In this document: positions 1 through 64,000 of the stretch, piece after piece
How positions within the stretch are numbered: the first letter of the stretch is position 1
How the letters are laid out: each line of letters opens with the position of its first letter
Assembly: GCA_046290225.1 (NCBI GenBank)
Contig: JBKAGE010000035.1
Location: forward strand, 160,001-224,000
Length of the DNA: 64,000 bases
Direction: 5' to 3'
From: Bradymonadia bacterium
GTDB taxonomy: Bacteria; Myxococcota_A; Bradymonadia; UBA7976; UBA1532
Position numbers and translations under genes: made by a program
Notes under the pieces: model-generated
The model's input: the letters and a program-made list of their open reading frames with translations, nothing else
What the model was told of the DNA's origin: nothing
The model's database searches: none

Positions 1-1612
1 CCGGTGGCGGCACCTCCGTGGTGGCCGGCCCATCGGGGATCTGGCTCAGCGCAGAGCGGCTGCGGCGTGTCTTCGGCGGGGGTTGATCCACCGTCTCACC
101 AGCTGCGGTGTCGGCGGCCAGGGCCTTGAACAAAGCACTCACTTGTATGAGCAGGATGAACACGAAGGGGATCGCCCCGCTCACCGCCGCCGCCCGCACC
201 GCGTAGATGTTCCCCGAGAGCATCAGCGCCGCCCCAAGGGCACCCAGGATCAACCCCCAGCCGATCTTCCGGCTCGTGGGCGGGTTGAGGGAGCCCTTGC
301 TGGTGAGCATGCCCAGCACGAAGGTGGCCGAGTCAACGCTGGTCACCAGGAACACGAAGAGCAGGAACAGGGTCACCACCCCGAGCACGCCGCTCATGGG
401 CAGGCGGTCGAAGAGCGAGAACAGCGCCACGGTGAGGTTCTCTTGCACCATCTGACCCACGCCGCCGGCGCCGAAGAGATCTTCGTAGAAGCCCGTGCCG
501 CCAAAGACGCCGAACCAGATGATGGAGAACAGCGTGGGGGCGAAGAGCACCCCGAGGATGAACTCCCGGATCGTGCGTCCCTTGCTGATGCGGGCGATGA
601 AGATGCCCACGAAGGGGGCCCATGCGATCCACCAGATGAAGTAGGTCAGCGTCCAGCCGTGCAGCCAGCCCTCCACGGCTTCACCCTGATAGGGGTGCAT
701 CTGCAGCGACATCTGGGGCAGGGCAGCGATGTAATCGGAGAGCGAGGTCACCACAGTGCGCAACAAGAAGGGCGTGGGGCCGGCGAAGAGCATGAAGCCC
801 AGCAGCAGCAGCGCCAGCACCATGTTGATGTTGCTCAGCCACTTGATGCCTTTGTCGAGGCTGGTGGCGGCACTGGTCATGTAACTGATCACCAGCACCA
901 CCAGGATCGCCCAGGGCACCCAGGAGGCGTCGTTGGGCGTGCCCGCCACCACGTGCAAGCCGGTCTTGAGCTGGAAGATGCCCATGCCGATGGAGCCCGC
1001 CACCCCGAAGGCCACCGCCAGGATCGCGATCAGATCGGCGGCGTAGGCCACGGGGCCCACCCAGCGGCCCGAGAACACGCTGCGGATCGGCGCCCCTGCC
1101 AGATAGGGCGTACCTCGACGGAAGCCGAAATAGGCCAGCACCAGCGCCCCGATGCCATAACAGGCCCAGGCGTGTAGCCCCCAGTGGAAATTGGTGATGT
1201 TCATGGCCTGTCGAGCAGACTCGACGGTCCCAGCCTCGCCCACCGGCGGGTGCATGAAGTGCGTGAGCGGCTCCGCCACCCCCCAGAAGAGCAACCCCAC
1301 CCCCATGCCGGCGCTGAACAGCATGGCGATCCACGAAGCGGTGCTGAACTCCGGCTCGTCTTCAGGGCGGCCGAGCTTGAGCTTGCCGTACTTCCCGAAG
1401 GCCAGCCACAGCGCCAGGATCACAAAGGCGCTCACGCTCAGCATGAAGAACCAGTCGAGGGCCCTGAACGATGTACTCGTCAGCGCCTCGGTCGACTCAC
1501 CGAGGGAGTCGGGATCAGCGATGCCCCATGCGGCGATGGCGGCGCAAAATGGAAGGGAGACATAGAAGAGATTGAGGCCACGAGGCCGGGCAGGGCCGGT
1601 CTTGTCCGGCAT
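1..1612 (-). CDS. BCCT family (betaine/choline/carnitine) transporter, 3' end truncated by window edge
   Basis: Not in the ORF track; translated by hand from ATG 1612 (GGAGGAGG just upstream): KLKLGRPEDEPEFSTASWIAMLFSAGMGVGLLFWGVAEPLTHF, and later WIAWAPFVGIFIARISKGRTIREF; frame stays open to position 1. Confidence 0.93.
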   Translation of the reverse strand, partial: MPDKTGPARPRGLNLFYVSLPFCAAIAAWGIADPDSLGESTEALTSTSFRALDWFFMLSVSAFVILALWLAFGKYGKLKLGRPEDEPEFSTASWIAMLFSAGMGVGLLFWGVAEPLTHFMHPPVGEAGTVESARQAMNITNFHWGLHAWACYGIGALVLAYFGFRRGTPYLAGAPIRSVFSGRWVGPVAYAADLIAILAVAFGVAGSIGMGIFQLKTGLHVVAGTPNDASWVPWAILVVLVISYMTSAATSLDKGIKWLSNINMVLALLLLGFMLFAGPTPFLLRTVVTSLSDYIAALPQMSLQMHPYQGEAVEGWLHGWTLTYFIWWIAWAPFVGIFIARISKGRTIREFILGVLFAPTLFSIIWFGVFGGTGFYEDLFGAGGVGQMVQENLTVALFSLFDRLPMSGVLGVVTLFLLFVFLVTSVDSATFVLGMLTSKGSLNPPTSRKIGWGLILGALGAALMLSGNIYAVRAAAVSGAIPFVFILLIQVSALFKALAADTAAGETVDQPPPKTRRSRSALSQIPDGPATTEVPPP

Positions 1613-1752
1613 GAGAAAGCGTCCTCCTCCAGCGCAGTCGGGTCTCTCATCACTGCGAGAAATACCGCGATGAAATTACTTTGAGCACTGAAGGTTTTAA
1701 CAGAACAGACTTTCACCCGTAAGGGGGCTGCTGATCGTGCGCTGGACTCATA

Positions 1753-2634
1753 TCAGCGTGCAAACGCAGCCCGACTGGCTTCGATGAAGGTCTTCAGACC
1801 ATGGCCCGGGCGGCCCAGCACACGCTCCACGTCTGGAGAGACCTGCGACGCCCAGCCTGCAGCCTTCACCCGCTCGAGACCCACCATGTCGTCGGCCATC
1901 CACTCGGGCACTTGCTGCGCCACCATGCCGTCGCGCAGCTGCTCAGGAGAGAGATCGACATAGCCCACGTCGTAGCCCGCCACCTCGGAAATCCATTGGG
2001 CGATCTCCGCCTCGGTGTGGGCCTCCGGCCCGGTGAGCTCCAAAGTCTGTCCAGCGTACAGCTCGGGCGCCCGCAACACCCTCACGATGACCTCGGCGAT
2101 GTCGGCGGTGCTCACGTAGGCCGTGGCCTGACCTGCAGAAGCACCGTACCAGGCCCCCTGGGCCTTGATGCTGCCTGCGGAATAGTTCACGAAGTTGTCC
2201 TGGAAGAAGGTGGGCCGCACCAGCACATACGGCCGGCCACTCTCCTTCACAGCCTGCTCAGCGAGACCATGGCTCCGGGGCAGGGCGCCCTCGGCTTCGG
2301 GATCTGCCCCCGCCGCGGACATGCGCACCAGCAACTCCACCTCGGCAGCCTGGGCGGCAGCGACAGCGTTGCGGACCATGTCGAGTTGCTGCTGAACGTA
2401 AGGGGTGACGAGGGCCACTCGATCCACCCCTTCGAAGGCTGCGGTGAGGCTCTGACGATCGGAGAGATCTGCCTCCACCACCTCGGCACCGAGCGCCGCG
2501 AGGTCAGCGGCACGCTCAGTGTTGCGGACCGCCACCCGCACCCGGGCCTCGGACTCGAGCAGTTGCCGCGCGATCTGGTTGCCCACGGTGCCGGTGGAGG
2601 AGAAGACGAGGAAGAGAGGGTTCTGCGTGGTCAT
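1753..2634 (-). CDS. NmrA-like / atypical SDR NAD(P)H-binding oxidoreductase
   Basis: N-terminal SSTGTVG Rossmann-like motif, VRPTFFQDN, YVSTADIA, LELTGPEA; start placed at MTTQNP (ORF track starts at 2691). Confidence 0.85.
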   Translation of the reverse strand: MTTQNPLFLVFSSTGTVGNQIARQLLESEARVRVAVRNTERAADLAALGAEVVEADLSDRQSLTAAFEGVDRVALVTPYVQQQLDMVRNAVAAAQAAEVELLVRMSAAGADPEAEGALPRSHGLAEQAVKESGRPYVLVRPTFFQDNFVNYSAGSIKAQGAWYGASAGQATAYVSTADIAEVIVRVLRAPELYAGQTLELTGPEAHTEAEIAQWISEVAGYDVGYVDLSPEQLRDGMVAQQVPEWMADDMVGLERVKAAGWASQVSPDVERVLGRPGHGLKTFIEASRAAFAR

Positions 2635-2699
2635 GGCTGTCATCCTGGTGTGTTGTTCATGGATGACCTCACCTTGACGCTGCAGACTCATTTACTCCA

Positions 2700-2735
2700 A
2701 TTGATAGTTTGAATCCGTACATTCGCATGGCTTAT
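2700..2735. promoter_or_regulatory. Tandem LysR-type T-N11-A boxes between divergent genes
   Basis: ATTGATAGTTTGAAT (2700-2714) and ATTCGCATGGCTTAT (2721-2735), both AT-N11-AT, 6 bp apart, in an AT-rich spacer. Confidence 0.6.
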
Positions 2736-2744
2736 ATACAGACC

Positions 2745-3659
2745 ATGACCACTCGACAGCTCAGTCAGATCGACGTCAACCTGTTGATCACCCTCGATGT
2801 ATTGCTCGAAACCCAGAGCGTCACCGGCGCCGCCAGACGTCTGGGGCTCACTCAGCCAGCGGTGAGCCAGGCCCTCGGACGCCTGCGCTCGATGCTCGAC
2901 GATCCGATCCTCGTTCGCCGTGGCTCTCGTATGGCCCCTACGCCGAGGGCGCAGTCCCTCGCGGGGCCCCTCAGGCGCATCTTGTCCGATCTACAGGCTC
3001 TGATCGCCGATCAGCCCCGCTTTGATCCGGCAACTTCGACGGCGGCCTTCACAATGTTCATCAACGACTACGTGGGGCTGGTGGTCCTGCCACCATTGAT
3101 GGCCACCCTTCGACAGATCGCACCGGGGATCGATCTCAGGTGTCGTCCTGTAGCCTTCGACACGCTCACCTCGGAGCTGGATCGCGGCGACGTCGACCTG
3201 GCCCTGGGTGTCTTGCCGCCTCACCCCGACAGCATTCAAAGCGCTCCAGTGATCGACGAGTCCTTTGTGTGCTTGCTGCGGCCCGACCACCCCGCCCTGC
3301 CGCACTTCGACCTGGCCACATATGCCGACCTGGGCCACTTGCTGGTCAGCCCAAGGGGGCAAAGACGCGGTGGCGTGGTGGATGACCGGCTCGCCGAGCA
3401 GGGTCTGAGCCGCCGAGTGGTGGTGGAGGTGCCCTACTTCCTCGCGGCGCCCTTTGTGCTGGCCCAGACAGATCTGGTGACCACCTTGCCCAGCCGAGTA
3501 GCTGGAGCGCTCTCTGCGCCCCACGGTCTGGTGCAACGGCCTCCGCCGCTGCCGCTCAACGGCTTCTCCATCAATATGTACTGGCACATGCGCTACGACC
3601 GGGAGCCGGCCCTGACATGGCTGCGGGGGGTGATCACCGAGGTGTGCGCTGAGCTGTAA
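2745..3659 (+). CDS. LysR family transcriptional regulator (NodD/MexT-like)
   Basis: IDVNLLITLDVLLETQSVTGAARRLGLTQPAVSQALGRLR helix-turn-helix, DPILVR, substrate-binding domain ending YWH...WLR; divergent from the NmrA-like gene. Confidence 0.95.
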   Translation: MTTRQLSQIDVNLLITLDVLLETQSVTGAARRLGLTQPAVSQALGRLRSMLDDPILVRRGSRMAPTPRAQSLAGPLRRILSDLQALIADQPRFDPATSTAAFTMFINDYVGLVVLPPLMATLRQIAPGIDLRCRPVAFDTLTSELDRGDVDLALGVLPPHPDSIQSAPVIDESFVCLLRPDHPALPHFDLATYADLGHLLVSPRGQRRGGVVDDRLAEQGLSRRVVVEVPYFLAAPFVLAQTDLVTTLPSRVAGALSAPHGLVQRPPPLPLNGFSINMYWHMRYDREPALTWLRGVITEVCAEL

Positions 3660-3665
3660 TCGGAC

Positions 3666-4835
3666 CTAGAGCCAGGACTCCAAACCCAACAGGCGGCGCT
3701 CACGAGCGCTCAGCTCGAGGCCGCCCGAACGCTGCGCCTCGGGGGTACGCCGGCGTACACGCTCGGCAGCGTATCGATCGTGCTCGGCATAGAACGGATC
3801 CACCTCGGGCGCGGGGTACATCCGGATGAACTGCTGAAGCCTCAGCTGGTCAGTGTGATTGTCGAGGCAGCCGTGCAGCTGACCCCAGGACCACAACAGC
3901 AAGTGCCCTTGCCTCAGCGGGAGAGGCTGCATCCAGTCGCGGACCGCATCATCTTGTGTAGGCCTGTGACTGCGGCGCTTGAGGCCGAGCTTTTCAGGGT
4001 AGGGGGTCTCTCTGCACCAACGGTGCAGATCCGCCTCACCCCCAGGCAGGGTCAGGTGGCAGCCCATCTCCAGGCTCTGATCGACCAATGCCAATAGACC
4101 CTGCCAACCATGCATGCGGCCCCGGCTCAGCTCATCGACGAAGAGCCAGGGGTTGTAGTCCCAGTGAGGCTTCAGACCTGCACCCCAGCGGGGTGAGGCG
4201 CCGGGGGCCAGCGTCCCGCGTTGTACACCCCAATTGTCGATGCTGGTCTGCAGCCTCTCGTCACCCCAGAGGTGAGTGAAGAGCGTGTGCACGCGCGGGT
4301 CGAGTCGATTGTGGAAGGCTTGAGCGTGCAGCGCGGGATCGTCGATCAGGAACTTCGTGCTGCTGGGCCAGTTCTCGGTGCTCCACGTGCTCGGATCGTT
4401 CGGGTCGATGGCCTGAGGCACTCCCGCAGCGGCCCCGGCAGCGTTGATCTCCTCGAACATGGCCTTGATGGTGGCCTCGCAGCGCTCAGGTTCGAACAGA
4501 CGGATGACGACGCAGCCATGGCGGCGCAGTGCTTCGCGGTAACCGTCGGGGTTCTCCACCTCGAAGCTCTCAGCAAAGCCATCGCTGTCGACAGGGTATC
4601 GAGGGAAGATCTCAGCCCACTCTTCTGGGCTGCGCCGGGCAGCGTCGCGGGCCGCCTCTGCGATCGCCATGTTGAGCCAGCGGGCGGTCAGATCCAGTTT
4701 GGGGAAGGCAGCTTGAACTGCATCGAAGCATACTGCGCGCAGTGCTTCTGTATCGGGGTAGCCATGGGCTGCGTGATGTCGAACGACATACGCCTTCGCC
4801 TCAGCGTAGGCTTTTGCTCGTGCTTCTCGATTCAT
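3666..4835 (-). CDS. PhyH-like Fe(II)/2-oxoglutarate dioxygenase family protein
   Basis: HWD (HxD) motif, WQGLLALVDQ, distal His in QLHG and RLQQFIRM. Confidence 0.6.
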   Translation of the reverse strand: MNREARAKAYAEAKAYVVRHHAAHGYPDTEALRAVCFDAVQAAFPKLDLTARWLNMAIAEAARDAARRSPEEWAEIFPRYPVDSDGFAESFEVENPDGYREALRRHGCVVIRLFEPERCEATIKAMFEEINAAGAAAGVPQAIDPNDPSTWSTENWPSSTKFLIDDPALHAQAFHNRLDPRVHTLFTHLWGDERLQTSIDNWGVQRGTLAPGASPRWGAGLKPHWDYNPWLFVDELSRGRMHGWQGLLALVDQSLEMGCHLTLPGGEADLHRWCRETPYPEKLGLKRRSHRPTQDDAVRDWMQPLPLRQGHLLLWSWGQLHGCLDNHTDQLRLQQFIRMYPAPEVDPFYAEHDRYAAERVRRRTPEAQRSGGLELSARERRLLGLESWL

Positions 4836-4882
4836 GGGCAGTGGATAGCATCATCGTCGAAGCTGGCTCAAACGGCCCCGAC

Positions 4883-6505
4883 TCAGCCCTGAGCGGCGAC
4901 AGCAGCCTGCTCGATGGCGGCGTCGGCGGCCTGCTTGTAGCCGATGGGCTTGAACTTGATGATGAACATCATGGCCTTGAGGCCCCGCACCAGCCAGAAG
5001 AACACGATGAAGCCCAGGGTGAGAATCAACGGACCAGTGAGCAGCAAACTGCTGAAGCTGATGTCGTCACCCGAGGTCTGGCTGTCGATGAGGGCTTCGA
5101 CGGCGGGCTGGGCGAAGGAGATGTAGATCGGGGGCAGAATGAAGGCCCACAGCAGCGAGATGAAGCCCCACTTCCAGAACTTCTGGGCCTTGAAGGGCAC
5201 CTTCTCGTGATACTTCGCCCGGAAGATCTTCTGGGCCTTGCCGAGGAACATCAACGTGGTGACGAAGATGGCCACGACGTTGAGCAGCACGAAGGCCAGT
5301 GCGCCACCGAGGCTGCCGTAGATGACCCCCGTGGAGGCCTCAGCATCGACGGCGACATAGAAGTAGCCCACGAAGGTGTAGGCCATGAAGGCCTCGATGG
5401 CAGGCTCAACGGCCACTGACAAGAACGCCGAGGAGAAGATCATGATGAAGATCAGCAACAGCAACAGCATGCCCGTGGACTTCATCTCCGCTGTGAGCTT
5501 CCCGAAGATCAGCTTCATCGTCTGACCTCCGGTGACCTCACCCCGCACCACACGCTCTGGCAGTTTCACGATGTCGAGCATCACGTCTTTGAGCCCCACC
5601 AGGAACAACAAAACCGCGATGACTGACAAGATGGGTGGCAGATAGCCCATCAACCCCGACAAGCTGTTCATCCAGCCCTTCACGGTGTCGAAGGCTTTGA
5701 AGTCTGCCCGCAACTTCTGAGCATTGTTGAGCAGGGCCATGGGCACCGAGTCGGCCTCGCCGGCGGCCACCTGGGCCAGGGGGGCCTCGATGAGCATCGG
5801 GGCCATCTCCAGCACGTCGTCGATGTTGTTTTCGATGGAGGCGAAGCCCGCCTCGACGAGGGCGATCTGCGGGTTGGCCACGGCACCAAGGCCGCCCTGT
5901 ACCTGCCGGAACACCACCAGCACCAATGTGAAGAGCAACATCGACACGATGAACGTGCCCGAAGCCAGCACGCTGTACTTCACCAGCAGCCCGTCGTTGC
6001 CGGGGTACTTCTTGCGCAAGAACAACGGCATGAGCAGCAGCAGCAGCCCCGAGAGGGAGAACCAGCCGAGCACCTCGGCCATGAAGGCGTTCTTCTCCTC
6101 TTGCTTGGCCATCATCTTGTCTTCGATTTTGGCCACCATGGTGTCGCGGGTCTGCACCACCTTGGCCAGCAGCATCTGCTTGTAAGCCTCTTTCTCCTCG
6201 GGGGTCATCGAGGCCACGTCGACCATGCCCCCACCCTCTTCAGATGCACCTTCGGGTTGGGCCTCGGCCATCTCGTCATCGCCGGGTGGCACCTCACCCG
6301 GAGCAAAAGCACCTTGCTCCTCAGTGTCTTGCAGCGGATCGTCGATCACGCCTTCGGCCCCAGGGGGCAGCTCCCCCTCGGCGCCCATGGGATCCTCGTC
6401 GCCGATGGGTTGGTCGACGACGCCCGGCTCATCGGGCTGCGCCATGACGGCGGTGGACCACAGTGGTACGAGAGCCAGCACACACACAGAGAGCAAGGCA
6501 CGCAT
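4883..6505 (-). CDS. Hypothetical multi-pass membrane protein with signal peptide and acidic low-complexity N-terminus
   Basis: Long ORF with host-like codon bias, signal-like MRALLSVCVLALVPLWSTAVMA, E/D/P/G-rich region, about 7-8 hydrophobic segments. Confidence 0.7.
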   Translation of the reverse strand: MRALLSVCVLALVPLWSTAVMAQPDEPGVVDQPIGDEDPMGAEGELPPGAEGVIDDPLQDTEEQGAFAPGEVPPGDDEMAEAQPEGASEEGGGMVDVASMTPEEKEAYKQMLLAKVVQTRDTMVAKIEDKMMAKQEEKNAFMAEVLGWFSLSGLLLLLMPLFLRKKYPGNDGLLVKYSVLASGTFIVSMLLFTLVLVVFRQVQGGLGAVANPQIALVEAGFASIENNIDDVLEMAPMLIEAPLAQVAAGEADSVPMALLNNAQKLRADFKAFDTVKGWMNSLSGLMGYLPPILSVIAVLLFLVGLKDVMLDIVKLPERVVRGEVTGGQTMKLIFGKLTAEMKSTGMLLLLLIFIMIFSSAFLSVAVEPAIEAFMAYTFVGYFYVAVDAEASTGVIYGSLGGALAFVLLNVVAIFVTTLMFLGKAQKIFRAKYHEKVPFKAQKFWKWGFISLLWAFILPPIYISFAQPAVEALIDSQTSGDDISFSSLLLTGPLILTLGFIVFFWLVRGLKAMMFIIKFKPIGYKQAADAAIEQAAVAAQG

Positions 6506-6691
6506 CGACATCACAGTCTCCGTCAACAGAGCATTCAGAAGCGCCCGTGATATGGACAATGACGTGGTCGATGTCAACGCGATCTCGTGGCATCACACAC
6601 ATCATCAAATGGTGAATTGTGCTGCCCTTGATCTGCAGTGCGTCACCGTGGATACGATGCCCCTGCCTCAAGCCGATTAAGGAGTCCCCCC

Positions 6692-7978
6692 ATGCGCAGA
6701 TCCACCGCCCTGTTGCCGGCCCTCTTGTGCAGCGTGGCCGCGCCGTGCCTCACGGTGGGGACCGCCGTCGCCCAGGACAACCCCGAGCTGATCGAAGCGT
6801 GTCGACCCCAAGGAGTGGCCTTCACCTTCACGCAGCCCACCAACCTGTCGCTCAACGATCAAAACGCCGTGCGGTGGCCCCTCAACGGCACGATCCGCCT
6901 GGGCTACACCGGCGCGTGGTGCCCGGAAGATGGCCAGGTGAGCTTCGTGGAGCTCGACGGTGAGGGCAACGAGGTGGGCGAGGTGCCTGCTCAGGTGCGC
7001 ATGCGCATGCCCTACCTGCTGGTGCAGAACGACCCCGAAGAGCCCGAGACCGTGCTCGAGGTCGATCCGGTGGGTCTGCTCAAGCCCCGGACCGACTACC
7101 GGGTGACGGTGAGCCCGCCGAACCCGCTGACCCCGCTCTATCGCGACTACACCCTCGAGTTCCGTACCCGAGCCTCTCAGACCGAGGGCGTGCCCGACTT
7201 CGAAGGCATCACCTCTGTGGAGCTGCCCATGCCGCTGTGCCCTGTGGACAGCAGCCCCTACCGCGAGGCGGCGGTGCCCAGCCCCGAGTGCGTCGTGGGC
7301 TCTCGTCTGGGCCTCACGGTGCGCTTTACGCCGGCGGCGCAGCGACCTGACCTGAGCTATGTGGTGTATCGCACCTCACGGCAAGTCATCGATCCCATGA
7401 CGATGGAGGTGGTGGAGTCGGAGTACAACACCACCGAGGAGTCGCCGGTACGCTATGTGCGTTCGAGCGTCTCGGGCGATCCGTCGAAGCCTGTCACCGA
7501 GCTCCCGGTTTCGGTCATCACCCATTATGGCCCTCTGCCCCGGCGAGAGTGCTTCAGCGTACGCATGGCGGATGACTACCTGCGAGAGCGCGGCGATCTC
7601 ACCAACCAGGCCTGCATCGACATCTTGACCCTGGGCACCTGCCCGCCGGGCTGTACCCCGGGCGAGATGGGCTGCTTCTCGTACCCTGATCCGATCTTGT
7701 CGGAGATCACCGCCCCCACCCCTGGGCAGAACTGCCCCAACCTCGGCCTCGCAGGCGCTGATCCGAACACGCCGATCCCTGGCATTGGCGAAGAGCCCAG
7801 CCTCGACCCCGATGCAGGTGTGGTCGAAGCCGACATGGGCATCCCACCCGATGGTGGTGCTGGCAGCGAAGGTGATGGCGGTGGTGGCAGCTGCGCCACT
7901 GCACCTGGGCGTACGGGCCCGCTGGGGCTGTTGCTGATGCTCGCAACGGGTGTGTTGGGCTGGCGTCGCCGTCGTTGA
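6692..7978 (+). CDS. Secreted Ig-like, Cys-containing surface protein with MYXO-CTERM-like sorting signal
   Basis: AAGGAG before ATG 6692, signal peptide, LKPRTDYRVTV Ig-like strand, C-terminus GGGGSCATAPG + hydrophobic helix + WRRRR. Confidence 0.8.
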   Translation: MRRSTALLPALLCSVAAPCLTVGTAVAQDNPELIEACRPQGVAFTFTQPTNLSLNDQNAVRWPLNGTIRLGYTGAWCPEDGQVSFVELDGEGNEVGEVPAQVRMRMPYLLVQNDPEEPETVLEVDPVGLLKPRTDYRVTVSPPNPLTPLYRDYTLEFRTRASQTEGVPDFEGITSVELPMPLCPVDSSPYREAAVPSPECVVGSRLGLTVRFTPAAQRPDLSYVVYRTSRQVIDPMTMEVVESEYNTTEESPVRYVRSSVSGDPSKPVTELPVSVITHYGPLPRRECFSVRMADDYLRERGDLTNQACIDILTLGTCPPGCTPGEMGCFSYPDPILSEITAPTPGQNCPNLGLAGADPNTPIPGIGEEPSLDPDAGVVEADMGIPPDGGAGSEGDGGGGSCATAPGRTGPLGLLLMLATGVLGWRRRR

Positions 7979-8102
7979 GCCTCTCCGCACTCACACACCA
8001 GTGATACGTGTCATGATTTAGGTGTAGTCCAGGCACTCCCCGTCACTTACACTGTGCTGGTTCAATCTACAGCTCAGTACAAGAGAAGACCGAGGAGGCC
8101 TC

Positions 8103-11100
8103 ATGGCTCAGTCGCTGACACAGAAGCTCTTGCAGAGCGCCCTCGCCGCGGGGGTCATCACCCTTGCAGGTTTGAGCACCGCCTCTGCGAGCACGGGTTA
8201 CCACCACTGCGCCATCGATGATGCTGGCCAGCTCAAATGCTGGGGCTACAATGCCGGCGGCCAGCTCGGCCAGGGCAACACCACACAGTATGGTGATCAA
8301 GCCAACGAAGTCGCCAACATGTCGCCGGTGAACTTGGGCACCGACGCCCAAGGCCAACCGCTCACCGTACGCCAGATTGCCCATGGCTATCGGTTCTCCT
8401 GCGCCCTGCTCGAAGATGGTCGGTTGAAGTGCTGGGGCCTCGGCTCTTATGGCAGAACCGGTTACGGAGAGACGGCCACCCGTGGTGACAGCGCCAACGA
8501 GATGGGTGACAACCTGCCCTTCGTCGATCTCGGCACCGGCCGCACCGCGGTGCACATCATGAACACCCGGTACAGCGCCTGCGCGATTCTCGACGACGGC
8601 GGCGTCAAATGCTGGGGCCGCAACAACTATGGTCAGCTCGGTCAGGGCAACACCGTCAACCGAGGCGACGGCAACAACGAGATGGGTGAAAACCTCGCCT
8701 ACACCCCCCTTGGTACTGGACGCACCGCCGTGCAGATGTCCGGCGGGTACCAGCACAATTGCGCACTGCTCGACAACGGCGACGTCAAGTGCTGGGGCTG
8801 GGGTGGCTCGGGCATGTTGGGTCAGGGCAACTCGGCCAACATCGGCGACAGCGCCAACGAGCTGGGCGACAACCTGCAACCCATCGACCTGGGCACAAAC
8901 CGCACCGCCACCATGGTGAGTTCGGGCTATCAGTTCAACTGCGCGATCCTCGACAACGGTGGTGTCAAATGCTGGGGCTACAACGGCCACGGCGAGCTGG
9001 GCCAGGGCAACACCACCGCGCGCGGTGACAACGCCGGCGAGATGGGCGACAACCTCGCTTACACCAACCTCGGCACTGGTCGTACCGCCACCCACATCGC
9101 CTCGGGCAACAATCACACCTGCGCGATTCTCGACGACGGCGGTGTCAAGTGCTGGGGCTACAACCATCATGGCCAGTTGGGCCTCAACAACACCGCCTAC
9201 CGCGGCGATCATGCCAACGAGATGGGCGACAGCCTGCCCTACGTCAACCTCGGCGTTGGCCGCACGGCAGTGTCTCTCGGTGTGGGCTTCCACAGCACCT
9301 GCGCGATTCTGGACGACGACTCGGTAAAGTGCTGGGGCTACAACCCTTACGGCAACCTCGGCACCGGCAACACAGCCAGCTATGGCAACGCCAGCTTCAA
9401 CATGTCCAGCAACCCGGGGGTGAACCTTGGCGCCAACTTCGGCACCCCCATCGATCTGGACAACTCTGGCGGCATCACGTGCCCTGACACTGACAGTGAC
9501 GGCCTGTGCGACGAGGAAGACAACTGCCCACTGGCGGCAAACGTGAACCAGGCTGATACCGACGCTGATGGCCTGGGTGATGCGTGTGACGTGTGCGCCA
9601 ACGATGCGACGAACGACGCAGACGGTGATGGCATCTGCCAGGACGTGGACAACTGCATCACTGTGGCCAACGCCGACCAGACGGACAACAACGGTGACGG
9701 CTATGGCGATGCTTGCGTGAGCGTGAACGCCGACATCGACCCCACCGCTACCCTCGGCAACGACCTCGTCATCGGTGAGAACGCTGTCATTGGTGCGTTC
9801 TCTCGCATTGGCGATGGATCCACAGTGATGGGCAGCCTCGGCAGCAGCGTGGGCGTCGGCGCCGGCTCAGTCATCGGCGCAGGTGCAGACATCGAGAACG
9901 GCGTCAGCATCGGTGAAAACGTGGGCGTTGGTGCCAACACCACGATTGGTTTGATTGCCCGCATTGGCGACGGCGCCAGCATCGGTGCTGGTGTGAGCAT
10001 TGGTACTCAGAGTGACATCGGTGCTGGTGCAGTGATTCCCGACGGCGTGCAAATCGGCGAGATTTCGGGTGTGGGAGCCAACACTCAGTTGGGTGCCGGC
10101 TGTGTGTTGGGCAACAATGCTCGGTTCGGCGCCAATGGCTCCACTGGGACTGACTGCACCCTTGAATCGAATACCCAGGTAGGTGAAGGCTTCGTCTTCG
10201 GCAGCACGGTATACATCGAGTCGAACGCCACCATCGAGGCAGAGGCCGACTTTGGTGATGGTGTCCGCATCGGCGACTACGCTGTCGTGGGCCGAAACGC
10301 TCACCTTGCTGCAGGCACCATCCTCGCTTCTGGTGCAGAGCTGGGCGAGAACGCAACAGTAGGCGCTGACTCCGAGATTCGCGGCTCCCTGGGCAACGGC
10401 GTGACTCTGGGTGCTGACTGCTTCGTGGGCAACCAGAGCAGCCTCGCCGACAACTGCACCTTTGGAGATCGCGTCACCACCGGCATCTTCGTCACCCTCG
10501 GCGCTCGCTGCGATGTGGGTGAAGATTCAGCGATTTACGACGGCGTCACCCTCGGGGTCGACGGCAACATCGGTGCTCGCAGCACCGTGCTCTTCCGCGC
10601 GGCGATTGGTGACGAAGCCACGATTGGCACCGACACCATCATCGATGAGCAGGTCACCACGGGGAACCGCTTCACCCTCGGCAACAACAGCCGCCTGTGG
10701 CCCCGCTCCGGGTTCGGCAACGACGTCAGCATCGGCGCCAATGTGCTCATCCGCGACACCGCTGATGTCGGTCATGACGTGACCATTGAAGACGACGTCA
10801 CCATCTTCCCCGAGACCACCATTGGCGAAGGCACCACCATCCGTCAGGGCGTCGAAATCGGTGTGGCAGTGTGTGAGACCCAAGTTTGTGGTCAGGTCAC
10901 CATCGGCCAGTGCAACGACATCAACGCCGATGTGCAGCCTGGCAGCGACATGGGCGGCAACTGTGCCGACGGCAGCGAGGCTGCTCGTGCCGGGGCCTCC
11001 TGCCTCGACCTTCTGAACAACGGCGTCGGCGCTGACGGTGTGTACTGGGTCGACCCCGACGGCGACGGTGGTAACGCCGCCTTCGAGGCCTACTGCGACA

Positions 11101-11696
11101 TGACCACTGATGGTGGTGGTTGGACCCTGATCAGCAACCGCCGGGCCCATCAGAACAACACCGAAGCCTGCGGCAGCAACATTCAGCAGTTCTTCACCAA
11201 CGGCTGTGGCTCGGCGAATGCCATCGGTGCCAACGACAGCTACGCCCTCACTCAAGGGCAGCGCACCAGCATCGAACACTACGAGCTCATGAGCTTGCAG
11301 TACCTCAACGGCGCCCTCGACGCCGACGACGCCTTCATCGTCGAGAAGGCTGGCGGCTTTACTGATTTGTTCCCGAACACCAATGCCTCGACCAACATCC
11401 CCATGGTGCAGGTGTGCACCCTCGACCGCAGCACGTGCGACAGCAGCAATGTCTACTGGAAGTACATCGGCGACTACTGGTTCCACAGCTCCGAGTGTCA
11501 CTCGGGTTCCTCGGGCAGCACCAGCTACCGTGGCAACTATGGCCTCTGCCACAACGGCGCATCCAACAACGGCGCCGGCGCGAACTACTACTCCAACACC
11601 TTCAACGGCAACCGGGAGCACTACCAGGAGACGAAGCTGTGGGGTTACAACAGCCACGGCAGTGATGACTACCAGGAGCGCCTCTTCGTGCGCTGA
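8103..11696 (+). CDS. Array paralog P1: signal peptide, 7 RCC1-like repeats, TSP3 repeats, long hexapeptide beta-helix, YCDxxxxGGGW C-terminal domain
   Basis: GAGGAGG RBS; 7x KCWG repeats; [20 protein letters not shown]; [IVL]Gxxxx hexapeptides at about 9715-10925; [11 protein letters not shown]. Confidence 0.88.
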
Positions 11697-11850
11697 TGCC
11701 CCGCAGCCCACGCACCAGCACATCCCACCTGCACCAGGGCGCCCGGGCATCCAGTCATTCGAAAGAACTGATGTCTCTTTCTAGGGTACCCATTCATCAC
11801 ACATGCCGGTACACTCGCTGCATTCACCTGACCTGTGTGGAGTGTATGTC

Positions 11851-14583
11851 ATGGGTGTGAAGCTTCTCACCATCACCGGGGCCACCGCGCTGCTCTGTGC
11901 CAGCGCAGCTCAGGCGCAAACACCGTCGAGTTGTGCGAGCATCGTGCGCAACGGGCTGAGCAACGGCGACGGTGTGTACACCATCGACCCCGACGGGGCT
12001 GGTGGCAACGCGGCCTTCGATGTGTATTGCGACATGACCACCGACGGCGGTGGCTGGGCCATGCTCTACAACAGCGTCGGTGATCCTGGCGGCCAGACCA
12101 CGGCCTTCTGGCAGATCCCGTACGCAGAGCGCCTCAACGTGAAGGGCACCCCCAACCTCTCGAGCAACTTCTATGCGGGCTCTCTCTACATCTACGGTCG
12201 GGAGTACCGAGAGACCATCACCGATCTGAACGACACGACGGTGGAGGTGTACCGAGCCACAAGCCAGGGCATCAACACCTCCAACATGCACCTCACCAGC
12301 CCCGCCTTCGTCTCGGGCAACAGCAACTCCTACAGTTGTCAATTCGCCAGCGGGTGGGCGGCGTCCAACTACGACGCCGACGGCTATGGCGGGAACTGTG
12401 CGTCGGCCTACTCGAACGTCACCCAGCACTACTGCAGTTGCTGGTATTACAACCTCGGCTCAGATGCCGACGGCCCCCACTTTGATGGTGGCTGGGGCCC
12501 TCACTATCACTCGAGCACGGCGAGCTCCGACGGGCTGTCCACCGATGGCAGCGGATACTCTCGGATGAACGCCATCACCCGATGGACCCGTTGGGATGGC
12601 GGTGAAATCATCGTGCTTGATGCCGACAGTGATGGTGTGAACGACGACAACGACAACTGCCCGAACACCGCCAACGCTGATCAAGCAGATGGTGATGGTG
12701 ATGGGCAGGGTGATGTCTGTGATGCTTGCCCTGCTGATGCCACGAACGACGCAGACGGTGATGGTGTCTGCCAGGACGTCGACAACTGCCCCACCGTCGC
12801 CAACGGCGATCAGCTCGACGACAATGGTGATGGCTATGGCGACGCCTGCGTGAGCACTGCCGCCGACATCGCCGAAACCGCCACCCTCGGCAGCGACATC
12901 GTCGTCGGTGCTGATGCGATCATCGGGCCCTTCGCCCACATCGGCGACGGCGCCACGGTGAACGGCACCCTGGGCAGCAGCGTGCGCGTCGGCGCCGGCG
13001 CTGTCGTGGCTGCAGGTGCCAGCGTAGGCAACGGCGGCCGCCTCGGCGCCAACGTCGGTGTCGGCGCCAACTGCGCCCTCGGCGTGCTGGCGAACATCGG
13101 TGATGATGTGACGCTGGGCGCTGGCTGCTCTGTGGGCACCCGGGCGAGCATCGGCCCCCGGAGTAACCTCGGCGCCAACACTTCTGTGGGAGATCTCTCC
13201 ACCGTGGGCGAAGAGGCAAGCTTCGGCGACGGGGCCAGCGTGGGCAACAGCAGTAGCGTGGGCAACAGCGCCGAGCTGCTCGCCGGTGCCTCGGTGGGCT
13301 CGAACACCACCATCGGCCACACCCTGAGCCTCGGGGCCGGGGCTTCGGTGGCCACCAACTCCATCATCGGCGACGCAGCCATCATCGGCGCCAACGGCGT
13401 GGTGGGGAACTACGTCAACATCGGCGACAGCCTCGCCATGGGCGCCGACAGCGAGATCGCCGACGGCGCCAACCTCGGCCATGACGTCACCCTTGGCGCG
13501 AGCACCGAGGTCCGTGGCAGCCTCGGGGACAACGTCACCCTGGAAGACCGGGTGTTCATCGGGAACCAGAGCAGCGTCGGCGCCGACAGCCACCTGCACC
13601 ACGACGTGAGCCTCGGCATCTTCGTCAGCTTGGGCTCCAGCGTCATTGTCAACGACGACAGCGCCATCTACGACGGCGTCTCCATCGGCGCCAACAGCAC
13701 CCTTGGCCAGGCCACCAGCGTGCTGTTCCGCAGCACCATCGGTGCCCGAGCCAACATCGGTGACAGCGCCATTGTCGACGAGCAGATCACCATCGGCGAC
13801 GACTTCACCCTCGGCACCAACAGCCGGCTGTGGCCCCGCTCGACCTACGGCAGCACCGTCACCATCGGCAACAACGTGCTGATTCGCGACAGCGCCGATG
13901 TGGGCGACGACGTCACCATCGAGAACGATGCCATCATCTTCCCCGAGACCACCATTGGTCGGTCATCCATCATCCGCCAGGGCGTGGAGATCGGTGTAGC
14001 CACCTGCGAGACCCGCGTCTGCGGTCAGGTCACCATCGGTGACTGCACCGACATCGGCGCTGACATGCAGCCTGGCGCTGGGCAGCCGGGCACCTGCACA
14101 GTGCCTCCGGTGGTGTCTTCGGTGGAGCACTACGGCAGCGGGAACCGCGACGGGAACAACCTGCCCGCCACCAACCTCTTCGACGGCAACATCAACACCA
14201 AGAGTCGTTACCGCACTGGGGGCGATCGGTCCTACCGGATCGAGATCATCCTGCAGGGCCCGTCGACGCTCTCTGGTCTCGACATCTATGTGCCCCCAGG
14301 CCAGAACGCGGGCTACGCCGGCATCCAGATCTCCACCGACTCGGGGAACGGCTATGAGGTGCAGTACACCAACACCAACATGTTCGGCATCACCGGCCGC
14401 TTCGCAGGTGCAGAAGAGGTAGGCGGCCCGGGCTACGGCGCTGGTCATCAGGGCATTCAGGGCTGGTACAGCCACGCCTTCCCCCGCGTCGACGACGTCA
14501 CCCGCATTCAGATCATCACTGGCTGGAACGACGAAGCCAACGATGCTTGCTACTCCATGAACGAGATCGAACTCGTCGAGTAA
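11851..14583 (+). CDS. Array paralog P2: signal peptide, N-terminal YCDxxxxGGGW domain, TSP3, beta-helix, discoidin/F5-8-like C-terminal domain
   Basis: GGAG before ATG 11851; AQA-QT cleavage site; tip has NLFDGNINT and terminal SMNEIELVE. Confidence 0.85.
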
Positions 14584-14622
14584 CCCGCCTCCGCGACCCC
14601 CCACCCCTCTCGAGCTTCTCAC

Positions 14623-14670
14623 CTACATCATACTTTTGTGTGGTCAGGCGTAAGTCTGAACACCTACAAT
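14623..14670 (+). promoter_or_regulatory. Shared upstream motif A (before P3)
   Basis: CTACA-N11-TGTGGTC-N19-TACAAT. Confidence 0.55.
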
Positions 14671-14735
14671 GCTTAGGTCATCGCACACTGACCCAAAACG
14701 TCATTGCCACACATCACCATCGACACGAGGCAACC

Positions 14736-17700
14736 ATGGATACTCGCCGTATCTTGAAACGCGCCCTCTTCGCCCTCATGGGCGCGGGATCGCTCACTCT
14801 GCTCGGGGCCTCGGTGGCCCAGGCCAACCACGACTACCACTCGTGTGCGCTCTTCGATAACGGGCAGATCAAGTGTTGGGGCTACAACTCCAATGGTCAG
14901 CTTGGTTACGGCAATACCAACTATCGAGGCGATACAGCCAACGAGATGGGCGACAACCTCCCCTTTGTCGACCTCGGTACTGGGCTCACGGTCGAGGAGG
15001 TTTCGTCAGGTTGGCACCATACATGCGCGCTGTTCACCGATGGGCGAGTCAAATGCTGGGGTTACAACAGCCACGCTGAGCTGGGCAGCGGAAACGTGGC
15101 CCACCTCGGTGACGGTGCCAGCGAGATGGGCGACAACCTGCCCTTCGTGAACTTCGGTACGGGTCGCACAGCCGTTTATGTGGACTCGGGTGTGCACCAC
15201 TCCTGCGCCATCCTCGACAACAACGATGTGAAGTGCTGGGGCTACAACGGCCATGGTGAGACAGGTGTGGGTTTCTCCGGGGGGTACATTGGTGATGCCA
15301 ATGGCGCCGAGATGGGCGACAACCGACCCCCTGTGAACCTCGGCAGCAACCTCACCGTAGCTCACGTCGATGCGGCCTACTTCCACAGCTGCGCCCTCTT
15401 CGACGATGGCCGCGTGAAGTGCTGGGGTCGCAACAACTACGGCCAGATCGGTTATGGCAGCAACACCATCATCGGCGACGTCGCAGGCGAGATGGGTGAC
15501 AACCTGCCCTTCGTCGATCTCGGCACCGGTCGAACAGCGAAGCATGTCGAGGGCGGCATCTACCACACCTGCGCACTGCTCGATAACGATCGCGTGAAGT
15601 GTTGGGGTCGCAACAACTACGGCAACCTTGGGTATGGCGACAACAACAACCGTGGCGACGGACCCAACGAGATGGGCGACAACTTGCCCTATGTCGATCT
15701 CGGCACCGACGGCCAGGGCAACCCGTTGCTGGTGGATCGTCTCTGGGTTGACGCCTATCACAACTGTGCGCAGCTCCAGAATGGTGGGGTGAAGTGTTGG
15801 GGCCATGGCACCCACGGCGCCCTGGGCCTTGGTGAGAGCAATCACCGCGGTGATGCTGCCAACGAGATGGGCAACAACCTGCCCTATGTCGATTTGGGCA
15901 CGGGCCGCAGTGTCGTCGATATGACGCTTGGCTACCTCTTCAGCTGTGCACAGCTCGACGATGGTGGGGTGAAGTGTTGGGGCTACAACGCCCATGGCCA
16001 GTTGGGTCAAGGGAACACGACTCAACGAGGCGACAACGCCGGCGAGATGGGCGACAACCTCGCCTACACCCCACTTGGCAGCGTTTCTTCTGTGGTGGAG
16101 CTGTCTTCACCGGCATCCAACCGGATCACCGACGACGATGGTGATGGCGTCGATGATGGAGTGGACAACTGTCTTCTCGTGGCCAACGCCGATCAAACAG
16201 ACACTGATGGCGATGGCGCCGGTGATGCGTGTGATGCCTGCGCGAACGACGCGACGAACGACGCTGACGGCGATGGCATCTGTCAGGACGTGGACAACTG
16301 CATCACTGTGGCCAACGCAGACCAGACGGACAACAACGGTGATGGCTACGGCGACGCTTGTGTGAGCGTGAACGCCGACATCGATCCCACGGCTACGCTG
16401 GGCGCTGACCTCGTGATTGGTGAGAACGCAGTGATTGGTGCCTTCGCCCGCGTGGACGACGGCGCCACGGTGATGGGCACTCTCGGCAGTAGCGTCGGCA
16501 TTGGTGCTAGCTCGGTCGTAGCCGCTGGAGCCAACCTCGCGAACGGCGTCAGCGTGGGCGAGAACGTGGGCATCGGGGCTGGTACCAGCATTGGTGTGAT
16601 TGCCCGCATCGGCGACGGGGCCAGCATCGGCGCCAACGTCACCATCGGCACCCAGGGTGAAATCGGCGCTGGCGCTGTCATCCCTGACGGCGTGCAAATC
16701 GGTGAGATTTCGGGCGTGGGTGACAACACTCAGCTCGGCGCCGGCTGTGTGCTGGGCAACAACGCCAAGATGGGGTCGAACGGCTCCACGGGTACGGACT
16801 GCACCCTTGAGTCAAACACCCGCGTGGGTGACGACTTCGTCTTCGGGACTACGGTTTACATCGAGTCGAACTCCACCATCGAGCCCGAGGCTGACTTCGG
16901 CAACGGCGTGCGCATTGGTGACTACGCTGTCGTGGGCCGAAACGCTCACCTTGCTGCAGGCACCACCCTCGCATCTGGCGCGGAACTCGGTGAGAACGCC
17001 TCTGTGGGTGCTGATTCCGAGATTCGCGGTGCCCTGGGCAACGGCGTGACTCTGGGCGCTGACTGCTTCGTGGGCAACCAGAGCAGCCTCGCTGACAACT
17101 GCACCTTTGGGGACCGCGTCACCACGGGCATCTTCGTATCCCTCGGCGCTCGCTGTGACGTGGGCGAGGATTCGGCGATTTACGACGGTGTGACCCTCGG
17201 TGTGGACAACACCGTGGGCGCCCGCAGCACCATTCTGTTCCGGACCACCATCGGCGACACCGCCAACATCGGGACCGACACCATCATCGACGAGCAGAAC
17301 ACCATCGGGCACCGGTTCACCCTGGGCAACAACAGCCGTCTGTGGCCCCGCTCTGGCTTTGGCAACGACGTCAGCGTCGGCGCCAACGTGCTCATTCGCG
17401 ACACTGCTGACGTGGGCGACGAGGTCACCATCGAGAACGACGTCACCATCTTCCCCGAGACCACCATTGGTCAGGAGACCACCATCCGCCAGGGTGTGGA
17501 GCTCGGCGTAGCCATCTGCGCCACTCAGCGCTGTGGTCAGGTCAACATTGGCGAGTGTCTCGACATCAACGCCGATATGGGCCCTCTGAGCGACATGCCC
17601 GGCAGCTGCGCCGATGGCAGCGAGGCTGCCCAGGCGGGCCAGAGCTGTGCTGACCTGCTCGCCAACGGCGTCACCACCACGGGCACTTACTGGATCGACC

Positions 17701-18218
17701 CTGATGATGGTGGCCCCATCGCGCCGTTCCAGGCCTACTGCGACATGACCACCGACGGCGGCGGCTGGACCATGATCGGGAACGGCACGTGGTACAGCAG
17801 CACCGCCAACTATGTGGCTCCGGGCCAGGGGAATGTTCAGCTGGCCACCACCACCATCGACGCGCTGCGGACCAACTCCGAGGACCTGTTCCGCGTGGGC
17901 CAGGGGAACACCCGCATGTTCATCCGGGACTCGGGCGCTCTCATCGAGCAGGGCCTGCACTACTGGCGCTCCACCGCCAACGATCTGGAATGCTCCACGG
18001 GCTACGACGCGGTCACCTCGAACACGATGACCGACGTGCCAAACAACCGCCTCACTTGCGATGCGTTCGGTGTGGGCTCACACACGTGTGGCTCGGCGAA
18101 CGGCTGGATCCTGATCCACGTGGTGGATGCCTTTAACTGGAACGGTACTCACCCTTGTAGCTTCGGCGTGGCCTACTACCCCACCAACCAGGCCCTCAAC
18201 ACACTCTGGTTGCGCTGA
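14736..18218 (+). CDS. Array paralog P3: signal peptide, 7 RCC1-like repeats, TSP3, beta-helix, short YCDxxxxGGGW tip
   Basis: GAGG before ATG 14736 (MDTRR); 7x KCWG; same core as P1. Confidence 0.88.
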
Positions 18219-18291
18219 CGGCACACACCTCCTGGTCAACGCCCGCCTGATAATCCCCCCTCTTTTCAGCCTGATTCAGCGCCATTTAGGC

Positions 18292-18339
18292 CTACATCGT
18301 GATTTGGTGTAGTCCATGGTGTGTCAATTCACCTACAAT
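18292..18339 (+). promoter_or_regulatory. Shared upstream motif A (before P4)
   Basis: CTACA-N11-TGTAGTC-N19-TACAAT. Confidence 0.6.
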
Positions 18340-18377
18340 GACTCCGCTTGCATACTCCCGATGCTCACGGAGGACCG

Positions 18378-21300
18378 ATGTCTCGCCACCATTTCTTTCG
18401 TCGTACGCTCCAAAGCCTTCTTGGGGCTGGTGCGCTGACGCTTCTGGCCGCCTTTTCGGCCCATGCAACTCACGACTACCTGACCTGCGCGCTCTTCGAT
18501 GACGGCCAGGTCAAGTGCTGGGGCGACAACGGCCATGGCAGCCTCGGCCTCGGTGATGGCAACGATCGTGGTGACAATGTCAACGAGATGGGCAACAACC
18601 TGCCCTATGTAGATCTCGGTGAGCCCGCCGTGGAGGTGTACACCTCACTGCGGGTGGCCTGCGCCAGGCTGCAAAGCGGGGCGGCGAAGTGCTGGGGCTA
18701 CGGTGGCCAGGGCATGTTGCTTCAAGGTGACACCAGCAGCCGCGGTGACCAGGCCAACGAGATGGGCAACAACCTGCCACCCATGAACTTCGGCACTGGC
18801 CGCACCGCCGAGGTCATCGACCTGGGTCACATTCATGCCTGCGGGGTGCTCGACAATGGCCGGGTGAAGTGTTGGGGCTATGGCGGTTGGGGCAACCTCG
18901 GCCAGGGCAATACCGCCAACCTCGGGGATTCAGCCAACGAGACGGGTGACGGCCTGCCCTATGTCGACTTGGGTACTGAGAATGGTCAACCGCTGCTGGC
19001 GAGCCAGGCGACCGCAGGTTACCCCACCAGCTGCGCCATTTTGGAAGACGGGCGGGTGAAGTGTTGGGGCTACAACAGCCATGGTGAGCTGGGTCAGGGC
19101 AACAACACCCAACGTGGCGACAACGCCAACGAGATGGGGAACAACCTCGCCTTCACCGACTTGGGCACTGGCCGGACTGCCAAGTACATCGACGGTGGCA
19201 TTCACACCTTCTGCGCAGTCCTCGACAATGACCGCGTGAAATGCTGGGGCTATGGAGGGTATGGCACCCTCGGCTATGGCGACAACCAGAACCGCGGTGA
19301 CGGTGCCAACGAGATGGGCGACAACCTGCCCTACGTCGACTTCGGCACCGACGGTCAGGGTAACCCGCTCAAGGTGAAAAACCTCTGGATGGGCGCCTAC
19401 CACAACTGCGTACAGCTTGAGAACGACGGCATCAAGTGCTGGGGCCGCGCTCAGCTCGGCGCCCTGGGCCGCCCCATCGGCAACGCCTACATCGGCCGCG
19501 GTGCCAATGAAATGGGTGACAATCTGCCCTATGTGGACCTCGGCACCGATGGCCAGGGCAACCCGCTGGTGGTGGCTGACATGAACCTGGGCCACTACTT
19601 CAACTGTGCGTTGTTCACCAACGGCAGCCAGAAGTGTTGGGGTTACGGCGTTTATGGCCAGCTCGGGACCGGCAACACCAGCAACCTCGGTGACAATGCC
19701 AATGAGATGGGGAACTTCCTGCCCTACCTAGACCTTGGTAATGGCACCGTGGTGGGCCTCTCACAGCCTTCACCGCTGCTCACCATCGACGAGGATGACG
19801 ACAACATCGACGATGCCATCGACAACTGCCTCTTCGTGGCCAACCCTGACCAGGCGGACACTGATGGCGACGGTCTGGGTGATGCGTGTGATGCCTGCGC
19901 GAACGATGCAACGAACGACGCTGACGGCGATGGCATCTGCCAGGACGTCGATAACTGCATCATGGTGGCCAACGCAGACCAGACAGATAACAACGGCGAC
20001 GGCTTCGGTGATGCTTGTGTGAGCGTGAACGCCGACATCGACCCCACTGCGACTTTGGGTGCTGATCTCGTCATTGGTGAGAACGCTGTGATTGGCGCCT
20101 TCTCTCGCGTGGACGACGGCGCCACCGTGATGGGGACCCTCGGCAGCAGTGTTGGCGTCGGCGCCGGCTCGGTCGTGGGCGCAGGGGCCAACCTCGCGAA
20201 CGGCGTCAGCGTGGGCGAGAACGTGGGCATCGGCACTGGCACCAGCATTGGTGTGATTGCCCGCATCGGTGACGGGGCCAGCATCGGCGCCAACGTCACC
20301 ATCGGCACTCAGGGCGACATCGGCGCTGGTGCTGTGATTCCCGACGGTGTGCAAATCGGCGAAATTTCGGGTGTGGGGGCCAACACTCAGCTTGGTGCTG
20401 GTTGTGTGCTCGGCAACAACGCTCGTTTCGGCGCCAACGGCTCCACTGGGACCGACTGCACTCTCGAGTCCAACACCCGTGTGGGCGATGACTTTGTCTT
20501 CGGCGACACCGTGTATGTCGAGTCGAACGCCACCGTCGAGCCTGAGGCTGACTTCGGCAATGGTGTGCGCATCGGTGACTACGCCGTGGTGGGCCGCAAC
20601 GCTCACCTCGCAGCGGGCACCATCCTCGCTTCTGGTGCGGAGCTTGGTGAAGACGCCGCTGTGGGTGCCGACTCCGAGATTCGCGGTGCCCTGGGCAACG
20701 GCGTGACTCTGGGTGCTGACTGCTTCGTGGGTAACCAGAGCAGTCTCGCCGACAACTGCACCTTCGGGGACCGTGTCACCACCGGCATCTTCGTATCCCT
20801 CGGCGCTCGCTGTGATGTGGGTGAGGATTCAGCGATTTACGACGGTGTGACTCTCGGCGTCGATGGCACCATTGGCGCTCGCAGCACTGTGCTCTTCCGC
20901 GCCACCATCGGTGATACTGCCAACATTGGCACCGACACCATCATCGATGAGCAGAACACCATTGGTCACCGGTTCACCCTCGGCAACAACAGCCGCCTCT
21001 GGCCTCGAAGCGGCTTCGGCAACGACGTCAGCGTCGGTGCCAACGTGCTGATTCGCGACACCGCTGACGTGGGCGACGAGGTCACCATCGAGAACGACGT
21101 CACCATCTTCCCCGAGACCACCATCGGCGCCGGTGCAACCATCCGTCAGGGCGTAGAGCTCGGTGTGGCTGTGTGTGAGACCCAGGTGTGCGGGCAGGTC
21201 ACCATCGGCGAGTGCTCCGACATCAACGCCGACATGAACCCCGGGAGCGACATGCCGGGGAGCTGCCAGCAGGGCCTCGACGCCGAGAGCGCGGGCATCG

Positions 21301-22118
21301 ACTGCCTGGACCTGCTCAACAACGGGAACGTGGACACTGACGGTGTGTACTGGATTGACCCCGACGGCAACGGTGGGGATGTACCCTTCCAGGCCTACTG
21401 CGACATGACCAGCAGCGGTGGTGGTTGGACCCTGGTGCTCAACCTCGACACCTCTGACGGCCACGTCATGTGGTGGCACAACAACCTCTGGACCAACGGC
21501 ACCCTGCACAACAGCGCCTCGCCCGACCTCAGCGGCGACTACAAAGGCCTCGGCTGGAACGAGATTCCCGCTCAGGAGTTCCTCCTCCTCGTGCACGAGC
21601 AGGGCAACTACAAGGGCTGGAAGTCCTTCAACAGCGCCAACGCCGGCAACACCATGAACACCTGGCTCAACAGCGGCGACAACGTCCCCATCTCCACCTT
21701 CGGCGCCACCGACAGCTTCCTCGCCGGTGACCTCTGGAACGGTGAGCACCTCGTCCGCGACTCAAACCAGCTCTGGATCAACCAGAACGACAACTTCAAC
21801 GGCTACTGCAACACCAACGACTGGGATCGCATCTGCTCCGACACCTGCAAGGTCGGCGGCAACGACGGCGGTGGCCTCGGTAACTGCCACGACTGCACTC
21901 ATGGCCCCCAGTGGCGCACCACCTCGGAGGCCCAGGCTGGCTGGCACAACTGGACCAGCAACTCAGCCTGCTACGCCGGCACGCCCCACAACGGCCTCGG
22001 CCACTACGGCACCGACACTGCCTACCCCGCCACCTGCAACAACAGCGGCGCCAACAACGCCGCTTCGTGGTCCTGCGCCAATGGCATCAACTACGACTAC
22101 GCCATCTTCGTCCGCTGA
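18378..22118 (+). CDS. Array paralog P4: signal peptide, 7 RCC1-like repeats, TSP3, beta-helix, Cys/Asn-rich YCDxxxxGGGW tip (intelectin-like)
   Basis: GGAGG before ATG 18378; 7x [15 protein letters not shown]...DYKGLGW. Confidence 0.88.
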
Positions 22119-22208
22119 GCCCTCCAGGGTGATTTCACCCTGTGAGATACCTGCCGGATAACCGCTCGCGCCCCACCCGTTTCCGCCTGAGATCACAGCC
22201 CCAGATGC

Positions 22209-22256
22209 GTACACTGTGATTTTGTGTAGTCCCCAGTGTATCCATTCACCTACAAT
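22209..22256 (+). promoter_or_regulatory. Shared upstream motif A (before P5)
   Basis: GTACA-N11-TGTAGTC-N19-TACAAT. Confidence 0.6.
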
Positions 22257-22294
22257 GGCTCCGTTTGCATACTCCCAATGCTCTCGGAGGGCCG

Positions 22295-25200
22295 ATGTCT
22301 CGCTCCAACTTCTTTCGCCGCACACTCCATGGCTTGCTCGGGGCTGGTGCGCTGACGCTGCTGGCCGCTTCTTCGGCCCAGGCGACTCATGACTACCAAA
22401 CCTGTGCGCTCTTCGACGACGGGCAGGTGAAGTGCTGGGGCTACAACAGCCACGGCAACCTCGGCCTCGGCGACACCAACCATCGCGGTGACTCTCCTGG
22501 CGAGATGGGCAACAGCCTGCCCTACCTCGACCTCGGTGAGCCTGCGGTAGAGGTCCACACGAACTATCTCGTCGGCTGCGCCACATTGCAGAGCGGTGCT
22601 GTGAAGTGCTGGGGCTACAACGCCCACGGTCAGCTGCTCAAAGGCAACACCAGCTCCCTCGGTGACGGGCCCAACGAGATGGGCAACAACCTCACGCCCA
22701 TCGACTTGGGTACGGGGCGTACTTCGGCATACCTCGACATGGGCATGTATCACATCTGTTCCGTGCTCGATAACGGCCGCATCAAGTGTTGGGGTTACAA
22801 CTACTATGGCCAGCTGGGCTACGGGGACACCAACTACCGTGGCGACCAGGCCAACGAGAGTGGTGACAATCTGCCCTATGTGGATCTCGGGACTGAGAAC
22901 GGCCAGCCACTTCTGGCTGCTCAGGTGGGGGCAAACTACATCAGCACCTGCGCCATCCTCACCGACGGCCGCGTGAAGTGCTGGGGCTACAACAACTATG
23001 GTGAGCTGGGCCAGGGTCACACCGCCCATCGTGGTGATCATGGCAACGAGATGGGGAACAACCTGCCCTTCACCAACCTGGGCACTGGGCGGACCGCCAA
23101 GTACATCGACGGTGGCATCCACACCATGTGCGCCATCCTCGATAACGACCGCCTCAAGTGCTGGGGCTATGGTGGTTACGGCACCCTCGGCCAGGGCAAC
23201 ACCACCCACTACGGCGACAACGAGACCGGCGACAGCATCCCCTATGTGCCTCTTGGCACCGACGGCCAGGGCAACCCCCTCACTGTGAAGAACTTCTGGA
23301 CAGGCGCATATCACTACTGCGCCAAGCTCGAGACCGACGGCGTGAAGTGCTGGGGCACCAACTCAGGCGGCGCCCTGGGCTATGGCCACAGCACCCGCCT
23401 CGGCGACAACCCTGGTGAGATGGGCGACAGCCTGCCCTATGTGGATTTTGGCACTGACGATCAGGGCCAGCCTCTCGTGGTGGCCGACATGGACCTGGGC
23501 CACTACTTCGGCTGCGCATTGTTCACCAATGGCACCCAGAAATGCTGGGGCTACGCGCTCTATGGTCAGCTTGGCACGGGTGACACCACCCACCGCGGTG
23601 ACAACGCCAACGAGATGGGGAACAACCTGCCCTACCTCGACCTCGGAGACGGCACTGTGGTGGCGCTCTCCGAGCCCACGCCTCTGCTCATCGTCGACGA
23701 CGACGGCGACAACATCGACGATGCCATCGACAACTGCCCCTTCCTCGCCAACGCAGATCAGGCCGATACCGATGGTGACGGCATGGGTGACGCGTGTGAT
23801 GCATGTGCGAACGACGCGACAAACGACGCTGACGGCGATGGCATCTGCCAGGATGTGGACAACTGCATCACCGTCGCGAATGCAGACCAGACGGACAACA
23901 ACGGTGATGGCTACGGCGACGCTTGCGTGAGCGTGAACGCCGACATCGACCCCACCGCTACCCTCGGCAACGACCTCGTCATCGGTGAGAACGCTGTCAT
24001 CGGCTCATTCGCCAATGTCGGCGACGGCGCCACAGTGATGGGTGACCTTGGCAGCAGCGCCAGCGTAGGCGCAGGCTCTGTCGTGGCCGCGGGTGCCAGC
24101 CTCGCCAACGGCGTTCGTGTGGGTGACAACGTGGGCATCGGGGCTGGTACCAGCATTGGTGTCATCGCTCGCATCGGTGACGGGGCCAGCATCGGCGCCA
24201 ACGTCACCATCGGTACTCAGGGTGAAATCGGCGCTGGTGCTGTCATCCCTGACGGCGTCCAGATTGGTGAGATTTCGGGTGTGGGTGACAACACTCAGCT
24301 CGGTGCTGGCTGTGTCCTCGGCAACAACGCCAAGATGGGCGCCAACGGCTCCACGGGGACCGACTGCACCCTCGAGTCGAACACTCGCGTGGGCGATGAC
24401 TTCGTCTTTGGGAGCACGGTGCACATCGAGTCGAACTCCACCATCGAGCCCGAGGCCGACTTCGGCAACGGTGTCCGCATTGGTGACTACGCTGTCGTGG
24501 GCCGCAACGCTCACCTCGCAGCGGGCACCATCCTCGCTTCTGGTGCGGAGCTTGGTGAAGACGCCGCTGTGGGCGCTGACTCCGAGATTCGCGGTGCCCT
24601 GGGCAATGGCGTGACCCTGGGCGCTGACTGCTTCGTGGGCAACCAGAGCAGCCTCGCCGACAACTGCACCTTTGGTGATCGCGTCACCACTGGCATCTTC
24701 GTCACCCTGGGCGCTCGCTGTGATGTGGGTGAAGACTCCGCCATCTATGACGGTGTGACTCTCGGCGTGGACAACACCGTGGGCGCCCGCAGCACCATTC
24801 TGTTCCGGACCACCATCGGCGACACCGCCAACATCGGGACCAACACCATCATCGATGAGCAGAACACCATCGGGAACCGCTTCACCCTGGGCAACAACAG
24901 CCGCCTCTGGCCCCGCTCTGGCTTTGGCAACGACGTCAGCGTCGGTGCCAACGTGCTGATTCGCGACACCGCTGACGTGGGTGACGAGGTCACCATCGAA
25001 GACGATGTCACCATCTTCCCCGAGACCACCATCGGCAACGACGTCACAATCCGTCAGGGTGTGGAGATCGGCGTAGCTGTCTGTGAGACTCAGGTCTGTG
25101 GGCAGGTCAACATCGGCGAGTGTCTCGACATCAACGCCGACATGAACCCGGGTGAGGCCCTCGCCGCCGATTGTATCGACGGTGGCGATCCCGGCAGCGC

Positions 25201-25813
25201 CGGCTTGAGCTGCTCGGCCATTCTCGCCAGCGGCGCCACCGACAGTGGTACATACTGGCTCGATCCTGATGGTGACGGTGGCCTTGCGCCCTTCCAGGCA
25301 TACTGTGACATGACCACGGATGGTGGTGGCTGGACCCTGCTCGCGCGCAACAACCAGACCACCACCTTCACCAACTTCCACCGCACCTGGGCGGACTACC
25401 GTGATGGCTTTGGTGACGCAGCCAACAACAACCTCGGCTGGATCGGCAATGATCGGATCCATGCACTCACCACCAACGGAAACGGTGAGATGCACATTCG
25501 TACGAACTCACTGACTCATGTATACGCCAACTTTGTGGTACAAAATGAGGCCAACAACTATCGAATGACGTTCAGCAACACTGCACAGTCAAACGATGGC
25601 AACCACTTCAGCTACCACAACAACCGTAACTTTACCACTTACGATGATGACAACGACAGTTATGGTGGCAACTGTGCCAGCGTCTACAAGGCAGGCTGGT
25701 GGTATGGCTCGTGTTACAACATGACCATTGCGGGCAGTAACAACAACCATGTGTACTGGCGCAGTGACGCAGGCCTTTACTACGTCAACGACATCGCCAT
25801 CTGGATCCGCTGA
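22295..25813 (+). CDS. Array paralog P5: signal peptide, 7 RCC1-like repeats, TSP3, beta-helix, fibrinogen C-terminal domain
   Basis: GGAGG before ATG 22295; WADYRDGFG, WIGNDRIHALT, FTTYDDDND, CA...AGWWYGSC fibrinogen-C motifs. Confidence 0.9.
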   Translation: MSRSNFFRRTLHGLLGAGALTLLAASSAQATHDYQTCALFDDGQVKCWGYNSHGNLGLGDTNHRGDSPGEMGNSLPYLDLGEPAVEVHTNYLVGCATLQSGAVKCWGYNAHGQLLKGNTSSLGDGPNEMGNNLTPIDLGTGRTSAYLDMGMYHICSVLDNGRIKCWGYNYYGQLGYGDTNYRGDQANESGDNLPYVDLGTENGQPLLAAQVGANYISTCAILTDGRVKCWGYNNYGELGQGHTAHRGDHGNEMGNNLPFTNLGTGRTAKYIDGGIHTMCAILDNDRLKCWGYGGYGTLGQGNTTHYGDNETGDSIPYVPLGTDGQGNPLTVKNFWTGAYHYCAKLETDGVKCWGTNSGGALGYGHSTRLGDNPGEMGDSLPYVDFGTDDQGQPLVVADMDLGHYFGCALFTNGTQKCWGYALYGQLGTGDTTHRGDNANEMGNNLPYLDLGDGTVVALSEPTPLLIVDDDGDNIDDAIDNCPFLANADQADTDGDGMGDACDACANDATNDADGDGICQDVDNCITVANADQTDNNGDGYGDACVSVNADIDPTATLGNDLVIGENAVIGSFANVGDGATVMGDLGSSASVGAGSVVAAGASLANGVRVGDNVGIGAGTSIGVIARIGDGASIGANVTIGTQGEIGAGAVIPDGVQIGEISGVGDNTQLGAGCVLGNNAKMGANGSTGTDCTLESNTRVGDDFVFGSTVHIESNSTIEPEADFGNGVRIGDYAVVGRNAHLAAGTILASGAELGEDAAVGADSEIRGALGNGVTLGADCFVGNQSSLADNCTFGDRVTTGIFVTLGARCDVGEDSAIYDGVTLGVDNTVGARSTILFRTTIGDTANIGTNTIIDEQNTIGNRFTLGNNSRLWPRSGFGNDVSVGANVLIRDTADVGDEVTIEDDVTIFPETTIGNDVTIRQGVEIGVAVCETQVCGQVNIGECLDINADMNPGEALAADCIDGGDPGSAGLSCSAILASGATDSGTYWLDPDGDGGLAPFQAYCDMTTDGGGWTLLARNNQTTTFTNFHRTWADYRDGFGDAANNNLGWIGNDRIHALTTNGNGEMHIRTNSLTHVYANFVVQNEANNYRMTFSNTAQSNDGNHFSYHNNRNFTTYDDDNDSYGGNCASVYKAGWWYGSCYNMTIAGSNNNHVYWRSDAGLYYVNDIAIWIR

Positions 25814-25936
25814 GCTCTCTCCCCCATTTGGGCCATCGCATTGCGCTTGAGCCCCCTACATGATTTGCCTGCGACAACGGTCCACGTGCCGAATCCCTAT
25901 GGGGTCCAGCTCACCACAGTCGCCAGGCATCACTCC

Positions 25937-27406
25937 ATGACCCTTCCTCCTCCGCTCTACCCTCTCCGCGTCAACGCACTCAACGACTCACCGTTACGCA
26001 GCGATGGGCGCTATGTGTTGTATTGGATGATCGCCGCCCGGCGCCCCCGATATAACTTCGCCCTGGAGCGCGCTCTCGAGCTGGGGCGGCAGCTCGATCG
26101 GCCCGTACTGGTCTTCGAGCCACTGCGCATCGGATATCGCTGGGCCTCTGATCGCATACATCGATATGTCCTCGATGGCATGAAGGCCAATCACACCGCC
26201 TTCATGGCTGCTGGTGTGCGCCATTACCCCTACGTCGAACCCGAAGCGGGTGCAGGCAAAGGGTTGCTCGAAGCCCTTGCAGAGCACGCGTGCGCCGTCG
26301 TCACCGACGAGTTCCCATGCTTCTTCCTCCCCCGAATGGTCCGCGCAGCAGGTGAGCGTCTGTCAGTGTACGCCGAGCAGGTCGACGGCAATGGCCTCAT
26401 GCCCCTGAGAGCCGCCGAGCGAGTGTTCACGACGGCGGCAAGCTTCCGCCGCCATCTGCACAAGACACTGCCCGATCACCTGGGACATTGGCCCATGGCT
26501 GATCCGCTCGTCGATCTCGCGCAACCCATGGCCGAGATCCCCGAGCAGGTGAGTCATCAGTGGCCCATGGCCGATCTTGCCGATGTAGAGGCTCTGATCG
26601 AGCGCTTGCCCATCGATCACACAGTGGCTCCGGTGGCTGAGCGTGGAGGCTTCGTCGAAGGCACCCGGGCCATGAGCCGGTTCATCGAGCAACGCCTCTC
26701 GCGCTACGGCGACGATCGCAACCACCCCGACGAAGCAGGGGCGAGCCAGCTGTCGGGCTGGCTGCACTTTGGCCATGTGTCGGCCCATGAGGTCGTGAAG
26801 CGGATCTTCGAGGCGGAAGACTGGTCCCCGGCCCGCCTGGGCCCCAAGCCCACGGGCAAACGAGAGGGCTGGTGGGGCCTGAGCGCACCTGCCGAAGCCT
26901 TCATGGACGAGATCGTCACCTGGCGGGAGGTGGGCTTCACCTTCACCTTCCAGCGGCCCGACGATTACGATCAGTTCGAGTCGCTCCCGGCCTGGGCGCT
27001 GACCACCCTTGCCGAGCACGCTGACGACGAGCGCCCCCACCTCTACACGCTCGAGCAGCTCGACAGCGCCCGCACTCATGACGAGATCTGGAATGCTGCT
27101 CAACGACAACTCAAGCGCGACGGACGCATCCACAACTACCTGCGCATGCTCTGGGGCAAGAAGATCCTGCAGTGGAGCCCAACGCCTCAAATGGCTCTCG
27201 AGCGCCTCATCGAATTGAACAATCGCTACGCCATCGATGGCCGTGATCCCAACAGCTACAGCGGCATCTTTTGGGTGCTGGGCCGCTTCGATCGCGCATG
27301 GGGACCAGTACGGCCCATCTTCGGCAAGGTGCGCTACATGACCTCGGAGAGCACAGCGAAGAAAGTGCGTCTCAAGAAGTACCTGCACACCTACCGCCGC
27401 CTATAG
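25937..27406 (+). CDS. phr: Deoxyribodipyrimidine photolyase, class II-like
   Basis: YVLYWM..ARR..YNFAL, SQLSGWLHFG, IHNYLRMLWGKKILQW, IDGRDPNSYSGI.W..G.FDRAW, IFGKVRYM. Confidence 0.92.
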   Translation: MTLPPPLYPLRVNALNDSPLRSDGRYVLYWMIAARRPRYNFALERALELGRQLDRPVLVFEPLRIGYRWASDRIHRYVLDGMKANHTAFMAAGVRHYPYVEPEAGAGKGLLEALAEHACAVVTDEFPCFFLPRMVRAAGERLSVYAEQVDGNGLMPLRAAERVFTTAASFRRHLHKTLPDHLGHWPMADPLVDLAQPMAEIPEQVSHQWPMADLADVEALIERLPIDHTVAPVAERGGFVEGTRAMSRFIEQRLSRYGDDRNHPDEAGASQLSGWLHFGHVSAHEVVKRIFEAEDWSPARLGPKPTGKREGWWGLSAPAEAFMDEIVTWREVGFTFTFQRPDDYDQFESLPAWALTTLAEHADDERPHLYTLEQLDSARTHDEIWNAAQRQLKRDGRIHNYLRMLWGKKILQWSPTPQMALERLIELNNRYAIDGRDPNSYSGIFWVLGRFDRAWGPVRPIFGKVRYMTSESTAKKVRLKKYLHTYRRL

Positions 27407-27427
27407 CCTCACTTGTCCCTTCAAATC

Positions 27428-27474
27428 CTACCTTCTACATTTCTGTAGTCTTATGTGTGTCATGGCAGTACCCT
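27428..27474 (+). promoter_or_regulatory. Shared upstream motif A (before P6)
   Basis: CTACC-N11-TGTAGTC-N18-TACCCT. Confidence 0.5.
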
Positions 27475-27505
27475 ATGACAGTGTTCAGCCCATAGGGAAT
27501 CGACG

Positions 27506-30500
27506 ATGACTCGACGCCTTGTCTTTCTGACCTCCGCCTTCTCACTGGCGCTCGCCGGTGCAGCTTCGGCGCAGACCATCAACAACATGCCTGGTGGTGA
27601 CGCTGGCCCTGACCTTTCAGGTGAAGGTCTCATCCAGTGTTATGGATGGCACAACAACGGTGTGTCGCCCTCACCCGATCTGGATGCGGTGAGAGCAGCA
27701 TGTGGTGACGCCGTGCGCATCACCTTCGCAGGCTACCGTCATGATGGCACCTTCGTCCGCCACGACATGAGCTTGCAGCAGTCCTTCGTCAACTACCTCG
27801 GCAACGGCAGTCTCTTCTTCCAGCAGTTCGACACCAGCAACAATTACAGCTGGCACAAGGACAACAACTGGCTCCTGCTCGTCGACTACAACAACGCGTG
27901 GTCTGATCCCGGCCGTCTCTGGGAGCCCAGCTTCAACGGCGGCACCAGCGCCACCAACGGCCACGTGCTCTCACAGCTCGGCAACAACGCCCACGATCAG
28001 CACAGCCACCTGGGCGATCGCTACTTCATCTACAAGGGCCTCTCGAACTCAACAGCCCGCATCGACAACATGCCTGGCGGTTATGCTGGCCCCGACCTCT
28101 CCGCTGAAGGTCGCACGCAGTGCTACGGCTGGCTCAACAACGGCAACACCCCACCGCCTGACATCGCAGCCATCCGCACGGCCTGCGGCGACGCTGAGGG
28201 CATCACCTTCGCAGGTTACCGCCACGACGGCACCCTTGTACGCCACGACATGAGCCTGCGGCAGCCGTTCATCAACTACCTCGGCAATGGCCGGCTCACG
28301 TTCACCGACTTCGACCACAGCAGCCAGTACTCCTGGGAGAAGTCCGACAACTGGATCCTGCTCACCGACTACGCCAACGGCTGGTCGGACCCTGGCCGTC
28401 TCTGGGAGCCCGGGATCAACGGTCAGTCCGGCGCCACCGGGGGCCACGTGCTCTCGCAGCTCGGCAACAACGCCCACGATCAGCACAGCCACACCGGCGA
28501 CAGCTACTTCATCTACAAGGTGGTGGTCGATCCTGACGGTGACGGCATCAATGAAGGCGACAACTGCCCCGATGTGGCCAACGCCGATCAGGCCGATGTG
28601 GATGGTGATGGTGTCGGTGACGCCTGTGATGTCTGCCCTGCAGACGCCACGAACGACGAAGATGGCGATGGCATCTGTCAGGACGTGGACAACTGCCCCA
28701 CTGTGAGCAATGGCGATCAGGCAGATGACAATGGTGACGGTTATGGCGACGCCTGTGTGAGCCCTGATGCTCAGATCCCGGAGACGGCCACCCTGGGCAA
28801 CGACATTGTCATTGGTCCTGCTGCGGTCATCGGCACCTACGCTCGGATCGGAGACGGGGCCACGGTGAACGGCTCTGTGGGCAACAGTGTGGTGGTGGGC
28901 GCAGGCTCTGTGGTGCCCGCAGGTGCCACGGTGGAGAACGCCGTGGTCATCGGGGCCAACGTGGGTCTGGGCACCGGCTGTACCGTGGGCATCCTCGCCA
29001 ACATCGGTGACAACGTCACCGCCGGTACGAACTGCGCCTTCGGGAGCAAGGCTGAGGTGGGTGCCGGAAGCACCTTCGGCAACAACACCAGTGTGGGCAC
29101 CCTCGCCATCGTCGGTGATGGTTCCAGCTTCGCCGATGGCACCAGCCTCGGGAACAACAGCCAGGTCGGCGCCAGCGCTGACCTGCTCGCTGGTTCCAGC
29201 ATCGCCAGCAACACGCGTGTGGGTCACACCCTCAGCCTCGGTGCCGGCGCCATCATCGAAAGCAACACCGAGATCGGCGACGAAGCCATCATCGGTGCGA
29301 ACGGCATCGTGCGCAGCTACGTGACCATCGGGAACAGCCTGGCTATGGGCGCTGGTGCTGAGTTTGCCTCTGGTGCTGCCGCCGGTGATGACGCCACCCT
29401 GGGCGAGAACACCGAGGTCCGCGGCTCACTGGGCAACAACGTCACCCTCGAAGACCGAGTGTTCATCGGGAACCAAAGCAGCGTCGGCGACAACACGCAC
29501 ATGCACCACGACACCACGCTGGGCATCTTCGCCACCGTGGAGTCGGGCTGCACCATTCACGACGACTCTGCTCTATACGACGGCGTCACTCTCGGGGCCG
29601 ACAGCACCGTGGGTGAGCGCACCACCATCTTGTTCCGCGCCAACGTCGGCGCTCGGGCCAGCATCGGTGACGACACCATCATCGACGAGCAGAACACCAT
29701 CGGCACCGACCTGACGCTCGGCAACAACAGCCGCCTGTGGCCCCGAAGCACCTATGGCAACAACGTCAACGTTGGCAACAACGTCCTCATCCGTGACACC
29801 GCAGACATCGGTGACGACGTCATCATCGAAGATGATGTGATCATCTTCCCCGAGACCAGCATCGGGAACGAGAGCGTCATTCGCCAGGGCGTGGAGCTCG
29901 GCGTGGCCACATGTGCCGATCGGGTGTGTGGGCAGGTGACCATCGGCGCATGCCAGGAGGTCAACGCCGACATGGATCCCGCAGCGTTGATGGACGGTGA
30001 CTGCGTCAGCGGCGATGCCCCGGAGAACGCGGGGCAGGATTGTGGGGCACTCCTCGCCGAAGGGGTCAACGTCGACGGCACCTACTGGATTGACCCGGAT
30101 GGAGATGGCGGCATCGACCCGTTCCAGGCGTACTGCGACATGACGAGCGCTGGCGGTGGGTGGACCCTCATCGTGTTCAACAACACGAACAACAACAGCG
30201 CCCTGTGGAACCAGAACTGGGCGACCTACAAGGCAGGCTTTGGCAACACCGCGAACCGTGACAACGGCTGGATTGGAAACGACAAGCTGCATGCGCTGAC
30301 GGCGAACGGCGCCAACGACATGCAGGTCCGCATCAACGACGACCTCAACACCAGCTCGGTGTACGGCAACTTCAACGTCGAGAACGAGGCCAACAACTAT
30401 CGCATGACTGTGGGCGCGGTGATTTCGGGGCCGACGTACGGCAACCTCGCCTACCACAGCGGCTCGATGTTCAGTACCTACGACCGGGACAATGACAGTC

Positions 30501-30634
30501 ACGGCAGCACGTGCGGCACCTTCTATGACAACGGCTGGTGGTTCCACAGCTGCTGGACCATCAACCCCATCTACGGGGATGGTCGACCTTACTGGGGCAG
30601 CTACTACAACTCCATCACCCTCTGGCTCCGCTGA
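27506..30634 (+). CDS. Array paralog P6: signal peptide, two copies of an unrecognised ~155-aa domain, TSP3, beta-helix, fibrinogen C-terminal domain
   Basis: ASA-QT cleavage site; internal duplication 27578-28036 / 28061-28519; [25 protein letters not shown]. Confidence 0.88.
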
Positions 30635-30732
30635 GACAACACACAACACCCTCCCTGTAAAAAAACCCCCTTCCTCATTCATCCCACACTCAGGTACACT
30701 GTACGGGCCTTATTTACCCTTCCGGAGTATGT

Positions 30733-33684
30733 GTGATGGGGTTCAAGCTGATTTCACTCGTAGCGGCCACGGGTGCCATGTGGTCCGTGAGCGCCCAGGC
30801 GCAGACGCCGACGAGCTGCGCGAGCATTCTGAACAATGGGCTGAGCAACGGCGACGGTGTGTACACCATCGACCCCGACGGAAACGGTGCCAACGCCCCC
30901 TTCAGCGTGTGGTGTGACATGACCACCGACGGCGGTGGCTGGACGGTCATCGCCAACAACGACAACGGTGACGTGGAGCCCAGCGGCTGTTGGGCCCGCA
31001 TCGGCAGCCACTCCACCTTCGTTTGCGGCAACATCTCTCAGGGTGAGGACTTCGTCGTTCCCGCATATGGCATGGTCTTCGACGAGCTCGTCTGGGCCAC
31101 CTACGACAACGACGACTTCTCCGACATCAGCGCATACCAGTACATGCTCTGGAACAACGACCAGACCATCCCCAACAACAACGGTCGCTGGTCGCTCAGT
31201 CCCAACAGCAACACTCAGAACCTCAACGGCTACGCTGCTCAGAGCAAGATCTACTGCAACTACAACGGCACCAGCAGCCTGCAGTCCGTGGGCAACGAGA
31301 TCCCCCAGGGGGGTGACTACGGCAACAACCCCGTCACCATCTTCGACGAGATCAACAACTTCGACAATCCCGGCCACATGAGCTTCACCGAGCATGACCA
31401 GCACGGCGGTGGCAGCAGCATGAACGGCCTCGACGACTTCCAGGACGGCCACGGCTGTGGTGACAACTGGCAGCCCAAGGCTGATCGCGGCAAGTCCAGC
31501 TACATCATGATCCGCGGTGAGGATCCTCAGGTGCTGGTGTTCGACGCTGACAGTGATGGGGTGAACGACGACGTCGACAACTGCCCCAACAATGCCAACG
31601 CTGATCAGGCCGATGGTGATGGCGACGGCAGTGGTGATGTCTGCGACGCCTGCCCTGCAGACGCCACGAACGATGCTGATGGTGATGGTGTCTGCCAGGA
31701 CGTGGACAACTGCCCCACTGTCGCCAACGCTGATCAGGCAGATGACAACGGCGACGGCTACGGTGACGCCTGTGTGAGCACCGCCGCCAACATCGACCCC
31801 ACAGCCACCCTGGGCAACGACATCATCATTGGCGCCGCAGCAAACGTCGGCTCTTACGCCCGCATCGCGGACGGGGCGACGGTGAACGGGTCCGTGGGCA
31901 ACAGTGTGGTGGTGGGCGCAGGCTCTGTGGTGCCCGCAGGTGCCACGGTGGAGAACGCCGTGGTCATCGGGGCCAACGTGGGCCTGGGCACCGGCTGTAC
32001 CGTGGGCATCCTCGCCAACATCGGCGACAACGTCACCGCCGGTACGAACTGCGCCTTCGGGAGCAAGGCTGAGGTGGGTGCCGGAAGCACCTTCGGCAAC
32101 AACACCAGTGTGGGCACCCTCGCCATCGTCGGTGATGGCTCCAGCTTCGCTGATGGTGCCACCCTCGGGAACAACAGCCAGGTCGGCGCCAGCGCTGACC
32201 TGCTCGCTGGTTCGAGCATTGGCAGCAACACCACCATCGGTCACACCCTCAGCCTCGGTGCTGGTGCCATCATCGAAGGCAACACCGAGATCGGCGACGA
32301 GGCCATCATCGGTGCGAACGGCATCATCCGCAGCTACGTGACCATCGGGAACAGCCTCGCCATGGGTGCTGGCGCCGAGTTCGCTTCCGGTGCCACTGCC
32401 GGTGACGACGCCACTGTCGGTGAAAACACCGAGATTCGTGGTGAAATCGGCAACAGCGTCACTCTTGAGGATCGCGTCTTCATCGGCAACCAGAGCTCTG
32501 TGGGCGACAACGGCCACATGCACCACGACACCACGCTGGGCATCTTCGTCACGGTGGAGTCAGGCTGTACGATTCACGACGACTCTGCTCTCTACGACGG
32601 CGTCACTCTCGGGGCCGACAGCACTGTGGGCGAGCGCTCCACCATCCTCTTCCGCAGCACCATCGGCGCACGGGCCAGCATTGGTGACGATGTGATTCTG
32701 GACGAGCAGAACACTGTGGGCACCGACCTCGTGCTGGGGAACAACAGCCGCCTCTGGCCCCGAAGCACCTATGGCAACGACGTCACCATCGGCGCCAACG
32801 TCCTCATTCGCGACAGCGCTGACGTGGGCGATGAGGTGACCATCGAAGACGACGTCATCATCTTCCCCGAGACCACCATCGGTCAGGAGACCACCATCCG
32901 TCAGGGTGTGGAGCTGGGTGTGGCCGTGTGTGAGACCCAGGTCTGTGGTCAGGTCACCATCGGCGGCTGCCGTGACGTGGCGGCCAACATCGGCGCCGGT
33001 GGCAGTGATGCGGGCGCCTGCGAGACGGGTCTGCTCATCGACATCGACACGGGTGCACGTGAATGGGCAGACAACACCTACGCCACCAGCTGCAACGAGT
33101 ACCGCAACCCCTCACAAGGCCCCTACGCCTACGTGGACAACATCGGCGATGGCCTCTACACCATCGACCCCGACGGCCTCGGCGGCCTCGACCCCTTCAT
33201 CGTCACCTGCGACATGACCACCGACGGCGGTGGCTGGACCCGCATCGGCTACTCTGCTGATCTCGCCTTCACCCAGCACTTTGGTGGCGGTGACATTCGC
33301 CGTTGGCTGCCCAGCGACTTCTCTCTTGAGCTCTCCGATGCTGAAATCAACGCCATCCGCGCAGTGTCTTCCGAGGGCAAGCAGACCTACGTGGGCCAGT
33401 GCCGGGGCGTGCTCCACTACGACTACCAGAACGGCAACTACGCCTACGCTGTGGGCTTCGAGTTCCAGACGGGCGCCGTGACCAACAACAGCACCTCCAA
33501 CATCGGCAGCGGTGTCTCCGTCACCTCCGATGGTTGCGAGAACAACGACAACGTGAGCCGCACCACCGTCTTCGAGATCAACAACCTCGCGGTGCCCGTC
33601 ATCAACATCAGCACCCGCGACAACGGTGACAACGGTGAGCACTTCGGCAGCCCCCTCACCAGCAACCCCGCCTGGCTGCGCTGA
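30733..33684 (+). CDS. Array paralog P7: signal peptide, N-terminal YCDxxxxGGGW domain, TSP3, beta-helix, COLFI-like tip
   Basis: [23 protein letters not shown] head; [11 protein letters not shown] tip. Confidence 0.86.
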   Translation: MMGFKLISLVAATGAMWSVSAQAQTPTSCASILNNGLSNGDGVYTIDPDGNGANAPFSVWCDMTTDGGGWTVIANNDNGDVEPSGCWARIGSHSTFVCGNISQGEDFVVPAYGMVFDELVWATYDNDDFSDISAYQYMLWNNDQTIPNNNGRWSLSPNSNTQNLNGYAAQSKIYCNYNGTSSLQSVGNEIPQGGDYGNNPVTIFDEINNFDNPGHMSFTEHDQHGGGSSMNGLDDFQDGHGCGDNWQPKADRGKSSYIMIRGEDPQVLVFDADSDGVNDDVDNCPNNANADQADGDGDGSGDVCDACPADATNDADGDGVCQDVDNCPTVANADQADDNGDGYGDACVSTAANIDPTATLGNDIIIGAAANVGSYARIADGATVNGSVGNSVVVGAGSVVPAGATVENAVVIGANVGLGTGCTVGILANIGDNVTAGTNCAFGSKAEVGAGSTFGNNTSVGTLAIVGDGSSFADGATLGNNSQVGASADLLAGSSIGSNTTIGHTLSLGAGAIIEGNTEIGDEAIIGANGIIRSYVTIGNSLAMGAGAEFASGATAGDDATVGENTEIRGEIGNSVTLEDRVFIGNQSSVGDNGHMHHDTTLGIFVTVESGCTIHDDSALYDGVTLGADSTVGERSTILFRSTIGARASIGDDVILDEQNTVGTDLVLGNNSRLWPRSTYGNDVTIGANVLIRDSADVGDEVTIEDDVIIFPETTIGQETTIRQGVELGVAVCETQVCGQVTIGGCRDVAANIGAGGSDAGACETGLLIDIDTGAREWADNTYATSCNEYRNPSQGPYAYVDNIGDGLYTIDPDGLGGLDPFIVTCDMTTDGGGWTRIGYSADLAFTQHFGGGDIRRWLPSDFSLELSDAEINAIRAVSSEGKQTYVGQCRGVLHYDYQNGNYAYAVGFEFQTGAVTNNSTSNIGSGVSVTSDGCENNDNVSRTTVFEINNLAVPVINISTRDNGDNGEHFGSPLTSNPAWLR

Positions 33685-33772
33685 GACTCAGACCGCACCT
33701 GACCCATCCCAACAGAGGTGTGTTTAAGCGCCTCTTTCCTACCCACCCCTTTCAATCTGTCGCACCCATCAT

Positions 33773-33798
33773 TACACTGTGAGGGTCTTATCTACCCT
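33773..33798 (+). promoter_or_regulatory. Shared upstream motif B (before P8; also 30695-30720 and 36806-36830)
   Basis: TACACTGT-N2-GGGYCTTATYTACCC: -10-like hexamer followed by a small inverted repeat. Confidence 0.55.
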
Positions 33799-33810
33799 TC
33801 ATGAGGTTGT

Positions 33811-36717
33811 ATGATGGCTTTCAAATGGATTGTCATGGCGGGCGCGACGGCATGCCTCTGGACCGGTGTGGCCCAGGCACAGACCGCCACGAGCTGCTCC
33901 AGCATTCTGCGCAACGGTTTGAGCGTCGGTGACGGTGTGTACACCATCGACCCTGATGGGGTCGGCGGCCGAGATGCCTTCGACGTGTACTGCGACATGA
34001 CCACCAATGGTGGTGGCTGGGCCATGCTCTACAACAGCGTTGGTGATCCTGGCGGCCAGACCACGGCCTTCTGGAACATCCCCTTCGCCGAGCGCTTCGA
34101 CACCAAGGGCACTGCCGCTGAAGCCAGCAACTTCTACGCAGGCTCCCTGTACCTCTATGGCACCGAGTACCGAGACGAGATCACCGATCTCGGCAACACG
34201 ACTGTAGAGGCCTTCCAGGCCACGGTGCAGGGCTTCAACAGCAACACCATGAACTTCACGAGCCCCACCCGGGTCTCGGGGAACGACACCATCTACAGCT
34301 GCCAGTTTGCAGGCAGCTGGGCCTCCCCGGACTACCCCGCAGGAGGCAACTGCGCGACATCTTACTCCAACGTCTCTCAGCACTACTGCGGTTGCTGGCA
34401 CTACAGCCTGGGCTCCAACGCCGAAACCAACCGTTTTGACAGCGGTTGGGGGCCTCACCTCCAAACGAGCGTGGCGAGTACTCTGGGCCTGTCGAACGAC
34501 GGAACAGCCTACTCCCGAGTGAACCGCATCGTACGGTGGGCACGCTGGGATGATGGTCAGATCATCGTGCCCGACGCCGACGGTGATGGGGTGAACGACG
34601 ACGTCGACAACTGCCCCAACGCCGCCAACGCAGATCAGGCCGACGGCGACGCTGATGGTGTGGGTGATGTGTGTGACGCCTGCCCGGCAGACGCCACGAA
34701 CGATGCAGATGGCGACAGTGTCTGCCAGGACGTGGACAACTGCCCCACTGTCGCCAACGCTGATCAGGCAGACGACAACGGTGATGGCTACGGCGACGCC
34801 TGTGTGAGCCCGCTGGCGAACATCCCCGAGACCGCCACCCTGGGCAATGACATCGTCATTGGCCCCGATGCGGTCATCGGCACCTACGCACAAATCGGCG
34901 ATGGCGCCACGGTGAACGGCTCGGTGGGCAACAGCGCAGTGATCGGCGCCGGCTCGGTTGTGCCGGCAGGTGTGACCGTAGGCAATGGCGCTCGCCTGGG
35001 CGCCAATGTGGGTCTCTCTTCAGGTTGCTCTGTGGGCGTACTCGCACAGTTGGGCGACAACATCACCGCCGGTATGAACTGCGCCTTCGGGAGTAAGGCC
35101 GAGGTCGGCGCAGGCAGCACCTTCGGCAACAACACCAGCGTCGGTACTCTGGCCATCGTCGGTGATGGCTCCAGCTTCGCCGATGGCGCCACCCTCGGGA
35201 ACAACAGCCAGGTCGGCGCCAGCGCTGATCTCCTCGCCGGTTCGACCATCGGCAGCAACACGCGTGTGGGCCACACCCTCAGCCTCGGTGCTGGTGCCAT
35301 CATCGAAGGCAACACTGAGATCGGCGACGAGGCGATCATCGGGGCGGGTGGCATCGTGCGCAGCTACGTGACGATTGGGAACAGCCTGGCCATGGGTGCT
35401 GGTGCTGAGTTCGCAGCGGGGTCAAGTGCCGGTGATGACGCCACTGTGGGCGAGAACACTGAGATTCGTGGCGAAATCGGCAACAACGTGACTCTGGAAG
35501 ACCGGGTGTTCATCGGCAACCAGAGCTCTGTGGGCGACAACAGCCACATGCACCACGACACCACTCTCGGCATCTTTGTCACCGTGGGCTCTGGCGTCAC
35601 CATCCACGACGACAGCGCCCTCTTCGACGGGGTCACCCTCGGCGACGACAGCACCGTGGGCGAGCGCACCACGATTCTGTTCCGGAGCACCATCGGCGCC
35701 CGTGCCAGCATTGGCGACGACGTCATTCTCGACGAGCAGAACACTGTGGGCACCGACCTTGTGCTGGGCAACAACAGCCGTCTCTGGCCTCGGAGCACCT
35801 ACGGCAACAACGTCAACATCGGCGCCAACGTGCTGATTCGCGACACCGCCGACATCGGCAGCGACGTCACCATCGAGGACGACGTGATCATCTTCCCCGA
35901 GACCACCATCGGCGAAGAGACCATCATTCGTCAGGGCGTCGAGCTTGGCGTGGCTGTGTGTGAGACCCAGGTGTGTGGACAGGTCACCATCGGCGGTTGC
36001 CGTGACGTGGCGGGCAACATCGGCGCCGGCGGCAGCAACGATGGGTCGTGCGAGACGGGGCTCATCATCGACATCGACACGGGTGCACGTGAGTGGGCGG
36101 ACAACACCTACGCCACCAGCTGCAACGAATACCGCAACCCCTCGGTGGCGCCTTACACCTATGTCGACAACATCGGCGATGGCCTCTACACCATCGACCC
36201 CGACGGCCTCGGTGGCATCGACCCCTTCATCGTCACCTGCGACATGACCACCGACGGCGGTGGCTGGACCCGCATCGGCTACTCTGCTGATCTCGCATTT
36301 ACCCAGCACTTTGGAGGCAGTGACGCCCGCCGCTGGCTGCCCAGCGACTTCTCTCTCGAGCTCTCCGATGCTGAAATCAACGCCATCCGGGCTGTGTCGT
36401 CCGAGGGCAAGCAGACTTATGTGGGCCAATGCCGAGGCGTGCTCCACTACTTCCACACGAGCGGCAACAACTACGCCTATGCTGCAGGCTTCGAGTTCCA
36501 GGACGGCACCGTCACGCCCAACGCCACCGCCAACATCGGCAATGGTGTCACCGTCACCACTGACGACTGCCGTCTCAACGACAACGTCAACCGCACCACC
36601 GTCTTCGAGATCGACAACCTCGCGGTGCCCGTCGTGAACATCAACACTCGCGACAACGGCAACAGCGGTGAGCACTTCGGCAGCCCCCTCACCAGCAACC
36701 CCGCCTGGATGCGCTGA
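33811..36717 (+). CDS. Array paralog P8: P2-type head, TSP3, beta-helix, P7-type tip
   Basis: Head aligns to P2/P9 ([19 protein letters not shown]); tip nearly identical to that of P7. Confidence 0.86.
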   Translation: MMAFKWIVMAGATACLWTGVAQAQTATSCSSILRNGLSVGDGVYTIDPDGVGGRDAFDVYCDMTTNGGGWAMLYNSVGDPGGQTTAFWNIPFAERFDTKGTAAEASNFYAGSLYLYGTEYRDEITDLGNTTVEAFQATVQGFNSNTMNFTSPTRVSGNDTIYSCQFAGSWASPDYPAGGNCATSYSNVSQHYCGCWHYSLGSNAETNRFDSGWGPHLQTSVASTLGLSNDGTAYSRVNRIVRWARWDDGQIIVPDADGDGVNDDVDNCPNAANADQADGDADGVGDVCDACPADATNDADGDSVCQDVDNCPTVANADQADDNGDGYGDACVSPLANIPETATLGNDIVIGPDAVIGTYAQIGDGATVNGSVGNSAVIGAGSVVPAGVTVGNGARLGANVGLSSGCSVGVLAQLGDNITAGMNCAFGSKAEVGAGSTFGNNTSVGTLAIVGDGSSFADGATLGNNSQVGASADLLAGSTIGSNTRVGHTLSLGAGAIIEGNTEIGDEAIIGAGGIVRSYVTIGNSLAMGAGAEFAAGSSAGDDATVGENTEIRGEIGNNVTLEDRVFIGNQSSVGDNSHMHHDTTLGIFVTVGSGVTIHDDSALFDGVTLGDDSTVGERTTILFRSTIGARASIGDDVILDEQNTVGTDLVLGNNSRLWPRSTYGNNVNIGANVLIRDTADIGSDVTIEDDVIIFPETTIGEETIIRQGVELGVAVCETQVCGQVTIGGCRDVAGNIGAGGSNDGSCETGLIIDIDTGAREWADNTYATSCNEYRNPSVAPYTYVDNIGDGLYTIDPDGLGGIDPFIVTCDMTTDGGGWTRIGYSADLAFTQHFGGSDARRWLPSDFSLELSDAEINAIRAVSSEGKQTYVGQCRGVLHYFHTSGNNYAYAAGFEFQDGTVTPNATANIGNGVTVTTDDCRLNDNVNRTTVFEIDNLAVPVVNINTRDNGNSGEHFGSPLTSNPAWMR

Positions 36718-36841
36718 GCGCCCCTCACCTGCCATGGTTCTGGGGTTTGATTAAATCCCCACACGCTCTCCCGCCTCACACCTTCCCATCGAGCCTACCT
36801 ATCATTACACTGTAAGGGTCTTATCTACCCCTACGGAGACT

Positions 36842-39800
36842 GTGATGGGGATCAAACTGATCATGTGTGCAAGCGCAGCCACCATGTTGTACGTGGGCAT
36901 GGCTCAAGCGCAGACGCCGACGAGCTGCTCGAGCATTGTGAACAATGGGCTGAGCAACGGCGACGGTGTGTACACCATCGACCCCGACGGGGCCGGCGGC
37001 AACGCGGCCTTCGATGTGTATTGCGACATGACCACCGACGGCGGTGGCTGGGCCATGCTCTACAACAGCGTTGGTGATCCAGGTGGCCAGACCACGGCCT
37101 TCTGGCAGTTCCCATACGCAGAGCGCCTCAATGTGAAGGGCACCCCCAACCTCTCGAGCAACTTCTATGCAGGCTCTCTCTACATTTATGGAACAGAGTA
37201 TCGGGAGACTTTCACCGACATCGCTGGCACCACCGCCGAGGCCTACCGAGCGACGGCGACGGGCTTCAACACCACCAACATGCGGTTCACCAACCCCACT
37301 CTCCTGACAGGCACTGACAATGGCTATGCCTGCCAGTTCGCCTCTGGGTGGTCTTCGACGAACTATGACGGTGATACCAATGGTGGCAACTGTGCATCAT
37401 CATATTCGAGTGTGACTCAGCACTATTGTTCGTGCTGGACCTACAATCTCGGATCTGATGCCGACGCAGATCGCTTCGATGGTGGCTGGGGGCCCCATAT
37501 CTTCGGCAGCCGCCTCGATCCGCTCGGGCTCGTAAGCGACGGCACTCGATACAGCCGCCTGGGCGCTGTCACACGGTGGGTGCGTTGGGACGACGGCCAG
37601 GTCATCGTGCTCGACGCCGATGGTGATGGGGTGGTCGACAACGACGACAACTGCATCAATGACGCGAACGCTGATCAGACTGATGGCGATGGGGATGGTC
37701 AGGGGGACGTCTGCGACGCCTGCCCCTCGGACGCCACCAATGATGCCGATGGTGATGGCGTATGTCAGGACGTGGACAACTGCCCCACGGTGAGCAACGC
37801 CAACCAGGCAGACGACAACGGTGATGGCTACGGCGACGCCTGTGTGAGCCCGCTGGCGAACATCCCCGAGACCGCCACCCTGGGCAATGACATTGTCATT
37901 GGCCCTGATGCGGTCATCGGGCCTTACAGCCAGATCGGCGATGGCGCCACGGTGAACGGCTCAGTGGGCAGCAGCGTGGTCATCGGCGCGGGCTCGGTGG
38001 TCCCTGCGGGCGCCTCGGTGGAAAACGCCGCGCGTCTGGGTGCCAATGTCGGGCTCGGCACCGGCTGCACGGTGGGCGTGCTCGCTCAGATCGGCGACAA
38101 CGTCACCGCAGGGGCAAACTGCGTATTCGGGAGCAAGGCCAATGTAGGGGCCAACTCCAGCTTCGGCGCCAACACCAGCGTGGGTGCGCTCGCTCAGATC
38201 GGTGAAAGCACGAGCTTTGCCGATGGGGCCAGTCTGGGGAGCAACAGCATCTTGGGCGCCAGCGCCGATCTGCTCGCCGGTTCGAGCATCGGTAGCAACA
38301 CGCGTGTGGGCCACACCCTCAGCCTCGGTGCTGGTGGCCTCATCGAGAGCAACACGGTGATCGGCGACGAGGCGATCATCGGGGCAGGTGGGATCGTGCG
38401 GAGCTACGTGACGATCGGCAACAGCCTGGCCATGGGTACTGGTGCTGAGTTCGCAGCGGGGTCAAGTGCCGGTGATGACGCCACAGTGGGCGAAAACACT
38501 GAAATTCGTGGTGAAATCGGCAACAACGTGACTCTGGAAGACCGGGTGTTCATCGGCAACCAGAGCTCTGTGGGCGACAACAGCCACATGCACCACGACA
38601 CCACCCTCGGCATCTTCGTCACCGTGGGCTCTGGCGTCACCATCCACGACGACAGCGCCCTCTTCGACGGTGTCAGCCTCGGCGACGACAGCACCGTGGG
38701 TGAGCGCTCCATCATTCTGTTCCGTAGCACCATCGGCGCCCGTGCCAGCATCGGCGACGACACCATCATCGACGAAGCCAACACCATCGGCGACGACCTC
38801 ACCCTGGGCAGTAACAGCCGCATCTGGCCCCGGGGCACCTTCGGCCACACCGTCACCATGGGTGCCAATGTGCTGGTGCGCGACACCGCAACCATCGGGG
38901 ATGAAGTCACCCTCGAAGACGATGTGGTGTTGTTCCCCTCAACCACCGTGGGCGACGAGACCATCATCCGTCAGGGTGTCGGCCTCGGCGTAGCCAACTG
39001 CCCCACCCAGCGGTGTGGTCAGGTCACCATCGGCGGCTGTCTCGACGTGGCCACCGACGTCGATCCTCTGGGCACTGTGGACGGCCAGTGTGCTGGTGGC
39101 GACAGCCCTGAGAACCCCGGCGCCACCTGCTACAGCATCTTGCAACAAGATCCCGACGCTGAAGACGGCTTCTACTGGATCGATCCCAACGGCCGGGGGG
39201 TCGAGGACGCGTTCCAGGTAGAGTGCGACATGACCACTGACGGTGGCGGCTGGACGATCCTGCCCCACGATGCCATGGGCGTGCTCACCAATGATGACTC
39301 TGCGGGCTGGCCCAATGAGCTGGTCCGTCGCTACGACTACGGCATCCCCAACGACCAGTTCGAAGCCCTGGTGAACAACGCCCTCGAAGACCGGCAAAAC
39401 TTCTACAAAGAATGCCGCGACTCGCTGATCAACCAGGAGTACGGCGGCCAGCACAGCCGCTATGAGACCCTGAACGGGCAACTCTTCGACTCCACCATCG
39501 CTTACTTCGGCGGCGCTCAGACCGCATGTGATCTCAACGATCCGGTGGATCGTGTGGTGGACTACACCTTCGACAGCACTGAGAACATTCCGATCCTGGC
39601 TCTCTTCGGTGGGGACTCCGACGCTGGCGTCGAGATCTCGCGCTACCGCCTCGGCGCCTACCTGTCTCGTGGGCCGGGCAACCCGCCGCTCGGTGCTCTG
39701 GGCGTCGATCCGCTCAACCCCGCCGACAGCTGCCTGCACCTGCTCAACGAAGCCCCCACCACCGAGAGCGGCACGTACTGGATCGATCCCAACCTGGGCA

Positions 39801-40282
39801 GCGTGAGCGACGCGTTCCAGGTGGAATGCGACATGACCACCGACGGTGGTGGCTGGACCATCGTGGAGCACGACGCCATGGGCGTGCTGACCCCCGACGA
39901 CAACGTGGGCAACCCGGACCAGCTGGTCCGAGCCTACGATTACGGCACCTCGGACGCCCAGCTGGCAGCGCTCTCTGCAGCAGCCACGGTGAGGCGGCAG
40001 GACTTCTACAAAGAGTGCCGTGGTGCACTGATCAACATCGAGGTGCCCGGGGCCACACAGTACAACCGTTATGAGACACCCAATGGGCAGTTCTTCAACT
40101 CCACCATCGCCTACTTCGGCGGTGCCCTCACCGCCTGCGACAACAACGATGCTGTCGATCGCGTGGTGGACTACACCTTCGAGAACACCGAGAACATCCC
40201 CATCGTGGGCCTCTACGGCGGCGACTCGGATCACGGGTCGGAGATCGCCCGTTACCGCCTCGGCGCCTTCATCGTCCGCTGA
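36842..40282 (+). CDS. Array paralog P9: P2-type head, TSP3, beta-helix, two tandem Caspr/COLFI-like YCDxxxxGGGW tips
   Basis: Three [10 protein letters not shown] motifs; duplicated tip at about 39101-39670 and 39716-40282. Confidence 0.86.
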   Translation: MMGIKLIMCASAATMLYVGMAQAQTPTSCSSIVNNGLSNGDGVYTIDPDGAGGNAAFDVYCDMTTDGGGWAMLYNSVGDPGGQTTAFWQFPYAERLNVKGTPNLSSNFYAGSLYIYGTEYRETFTDIAGTTAEAYRATATGFNTTNMRFTNPTLLTGTDNGYACQFASGWSSTNYDGDTNGGNCASSYSSVTQHYCSCWTYNLGSDADADRFDGGWGPHIFGSRLDPLGLVSDGTRYSRLGAVTRWVRWDDGQVIVLDADGDGVVDNDDNCINDANADQTDGDGDGQGDVCDACPSDATNDADGDGVCQDVDNCPTVSNANQADDNGDGYGDACVSPLANIPETATLGNDIVIGPDAVIGPYSQIGDGATVNGSVGSSVVIGAGSVVPAGASVENAARLGANVGLGTGCTVGVLAQIGDNVTAGANCVFGSKANVGANSSFGANTSVGALAQIGESTSFADGASLGSNSILGASADLLAGSSIGSNTRVGHTLSLGAGGLIESNTVIGDEAIIGAGGIVRSYVTIGNSLAMGTGAEFAAGSSAGDDATVGENTEIRGEIGNNVTLEDRVFIGNQSSVGDNSHMHHDTTLGIFVTVGSGVTIHDDSALFDGVSLGDDSTVGERSIILFRSTIGARASIGDDTIIDEANTIGDDLTLGSNSRIWPRGTFGHTVTMGANVLVRDTATIGDEVTLEDDVVLFPSTTVGDETIIRQGVGLGVANCPTQRCGQVTIGGCLDVATDVDPLGTVDGQCAGGDSPENPGATCYSILQQDPDAEDGFYWIDPNGRGVEDAFQVECDMTTDGGGWTILPHDAMGVLTNDDSAGWPNELVRRYDYGIPNDQFEALVNNALEDRQNFYKECRDSLINQEYGGQHSRYETLNGQLFDSTIAYFGGAQTACDLNDPVDRVVDYTFDSTENIPILALFGGDSDAGVEISRYRLGAYLSRGPGNPPLGALGVDPLNPADSCLHLLNEAPTTESGTYWIDPNLGSVSDAFQVECDMTTDGGGWTIVEHDAMGVLTPDDNVGNPDQLVRAYDYGTSDAQLAALSAAATVRRQDFYKECRGALINIEVPGATQYNRYETPNGQFFNSTIAYFGGALTACDNNDAVDRVVDYTFENTENIPIVGLYGGDSDHGSEIARYRLGAFIVR

Positions 40283-40344
40283 GTGAGGGCGAGGCCCGTC
40301 GAGGCCTTCGCTTTCATGTCACCCCGCGCTAGAGTCCAGTCACC

Positions 40345-42486
40345 ATGCGGACTCACCCCATCTTCAATCTGCCCATTGATGTCTCTGTAGAAGACGCCGT
40401 CGAGGCCGCCTGCGCCGAAGACATCACCTTCATCGAACGCCGCCTGCGCCGCCGGGACAGCGTATTGGTGGAGTGCGACAAAGAGCTGGCGCTGTATCTG
40501 TACCTGTCGGTGCGTCAGCGCATGCGCAAGGACAAGAGCGCGCCGAAGCTGGTGCTCATCGACGGCCGCCCCAAGTCCGAAGAGGACGAGCTGCGAGGCA
40601 ACCTGGCCAACATGATGGTGCACCTCACCAACGCCATCCGAGGCAGCGTCGATCGCCGAGTGCTGGTGATGCCCCACCTCGACGTGCTCACCACCACGCA
40701 CACCGGGTTGACCATGGAAGCCCGGGAGGTGATCCCGCTGCTCTACGAGAACCCCGAGACTCAGATCCTGGCCTTTCGGGATCCGAGCTTCGACATCCCC
40801 AAGGTGATCGAGGGGGTCTTCGATGTGCGCCGCGAGGTGGTGGGGATCCCCCGTGAGGCCCTGCCCCGCATCGTGACCCAGCGCGAGGCGAAGGCCCTCG
40901 ACGCTGATCGTTTCGACCCCTTCGCGCTCTACACGTATCTCTCGGGGCAGAACCCCGTGCGCTGTCGCAAGCTGCTGGCCCCCCTCGCTGATCGCCGCGA
41001 GGCCATGCCCGGTCACGGCAAGCGGGCGGCGCGGGCGGTATATCGCACGATCAGAGAGGCCACCGCCGAGGCTGGGGAGGACATGGCCCTGCCCGACGTC
41101 GATCTGCACGCCGACGTCGGTGGCTACGACGAGGTGAAGGCCCGCCTCTCGGAAGATCTCATCGGCCTGGTGCACCGCCGTGACGCCCTCACGGAGCCTG
41201 CGGACATCCAGGCCCTGGAGAAGCTGCTCCCTCGAGGGATCATCTTTCACGGCCCTCCAGGCACCGGAAAAACCCACTTCGCCAAAGCCCTGGCCACAGC
41301 CCTCGACGCCACGGCCATCATCGTGAGCGGCCCCGAGCTCAAGAGCCAGTGGGTGGGGGCCAGCGAGGCCAACCTGCGCCGGGTGTTCCGCCGGGCCCGG
41401 GCGAGCGCCCCGGCCATCGTAGTCTTCGACGAGATCGACGCTTTCGCCCACGCCCGAGGCACCTACTCGGGCTCGGGCGTAGAGCACTCCATGGTGAATC
41501 AGCTGCTCACCGAGATGGACGGCTTCCGCAAGAACGAGATGGTCTTCGTCGTGGGCACCACGAACTTCCTGTCTTCACTCGACGGGGCCCTGCTCCGGCC
41601 CGGCCGTTTCGAGTTCCTCATCGAGATCCCCGCCCCCGATCCCCACGATCGCGCGGCCATCGTGTCGATCTACGATCAGAAGCTGAGTTTGGGCCTGAGC
41701 GACACCCAACGGGCTCATATCGTACGCCGCACCGAGGGGTATGCCGACCGGCAACAGGGGATCCCATTCACTGGGGATCACATCTACGCGGTGTGCCGCG
41801 CCCTCAAACGCCAGCAGCTGCGCACCGGGGCTCAGGCGGTGACGATGGAAGACATCGATCAGGCCCTCGAGCGTCGCACGCGGCGGCCTCTCACCCTCGG
41901 GGCCGCCGAGGAGCGTACGGTGGCGGTACACGAGGCTGGTCATGCGTTGCTGTCGATGCTCATCGAAGGCGCCACCCCACCAGAGCGCATCAGCATCACC
42001 CCCGACGCTCAGGGTGCGCTGGGGTACGTGCTGCAAGCGGCGAGGGCTCGCCCTTACACCATGACCGCCGACGACATGCGGGCGGAGATCTGCGTGGGCC
42101 TCGGCGGCAGAGCCGCGGAGCAGATCGTCAACGGCGCCGCGAGCATCGGGGCGTATGCTGATCTCAAACAGGCCACGGAGATCGCCCGGGCCATGGTGGA
42201 AGATTACGGCATGTCCCCTTTGGGCCCCATGGCCCGCCCCGAGCCGAGTCCACGACAGCCTGATCCACACAGCGAGTGGCGCCGCCGGCAGATCGACGAG
42301 GCCATCGCCGCGATCCTCGACGCCGAGGCAGAGCGGGCCGAGCAGGTGCTCCGCGCGCACCTGCCCCTGCACACGGCGCTGGTGGATCGACTGCTGGCGG
42401 AGAAGGTCATCGAAGGCGGCACGTTGTCGACCTTCGTGCAGATCAAGATCGACCCGAACGAGGTCGAGGGAGAGACCGATGGCTGA
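40345..42486 (+). CDS. Soluble FtsH-like AAA+ ATPase with M41 peptidase domain
   Basis: Walker A GPPGTGKT, Walker B VVFDEID, second region of homology LDGALLRPGRF, zinc motif HEAGH, LGGRAAE, DLKQAT; no transmembrane segment; N-terminal degenerate AAA-like region. Confidence 0.9.
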   Translation: MRTHPIFNLPIDVSVEDAVEAACAEDITFIERRLRRRDSVLVECDKELALYLYLSVRQRMRKDKSAPKLVLIDGRPKSEEDELRGNLANMMVHLTNAIRGSVDRRVLVMPHLDVLTTTHTGLTMEAREVIPLLYENPETQILAFRDPSFDIPKVIEGVFDVRREVVGIPREALPRIVTQREAKALDADRFDPFALYTYLSGQNPVRCRKLLAPLADRREAMPGHGKRAARAVYRTIREATAEAGEDMALPDVDLHADVGGYDEVKARLSEDLIGLVHRRDALTEPADIQALEKLLPRGIIFHGPPGTGKTHFAKALATALDATAIIVSGPELKSQWVGASEANLRRVFRRARASAPAIVVFDEIDAFAHARGTYSGSGVEHSMVNQLLTEMDGFRKNEMVFVVGTTNFLSSLDGALLRPGRFEFLIEIPAPDPHDRAAIVSIYDQKLSLGLSDTQRAHIVRRTEGYADRQQGIPFTGDHIYAVCRALKRQQLRTGAQAVTMEDIDQALERRTRRPLTLGAAEERTVAVHEAGHALLSMLIEGATPPERISITPDAQGALGYVLQAARARPYTMTADDMRAEICVGLGGRAAEQIVNGAASIGAYADLKQATEIARAMVEDYGMSPLGPMARPEPSPRQPDPHSEWRRRQIDEAIAAILDAEAERAEQVLRAHLPLHTALVDRLLAEKVIEGGTLSTFVQIKIDPNEVEGETDG

Positions 42487-42757
42487 GATCACCCTGACGC
42501 TCAAGCGCGATCCGCAGACTGGCCGCCGCGAGCTGATCGTGCACTACGAGTCAGAAGACGACGCTTTGCCCCACGAGCACGAGCGTGATCACCGCGACGC
42601 TGTGGAGGCTCTGCTCGGTCGATCTCTCGACGCGCTGATCGAAGAGCTCGGCGGCGTCGACGGCGTCGAGCTGGAACGCATCAGAAAGCCCACCGCCGAA
42701 GAATCGGCTCAGGCCGAAGCCACCGCCGCCCAGGCCCGTGAGCGCCTCAAGCATTGA
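42479..42757 (+). CDS. Small acidic protein, probable FtsH ternary system associated domain (fvmX3-like)
   Basis: ATG overlaps the end of the FtsH-like gene; MAEITLTLKRDPQTGRRELIVHYESEDDALPHEHERDHR; family call from memory only. Confidence 0.65.
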   Translation: MAEITLTLKRDPQTGRRELIVHYESEDDALPHEHERDHRDAVEALLGRSLDALIEELGGVDGVELERIRKPTAEESAQAEATAAQARERLKH

Positions 42758-45700
42758 TCGTGACTGATCCGAGCCTCGATGATCTGCACCCCACCACCGA
42801 ATCCCCCTGGTGGGCTCTGCGCGTTTCGGCAGATGTGAGCGGTGAGGCAGAAGACCTCGCCGCCCTGTACACGCTGCTGTCGATCCACCCTCACCTGAGC
42901 GAGCGGCCATGGTGGGTCGGCACGCTGCCCTCGGGGCTGATGATCTTCACCCACTCCGCCCTCTCCGGGGTGGACGATCTGCACGACTACGGCCTGCCTC
43001 TGTCGAAGGTGCATGTGCTCGAGGGTGAGGCCCACATCTCCACCTCAGGCAAGGCGTCGATGACGATCCCCTGGGGGTCGATGCGCTGTGTGCGCGACCT
43101 GGTCACTGGTCTACGACCGCTGGCCATCCCTGGAGATCCAGTCGTCGCCGAGGCCTGCCTCGTGATGCCCGTCACAGGCCCGAGCGCTCAGATCACCCTC
43201 ACTCGCCTGCTCCGTCTTGGCAGAGCCGATGTACAGGTCTCCCAATGGCAGCCCACGGCTGATGCCTCCGGGCAAATTGCCTTCCGGCTCGTCGACCCGC
43301 CGCTGTATCTGATGATGCGGGCCCGTGACGAAGATGAGGGGATCACTGCCTATGTCCGCCACGAGCACTCGCCCCTCTGGGTCGAATGGGGGCACCGGCA
43401 CCCGTTGCCCGATCTCGCGGCGAGCCGTCTGGGGCAACACGGCCAAAGCGCGTGGGTCGACGCCGACGGCACCTGGCACCGGCGCCCTGCGGACTGGCCC
43501 GAGCGCTCGATCTACGCAGTGGTCGAGGCGGCCCTCCCTGCACACGAGGTGCCCCTGACGGCAGAGCCTCAGACCACAGATCATACGCGCTTCGTGGTGC
43601 AGCTGGGTCTCGAAGCGGCCCCAGTGGAAGAGCCGGAATCATGGCTGCTCACCCTCGACGAGGTCATGTCTCTCGAGAGCCTGGTGGAAGACAGCACGGG
43701 TGCCCTGCTCAACCGCATCACCTTGTCGCGGCTGCACGGCCCCGACGGCCCCGTCCATCTGCTCCGTGTCCGGGGAGGGCACACAGATCGACTGGGCACA
43801 CGGATCGCCGACATCCTCGGTCTACGAGGCTTCACCCCACTCCCGGGCACTGAGCAGATCCTGGTGCCCGTGGGCAAACGCCTCGCTCCCGCCATGCGCC
43901 TCGAAGAGCTGCGACCTCTTCTCGGACTTCAGGGTCGAACCCGCGTCATCGTGCAGGGACCATCAGAGTCGAGATCCTCATCCTCGGGATCACAGGCTGG
44001 TGGTCTGCAGCTCTTCCGGATCCCCGAAGTCGACGAGATCGCCCTCACGCACTTCGTCGATTATGTGGCCACGAGCCACCGCGTAGCCCTCGATGCGCTC
44101 TTCGAACGCAGCGTCTTCGCCTTCGAGTCCATCGAGGTCGATCGCCCGCCGAAGGCCGGCGCTTTGAGCCCACCACCGCCTCCGCCACCGCGTCTCACCG
44201 CCCCCCGCCGTCGACACCAGCTGCGCGCCACGACTCGGCAAAAGCCCGAGGCCGAGGTGGCACAGAAGATGGAGCAGGACTGGAGCGACATCAAAGTGCT
44301 CCAGTCCAGAGTGCGTGAGATCGAAGCCAGCCTCCTCGCCGGCGAAGGCAACACAGACCTCTGGCGAGAGATGGCCCATCTCAAAGGCCGGCTCGACGAG
44401 CCCGACGATGCCGCGGCGTGTATGGAGATCGCCCTGTTCCATGCCGGTGTGCACTGCTTCGCGCCCGGCAGCGACGAGATCGAGGCGTGGGCCGAGCCGC
44501 TCCGAGATCTCGTGGGCTGGCGGTTGAAGAAGCTACAGCTCGACAACACCACCGAGACCCTCGTCGATCTGGCCACCCTCGATCTGCCCCAGGGGCCCGA
44601 GGCCGCCTTCCTCGGCGCGCGCCTGCTCTCAGGCTTTCTCACCCGAGAGACGCTGTTCGATGGTCTCGACCAGCGAGCACAAATCATCTTCAGCGAAGCT
44701 GGCCTGACCGCCTCTCGACGTCTGCAGTGGCTGGTCCTCGCCGCACTGCACTTCGCCCACGACGACGCATTGGGCCTCACCCGGGCCAAAGAGGCCCTGC
44801 TCGGCGCCCTGAACACGCAGGGGCTGCGAGAAGGCGCCGACATTCCCCGGTTCATTCGCTACGCCCTCGCCCTCGAGGGGGGTGATCAGGCCATCGAGAC
44901 CTCGGCGGCCATGAGCACCCAGGCCCATGCTCTACACGGGGCGTGGGCTCTCATGGCGCCGCAGCTCGAAGAGCTCGATGTGCACTCGGCCTTCGCTCGG
45001 GCCGTCTTCTCCGTAGGCTTCGCCCGCCTCGGCCTCACCTCAGACGCTCGCCGCCTCGCCGCCGCGGTGGAGGAAGAACTGCCGGTGCACGATCGGGCCA
45101 CAGGCACGCTGTTGCGGCTATATCTCGCCCGAAGCGCCGCCGTGGGCCTCGAAAACACGAGTGATCCCGAGCAGCTCGCCGAAGCCCGGGCCCTGTGGAA
45201 GAGCGAGGTGTCCGACCTGACCGCCGGGCTCAACACCACCGAGTCCCGGGCGCTCCACGTGGTGCGGAGGTGGTCTCGATGGCTCGCCCTCGATGCCCCT
45301 GAAGAAGACGTCGCTCGGACCTACCTGGGCGCCGACGCCCTGCGCATCCTCGATCACGCTCAGCAGCAGCCCAAACAGGTCGCCGAGGTCATGGGGCGAC
45401 TGCTCGGCGGCAACCGGCTCTCGTCATTGTCGGGTGCCCAGGAAGCCGTGGAGCGGTGCATCAACCTCGCATTGAGCACCGGGCAAGAGCAGGTCATCGA
45501 CGACACAGTGCAGGTGGTGATCCGCCACCTCAATCAGCACTTCGGCACGCCCAGAGCGCGCATGGCTGTGCAAGGGCGCCTCATCGCCGCAGCCGCAGTC
45601 ATCGACGAGGGCGCTCGGGTGGGCCCGCTCATCGAAGACGTACTCACCCAGATGCCCCACATCACCGCCGTCGGCGATTTGCTGCTCGCCGTGGGCCCGG

Positions 45701-46203
45701 CCCTTGAGGCTCTGCGGCGGGTGGGCGTCACCGACCAGGTAGAGCAGTTCCTCGCAGGCCTCAGAGAGGTCGCCGATCGAGGCCACCGGCTCAGCGCCCA
45801 GGTGGCAGGCATCGCCGCCGAGGGATATTGGATGATCCAGGAAGCCGACGTGGCCCGGGAGATCCTCGAGCAGACCCTCGAAGCCATCAGCACCGAGCGG
45901 CGAGATCACGTGGCCCGATTCGAAGCAGGCTCGGCCTTCACCGACGCAGTCCGCCCATGGCCCTCCACAGAGAGGGCCTTGTGGCTCACGCGGCTGCTCT
46001 CGAACCTCGACGTGTTCCGAGACAGCTTTACGTCGAGCAGATACTTCGAGGCTCTGAAGATCTTGATGCTCGAGCGCATCGTGGACACCACCACCGACAC
46101 CGTATCCTTCGCCAGCGGCCGTGTGCGCAGCTGGCTCGAACAAGAAGAGCAGATCATCCGTCGACGCATCATCGCCGACTGGCGCTTACTCTCAGAAGGT
46201 TGA
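42754..46203 (+). CDS. Large hypothetical protein with Pro-rich linker and alpha-solenoid C-terminal half (possible FtsH ternary system component)
   Basis: 1149-aa ORF overlapping the previous stop; PPPPPPP linker; helical L/A/E/R-rich tail. Confidence 0.7.
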   Translation: MIVTDPSLDDLHPTTESPWWALRVSADVSGEAEDLAALYTLLSIHPHLSERPWWVGTLPSGLMIFTHSALSGVDDLHDYGLPLSKVHVLEGEAHISTSGKASMTIPWGSMRCVRDLVTGLRPLAIPGDPVVAEACLVMPVTGPSAQITLTRLLRLGRADVQVSQWQPTADASGQIAFRLVDPPLYLMMRARDEDEGITAYVRHEHSPLWVEWGHRHPLPDLAASRLGQHGQSAWVDADGTWHRRPADWPERSIYAVVEAALPAHEVPLTAEPQTTDHTRFVVQLGLEAAPVEEPESWLLTLDEVMSLESLVEDSTGALLNRITLSRLHGPDGPVHLLRVRGGHTDRLGTRIADILGLRGFTPLPGTEQILVPVGKRLAPAMRLEELRPLLGLQGRTRVIVQGPSESRSSSSGSQAGGLQLFRIPEVDEIALTHFVDYVATSHRVALDALFERSVFAFESIEVDRPPKAGALSPPPPPPPRLTAPRRRHQLRATTRQKPEAEVAQKMEQDWSDIKVLQSRVREIEASLLAGEGNTDLWREMAHLKGRLDEPDDAAACMEIALFHAGVHCFAPGSDEIEAWAEPLRDLVGWRLKKLQLDNTTETLVDLATLDLPQGPEAAFLGARLLSGFLTRETLFDGLDQRAQIIFSEAGLTASRRLQWLVLAALHFAHDDALGLTRAKEALLGALNTQGLREGADIPRFIRYALALEGGDQAIETSAAMSTQAHALHGAWALMAPQLEELDVHSAFARAVFSVGFARLGLTSDARRLAAAVEEELPVHDRATGTLLRLYLARSAAVGLENTSDPEQLAEARALWKSEVSDLTAGLNTTESRALHVVRRWSRWLALDAPEEDVARTYLGADALRILDHAQQQPKQVAEVMGRLLGGNRLSSLSGAQEAVERCINLALSTGQEQVIDDTVQVVIRHLNQHFGTPRARMAVQGRLIAAAAVIDEGARVGPLIEDVLTQMPHITAVGDLLLAVGPALEALRRVGVTDQVEQFLAGLREVADRGHRLSAQVAGIAAEGYWMIQEADVAREILEQTLEAISTERRDHVARFEAGSAFTDAVRPWPSTERALWLTRLLSNLDVFRDSFTSSRYFEALKILMLERIVDTTTDTVSFASGRVRSWLEQEEQIIRRRIIADWRLLSEG

Positions 46204-46208
46204 ACACA

Positions 46209-46628
46209 ATGACGATCACCCGCATCAGCATCGCCCTGGCCCTCGGGGCCCTGCTCACCGCCTGCGGTGGCGGCGAGACAAAGGATCCCGAGACCGCCAC
46301 TGAAGGCTCGCCCCAAACCGCTCCAGCGTCGCAACCCGCAGCGTCACAACCCGCCTCTCAGCCCACGCCATTGCCAGGCACCGGCATCAAGGCGCCCGTA
46401 AACCCCGGCGGCTTCGCCGCAGGCACACCGTGCAAGACAGCCTCCGAGTGCGAGAGCGGGATCTGTGAGGGTGAGGGCTGCGATGGCAAGGGTCCCGTGT
46501 GCGCCGCGAGCGGCCGCATGTGCACCAAAGATCTGCGCCCTTACTGTGGCTGCGACAGCAAGACCTTCAGAACCAGCGGGAGCTGCCCCGGCCGTCCCTA
46601 CGCCCACCGCGGCGAGTGCAAGGAGTAG
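46209..46628 (+). CDS. Cys-rich lipoprotein with Kazal-like C-terminus
   Basis: Lipobox LLTA-C, PAASQ linker repeats, CTKDLRPYCGCD...HRGEC. Confidence 0.75.
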   Translation: MTITRISIALALGALLTACGGGETKDPETATEGSPQTAPASQPAASQPASQPTPLPGTGIKAPVNPGGFAAGTPCKTASECESGICEGEGCDGKGPVCAASGRMCTKDLRPYCGCDSKTFRTSGSCPGRPYAHRGECKE

Positions 46629-46631
46629 ACA

Positions 46632-47471
46632 ATGCCTGAGTTTGCCGAGGTCAACATTCACGTCAGGTGGCTGCAGAGCCGCCTCGACGGCTTTACCATC
46701 AACCGCTTCGAGTCATCGGGGTGGAACAACTTCAAAGAGCTGCCCGACAGCGATCGCGCCACCGTGCCCGCCGACTTCTTCGAGGGCAACACCATCAAGT
46801 CGGTGACCCAGCGGGGCAAGCAGATCATCTTCCACACCACCAACGGGATCGTGCTCAGCCACCTGATGTTCAAGGGGCGGTGGAGCCTGGCGGACGATCC
46901 GTTCACCAGTCACTACCACCACCACAGCAGCCGGCCCACCAGCAACAGCCGCACGGTGATCTTGCATGGCCCCAGCGGCACGCTGGGGTTCCACACCCCA
47001 GAGTACAAAGCCCACCTCAACATCTTCCCCGGCGAGCACGACGCCAGCGCCATCAACAACTTGAGCAAGTTGGGCCCTGACGTCATCACCACCGACGAGA
47101 GCGACGATGGTTTCGCTGATCCGTGGAGTCTGGAGTACTTCCAGAACAAGGCTGGCCGCAGCAAACAGGCCATCAAGCCCTTCCTGCTCGACCAGAAGAA
47201 GCAGGCTGGCCTCGGCAACATGTACGTCTGCGAGTCGCTCTATGATGCTGGTATCGACCCCAGCCGACCGGCGAACTCGCTGAGCACCGACGAGGTCAAT
47301 CGTCTCCACGAGGCCGCCCAGGCGATCGTACAGAAGGCCATCGATCTCGAGCTGGATTACGACGAGATTTTGAGGGTCTACAAACGCAGCTCTGATCCCG
47401 ACGGCCACACCGTGCGCAAGACCACCATCGGTGGACGAGACACCTACTGGGTCCCCGACGTTCAGTCCTGA
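46632..47471 (+). CDS. Fpg/Nei family DNA glycosylase (zincless finger type)
   Basis: N-terminal MPE..EV, RGKQ, HLMFKG, H2TH motif LLDQKKQAGLGNMYVCESL; C-terminal GRDTYWVPDVQ without the four Cys. Confidence 0.9.
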   Translation: MPEFAEVNIHVRWLQSRLDGFTINRFESSGWNNFKELPDSDRATVPADFFEGNTIKSVTQRGKQIIFHTTNGIVLSHLMFKGRWSLADDPFTSHYHHHSSRPTSNSRTVILHGPSGTLGFHTPEYKAHLNIFPGEHDASAINNLSKLGPDVITTDESDDGFADPWSLEYFQNKAGRSKQAIKPFLLDQKKQAGLGNMYVCESLYDAGIDPSRPANSLSTDEVNRLHEAAQAIVQKAIDLELDYDEILRVYKRSSDPDGHTVRKTTIGGRDTYWVPDVQS

Positions 47472-49057
47472 GCGACGTACAGCAGATTCACCGCTGAGTT
47501 CAGTGCCTGCCACAGCACCTCGTCCTCACCATCGAGGGCACACAACGCCAGGGTGAGGCGCTCCACCTCGGCAGCCGCCTCAGGGTACATACGGGGATCA
47601 GGCACTGGCAGCGCCCTCAGCTGTGGTGGGCCCACTCGCAGGTGACCCCCCCTCAACGCCAGGGTGCCATATCGCCAGCGATACCAGGCCGAGGCTGCAT
47701 CGCTGTTGATCACACCAGCAAGGTAGGCCACCGACACCCCATCCACAGGCATCACCACCACCGTGGATTTCGCAGCCAGATATTCGCCCTCGAGATCAGC
47801 CACCGCCTCCAAGCGGCGACTCAGACCAGCCACCACCACCTTCTTTTGTCGACTCTGCTGCAGCCGTGTTGGCGGCAGATCGTCGAGTTGAGGGCGTGCA
47901 ACCACGGGAGATTGAAGACGACGGCCTAAATATCGTAATTTTTTTTTGCCCCACAAAACACACAGCGGATCGATGGTTCCAGTGTTGATCACACGTATGG
48001 AGCATGTATCACCATGACACACCTCGGTCAGAAGAGGTGCCATGGTGTAGGCCTCTGACACAGTTGCACCGCCATGTACCTCTGCAAGTGTCGACAAGTC
48101 AGGATGCGCGTGGGTCAGAGCCCAATCAGGGCCAGAATCCAACAACGGCCATGGGTCAGATGATGATGTGGGTGAGCCAGCTCTCACGGCCCCAGCTCCG
48201 CTGATCTGCACGGGCTGAGGCGAGCGGTTCGTGTCGACTGTCAGCGCATAACCCATTGGATATACACGAGCATCGAAGCCATCTGAGTCGCGGAGATCGA
48301 TGATCTCGGTCAACCCTCCATGGGCGACGAGGCAGCTTCTCGCACCGCGGGCATACTCCGCAGCACACAAGGCGCTGGGCACGATGAATCCATGACGACC
48401 CCCTGCACGTGTCAGCTGGAGCGCCCGCTCGATGAACACACAGTACAAATCCCAGGCCCCAGTGGCCGTCTGATACCCCTGCAAACACAAGCGCCTGATA
48501 TCAGGCGCTTTTTTCATGAGAGTTGCGGCATCGACATATGGCGGATTGCCCAATACTGCGTCAAAACCCGGCCTGGGTCTCGAAAACATTTCTCCGAAGG
48601 CTGACTCAAGGGTCAGCGGATTTTTGTCGACTCCAGAGTATGTTTCAGCCTGAAACAGGCTATTCAGGCAACGAATCTGACTGCGGTGAATTGGGTAGCC
48701 CGCAGCGTGTAAACGGGCAAAGGCAAGATTGACGGCTCGCTCATCTACATCTACACCGGCAATGCACTGGCTGACTCGATGCTTGAGCATTGAAAGTGAA
48801 CTGTCAGCAACACGCGCCGTTCGATCAGGAGGAGTGAGAAGGGTGTGTGTCAGGTAGTCAGCGACGCCCAACAGAAACGATCCATCACCACATGCTGGAT
48901 CGAGGATGCGCAGATTGAGGATGGATTTGGGGTCTTTTTCGGTGGTGAGTGGGTCAAGAATGACCCTGATCAGTACACCCGCCATCTCGGCGTTGGTGTA
49001 ATGCACCCCGAGCGATGGCTCATTTTTGGCTGTTAGCGATGTGATGTGGTCAGTCAT
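47462..49057 (-). CDS. N6-adenine DNA methyltransferase (Eco57I/TaqI-like, gamma motif order)
   Basis: ILDPACGDGSFL (motif I) precedes VLGNPPY (motif IV); DLYCVFIER; YLAGVINS TaqI_C-like region. Confidence 0.88.
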   Translation of the reverse strand: MTDHITSLTAKNEPSLGVHYTNAEMAGVLIRVILDPLTTEKDPKSILNLRILDPACGDGSFLLGVADYLTHTLLTPPDRTARVADSSLSMLKHRVSQCIAGVDVDERAVNLAFARLHAAGYPIHRSQIRCLNSLFQAETYSGVDKNPLTLESAFGEMFSRPRPGFDAVLGNPPYVDAATLMKKAPDIRRLCLQGYQTATGAWDLYCVFIERALQLTRAGGRHGFIVPSALCAAEYARGARSCLVAHGGLTEIIDLRDSDGFDARVYPMGYALTVDTNRSPQPVQISGAGAVRAGSPTSSSDPWPLLDSGPDWALTHAHPDLSTLAEVHGGATVSEAYTMAPLLTEVCHGDTCSIRVINTGTIDPLCVLWGKKKLRYLGRRLQSPVVARPQLDDLPPTRLQQSRQKKVVVAGLSRRLEAVADLEGEYLAAKSTVVVMPVDGVSVAYLAGVINSDAASAWYRWRYGTLALRGGHLRVGPPQLRALPVPDPRMYPEAAAEVERLTLALCALDGEDEVLWQALNSAVNLLYVAQD

Positions 49058-49246
49058 CCCCATCCAATAATGAACCGAAACAGAACAGTGAGCCACATTG
49101 GAACACCACTTCCTTACATTTGTGGCCCATTTTGCATGGCATGGATAATGCTACCTTATCCTACATATCCCCACCCAGCTCCAGCACTGAGGACATTCCT
49201 CTGCTGGCTACGGAGGTGTTTCAGCTGCTCAGGAGGTATGTAGACA

Positions 49247-50671
49247 ATGCTCACGTCTTCAGGTGAATCAATGGGAACGCTCAAGCCCACGGCGCTCCTC
49301 GTCGATGATGACACATTTTTGTGTGAACTGATCAGCCGCTGGCTGGCCCGCGCTGGTTATGCCGTCGAGGTCCACCACGATGGCTCTTCGATGCTCAACG
49401 CCTTGGGTTGGACCCTGCCGGACGTCATCTGCCTCGACCTGGGCCTGCCAGACGCAGACGGTCTCGAGCTCCTCGAGCGATTACGAAGACAGAATCCGAC
49501 ATTGCCCATCATCATCCTCACCGCTGACGACACGGTGGATTCGGTGGTGCGGGCAATGCAGTCGGGTGCATACGACTATCTGCCCAAGCCGGTGGACGAG
49601 ACCAAGCTGCTCACCGCGGTGCGCAACGCTGTCGATCACCACAAGCTGGCCACGCGCCTCGCTGATCTCGAGGCCCAGGATCGCACCACCTATCGTGGGA
49701 TCCATGGCGCCTCGGCGATCATGCGCTCGCTGTTCAAGACCATCGAGCGGGTGGCGGCGCGTGACGTGTCGATCCTGATCCATGGAGAGAGCGGCTCGGG
49801 GAAGGAGCTGGTGGCCCGAGCACTCCACGAGGCGAGTGGTCGCCGGGATGGGCCTTTCGTGGCGGTGAACTGCGCCGCATTCCCCCCGAGCCTCATCGAG
49901 GCTGAGCTGTTTGGTCACGAGAAGGGTGCCTTCACTGGGGCCACCCACCGTCGTGCGGGCTGCTTCGAACGGGCCGACGGCGGTACGATCTTCCTCGACG
50001 AGGTGGCCGAGCTCGACCTCTCGGTGCAGGCCAAGCTGCTGCGCGTGTTGCAGGAGCGTGCCTTCTGCCGCGTGGGCGGGGTGAAGGAGATCCGCAGCGA
50101 CTTCCGACTGCTCACGGCCACCCACAAGCACCTCAGCCAGGCTGTGGTCGCCGGGGAGTTCCGCGAAGACCTCTTCTATCGAGTGGCGGTCTTCGAGATG
50201 CAGGTGCCGAGCCTGAAAGATCGCGTCGAAGATGTGGCTTTGCTGGCCCACCACTTCCTCGAGCAGTTCAGCCTGCATGATCAAACAGAGCCCCTCCGGC
50301 TCTCAGCCGAAGCTCTGGAGGCGCTCAAGCGTTACCCCTGGCCAGGGAACGTGCGCGAGTTGCAAAACGCGATTCAACACGCGGCGGTGATGTCTTCGGG
50401 GGGTACGATCACCCTCAAAGATCTCCCCCATCGCGTGCGGGGGCTCTCCTCGGGGCTGGGTACGGTCATCACGCCCTCCCCCCTGCCAGCGGAGCCCAGT
50501 CACACGCCATTGCCAGCGACCACGCTCGAAGAGATCGAGCGTCAGGCCATCATCGAGGCTCTGGATCGGCACCGGGGCAACGTCTCTGCAGCCCAACGCC
50601 AGCTGGGGATCGGCCGTACGACGCTCTATCGTAAGATGAAGAAGTTCAACATCGAACTTGATCGCGGCTGA
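49247..50671 (+). CDS. Sigma54-dependent response regulator (NtrC family)
   Basis: Receiver domain (LLVDDD, LDLGLP, KP), GESGSGKE, GAFTGA, FLDEV, WPGNVRELQN, Fis-type HTH. Confidence 0.96.
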   Translation: MLTSSGESMGTLKPTALLVDDDTFLCELISRWLARAGYAVEVHHDGSSMLNALGWTLPDVICLDLGLPDADGLELLERLRRQNPTLPIIILTADDTVDSVVRAMQSGAYDYLPKPVDETKLLTAVRNAVDHHKLATRLADLEAQDRTTYRGIHGASAIMRSLFKTIERVAARDVSILIHGESGSGKELVARALHEASGRRDGPFVAVNCAAFPPSLIEAELFGHEKGAFTGATHRRAGCFERADGGTIFLDEVAELDLSVQAKLLRVLQERAFCRVGGVKEIRSDFRLLTATHKHLSQAVVAGEFREDLFYRVAVFEMQVPSLKDRVEDVALLAHHFLEQFSLHDQTEPLRLSAEALEALKRYPWPGNVRELQNAIQHAAVMSSGGTITLKDLPHRVRGLSSGLGTVITPSPLPAEPSHTPLPATTLEEIERQAIIEALDRHRGNVSAAQRQLGIGRTTLYRKMKKFNIELDRG

Positions 50672-50721
50672 CACTCGGTCTTCAGTGGTCGAGCTCATCG
50701 ACACACTGGGAATTTGACGGC

Positions 50722-53700
50722 GTGCAGGTCTCCATCTCATGTGCTTCTCCGGCAGACGCCACCCGACCCGTCGCCGAAGGGTTGTGGACACACCTGGAGT
50801 CCTACCTCGGCGGTGCACCTGATCTGCTCTTCCTCGGCGTCCCACCAGGCCACGATCTCAAGGCCCTGGCCCACGACCTGAACCAACACGCACCCTGGGC
50901 ACGGCTGATGGGGGTTACGTTCCCCCAACAGCCCGCCGGCCACCCGATCACCCTGATGGGCATTCGCGATCCTGGCGGGGCCTTCGGACTCGCCGGAGGC
51001 CCCACTGGCGCTGATGTGAGAGGCACCACCCGGGCGCTCACGGATCAAGCCCTCGCCGATGCACGCCGCGTCGGAGAGCAGCCTCACCTCGTCTGGGTCT
51101 GGTCTCTCCCTGCCCATCAAGAGGAGGCGCTGAAGGGGGTGCGCGATCTGGTCGGCCCCGGGGTACCTGTGGTCTGCTCCCCCATTGATCCAGGCCCTGA
51201 GGGCCGTTTGATGATGGGTCAGCGCCTCTGGGCCGAAGGCATCGTGGTCTCCACCTGGTTCTGGACCCGGCTCCCACGACAAATCGGCGCTCTGGTGCCC
51301 CCGCCAGAGCCCCTGATGCCCGTCCTGCAAGCGCTGGGCGCTCAGCGACAGGCAGAGGTCGCACAGGGAGACGTGGCAGTGCTCGAGGCTGCTGCTCACC
51401 TGGTGGGCACGCCCCTGGGCTCACAGCTGGACCAGTGCCTGCTCGACCAATGTGCCCGGCTGACGGGTGCCGACGGCTGTGCCCTCCTGATCTCTGATGC
51501 TCAAGGGCGCCTGTTCACGAAGGCCTCCACCCACCCGAGCTTGAACGATCGCTTGTGGTCACCTGGGGATCTCTTTACGCGGGTGCTCAATGGCGAGGCC
51601 GTGTCCCTCTTCGACATCCGCCGTGTAGACGAGTGGCGTGGCGGCTCGATCACACCCGGCGTGCGCAGTGCCCTGCATGCCCCTCTCCGGCCCGTCCAGG
51701 CAGGCGAAGCTTCGCCGGGTATGGTGGTCTGCGTGCACACAACGCGCGGCATCTTCACCCCTCAGCTCCGCAACCAGCTCGCACACCTGGTGAAGCTGTA
51801 TCCAGCCTCTGCTGAGACACCTGCCTCAGATGGCTGCTGTGCGCTGGCACAAGGGGCACCTGCTCTCCTCTGGGCGGTCGATGCCGAGCTGCGGTTGGTG
51901 GAATTCAATGTGGCTTTTGCCCAGGAAGCGAGAGCGCTGCTGGACATCGAACCTGTGGTGGGCGCCACGCTCAATGACGAGCTCAGCGCGCTCTATGCCC
52001 AGCTCGACACAACGCGTCCATTGCGCACCATGCAGACCCGCACGGTGAATGGTCAGATCCGCCACCTCGAGCTCACACTTCAGGGCATGGCAGATGACCT
52101 AGTGGTGGGCTGTGCATATGACATCACCGAGCGCACCCAAGCCGTTGACGTCCTCAAAGACGCCCGCGATCGCGCCCAGCAAGCGAGCGCATCGAAGAGC
52201 GATTACCTCGCGGTGATGACCCACGAGATCCGGACACCGCTCAACGCGATGCTCGGCATGGTCGATCTCACGATGGCGACGCCGCTGTCGAAGGAGCAAC
52301 GCGAGTACATCGACAGCATGAAGTCGAACGCCGAGGTGCTCTCGAGTCTGATCAACGACATCCTCGACATCTCGAAGATCGAAGCAGGTCAAATGCAGCT
52401 CGCCCATGCGGATCTCGATCCGGGAGAGCTGGTGGAGCTGGTGGTGCAATCCCTCGCGGAGCGCGCTGAAGACAAGCGGCTACTTCTACGTTGTGAGATC
52501 GACCCTCGGCTCCCCTTCAAGGTCACAGGTGATCCTCAGCGCTTCCGGCAAATCGTGCTCAACTTGGTGAGCAACGCCATCAAGTACACCGATCATGGTG
52601 AGGTGAAGGTGTCTTTGGCGCTCGCTGAAGGCCGACACGACATGGTGAACTTGCGCCTGACAGTCTCGGACACGGGGCAGGGCATCGCCGAGGCAGAGCA
52701 AAAACGCATCTTCGAGCGCTTCTACCAGGGTACGGCGGGGCACCAGAGGAGCGGTGGCACCGGCCTGGGGCTCACCATCACACATACGCTGGTCAACCTC
52801 ATGGGCGGCCACATCACTCTGGACAGCGCCCCAGGCCAGGGGGCGCGCTTCACGGTCGACCTGAGAGTCCCGGTGCACACCTGGCGCAATGACGAGCTGG
52901 CTCATCTGAAGGCACAGCTCGAAGGCGTGCGGGTGTTGCTCGTCGAACGCGATGCCATCATCACGCCCCTCTTCGAAGCCCACCTGCCCAAGACGGCTTT
53001 CTCTGCCGCTACAGATCTGACCTCTGCCCGCTCGATGCTCGAGAGCCAGCGCTGGGATGCGTTGATTCTGGACACGACCTTCCCTGCTGTGGCTCAGGTG
53101 GCCGCCCAGAGTCGGGATCTCTGGCCCGATCGCCCCACATTGCTGATGACCCCCATCAACACACCGAGCGCATCTTGGGCCACGGATCTACCGCGGCTCC
53201 CCCGACCTCTTCAGCGCAAACGCCTCATCGAGGTGCTGAGTCAGACCCTCTCGGGCAAAGGAGCGCACACCGGCAGAGCCATGCCCCTGCCCCGTGCGGT
53301 CCGCCGTGTGCTGTTGGTGGAAGACAACCCCGACAGTCAGGTGGTGGTGAGCCGGATCTTGTCCCGTGCAGGTCACATGGTGGAAGTAGCCGACACAGCA
53401 CAACGCGCCATCAAGAGCGCTCTGACCAACACCTTCGATCTGATCTTGATGGATGTGCACCTGCCGGGCATGGACGGCATCGAAGCCACCCGCATCATCA
53501 AAGAGCGATCCATGGCGATGGGTCGACCCGACGTGCCCATCGTGGCCCTCACCGCCCACGCTACGGCACAGTTTCGGCAAGCCTGCCTCGAAGCGGGGAT
53601 GGACTCTTTCACCGTCAAACCCATCAAGCGTCAGGCGCTGCTCGCCCTCGTGGAGCAGGCGCGCTGGCCTCGAGAGGCCATGGTGCTGACGACGACCCCC

Positions 53701-54000
53701 ACCCCCCAGACCGTCGTGCAGGTCGATCCCGACATCGCCGATCTCGTGCCGCGCTTTCTCGCCGCCCGCCATCAGGATCTCGACACGATCAGCGACGCCC
53801 TGTCTCGAGGCGACTACGACCGCATTCGGGTGTTGGGTCATCAGATGAAGGGTACTGGTGGTGCCTATGGGTTCCCCCGCATCTCCGAGCTGGGCCGCCG
53901 TCTGGAGCAGGGGGCGAAGGCGGGCCATGCCCAGACGATCATCGAGAGCGCCGACGCCCTACGACGCTATCTCGACAGCGTAAAGATCGAACACGGCTGA
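50722..54000 (+). CDS. Hybrid sensor histidine kinase (FIST-like, GAF, PAS-like, HisKA, HATPase, REC, HPt)
   Basis: THEIRTPLN, NLVSNAIKYT, DTGQGI, GGTGLGL, LLVEDN..LMDVHLPGMDG..KP, HPt GHQMKGTGG. Confidence 0.93.
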   Translation: MQVSISCASPADATRPVAEGLWTHLESYLGGAPDLLFLGVPPGHDLKALAHDLNQHAPWARLMGVTFPQQPAGHPITLMGIRDPGGAFGLAGGPTGADVRGTTRALTDQALADARRVGEQPHLVWVWSLPAHQEEALKGVRDLVGPGVPVVCSPIDPGPEGRLMMGQRLWAEGIVVSTWFWTRLPRQIGALVPPPEPLMPVLQALGAQRQAEVAQGDVAVLEAAAHLVGTPLGSQLDQCLLDQCARLTGADGCALLISDAQGRLFTKASTHPSLNDRLWSPGDLFTRVLNGEAVSLFDIRRVDEWRGGSITPGVRSALHAPLRPVQAGEASPGMVVCVHTTRGIFTPQLRNQLAHLVKLYPASAETPASDGCCALAQGAPALLWAVDAELRLVEFNVAFAQEARALLDIEPVVGATLNDELSALYAQLDTTRPLRTMQTRTVNGQIRHLELTLQGMADDLVVGCAYDITERTQAVDVLKDARDRAQQASASKSDYLAVMTHEIRTPLNAMLGMVDLTMATPLSKEQREYIDSMKSNAEVLSSLINDILDISKIEAGQMQLAHADLDPGELVELVVQSLAERAEDKRLLLRCEIDPRLPFKVTGDPQRFRQIVLNLVSNAIKYTDHGEVKVSLALAEGRHDMVNLRLTVSDTGQGIAEAEQKRIFERFYQGTAGHQRSGGTGLGLTITHTLVNLMGGHITLDSAPGQGARFTVDLRVPVHTWRNDELAHLKAQLEGVRVLLVERDAIITPLFEAHLPKTAFSAATDLTSARSMLESQRWDALILDTTFPAVAQVAAQSRDLWPDRPTLLMTPINTPSASWATDLPRLPRPLQRKRLIEVLSQTLSGKGAHTGRAMPLPRAVRRVLLVEDNPDSQVVVSRILSRAGHMVEVADTAQRAIKSALTNTFDLILMDVHLPGMDGIEATRIIKERSMAMGRPDVPIVALTAHATAQFRQACLEAGMDSFTVKPIKRQALLALVEQARWPREAMVLTTTPTPQTVVQVDPDIADLVPRFLAARHQDLDTISDALSRGDYDRIRVLGHQMKGTGGAYGFPRISELGRRLEQGAKAGHAQTIIESADALRRYLDSVKIEHG

Positions 54001-54001
54001 G

Positions 54002-55423
54002 ATGGCGGGGCAAAAAGACCACCTCCGGCGTCATCACCTCGACCATGCCGCGAGCGAGCTCTCCGAAGAGACCTGGGACCAGCGCCTGCGCATGACCCTG
54101 GCGGTGCTGATCATCAGCGTGACAGTCTGGGCGATCTGTGCGGTCCTGCGCACGGTGGTGCACGTCGCGGCCGATGGCCTGCTCCTCACGGGCCTCGAGC
54201 ACACCTGGGGTCCATGGGCCCTCGTCGCCGCCCTCACCCTCGGCGGGCTGGTGCAGGGCGCGCTCCACAGACGCCCGGCCTGGGTCGACGCCCGAGGTGA
54301 CGGCGTAGACGTCACCCTGGCCCACTATCACAGCACCTACGACCACCTCGCTGACGATCCGCAACCCCGCTACAACAAGTCAGCCTTCGGGCTGCTCTGG
54401 CGCAAGGCCACGCTCACGACGATCACGCTGTCCTCAGGGGCCAGCGGAGGCCTCGAGGGCCCTGTGGTCCTCATGGGAGAATGTGCCGGCGCTGGCTGGT
54501 CTCGCGTGCTCCGCATCCGCAGCGAGTTCGAACTGCGCACCTATCAGCTGGTCGGTGTCTCCGCGGCGGTGGGCTCGCTCCTCGGTGCCCCCTTCGCAGC
54601 GGCGCTCTTCGCCACCGAGCTGGCCTTCAGCGATCGCATCATCTATCGCAAGCTGGTCTACGCCCTCCTCGGCGCGGTTGTGGTCTACGGCCTCAACAAC
54701 CACCTGTTGGGCCCCACACCGCTGCTCGTCGCACCAGAGCGTCCGGGTGTGTACCGCCTGGGCGAATACCTCGAGGTGGTGGCGGTGGCCCTCGCAGTGA
54801 GCGCTCCGGTGGCCATCGGCATGGGTCTGGTGCTCAAGCACACCCACGGGCTCCTCGCCCGTGTGCCTCCTTTGCTCACCGCCCCCCTCGCCGCCGCAGC
54901 AAGCGGCGGCCTGGCTCTGGCCTTGTGGTTCACGCTGGGCCTCGCCCCACATCATCTCCTGGGTATGGGGGAGCACACCCTCGCCGAGCTGCTCAACGGC
55001 GGTACGCTGCACAGCCACTTTGAGCCGACCCCGCTCACCACCGCAGGCATCCTGGGCCTCGCCGTGGTGGGCAAGATGATCACCACGGCCCTCACGGTTC
55101 AGTCAGGCGGAAGCGCCGGCATGTTGATCCCTGCGATGTTCATGGGCGGTGTCAGCGGCGCAGCGACACACCACCTGCTCGTGGCCCTGGGCCTCGGCGT
55201 AGGGGTCGATCCGGCCATCTTCGTCGTGGCGGGCATCGCCTCCGCCCTGGTGGCGGTGATCCAGGTGCCCCTCTCGGCCATCGCCCTGGTGCTTGAGGTG
55301 TTCGGCCCGGCCTATGGCCCTGCGGCGGCCCTGAGCTGCGGCTTGTGCACCATCGTCACCCGCAAATTCTCGATGTACCCCCAACGGCACAGCCCGAACC
55401 CCGAAGGGGACGAGGTGGGGTGA
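54002..55423 (+). CDS. ClC family chloride channel/antiporter, no CBS domains
   Basis: GASGGLEGP, GAPFAAALFATE, GGSAGMLIPAMFMG, PLSAIALVLE; many hydrophobic segments. Confidence 0.88.
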   Translation: MAGQKDHLRRHHLDHAASELSEETWDQRLRMTLAVLIISVTVWAICAVLRTVVHVAADGLLLTGLEHTWGPWALVAALTLGGLVQGALHRRPAWVDARGDGVDVTLAHYHSTYDHLADDPQPRYNKSAFGLLWRKATLTTITLSSGASGGLEGPVVLMGECAGAGWSRVLRIRSEFELRTYQLVGVSAAVGSLLGAPFAAALFATELAFSDRIIYRKLVYALLGAVVVYGLNNHLLGPTPLLVAPERPGVYRLGEYLEVVAVALAVSAPVAIGMGLVLKHTHGLLARVPPLLTAPLAAAASGGLALALWFTLGLAPHHLLGMGEHTLAELLNGGTLHSHFEPTPLTTAGILGLAVVGKMITTALTVQSGGSAGMLIPAMFMGGVSGAATHHLLVALGLGVGVDPAIFVVAGIASALVAVIQVPLSAIALVLEVFGPAYGPAAALSCGLCTIVTRKFSMYPQRHSPNPEGDEVG

Positions 55424-55479
55424 CGCAAAACGTCACCCTGCCCAAATTCGTCCAAGTGAGGGGTGACGCAAAACGTCAC
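55420..55479. repeat. Two identical 17-bp palindromes, probable enhancer-binding sites for pilA
   Basis: GTGACGCAAAACGTCAC at 55420-55436 and 55463-55479. Confidence 0.8.
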
Positions 55480-55518
55480 TTTTTTCGAAACCAGACCATT
55501 TTTGGCGCTTTTTCGTGC

Positions 55519-55533
55519 TGGCACAGCCTTTGC
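55519..55533 (+). promoter_or_regulatory. Sigma54 -24/-12 promoter of pilA
   Basis: TGGCAC-AGCCT-TTGC matches TGGCAC-N5-TTGC. Confidence 0.85.
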
Positions 55534-55636
55534 GACTGAGCTGTGACATGTGGCGTCGAGCAGTTTGACGTCTGGAGGGAAGATGGGATCGAACACGCTC
55601 CCATCAATACACACAAGAGATCTGAGGGAGCCCCCC

Positions 55637-56188
55637 ATGAAGCTTCGTACCACTCGTAAAGGTTTTACGCTCGTCGAGCTGATGATCGTGGTCGCCATCA
55701 TCGGCATTCTCGCCGCGGTCGCCATCCCCGCCTTCATCGAGTACACCCGGAACGCCAAGACTGCTGAGGCCACCAACGCCATCAGCCTGATCAAGAAGGG
55801 CACGATCGCCTACTGGAACAGCTCCAAGAGCCAGGTGGACAACACCGCGGAGACCATCGAGGCTCAGCGCCTCGAGGAGAAGACCTTCCCCACCACGGTG
55901 GCCACCACCCCCGCAGCCAACAACTGCCCCGCCGGCCCCTGGAAGGCCGAGGCCGACACCTGGGCCGACGAGACCTGGCAGGTCCTCGACTTCACCCTCA
56001 ACGAGGGTCTCTTCCAGTACGCCTTCGACAGCGCTGGCTCCGGTGACGACGCCACCTTCAACATCCAGGCCACCGGCGATCCCAGCTGCGACGAGGTCAT
56101 CGTGAACTTCAGCATGCTCGGCGACATCGTCGAGGGCGAGGTCCGCACCGGTGACATGGTCGAGAGCATCGAAGAAGCCGCCGAGTAA
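55637..56188 (+). CDS. pilA: Type IV major pilin
   Basis: Prepilin cleavage site [24 protein letters not shown]; strong codon bias; sigma54 promoter; Cys pair. Confidence 0.9.
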
Positions 56189-56237
56189 TCTTCTGGTGTA
56201 GACTCACGGGCCCGAGCGTCAGCTGAGAGGCCGCTAC

Positions 56238-57101
56238 GTGATCCGCTCCGCCCCTGCCCGCCGCCTGCTGCTCTTCGCAGCCTTCCTCACGCTCATCGCT
56301 GTTGGCTTTCGATACCGCAGCCGCGCAGACATTTCGCGGCTTCGACAGCCTCCTGAGCCCCCCTCTGGTCTACAGAACCTCTATGTACCCAGCGTGACGA
56401 CGTTGCGCATGGCCAGCGCTGGCTATGAGCAAGCAGCCGCCGACCTGCTCTGGGTGAGGGTGCTCGGATATTTCGGATCTCACTTCAAGACTGATCGCCA
56501 GTTCATGTGGCTCGAGACCTTCGTCGACCAGATCATCGCCCTCGACCCGATGTTTCGAGAGGCCTACGAGACCACAGCGATGATGATCCTCTATGGCTCG
56601 AACATCACCAATGAATCGGTGGCATCGGCGAACCGCATCTACGAGGCGGGCATGGTCCACTTCCCGGATGATCCGCGCATGCCCTACAACATCGGGTTCA
56701 ACCTCTACTTCGAGATGAAGGGTGAGACCCCGCAGGCCTCTGAGCGATACCGTTTGCAGGCCCTCGACTACTTCACGCTCGCGGCGAGCATGCCCGAGGC
56801 GCCCCTCTCCTATCGCGGTCTGCTGGCCTCACTGCAAACCAAAGCAGGACGCACTGCTCTGGCTCAACAGCACTACCTCGACCTGTATCTGAAGACCGAC
56901 GAGCCTGCACAGAAGGCCTACTTCAGGAGCAAGTTGGAAGAAGCGGGCGTCGATCTCAAAGCCATCGAAGCGGAATTCAATGCCATCGACGATCGCCGAA
57001 AAGCCACACACCCTTACATGACATTCGATCAATACATGCTGCTCGACGAGCAGCTGACGCCTCCGAGCCCCGCCAACACCTGGACACGTCTGCACGACTG
57101 A
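56238..57101 (+). CDS. Pilus accessory TPR-like membrane-anchored protein (Myxococcus PilG-like)
   Basis: Directly after pilA; N-terminal TM; AADLLWVR..GYFG, LDPMF..AY, TPR-like helices. Confidence 0.6.
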   Translation: MIRSAPARRLLLFAAFLTLIAVGFRYRSRADISRLRQPPEPPSGLQNLYVPSVTTLRMASAGYEQAAADLLWVRVLGYFGSHFKTDRQFMWLETFVDQIIALDPMFREAYETTAMMILYGSNITNESVASANRIYEAGMVHFPDDPRMPYNIGFNLYFEMKGETPQASERYRLQALDYFTLAASMPEAPLSYRGLLASLQTKAGRTALAQQHYLDLYLKTDEPAQKAYFRSKLEEAGVDLKAIEAEFNAIDDRRKATHPYMTFDQYMLLDEQLTPPSPANTWTRLHD

Positions 57102-57112
57102 TCGCGCTGTGT

Positions 57113-58288
57113 TCAGCTCTGCTCTTTCACACCTTCCATACGGTGGAAGATGCGATCGACATAGCTGGCCACCTCTACGTGTTTCGAGGTGGCCTTGAGC
57201 CCTGGCAGCGCCTCCTTGATGCCGTCGGTGAGCGCAGAATCGCGGGGGCCGCCCTTTACGAGATCGTCCCAGCTCAGCGGATCCAAGCCTCGCTCCACCG
57301 CAGCCTCCTGGGCGCGGCGCACAGTGCGCGCCCCAGCGTTGTACGACGCAAAGACGAACTTTTTGTAGTCGTCGCCAGAGGGCAGGCCGTGCTTCAGCTC
57401 GGCCTTGAGCTGCTCCACCTTCTGCCGAAGCACCCGCGCTGCGAGCAAGATGGCGGTGTCTGCCTGGAGGCGATCTTTGGGGTTTGCCCCCACCTCTCGA
57501 GCCTCGCTGGCGCCGATCTGGGCGGGGCCCGCGATGTCGCCTCGAGTATCTGTCAGCGTGAAGTCACCTGACTCTTGAGCCACGAGGGCCTTCAACTCCG
57601 CCGCGCTGATCCCTGTGCCTCTGAGCACTTCGACCACCCGCTCATCAGCAAAGAACATGTTGTAGCGGGCGAAGGAGTGCCTCGCGTGGAGCGCCTCGTC
57701 ACGGGCCCGGGTCAGCTGGCGATGGTGCTTGATCACGTCGTTGCGCAGACCAGCATCAACGTGGCGACAGTCTGCCGTAGTGATGATGCCGTCGAGGGGT
57801 CGCTCCAGATCAGCCTTGAGGGCCTTCGCTTTCTCTGCGGCCCAGGCCTGCCCTGCGAACTCAGGCTGGTTCACCGCATCGAAGGCCGACTGAATTTGCC
57901 GTTGCCTGCGCGTCATGGCCTTCGTCAGAGACGACTCCACAGCCTTGACCTGCATGTCTTTGAACTCGGTGTTCAGGCTGATGACCGCCGCGACCTCATC
58001 GGCCACGGAGGGCGGCTTGGGGGTGTCGACCTTCGCCGACTCGCGGCTCTGAGGCACCTCTGCCTCACGACGGGCTTCCACAAAGTTGGTCTGCGCAGAC
58101 TGGGCAGCGTTCTGCTCGTCGGTCGAGAGGCCCAGCATGTCTTTCAGGTAGCCCACCCACGCCATCCCCACCTCGGGGTTGTCGTCGGTGCCTTGCTGGC
58201 GTTGATCTGCCTGCTCGGTGGTCTGCTCCGCCGCCTGACGGGCGAGCTCTTCTCGACGACGCAGATCTGTAGCGTGCAGTTGTGTCAT
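57113..58288 (-). CDS. Protein with C-terminal SLT lytic transglycosylase domain
   Basis: ALVAQESG catalytic motif, GPAQI, ASYNAG, YVDRI. Confidence 0.8.
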   Translation of the reverse strand: MTQLHATDLRRREELARQAAEQTTEQADQRQQGTDDNPEVGMAWVGYLKDMLGLSTDEQNAAQSAQTNFVEARREAEVPQSRESAKVDTPKPPSVADEVAAVISLNTEFKDMQVKAVESSLTKAMTRRQRQIQSAFDAVNQPEFAGQAWAAEKAKALKADLERPLDGIITTADCRHVDAGLRNDVIKHHRQLTRARDEALHARHSFARYNMFFADERVVEVLRGTGISAAELKALVAQESGDFTLTDTRGDIAGPAQIGASEAREVGANPKDRLQADTAILLAARVLRQKVEQLKAELKHGLPSGDDYKKFVFASYNAGARTVRRAQEAAVERGLDPLSWDDLVKGGPRDSALTDGIKEALPGLKATSKHVEVASYVDRIFHRMEGVKEQS

Positions 58289-58384
58289 GCAGGCGCTCCA
58301 TCTGTGGGATGGCTACACGCTACCAGATTCACAGTGTGATGGGTCGGGGATTTGCCGACATGTGGCATCCACCCAGGTGACGCC

Positions 58385-59659
58385 TCAGCGCTCACCACCA
58401 CCCTTGATGACCCGAAGGTGATCCGCGATGAGTGGATCATCGCCCGCAGCGGCCAGGTAGCGCTCGAAATGCAGCGCCGCCCGATCAGGATCACCAAAGG
58501 CATCGAGATAAAGCTGACCGAGGTGTTTGTGTGCCAACGCCCAGTCAGGATCAGCGATGAGGGCCAGCTCCAAGGCGTGGCGGGCTTTGTCGACGTCACC
58601 GACGCTGGCGAAGATCAGGCTCTCGTTGAACCGTGGGTTCGGGAACTGAGGGTTCAGGCGTGCGGCCTCTCGGAAAGAGAGCAACGCCCGGGCCCGATCA
58701 CCCTTCTTCAAATAGGCAACGCCAAGATCGTTCTGAAAACGCGCGTCATTGGGGAACAGCTGCACCGCCCGCTCGAAGTGATGGATCGCCGCCTTCACCC
58801 GACCGCGGTTGAGCATGCTGTGGCCCCGCAGATAGTGAGAGGCCGCAGAGCCCGGAGTTTGCCTCAAACCTTGTTTGACGCGGCTGCGGCAGCGGTGACA
58901 CAGGCGCGACGGAGACTCCACGAGATCTTCCAGGGTGCGATCTTCTCGCATCGCGCACCGGGTATCGGGGCAGTGCTCCTGAATGCCCAGGGTGTGGCCC
59001 ACCTCATGCACAACCACCTTGTACATCAGCTCATGGAAGCGCACCGGATCCGAGGGGTTGTCCCACCAGTGCCCACGGTAACGCGCCAGGGAGACCACAC
59101 CGACCCGGTCGACCACGCTGGCCAGGCCGAAGACGAAGCGGCCGCTGCCATTCTCGAAGAGATCGGCATTCGTGAGACCCATCAGGCCCACAGCGTTGTC
59201 GGGGATGCCATCGAACAAGCCATCGATGAGTTGATCAGCATCGTACTGATTGCGATCGAGATCATATGCACGGCCCATGAGCGGGAACGCCGGCATCACG
59301 AAGCATTTGATGTTGAACACCTCACGGATCACCTCGCAGGCGAAGTGCGTGTGAGACTCGGCCACCGGGCCCATGGCGCGCACGTAATAAACGGGCTGGC
59401 TGCCGGGCTTTCGAGCCTTCCATGCCCGATGAGGCACCAAAGGTGGGGTGTGATCGATGTGCAGATCAGAGCCCGCGAGATCAGGCCCGGCGATGTCAGT
59501 GGGGCCGTGTAGATGGGCATGATGGCTGTGATGATCGTGATGTGCCGGATCAGGCGGATCACCTGCGTGGGCGGTCAAGGTCCAGAGACCGACCCATAAA
59601 CCCACAGTGATGATCGAAGGCACTCTCACGTGCGCAGACCTCCATCGTCTTTGACACAT
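58385..59659 (-). CDS. Archaemetzincin (M54) zinc metalloprotease fused to TPR repeats
   Basis: RNQYDAD, FVFGLA, HEVGHTLGIQEHC...CAM...LCHRC, then TPRs (NDLGVAY, AHKHLG); start uncertain. Confidence 0.85.
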   Translation of the reverse strand: MCQRRWRSAHVRVPSIITVGLWVGLWTLTAHAGDPPDPAHHDHHSHHAHLHGPTDIAGPDLAGSDLHIDHTPPLVPHRAWKARKPGSQPVYYVRAMGPVAESHTHFACEVIREVFNIKCFVMPAFPLMGRAYDLDRNQYDADQLIDGLFDGIPDNAVGLMGLTNADLFENGSGRFVFGLASVVDRVGVVSLARYRGHWWDNPSDPVRFHELMYKVVVHEVGHTLGIQEHCPDTRCAMREDRTLEDLVESPSRLCHRCRSRVKQGLRQTPGSAASHYLRGHSMLNRGRVKAAIHHFERAVQLFPNDARFQNDLGVAYLKKGDRARALLSFREAARLNPQFPNPRFNESLIFASVGDVDKARHALELALIADPDWALAHKHLGQLYLDAFGDPDRAALHFERYLAAAGDDPLIADHLRVIKGGGER

Positions 59660-59947
59660 ACAAAAACTTCGTATGTGTCACGGCGAGGCCATTGGGTGTG
59701 GCGTAGTACACCGATCAATGGGTGTATCCTACATGCTCCACAGGCGCAATGGCCATCACACGTCGCAGTCAAGTTTTGATCCTGAGGCAGGTGTACGTCA
59801 ATGTGTCCCTCATGACCCACCCCCAAAAACCTACAGGTCGAGAAATGTAACCTATCGACCTACCACCAGTTCTTCTCCTCTACATGCTGTTGCAAAACCT
59901 CTCGCCAGCCGGTACCCACAAGCCTCCATGCAACAGGGTTAGACACC

Positions 59948-60364
59948 ATGAACCGTCGGACGTTCGAGGCTGAGCTGAAAGAGCTGATCCGGTCACAGGG
60001 CAGCCGCACCGAGAATCCGGGCAGCTATGCCTCCGACACGTGCGAAAACTGCACCCAGTGCATGTTCTGTGAGCGATGCACCGATTGCTACGGCTGCAAC
60101 TACGCCCACAACAGCGAGGGCTGCACCCAGTGCACCCACGTGAAGGGGTGCACCCACTGTCACAACAGCACGCACTTGCTGAAGTGTGAGCGCTGTGTGG
60201 CCAGCCAGTACCTCGAGCTGTGCACCGATTGCGCCGAATGCACCTACTGCTTTGGCTGTGTGGGGCTCGTTCGCAAGGAATTCCACATCCTGAACACCCC
60301 CTACGATCGCAAGACCTACTTCAAGGTCGTCAAGGCCCTGAAGGCCGAGATGGGGCTCGCCTGA
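59948..60364 (+). CDS. Small CxxC-repeat Cys-rich protein
   Basis: Run of CxxCxxC repeats ending YCFGCVGL..KEFHILN. Confidence 0.8.
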   Translation: MNRRTFEAELKELIRSQGSRTENPGSYASDTCENCTQCMFCERCTDCYGCNYAHNSEGCTQCTHVKGCTHCHNSTHLLKCERCVASQYLELCTDCAECTYCFGCVGLVRKEFHILNTPYDRKTYFKVVKALKAEMGLA

Positions 60365-60369
60365 GCCCG

Positions 60370-61449
60370 ATGGCCACCCCCAGCTCCAGAGAGCCCCTCT
60401 CCAGAAAAGCAGCCTTTCGAGAGATCGCCCTGATGTTCATGGTGACCGTGGTGGTCACTGTGGGCCTCACCCTGCTCCAAGGCGCCGTGGGCTGGATCCG
60501 GAATTACGTGCTCGTCATCGTGGCGGCCACCTTCCTCTACCTGCCCATCGAGTGGCTGCACCGCACCGGCCGGGATCCGGCGAAGTTCGGCATTCACCGC
60601 GCACAACCTCTACGCCACGTGAAATGGGCGCTGTTGTTGATGGTGATCACCTTCCCACCTTATCTGGCGGGTTTTCACGTCTGGCAGACCACCGTCGTAG
60701 AGCAACAATGGGCGCTAGGTCAGGCCCGCTTCGATCACTGGCCTTTGGAGATGACTGATCCACCAGAGGTGGTGCAGCTGCAGCCCGGTGAGGTACGCCT
60801 CTACACGGTGAAGGATGATCTCTGGCTGACCTGGCGATTGCCACGAGGGCAACGCTTCGAGGCCACCATCACCAGCGACGTCATGCCCCGAGTACTCAGA
60901 CATCATGGGGGCCGCCCCACCTTCGAGTCTGATCCACCGCGACTGCTATTCTCCGGGGGCGACAGAGGCCGCGTGGTGTTCAACGCACCAGGGCACCGCA
61001 TGTCGGTGGACGTCGATGCGGGTGGTGATCGCCTGCCTCCGGAGCGTCTCCGACTGGGCACAGCCCTGAGCCCGGCACCAGAGATGCCCTTCGAGGCAGA
61101 GCGAGGCTGGTGGTGGATCATCAACATCGTGCTGGTGCAACTGCTGCTGGTGGCCCTGCCAGAAGAGGTGTTCTACCGAGGCTACTTACAAACGACCCTG
61201 GACGGCCTCGTAGGCCGTGATCGCCGCATCTTCGGTGTCGAGGTGAACGTCACCAGCATGTTGATCACCAGCGCGCTCTTTGCTGTGGGGCACTACCTGA
61301 CGATCCCACACCCGGCCCGCCTGGCGGTGTTCTTCCCGAGCCTGCTCTTTGGCTGGCTTCGCAGAGCTTCTGGCGGCGTGGGGGCCCCGATGGCATATCA
61401 CGCAGCGTGTAATCTGCTCGTGGAGTTCGGCGGGCACTTCTACGGGTGA
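60370..61449 (+). CDS. CPBP (Abi/CAAX) intramembrane glutamic protease, myxosortase-like
   Basis: EEVFYRG, FAVGH, FFPSLLFGWLR, HAACN; extracytoplasmic insertion between TM segments. Confidence 0.85.
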   Translation: MATPSSREPLSRKAAFREIALMFMVTVVVTVGLTLLQGAVGWIRNYVLVIVAATFLYLPIEWLHRTGRDPAKFGIHRAQPLRHVKWALLLMVITFPPYLAGFHVWQTTVVEQQWALGQARFDHWPLEMTDPPEVVQLQPGEVRLYTVKDDLWLTWRLPRGQRFEATITSDVMPRVLRHHGGRPTFESDPPRLLFSGGDRGRVVFNAPGHRMSVDVDAGGDRLPPERLRLGTALSPAPEMPFEAERGWWWIINIVLVQLLLVALPEEVFYRGYLQTTLDGLVGRDRRIFGVEVNVTSMLITSALFAVGHYLTIPHPARLAVFFPSLLFGWLRRASGGVGAPMAYHAACNLLVEFGGHFYG

Positions 61450-62651
61450 GCCATCACCCGAGGGCACTCCGGATCAGGGGCCATCGCGTCGCCGGTCAGG
61501 TGAGCCGAGACCGCTCTACACCCCCCATTACACACATCGACGTAATCACAGGTGTCGCACGGCGCCGGCGCCTCGGCTCGATACCGACGGTAGCGCTCGA
61601 AGAGCGGCTGAGAGGGCCAGTCCGTGACGAAGGCCTGCCGGGCCGAGCCTGCAGGCTGACTGAGGAAGCTGCACCCCGTGGCCCGGCCATGAGGACCCAC
61701 AGAGGCCAGGGTGTCTCCGGCCTCGCACCCGCCGATGCGAAAGAACCGCAGCACTCGAGGCTCAGGCTGGTGATGGCACACGAAGGGGGCCAGGGAGCAG
61801 TCCATCTTGATGCGCACCCGGTGCTTGCGGCCGAGGTGCAGGGCCTTGGGCAACAGCGCCCTGCCTTGCGCGGGGGTGAGGCGCAGGTCGCGATAGACAG
61901 AGATGCCTCGGCCCGCAGGTTTGAGACGCAACAGCTCGAGCTCGGTGACACGGCGACGGCGGGCGTAGGCCACGAGACGCGGTAGGGCGTCGAAGGTGTG
62001 GCGCGTGAGCACGGCGTTGATGCCTGCGCGGCCGTGGTGCCGCTTGAGCAACCTCAGAGCTTCGTCGGCCTGCTCGAACCGCTCACGCTGGCCCTCTGGG
62101 GTCGGGCCTCGCACTCGGGCGTAGTCGTCGACGCCCACGCCGTCGATGCTCACGTTGATTTGAGCAAAGTCGCCGAGTCGCTGCGCCAGATCTGCGGTGA
62201 CCGGGGCGCCGCTGGTGGTGGTGCTCGGCGCGATGCCCCGTTGTCTGAGAGCCCGGGCGGCGATGAAGGTGGCTTCGTCGGCGAGAGGCTCTCCGCCGCC
62301 GAGGGCCACATGGAGCACCCCCGCTTCGGCGAGGGCATCGGCGACGTGTTCGATCTGCGACAGATCGGCAGGAGGCGCCTGGGGCGTGCTGCTGGTGTAG
62401 CAGCCCGGGCAGGCCTGATCACACCGACGGCTCAGCGTCCAGTGCACCTCCACTGGGGCGCTGTGGCGCGTGCCACCGTTTCGCCACAGCGACTCGGCCC
62501 GCACCCCTAGACGCCGCGCCATGGGCTGATCGACGTAGAGCAACATTGCGGGCCGCTCCAACGACACGATGGCGCCCCAAGGCTCTGGCCTCACCTTCAA
62601 GCCCACAGCGCCCTTCAACCGGGCCTGGAGATCAGCGATCAGCGTCATCAT
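61440..62651 (-). CDS. Radical SAM / SPASM domain protein
   Basis: CDQACPGC (CxxxCxxC), GGGEP, SIDG, CEAG...C...CDTCDYVDVCNGGCR...DPEC. Confidence 0.92.
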   Translation of the reverse strand: MMTLIADLQARLKGAVGLKVRPEPWGAIVSLERPAMLLYVDQPMARRLGVRAESLWRNGGTRHSAPVEVHWTLSRRCDQACPGCYTSSTPQAPPADLSQIEHVADALAEAGVLHVALGGGEPLADEATFIAARALRQRGIAPSTTTSGAPVTADLAQRLGDFAQINVSIDGVGVDDYARVRGPTPEGQRERFEQADEALRLLKRHHGRAGINAVLTRHTFDALPRLVAYARRRRVTELELLRLKPAGRGISVYRDLRLTPAQGRALLPKALHLGRKHRVRIKMDCSLAPFVCHHQPEPRVLRFFRIGGCEAGDTLASVGPHGRATGCSFLSQPAGSARQAFVTDWPSQPLFERYRRYRAEAPAPCDTCDYVDVCNGGCRAVSAHLTGDAMAPDPECPRVMAHP

Positions 62652-62853
62652 CGCTCCCCGAGGCCTCGCGATCGCTCTTGCTGCCCACACCGTGCAGGAA
62701 GGCGCTGGCGGCGGCGCTGATGACCGAGACGCCAGCGAGGCCCATCATCAAGAAGCTGATGTCGATGCCCAGGCTGCTGCTGTTGGGGTTGAAGCCGAAA
62801 CGCACGCCCAACACACCCCGGGCGCGTCTGTGCCCACGGGGGCCAGCGCCCAC
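62632..62853 (-). CDS. Small (73 aa) single-TM protein with GFNPNSSSLG motif, overlapping the radical SAM start
   Basis: GTG 62853 shortly after the upstream stop with GAGAGG 11 nt before; fills the intergenic gap; GC3-rich codons. Confidence 0.6.
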   Translation of the reverse strand: MGAGPRGHRRARGVLGVRFGFNPNSSSLGIDISFLMMGLAGVSVISAAASAFLHGVGSKSDREASGSDDDADR

Positions 62854-62861
62854 AGGTGGCG

Positions 62862-63845
62862 TTACCTCTCCGGGCCGTACTTCAGGGTGTGCCACAGCAG
62901 CTCCAACAAATCGAAGTGGTAGATGATGGCATAGACCCACGCCGCCATCACCCCAGCCCTCACCAGCGCGCTGAGCCAGGGGCGGGTCGGCGGCGGGCCG
63001 GCGCCGGCGATCCAAACAGCGGCGACAGCCCCCACGGCGAGGATCAGGATGGCCGGCGCGAAGGCCTCTGCCATGGGCACCGCCATCAGCAGGCATGCCA
63101 CAGTGACGGGGGCCAGGTAGAGCACGATCACTGGGGGCGGCCACCACGCGCCGTGGCGACGACCGCGAGCCAGGGCAATGATCAACCAGAAGAAGACTAC
63201 GGCGCTCGACCCTCGGTAGGCCCACCTCAACCACACCTTGAAGCGCACACGTCGAGCGCTCGCCGTGTCTCCTGCGGCCTCGAAGGCCGTGAGCGCCGGC
63301 TCGAGATCTCCGCGGCTGTAGAGGGCCATCCCTTGAGCCCTGAGGGCGCGCCAGCTCAGCTCGGGATCATCTGCGAGGGGCGCGAGGGCCTCTGCAGACT
63401 GTGGATCCACCTCTGCCAGCCGAAACCGGAGCGCGGCGAGCTCCGGCCACCGCTCTATCCATTGCGCGATCTGCTCTGCAGAGGCCGTCGGTGCCGAGAG
63501 CACAGCCTTCGCCTGCTCGACGTCCTGATGTTTCTCGAGCCAGCGCAGGGTCTCCATGGCCCGAAGCCCAGGACGACTGCGAGGTGCCAGCAACACGAGC
63601 TGCTCCAACACGAGTCGCGCCTTCTCTGGCTGCTTCAGCTGATCGAGGTAGATGCGCCCGGCCTGCCAAAGGGCCTCGCGGGTCACCTCAGAGTCGGTGC
63701 TGCGATGGGCGAGGTGGGTGAGGGCCTCTGCAGCCCCCGCAGGATCAGAAGAGGCGCGCTGCAGGGCATCTACATAGGGCGCCCACGGATCAGGGGCGCC
63801 GAGCAGGCAGATCAACGACAACAGCCCGGTGAGCAACGCGCTCAC
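62862..63845 (-). CDS. TPR-containing membrane protein
   Basis: Signal-like N-terminus, TPR-like helices, about 4 C-terminal TM segments. Confidence 0.7.
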   Translation of the reverse strand: MSALLTGLLSLICLLGAPDPWAPYVDALQRASSDPAGAAEALTHLAHRSTDSEVTREALWQAGRIYLDQLKQPEKARLVLEQLVLLAPRSRPGLRAMETLRWLEKHQDVEQAKAVLSAPTASAEQIAQWIERWPELAALRFRLAEVDPQSAEALAPLADDPELSWRALRAQGMALYSRGDLEPALTAFEAAGDTASARRVRFKVWLRWAYRGSSAVVFFWLIIALARGRRHGAWWPPPVIVLYLAPVTVACLLMAVPMAEAFAPAILILAVGAVAAVWIAGAGPPPTRPWLSALVRAGVMAAWVYAIIYHFDLLELLWHTLKYGPER

Positions 63846-63852
63846 AGGTGGA

Positions 63853-64000
63853 TCAGTTGCCTCGCTTGATGCCCAGAGACTTCATCTTCTTGTGCAGATT
63901 GGTCCGCTCCAGGCCCAGCGACTCCGCCGTGCGGCTGATGTTCCAGTCGTTCTCCCGCAGGCGGCTCTCGATGAACGAGCGCTCTGCGGCGTCGCGCATC
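63853..64000 (-). CDS. C-terminal Fis-type HTH of a sigma54-dependent regulator (5' part outside window)
   Basis: Manual translation RDAAERSFIESRLRENDWNISRTAESLGLERTNLHKKMKSLGI, TGA at 63855-63853. Confidence 0.88.
   Translation of the reverse strand, partial: MRDAAERSFIESRLRENDWNISRTAESLGLERTNLHKKMKSLGIKRGN

Follow-up and report, generated by a model that had tools for sequence, protein, structure and literature searches.

A 64,000-nt stretch of a Bradymonadia contig (the window) carries nine paralogous genes on its plus strand between positions 8103 and 40282, and poses the question of what a bacterium might do with so many long, apparently exported proteins that are alike in the middle and different at their ends. 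A sequence-only reading had described a nine-gene array of double-headed beta-helix fibres, possibly a polymorphic recognition or adhesin system. Our analysis leads, with a little more than even confidence, to a composite answer: the proteins would be secreted, non-enzymatic and likely trimeric rods with exchanged heads at one or both ends, acting as combinatorial two-ended binders.

The array and the genome-wide family

The shared plan proved real. The nine proteins (910-1246 aa counted from likely starts) each have a signal-peptide-like N-terminus, called by eye inspection and hydropathy from a basic start, a hydrophobic stretch and an Ala-x-Ala site, and each carries TSP_3 (E 1e-5 to 1e-11) and Hexapep (E 1e-36 to 1e-45) matches between N- and C-terminal ends that vary across the nine (Table 1). 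All nine are acidic (Asp+Glu 12-14%). The gene count stood, but a class II photolyase gene splits the array into five plus four. Motifs related to the promoter-like element upstream of g3, which was picked post hoc, lie upstream of g1, g4, g5 and other RCC1-headed members; sigma-70 and terminator scans stayed at chance level (4 against 3.8 and 7 against 10.1, respectively), and an Rfam scan gave 0 matches.

Table 1. Positions in the window of the nine family genes, their parts and neighbouring elements
Feature	Extent	Strand	N-terminal part	TSP3	388-aa core	C-terminal end or remark
g1, 1197 aa	8103..11696	+	signal 8103-8189; RCC1 head, 7-blade, 8190-9485	9486-9722	9723-10886	Cys cap + GGGW fibrinogen-like head, 10887-11696
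g2, 910 aa	11851..14583	+	GGGW head	12619-12855	12856-14019	cap + weak F5/8 type C (discoidin-like) head (F5_F8_type_C E 1.8e-4, below cut-off)
Promoter-like element upstream of g3	14641..14670	+				
g3, 1160 aa	14736..18218	+	RCC1 head 14826-16130	16131-16367	16368-17531	cap + GGGW head
g4, 1246 aa	18378..22118	+	RCC1 head 18468-19787	19788-20024	20025-21188	cap + GGGW head
g5, 1172 aa	22295..25813	+	RCC1 head	23696-23932	23933-25096	cap + complete fibrinogen (FReD) head
Photolyase (class II)	25841..27406	+				non-family; TIGR00591 E 1.6e-103, below cut-off
g6, 1042 aa	27506..30634	+	two ~150-aa unnamed domains, 27572-28528	28529-28762	28763-29926	cap + complete FReD head
g7, 982 aa	30736..33684	+	GGGW head 30802-31542	present	31780-32943	cap + COLFI-like head
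g8, 968 aa	33811..36717	+	GGGW head (g2/g9 type)	34573-34809	34810-35973	cap + COLFI-like head, variable part 83% to g7
g9, 1145 aa	36845..40282	+	GGGW head	37613-37849	37850-39013	cap + two tandem GGGW heads

A search of the genome with a core HMM matched 49 ORFs, so the nine-gene array is not unique: 34 are complete strict members, 6 are cut by contig ends and 9 are divergent, and 5 further contig-end fragments carry the same heads. With the contig-end fragments, the family amounts to about 199 kb, or 2.3% of the genome. The N-terminal domain of the 34 complete members is RCC1 in 22, GGGW in 7 and something else in 5, the 28 C-terminal heads fall into 21 classes, and other members bear legume-lectin, LamG and Ig/PKD heads. 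The double-headed layout describes 28 of the 34, in which the rod is internal, but the remaining 6, including proteins of 3537 and 5203 aa, stop 18-22 aa past the Cys cap and lack a second head.

A predicted hexapeptide rod of constant length

From the TSP3 anchor to the Cys cap, the core measures 388 aa without gaps in all nine array proteins at 48-93% identity, and it keeps this length in 45 of 46 complete members (12 of the 46 from outside the genome) at 35-93% identity. Its repeat fits the hexapeptide [LIV]-[GAED]-x-x-[STAV]-x over 64 strands, or about 21 coils, and all 60 of the listed matches among PDB sequences were hexapeptide proteins, most of which form trimers. Conservation clusters at one of the three corners (hexapeptide position 3 of the C-terminal half, 0.97 compared with 0.51 and 0.52), where the edge forms an ordered ladder with aromatic and paired charged residues; an ice-binding Thr-x-Thr face was not seen in the core face table. 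From the sequence pattern, this conserved edge is likely the trimer axis, and we consider it probable that the rod forms a trimer. Ca2+-bound TSP3 repeats would cap the rod at its N-terminus and the Cys motif at its C-terminus, with a predicted fixed length of ~10 nm.

The signals for handedness diverge, with the sequence pointing to a left-handed helix and both AlphaFold2 core models wholly or largely right-handed and fitting right-handed helices rather than the LpxD type; the second model has low confidence at 230-290. A bias of AlphaFold2 toward right-handed helices is reported (PMC12775518). The best fit of the first model was EtpA (Z 22.6, rmsd 2.7, 398 aligned, 10% identity), and the high Z of YdcK (20.8, rmsd 11.8, 268 aligned) is likely a mirror match. 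Foldseek returned nothing clear for the first model (best E 4.9e-4 with TM 0.15) and nothing at 0.001 for the second, and the ESM Atlas gave no usable match for the g6 core region or P0158. TpsA and autotransporter beta-helical adhesins (EtpA, Ag43, pertactin) share with the family a long secreted beta-helix and the best fit to the first model, a fit that hinges on a handedness AlphaFold2 may miss, but no TPS or autotransporter domain was found here. A hexapeptide beta-helix, known mainly from cytoplasmic enzymes, would be at work as an extracellular spacer module; the TSP3-capped rod occurs in several phyla, is not listed as a unit by Pfam or NCBIfam, and, if rigid and two-ended, is a candidate scaffold for bispecific binders.

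Heads and their exchange

The fibrinogen domains proposed earlier are complete in the window only in g5 and g6 (Fibrinogen_C E 7e-40 and 2e-40), and most other heads share with them just the ~45-aa GGGW subdomain (NF040941). Heads matched the FBG domains of tenascin-R and ficolin-3 (E 4e-32 and 3e-30) and the collagen C-propeptide (Pfam COLFI, E 2e-7), and the RCC1 heads matched RCC1/UVR8 propellers; the g4 C-head has a weak FIBCD1/intelectin likeness limited to its N-terminal part, and that of g2 had 0 matches among PDB sequences. The FReD heads of g5 and g6 retain the acidic Ca-loop motif, while the Cys-His pair of tenascin, whose His has a role in the acetyl-group binding site, corresponds to Cys-Trp in g6 and to Cys-Tyr in g5. 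A binding role for most heads is suggested by analogy, through GGGW-subdomain matches.

Pairwise comparisons show exchange of heads between cores, between both ends and between stalk types, in line with the earlier view of variable binding heads. The cores of g3, g4 and g5 are 91-93% identical and their C-heads 19-22%, and g1 shares its head (67%) with a paralog on another contig (C41) whose core is 52% identical. The N-head of g7 is 69% identical to the C-terminal head of an outside protein, an end switch, and the g6 N-head domain has counterparts, at 55-63% identity, in tail-fibre-like proteins from a sister genus. An independent record, L011, has the g6 head at 81-95% identity on a core that, at 69-80%, lies nearer to other paralogs. 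Conversion tracts of 503, 113 and 92 nt were found in the cores, each with 0 of 2000 codon permutations; the longest, in g5, is identical to a paralog on contig C82. Three further "identical tracts" (226, 148 and 122 nt) were dropped as overlapping ORF extents of the same DNA. Because the core tree comes from a quick method, with 16 of 41 branches open, and N-head labels need 12 changes on it compared with 15.7 when shuffled, we claim pairwise swaps only.

The label "polymorphic", if taken to mean hypervariation or kin recognition, was not supported. Nine of the eleven C-heads in outside records fall into classes present in the source genome. Tip loops of the propellers are rich in Tyr and His and diverge about twice as much as the remainder, but 12 pairs gave no sign of positive selection there (pN 0.15-0.35 below pS 0.34-0.71, with synonymous sites near saturation). 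No signature of a diversity-generating retroelement (DGR) or a shufflon was seen: reverse-transcriptase matches were confined to contig C79, which bears no family gene, and the 25 longest of 319 inverted repeats were 70-82% identical and inside coding repeats. Judged from these comparisons, the diversity is a reshuffling of an old, shared head toolkit and not hypervariation, and since the head types are old and shared across organisms, kin recognition is disfavoured.

Searches of 40 relatives, 112 class genomes, 400 phylum genomes (scoring 4 candidates in each) and 33 metagenome loci, samples that overlap, found no full-length 388-aa core. Relatives carry the same heads on stalks of the tail-fibre-like or DUF4215 type, and in the sister genus G006 the g6-type domain sits on stalks matching PHROG tail-fibre families, which agrees with the earlier comparison to phage-like fibres; the earlier comparison to ficolins was supported as well. 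That sister genera mount a single pool of heads on three unrelated kinds of stalk clearly illustrates how adhesins evolve by modules. A shorter TSP3-capped rod has expanded separately in another genus (G172/G300; 93 and 59 matches), where it has an ordered ladder of its own, and TSP3-capped rods are also joined to unrelated passengers (LamG, PKD, FG-GAP, NHL, trypsin, GH15).

Proposed two-ended binding and its alternatives

Taken together, the rod is very probably a non-enzymatic spacer with mobile heads, and the family is likely a set of interchangeable parts with which to seize other cells or particles. Our best reading, by analogy, is that these proteins work like the MAT fibres of Bdellovibrio or like ficolins, on an undescribed scaffold. 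Export would proceed by Sec and then type II secretion (GspD is present in the genome). If the trimer is parallel and built around the conserved edge, three heads at each end would confer avidity, and because the proteins are without a membrane anchor, one end may hold the own cell or matrix and the other a foreign surface, such as prey, a particle, or the glycans or proteins of a neighbour. Head exchange between paralogs would likely occur through recombination in the shared core. Recognition of foreign surfaces is favoured, if less firmly than trimerization; prey specifically as the target is a tentative suggestion. The predatory lifestyle of the host is assumed from its lineage, itself deduced from MYXO-CTERM. 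The fibrinogen-like, COLFI-like and propeller heads make up a bacterial library that could be screened for ligands, making prey or particle recognition by myxobacterial-type predators a testable question. In a bolder and rather unlikely extension, the length-locked, barcode-edged core would be a surface for in-register assembly that permits mixed trimers across paralogs and would serve as a recombination hub reshuffling N- and C-heads, so that about fifty genes could yield thousands of bispecific ficolin-like bridges from predator to prey or particle. The phylum would then have expanded, on at least two independent occasions, a TSP3-capped hexapeptide rod acting as a platform for extracellular display that no catalogue lists.

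The mosaic adhesive trimer (MAT) fibres of Bdellovibrio bacteriovorus are described (PMC10769870) as 21 signal-peptide fibres with a conserved, beta-rich ~130-aa N-domain, intertwined beta-prism stalks, S74 chaperones (13 of 21) and diverse C-terminal tips, proposed to recognize surfaces broadly. Both systems are genome-wide repertoires with diverse tips (21 MATs and 34 or more family members), but here the constant part is central, a single-chain hexapeptide solenoid with both ends varying, the tips are RCC1, FReD or COLFI-like, and no MAT-type ~130-aa domain follows the signal peptide, where RCC1, GGGW or other domains stand in the 34. None of the nine array proteins matched S74 or a tail-fibre family. 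Ficolins, tachylectin-5A, tenascin FBG, intelectins and the collagen C-propeptide resemble the family in the complete FBG domains of g5 and g6, the COLFI-like heads of g7 and g8, the common GGGW subdomain and the stalk-plus-head layout; the family differs in being bacterial, in its extra N-terminal head, in lacking a collagen or coiled-coil stalk (no collagen domain or Gly-X-Y run in the nine), and in that most heads carry unnamed sequences in place of the ligand subdomain. As the sequence-only reading had supposed, no description of the architecture was found in NCBIfam, Pfam, the Atlas or the main texts of the open-access literature.

Counting against two-ended binding, the rod is C-terminal in 32 of 50 cases in the wider family, as sorting or anchoring tags are. 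It is conceivable, though unlikely, that a dedicated receptor or an envelope polymer is what the conserved edge binds, the heads being passengers displayed at the cell by possibly monomeric proteins; the unrelated passengers, the 6 of 34 members ending at the cap (the 3537- and 5203-aa proteins among them), the separate ladder of the G172/G300 rods, and the absence of any other anchor (no MYXO-CTERM or transmembrane tail on family members; no Pfam or NCBIfam match to a C-terminal beta-barrel anchor or N-terminal TPS domain on the nine) fit such a tag. Terminal sorting signals, however, are not expected to be internal in 28 of 34 members or N-terminal, as in the seven G172/G300 loci where the cap is seen, and the recurrence of the same heads on other stalks suggests a replaceable spacer.

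We give a still smaller chance to self-binding matrix or sheath cross-linkers, an aggregate glue for cell-cell cohesion in place of receptors for foreign surfaces. Two-ended, anchorless, acidic proteins with likely Ca-binding TSP3 repeats recall animal TSP3/FBG/COLFI matrix proteins, and a weak match links the TSP3 part to MtsC (NF047638), a cohesion protein that belongs to the TSP3 proteins of myxobacteria, in what is presumably the same phylum; yet these matches score 42-57 bits against a cut-off of 350, the family lacks the MYXO-CTERM anchor, and the head classes and promoter-like motifs exceed what a glue needs. A defensive role as released lectins or decoys, directed at phages, grazers or competitors, is improbable: ficolin-like heads are pattern-recognition modules in animals, the proteins have no anchor, and PHROG matches place GGGW domains in phage proteins as well, but the nine have no toxin or enzyme domain and the conservation of head classes across organisms is unlike an arms race.

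A role for the core as an exported enzyme (acyltransferase or gamma-carbonic anhydrase) is largely refuted, in keeping with the non-enzymatic rod first proposed: the core shares the hexapeptide repeat and its best sequence matches with LpxA, LpxD, GlmU, NeuD, gamma-CA and YdcK, but every enzyme-model match lies below cut-off (LpxD 125-146 bits against 207), a conserved catalytic or Zn-binding His is absent (no His column of any kind exceeds 27% among 44 cores), inserted loops are lacking, and the core is longer than the matched stretches, follows a signal peptide, is capped by TSP3 and Cys motifs, and would serve as a spacer. The one DNA sequencing run matched (share 0.06; no RNA runs were listed), from seawater, contained a joint at 31615-34573 (side 40, depth 2.4) that was set aside because it may be another paralog. 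An assembly artefact in the array or mosaics is scarcely credible, for although 11 family ORFs reach a contig end and the tract of 503 identical nt might reflect repeat collapse, none of the nine reading frames is broken, identity among them is mostly 48-93%, the architecture and length recur in 12 outside proteins, L011 holds an independent head-core swap, and pieces from the seawater run differ from the window by 1-7 positions in 230-324 nt.

The array and its family in the genome

The sequence-only reading described nine same-strand paralogs (g1-g9) at 8103-40282 with a shared plan and variable domains at both ends. All nine are present on the + strand (910-1246 aa from likely starts), although the run is interrupted after g5 by a class II photolyase gene; each has a signal-peptide-like N-terminus (called by eye and hydropathy only), an N-head, TSP3 repeats, a hexapeptide core, a Cys cap and a C-head, and both heads vary as claimed. 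Among the signal peptides at 14736, at 27506 and in several paralogs, some start twin-arginine-like and the rest with single or variant pairs only; export may go by Sec or Tat. A promoter-like motif, chosen post hoc, lies 58-94 nt 5′ of g1, g3, g4 and g5 and of RCC1-headed paralogs; of the 43 upstream regions in the family, 12 contain it, and it has 13 matches among 3285 long ORFs (11 of them family genes) and goes along with the N-terminal module. The 1149-aa ORF behind the array had no Pfam or NCBIfam match.

Neighbours of the array and giant family members
Feature	Location	Remark
Unannotated protein, MYXO-CTERM-like tail	window 6638-7978	immediately 5′ of array
AAA+/M41 FtsH-like protein without evident N-terminal membrane anchor, then 1149-aa ORF	window 40345-46203	
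Fpg-like glycosylase gene and Eco57I/TaqI-type DNA methyltransferase gene	window 46632-49096	convergent
Giant member	C44:74949-90560	ends with rod
Giant member	C36:69437-81334	ends with rod
Giant member	C77:71967-82580	ends with rod
Giant member	C36:234826-244200	ends with rod

Across the 8.58-Mb genome, the core HMM matches 49 ORFs (34 both strict and complete, 6 truncated at contig ends and 9 divergent), and 5 further contig-end fragments bear family heads, together ~199 kb or 2.3% of the genome; the four giants span 3124-5203 aa from stop to stop. Because 11 family ORFs run into contig ends, other arrays were probably split by assembly. Family members account for 26 of 31 ORFs with GGGW, a ~45-aa fibrinogen-like subdomain (NF040941), and 25 of 30 propeller ORFs, most others being contig-end fragments, and in this genome both heads are nearly restricted to the hexapeptide scaffold. 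At least 20 MYXO-CTERM tails and one GspD above cut-off point, we infer, to a Myxococcota bacterium that has type II secretion. Neither MYXO-CTERM tails nor transmembrane stretches occur in any family member. Short near-identical pieces in a seawater run and a g6 orthologue on a Pacific MAG contig make a marine habitat likely.

A predicted rod of constant length

The core is 388 aa in all nine array genes, aligns without gaps at 48-93% identity, and forms two subtypes (g1, g3, g4 and g5 versus g6-g9), with g2 separate. With divergent and truncated ORFs left out, anchor-to-cap spacing is the same in 33 of 34 of the genome's own members and in 12 of 12 outside proteins, at pairwise identities of 35-93%. 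Its 64 strands (62 hexapeptides and two of four residues) correspond to ~21 coils and a length of roughly 10 nm at the usual beta-helix rise of 4.8 Å per coil. Generic Gly-Asp/Asn turns make up two of the three corners. Along the third runs an ordered ladder that reads Asn, Asn, Asn, Tyr over the first half and then RG, GNQS, GIF, YDG, LFR, DEQ, WPR, RD and P; conservation of these residues across 44 cores is mostly 85-100%. No core column exceeds 27% His, which excludes usual acyltransferase or gamma-CA chemistry. In a PDB sequence search, 60 of 60 among the matches listed were hexapeptide proteins, with LpxD on top.

AlphaFold2 models the core as a continuous solenoid, with pLDDT 90.7 for model 1 (5 sequences) and 80.4 for model 2 (40 sequences), which dips at 230-290. 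Model 1 matches right-handed EtpA at rmsd 2.7 over 398 aligned residues (Z 22.6), and against YdcK and LpxD it gives Z 18-21 but rmsd of about 12, a mirror-image pattern; model 2 repeats these matches for residues 1 to about 290, the remainder barely aligning. AlphaFold2 is reportedly biased to right-handed solenoids (in portions of PMC12775518 and 10.1101/2025.03.18.644030) and overconfident on repeats (in part of PMC11795689). We consider a left-handed helix likely, though only tentatively.

Heads and their exchange

N-heads of the 34 members comprise 22 seven-bladed RCC1 propellers, 7 GGGW fibrinogen-like domains and 5 others, including legume-lectin and Ig/PKD. C-heads fall into 21 classes among 28 members and are absent in 6: the heads of g5 and g6 are complete FBG domains (matching tenascin-R at E 4e-32 and ficolin-3 at E 3e-30), those of g7 and g8 are collagen C-propeptide-like and that of g2 weakly discoidin-like, and most remaining heads have only the GGGW subdomain in common, followed by unnamed sequence. 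Propeller tip loops, rich in Tyr/His, diverge about twice as much as other positions, with pN < pS.

By sequence, g3, g4 and g5 combine near-identical cores (91-93%) with unrelated C-heads (19-22%). The same head sits on distant cores in two pairs, g1 with a C41 gene (67% in the head, 52% in the core) and g3 with a C81 gene (60%, 39%), and in a C83 gene a propeller like that of g5 (69%) is combined with a core like that of g7 (85%). Three stretches of full identity inside cores, of 503, 113 and 92 nt, are each longer than in any of 2000 codon permutations, and identical runs of at least 55 nt occur in 21 of 528 core pairs. In L011, an independent record, head DNA is 81-95% and core DNA 69-80% identical to g6, the core being closer to other paralogs. 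This 2.5-kb contig (JAKVBV010000077.1; 83% identical to g6, 64% GC) belongs to a MAG with the label Phycisphaerales and was probably mis-binned there from a relative. The g7 N-head matches the C-head of an outside protein, P0029 (69%). As regards fast polymorphism, the polymorphic system proposed earlier is disfavoured: 9 of the 11 C-heads known from outside proteins belong to classes found in this genome. No DGR or shufflon sign was found. Head diversity would thus represent an old toolkit under recombination.

Other stalks, putative role and the wider rod module

No full-length core was found in overlapping samples of 40 relatives, 112 class genomes and 400 phylum genomes; GGGW heads are present in 72 of 113 class genomes. 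In G006, of the same family, 53 GGGW matches occur, in the fetched stretches within tandem genes whose stalks resemble PHROG tail-fibre families (E 2e-23), and the g6 N-domain recurs on two such proteins (55-63% identity). Tandem signal-peptide proteins in G006 (L090-L093, L098) and a second relative, G008 (L097), have a conserved N-domain, a phage-tail-fibre-like stalk and GGGW/FG-GAP tips, a MAT-like layout; our genome has 7 matches to the N-part of this scaffold. In G038 and G068 (L094-L096), tandem lipoprotein-like genes combine DUF4215 repeat stalks with two GGGW heads per gene. One head pool is thus displayed on three unrelated stalks (hexapeptide rod, tail-fibre-like and DUF4215), our main argument that the rod would be a spacer and the heads would bind.

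We lean slightly toward reading the family as two-ended binders, exported as putative secreted proteins without an anchor, likely trimeric, and diversified by recombination that would occur inside the core. That the rod instead serves as a docking or sorting tag is rather improbable, and a role as matrix glue still more so; defensive lectins deserve very little credence. As two-ended binders, the proteins would resemble in their way of working ficolins and Bdellovibrio MAT fibres (as portrayed in part of PMC10769870), but tests defining either system came out negative, as did those for LbH enzymes, autotransporters and the myxobacterial cohesion protein MtsC. That the sequence-only reading did not place the architecture in any described family agrees with our search of open-access main texts, in which no description was found; the checked portions of 10.1101/2023.11.21.568195 and PMC7616799 do not contain it.

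The rod itself is part of a wider unnamed module. Among 134 weaker matches, a TSP3 cap directly precedes the hexapeptide run in 50; these runs vary in length (median 216 aa), and are C-terminal in 32 of the 50, on many passengers. The records that contain them carry the labels Delta-, Gamma- and Alphaproteobacteria and Acidobacteriota. A ~230-aa TSP3-capped rod has 93 matches in G172 and 59 in G300, both from a single genus in a different family. Of 16 loci retrieved, 7 showed the cap, and in these the rod is N-terminal, with variable C-heads (GGGW and others) and an ordered ladder of its own; this expansion is independent. One of these loci (L099, L101-L117) has the rod-head junction motif of g7 and g8.
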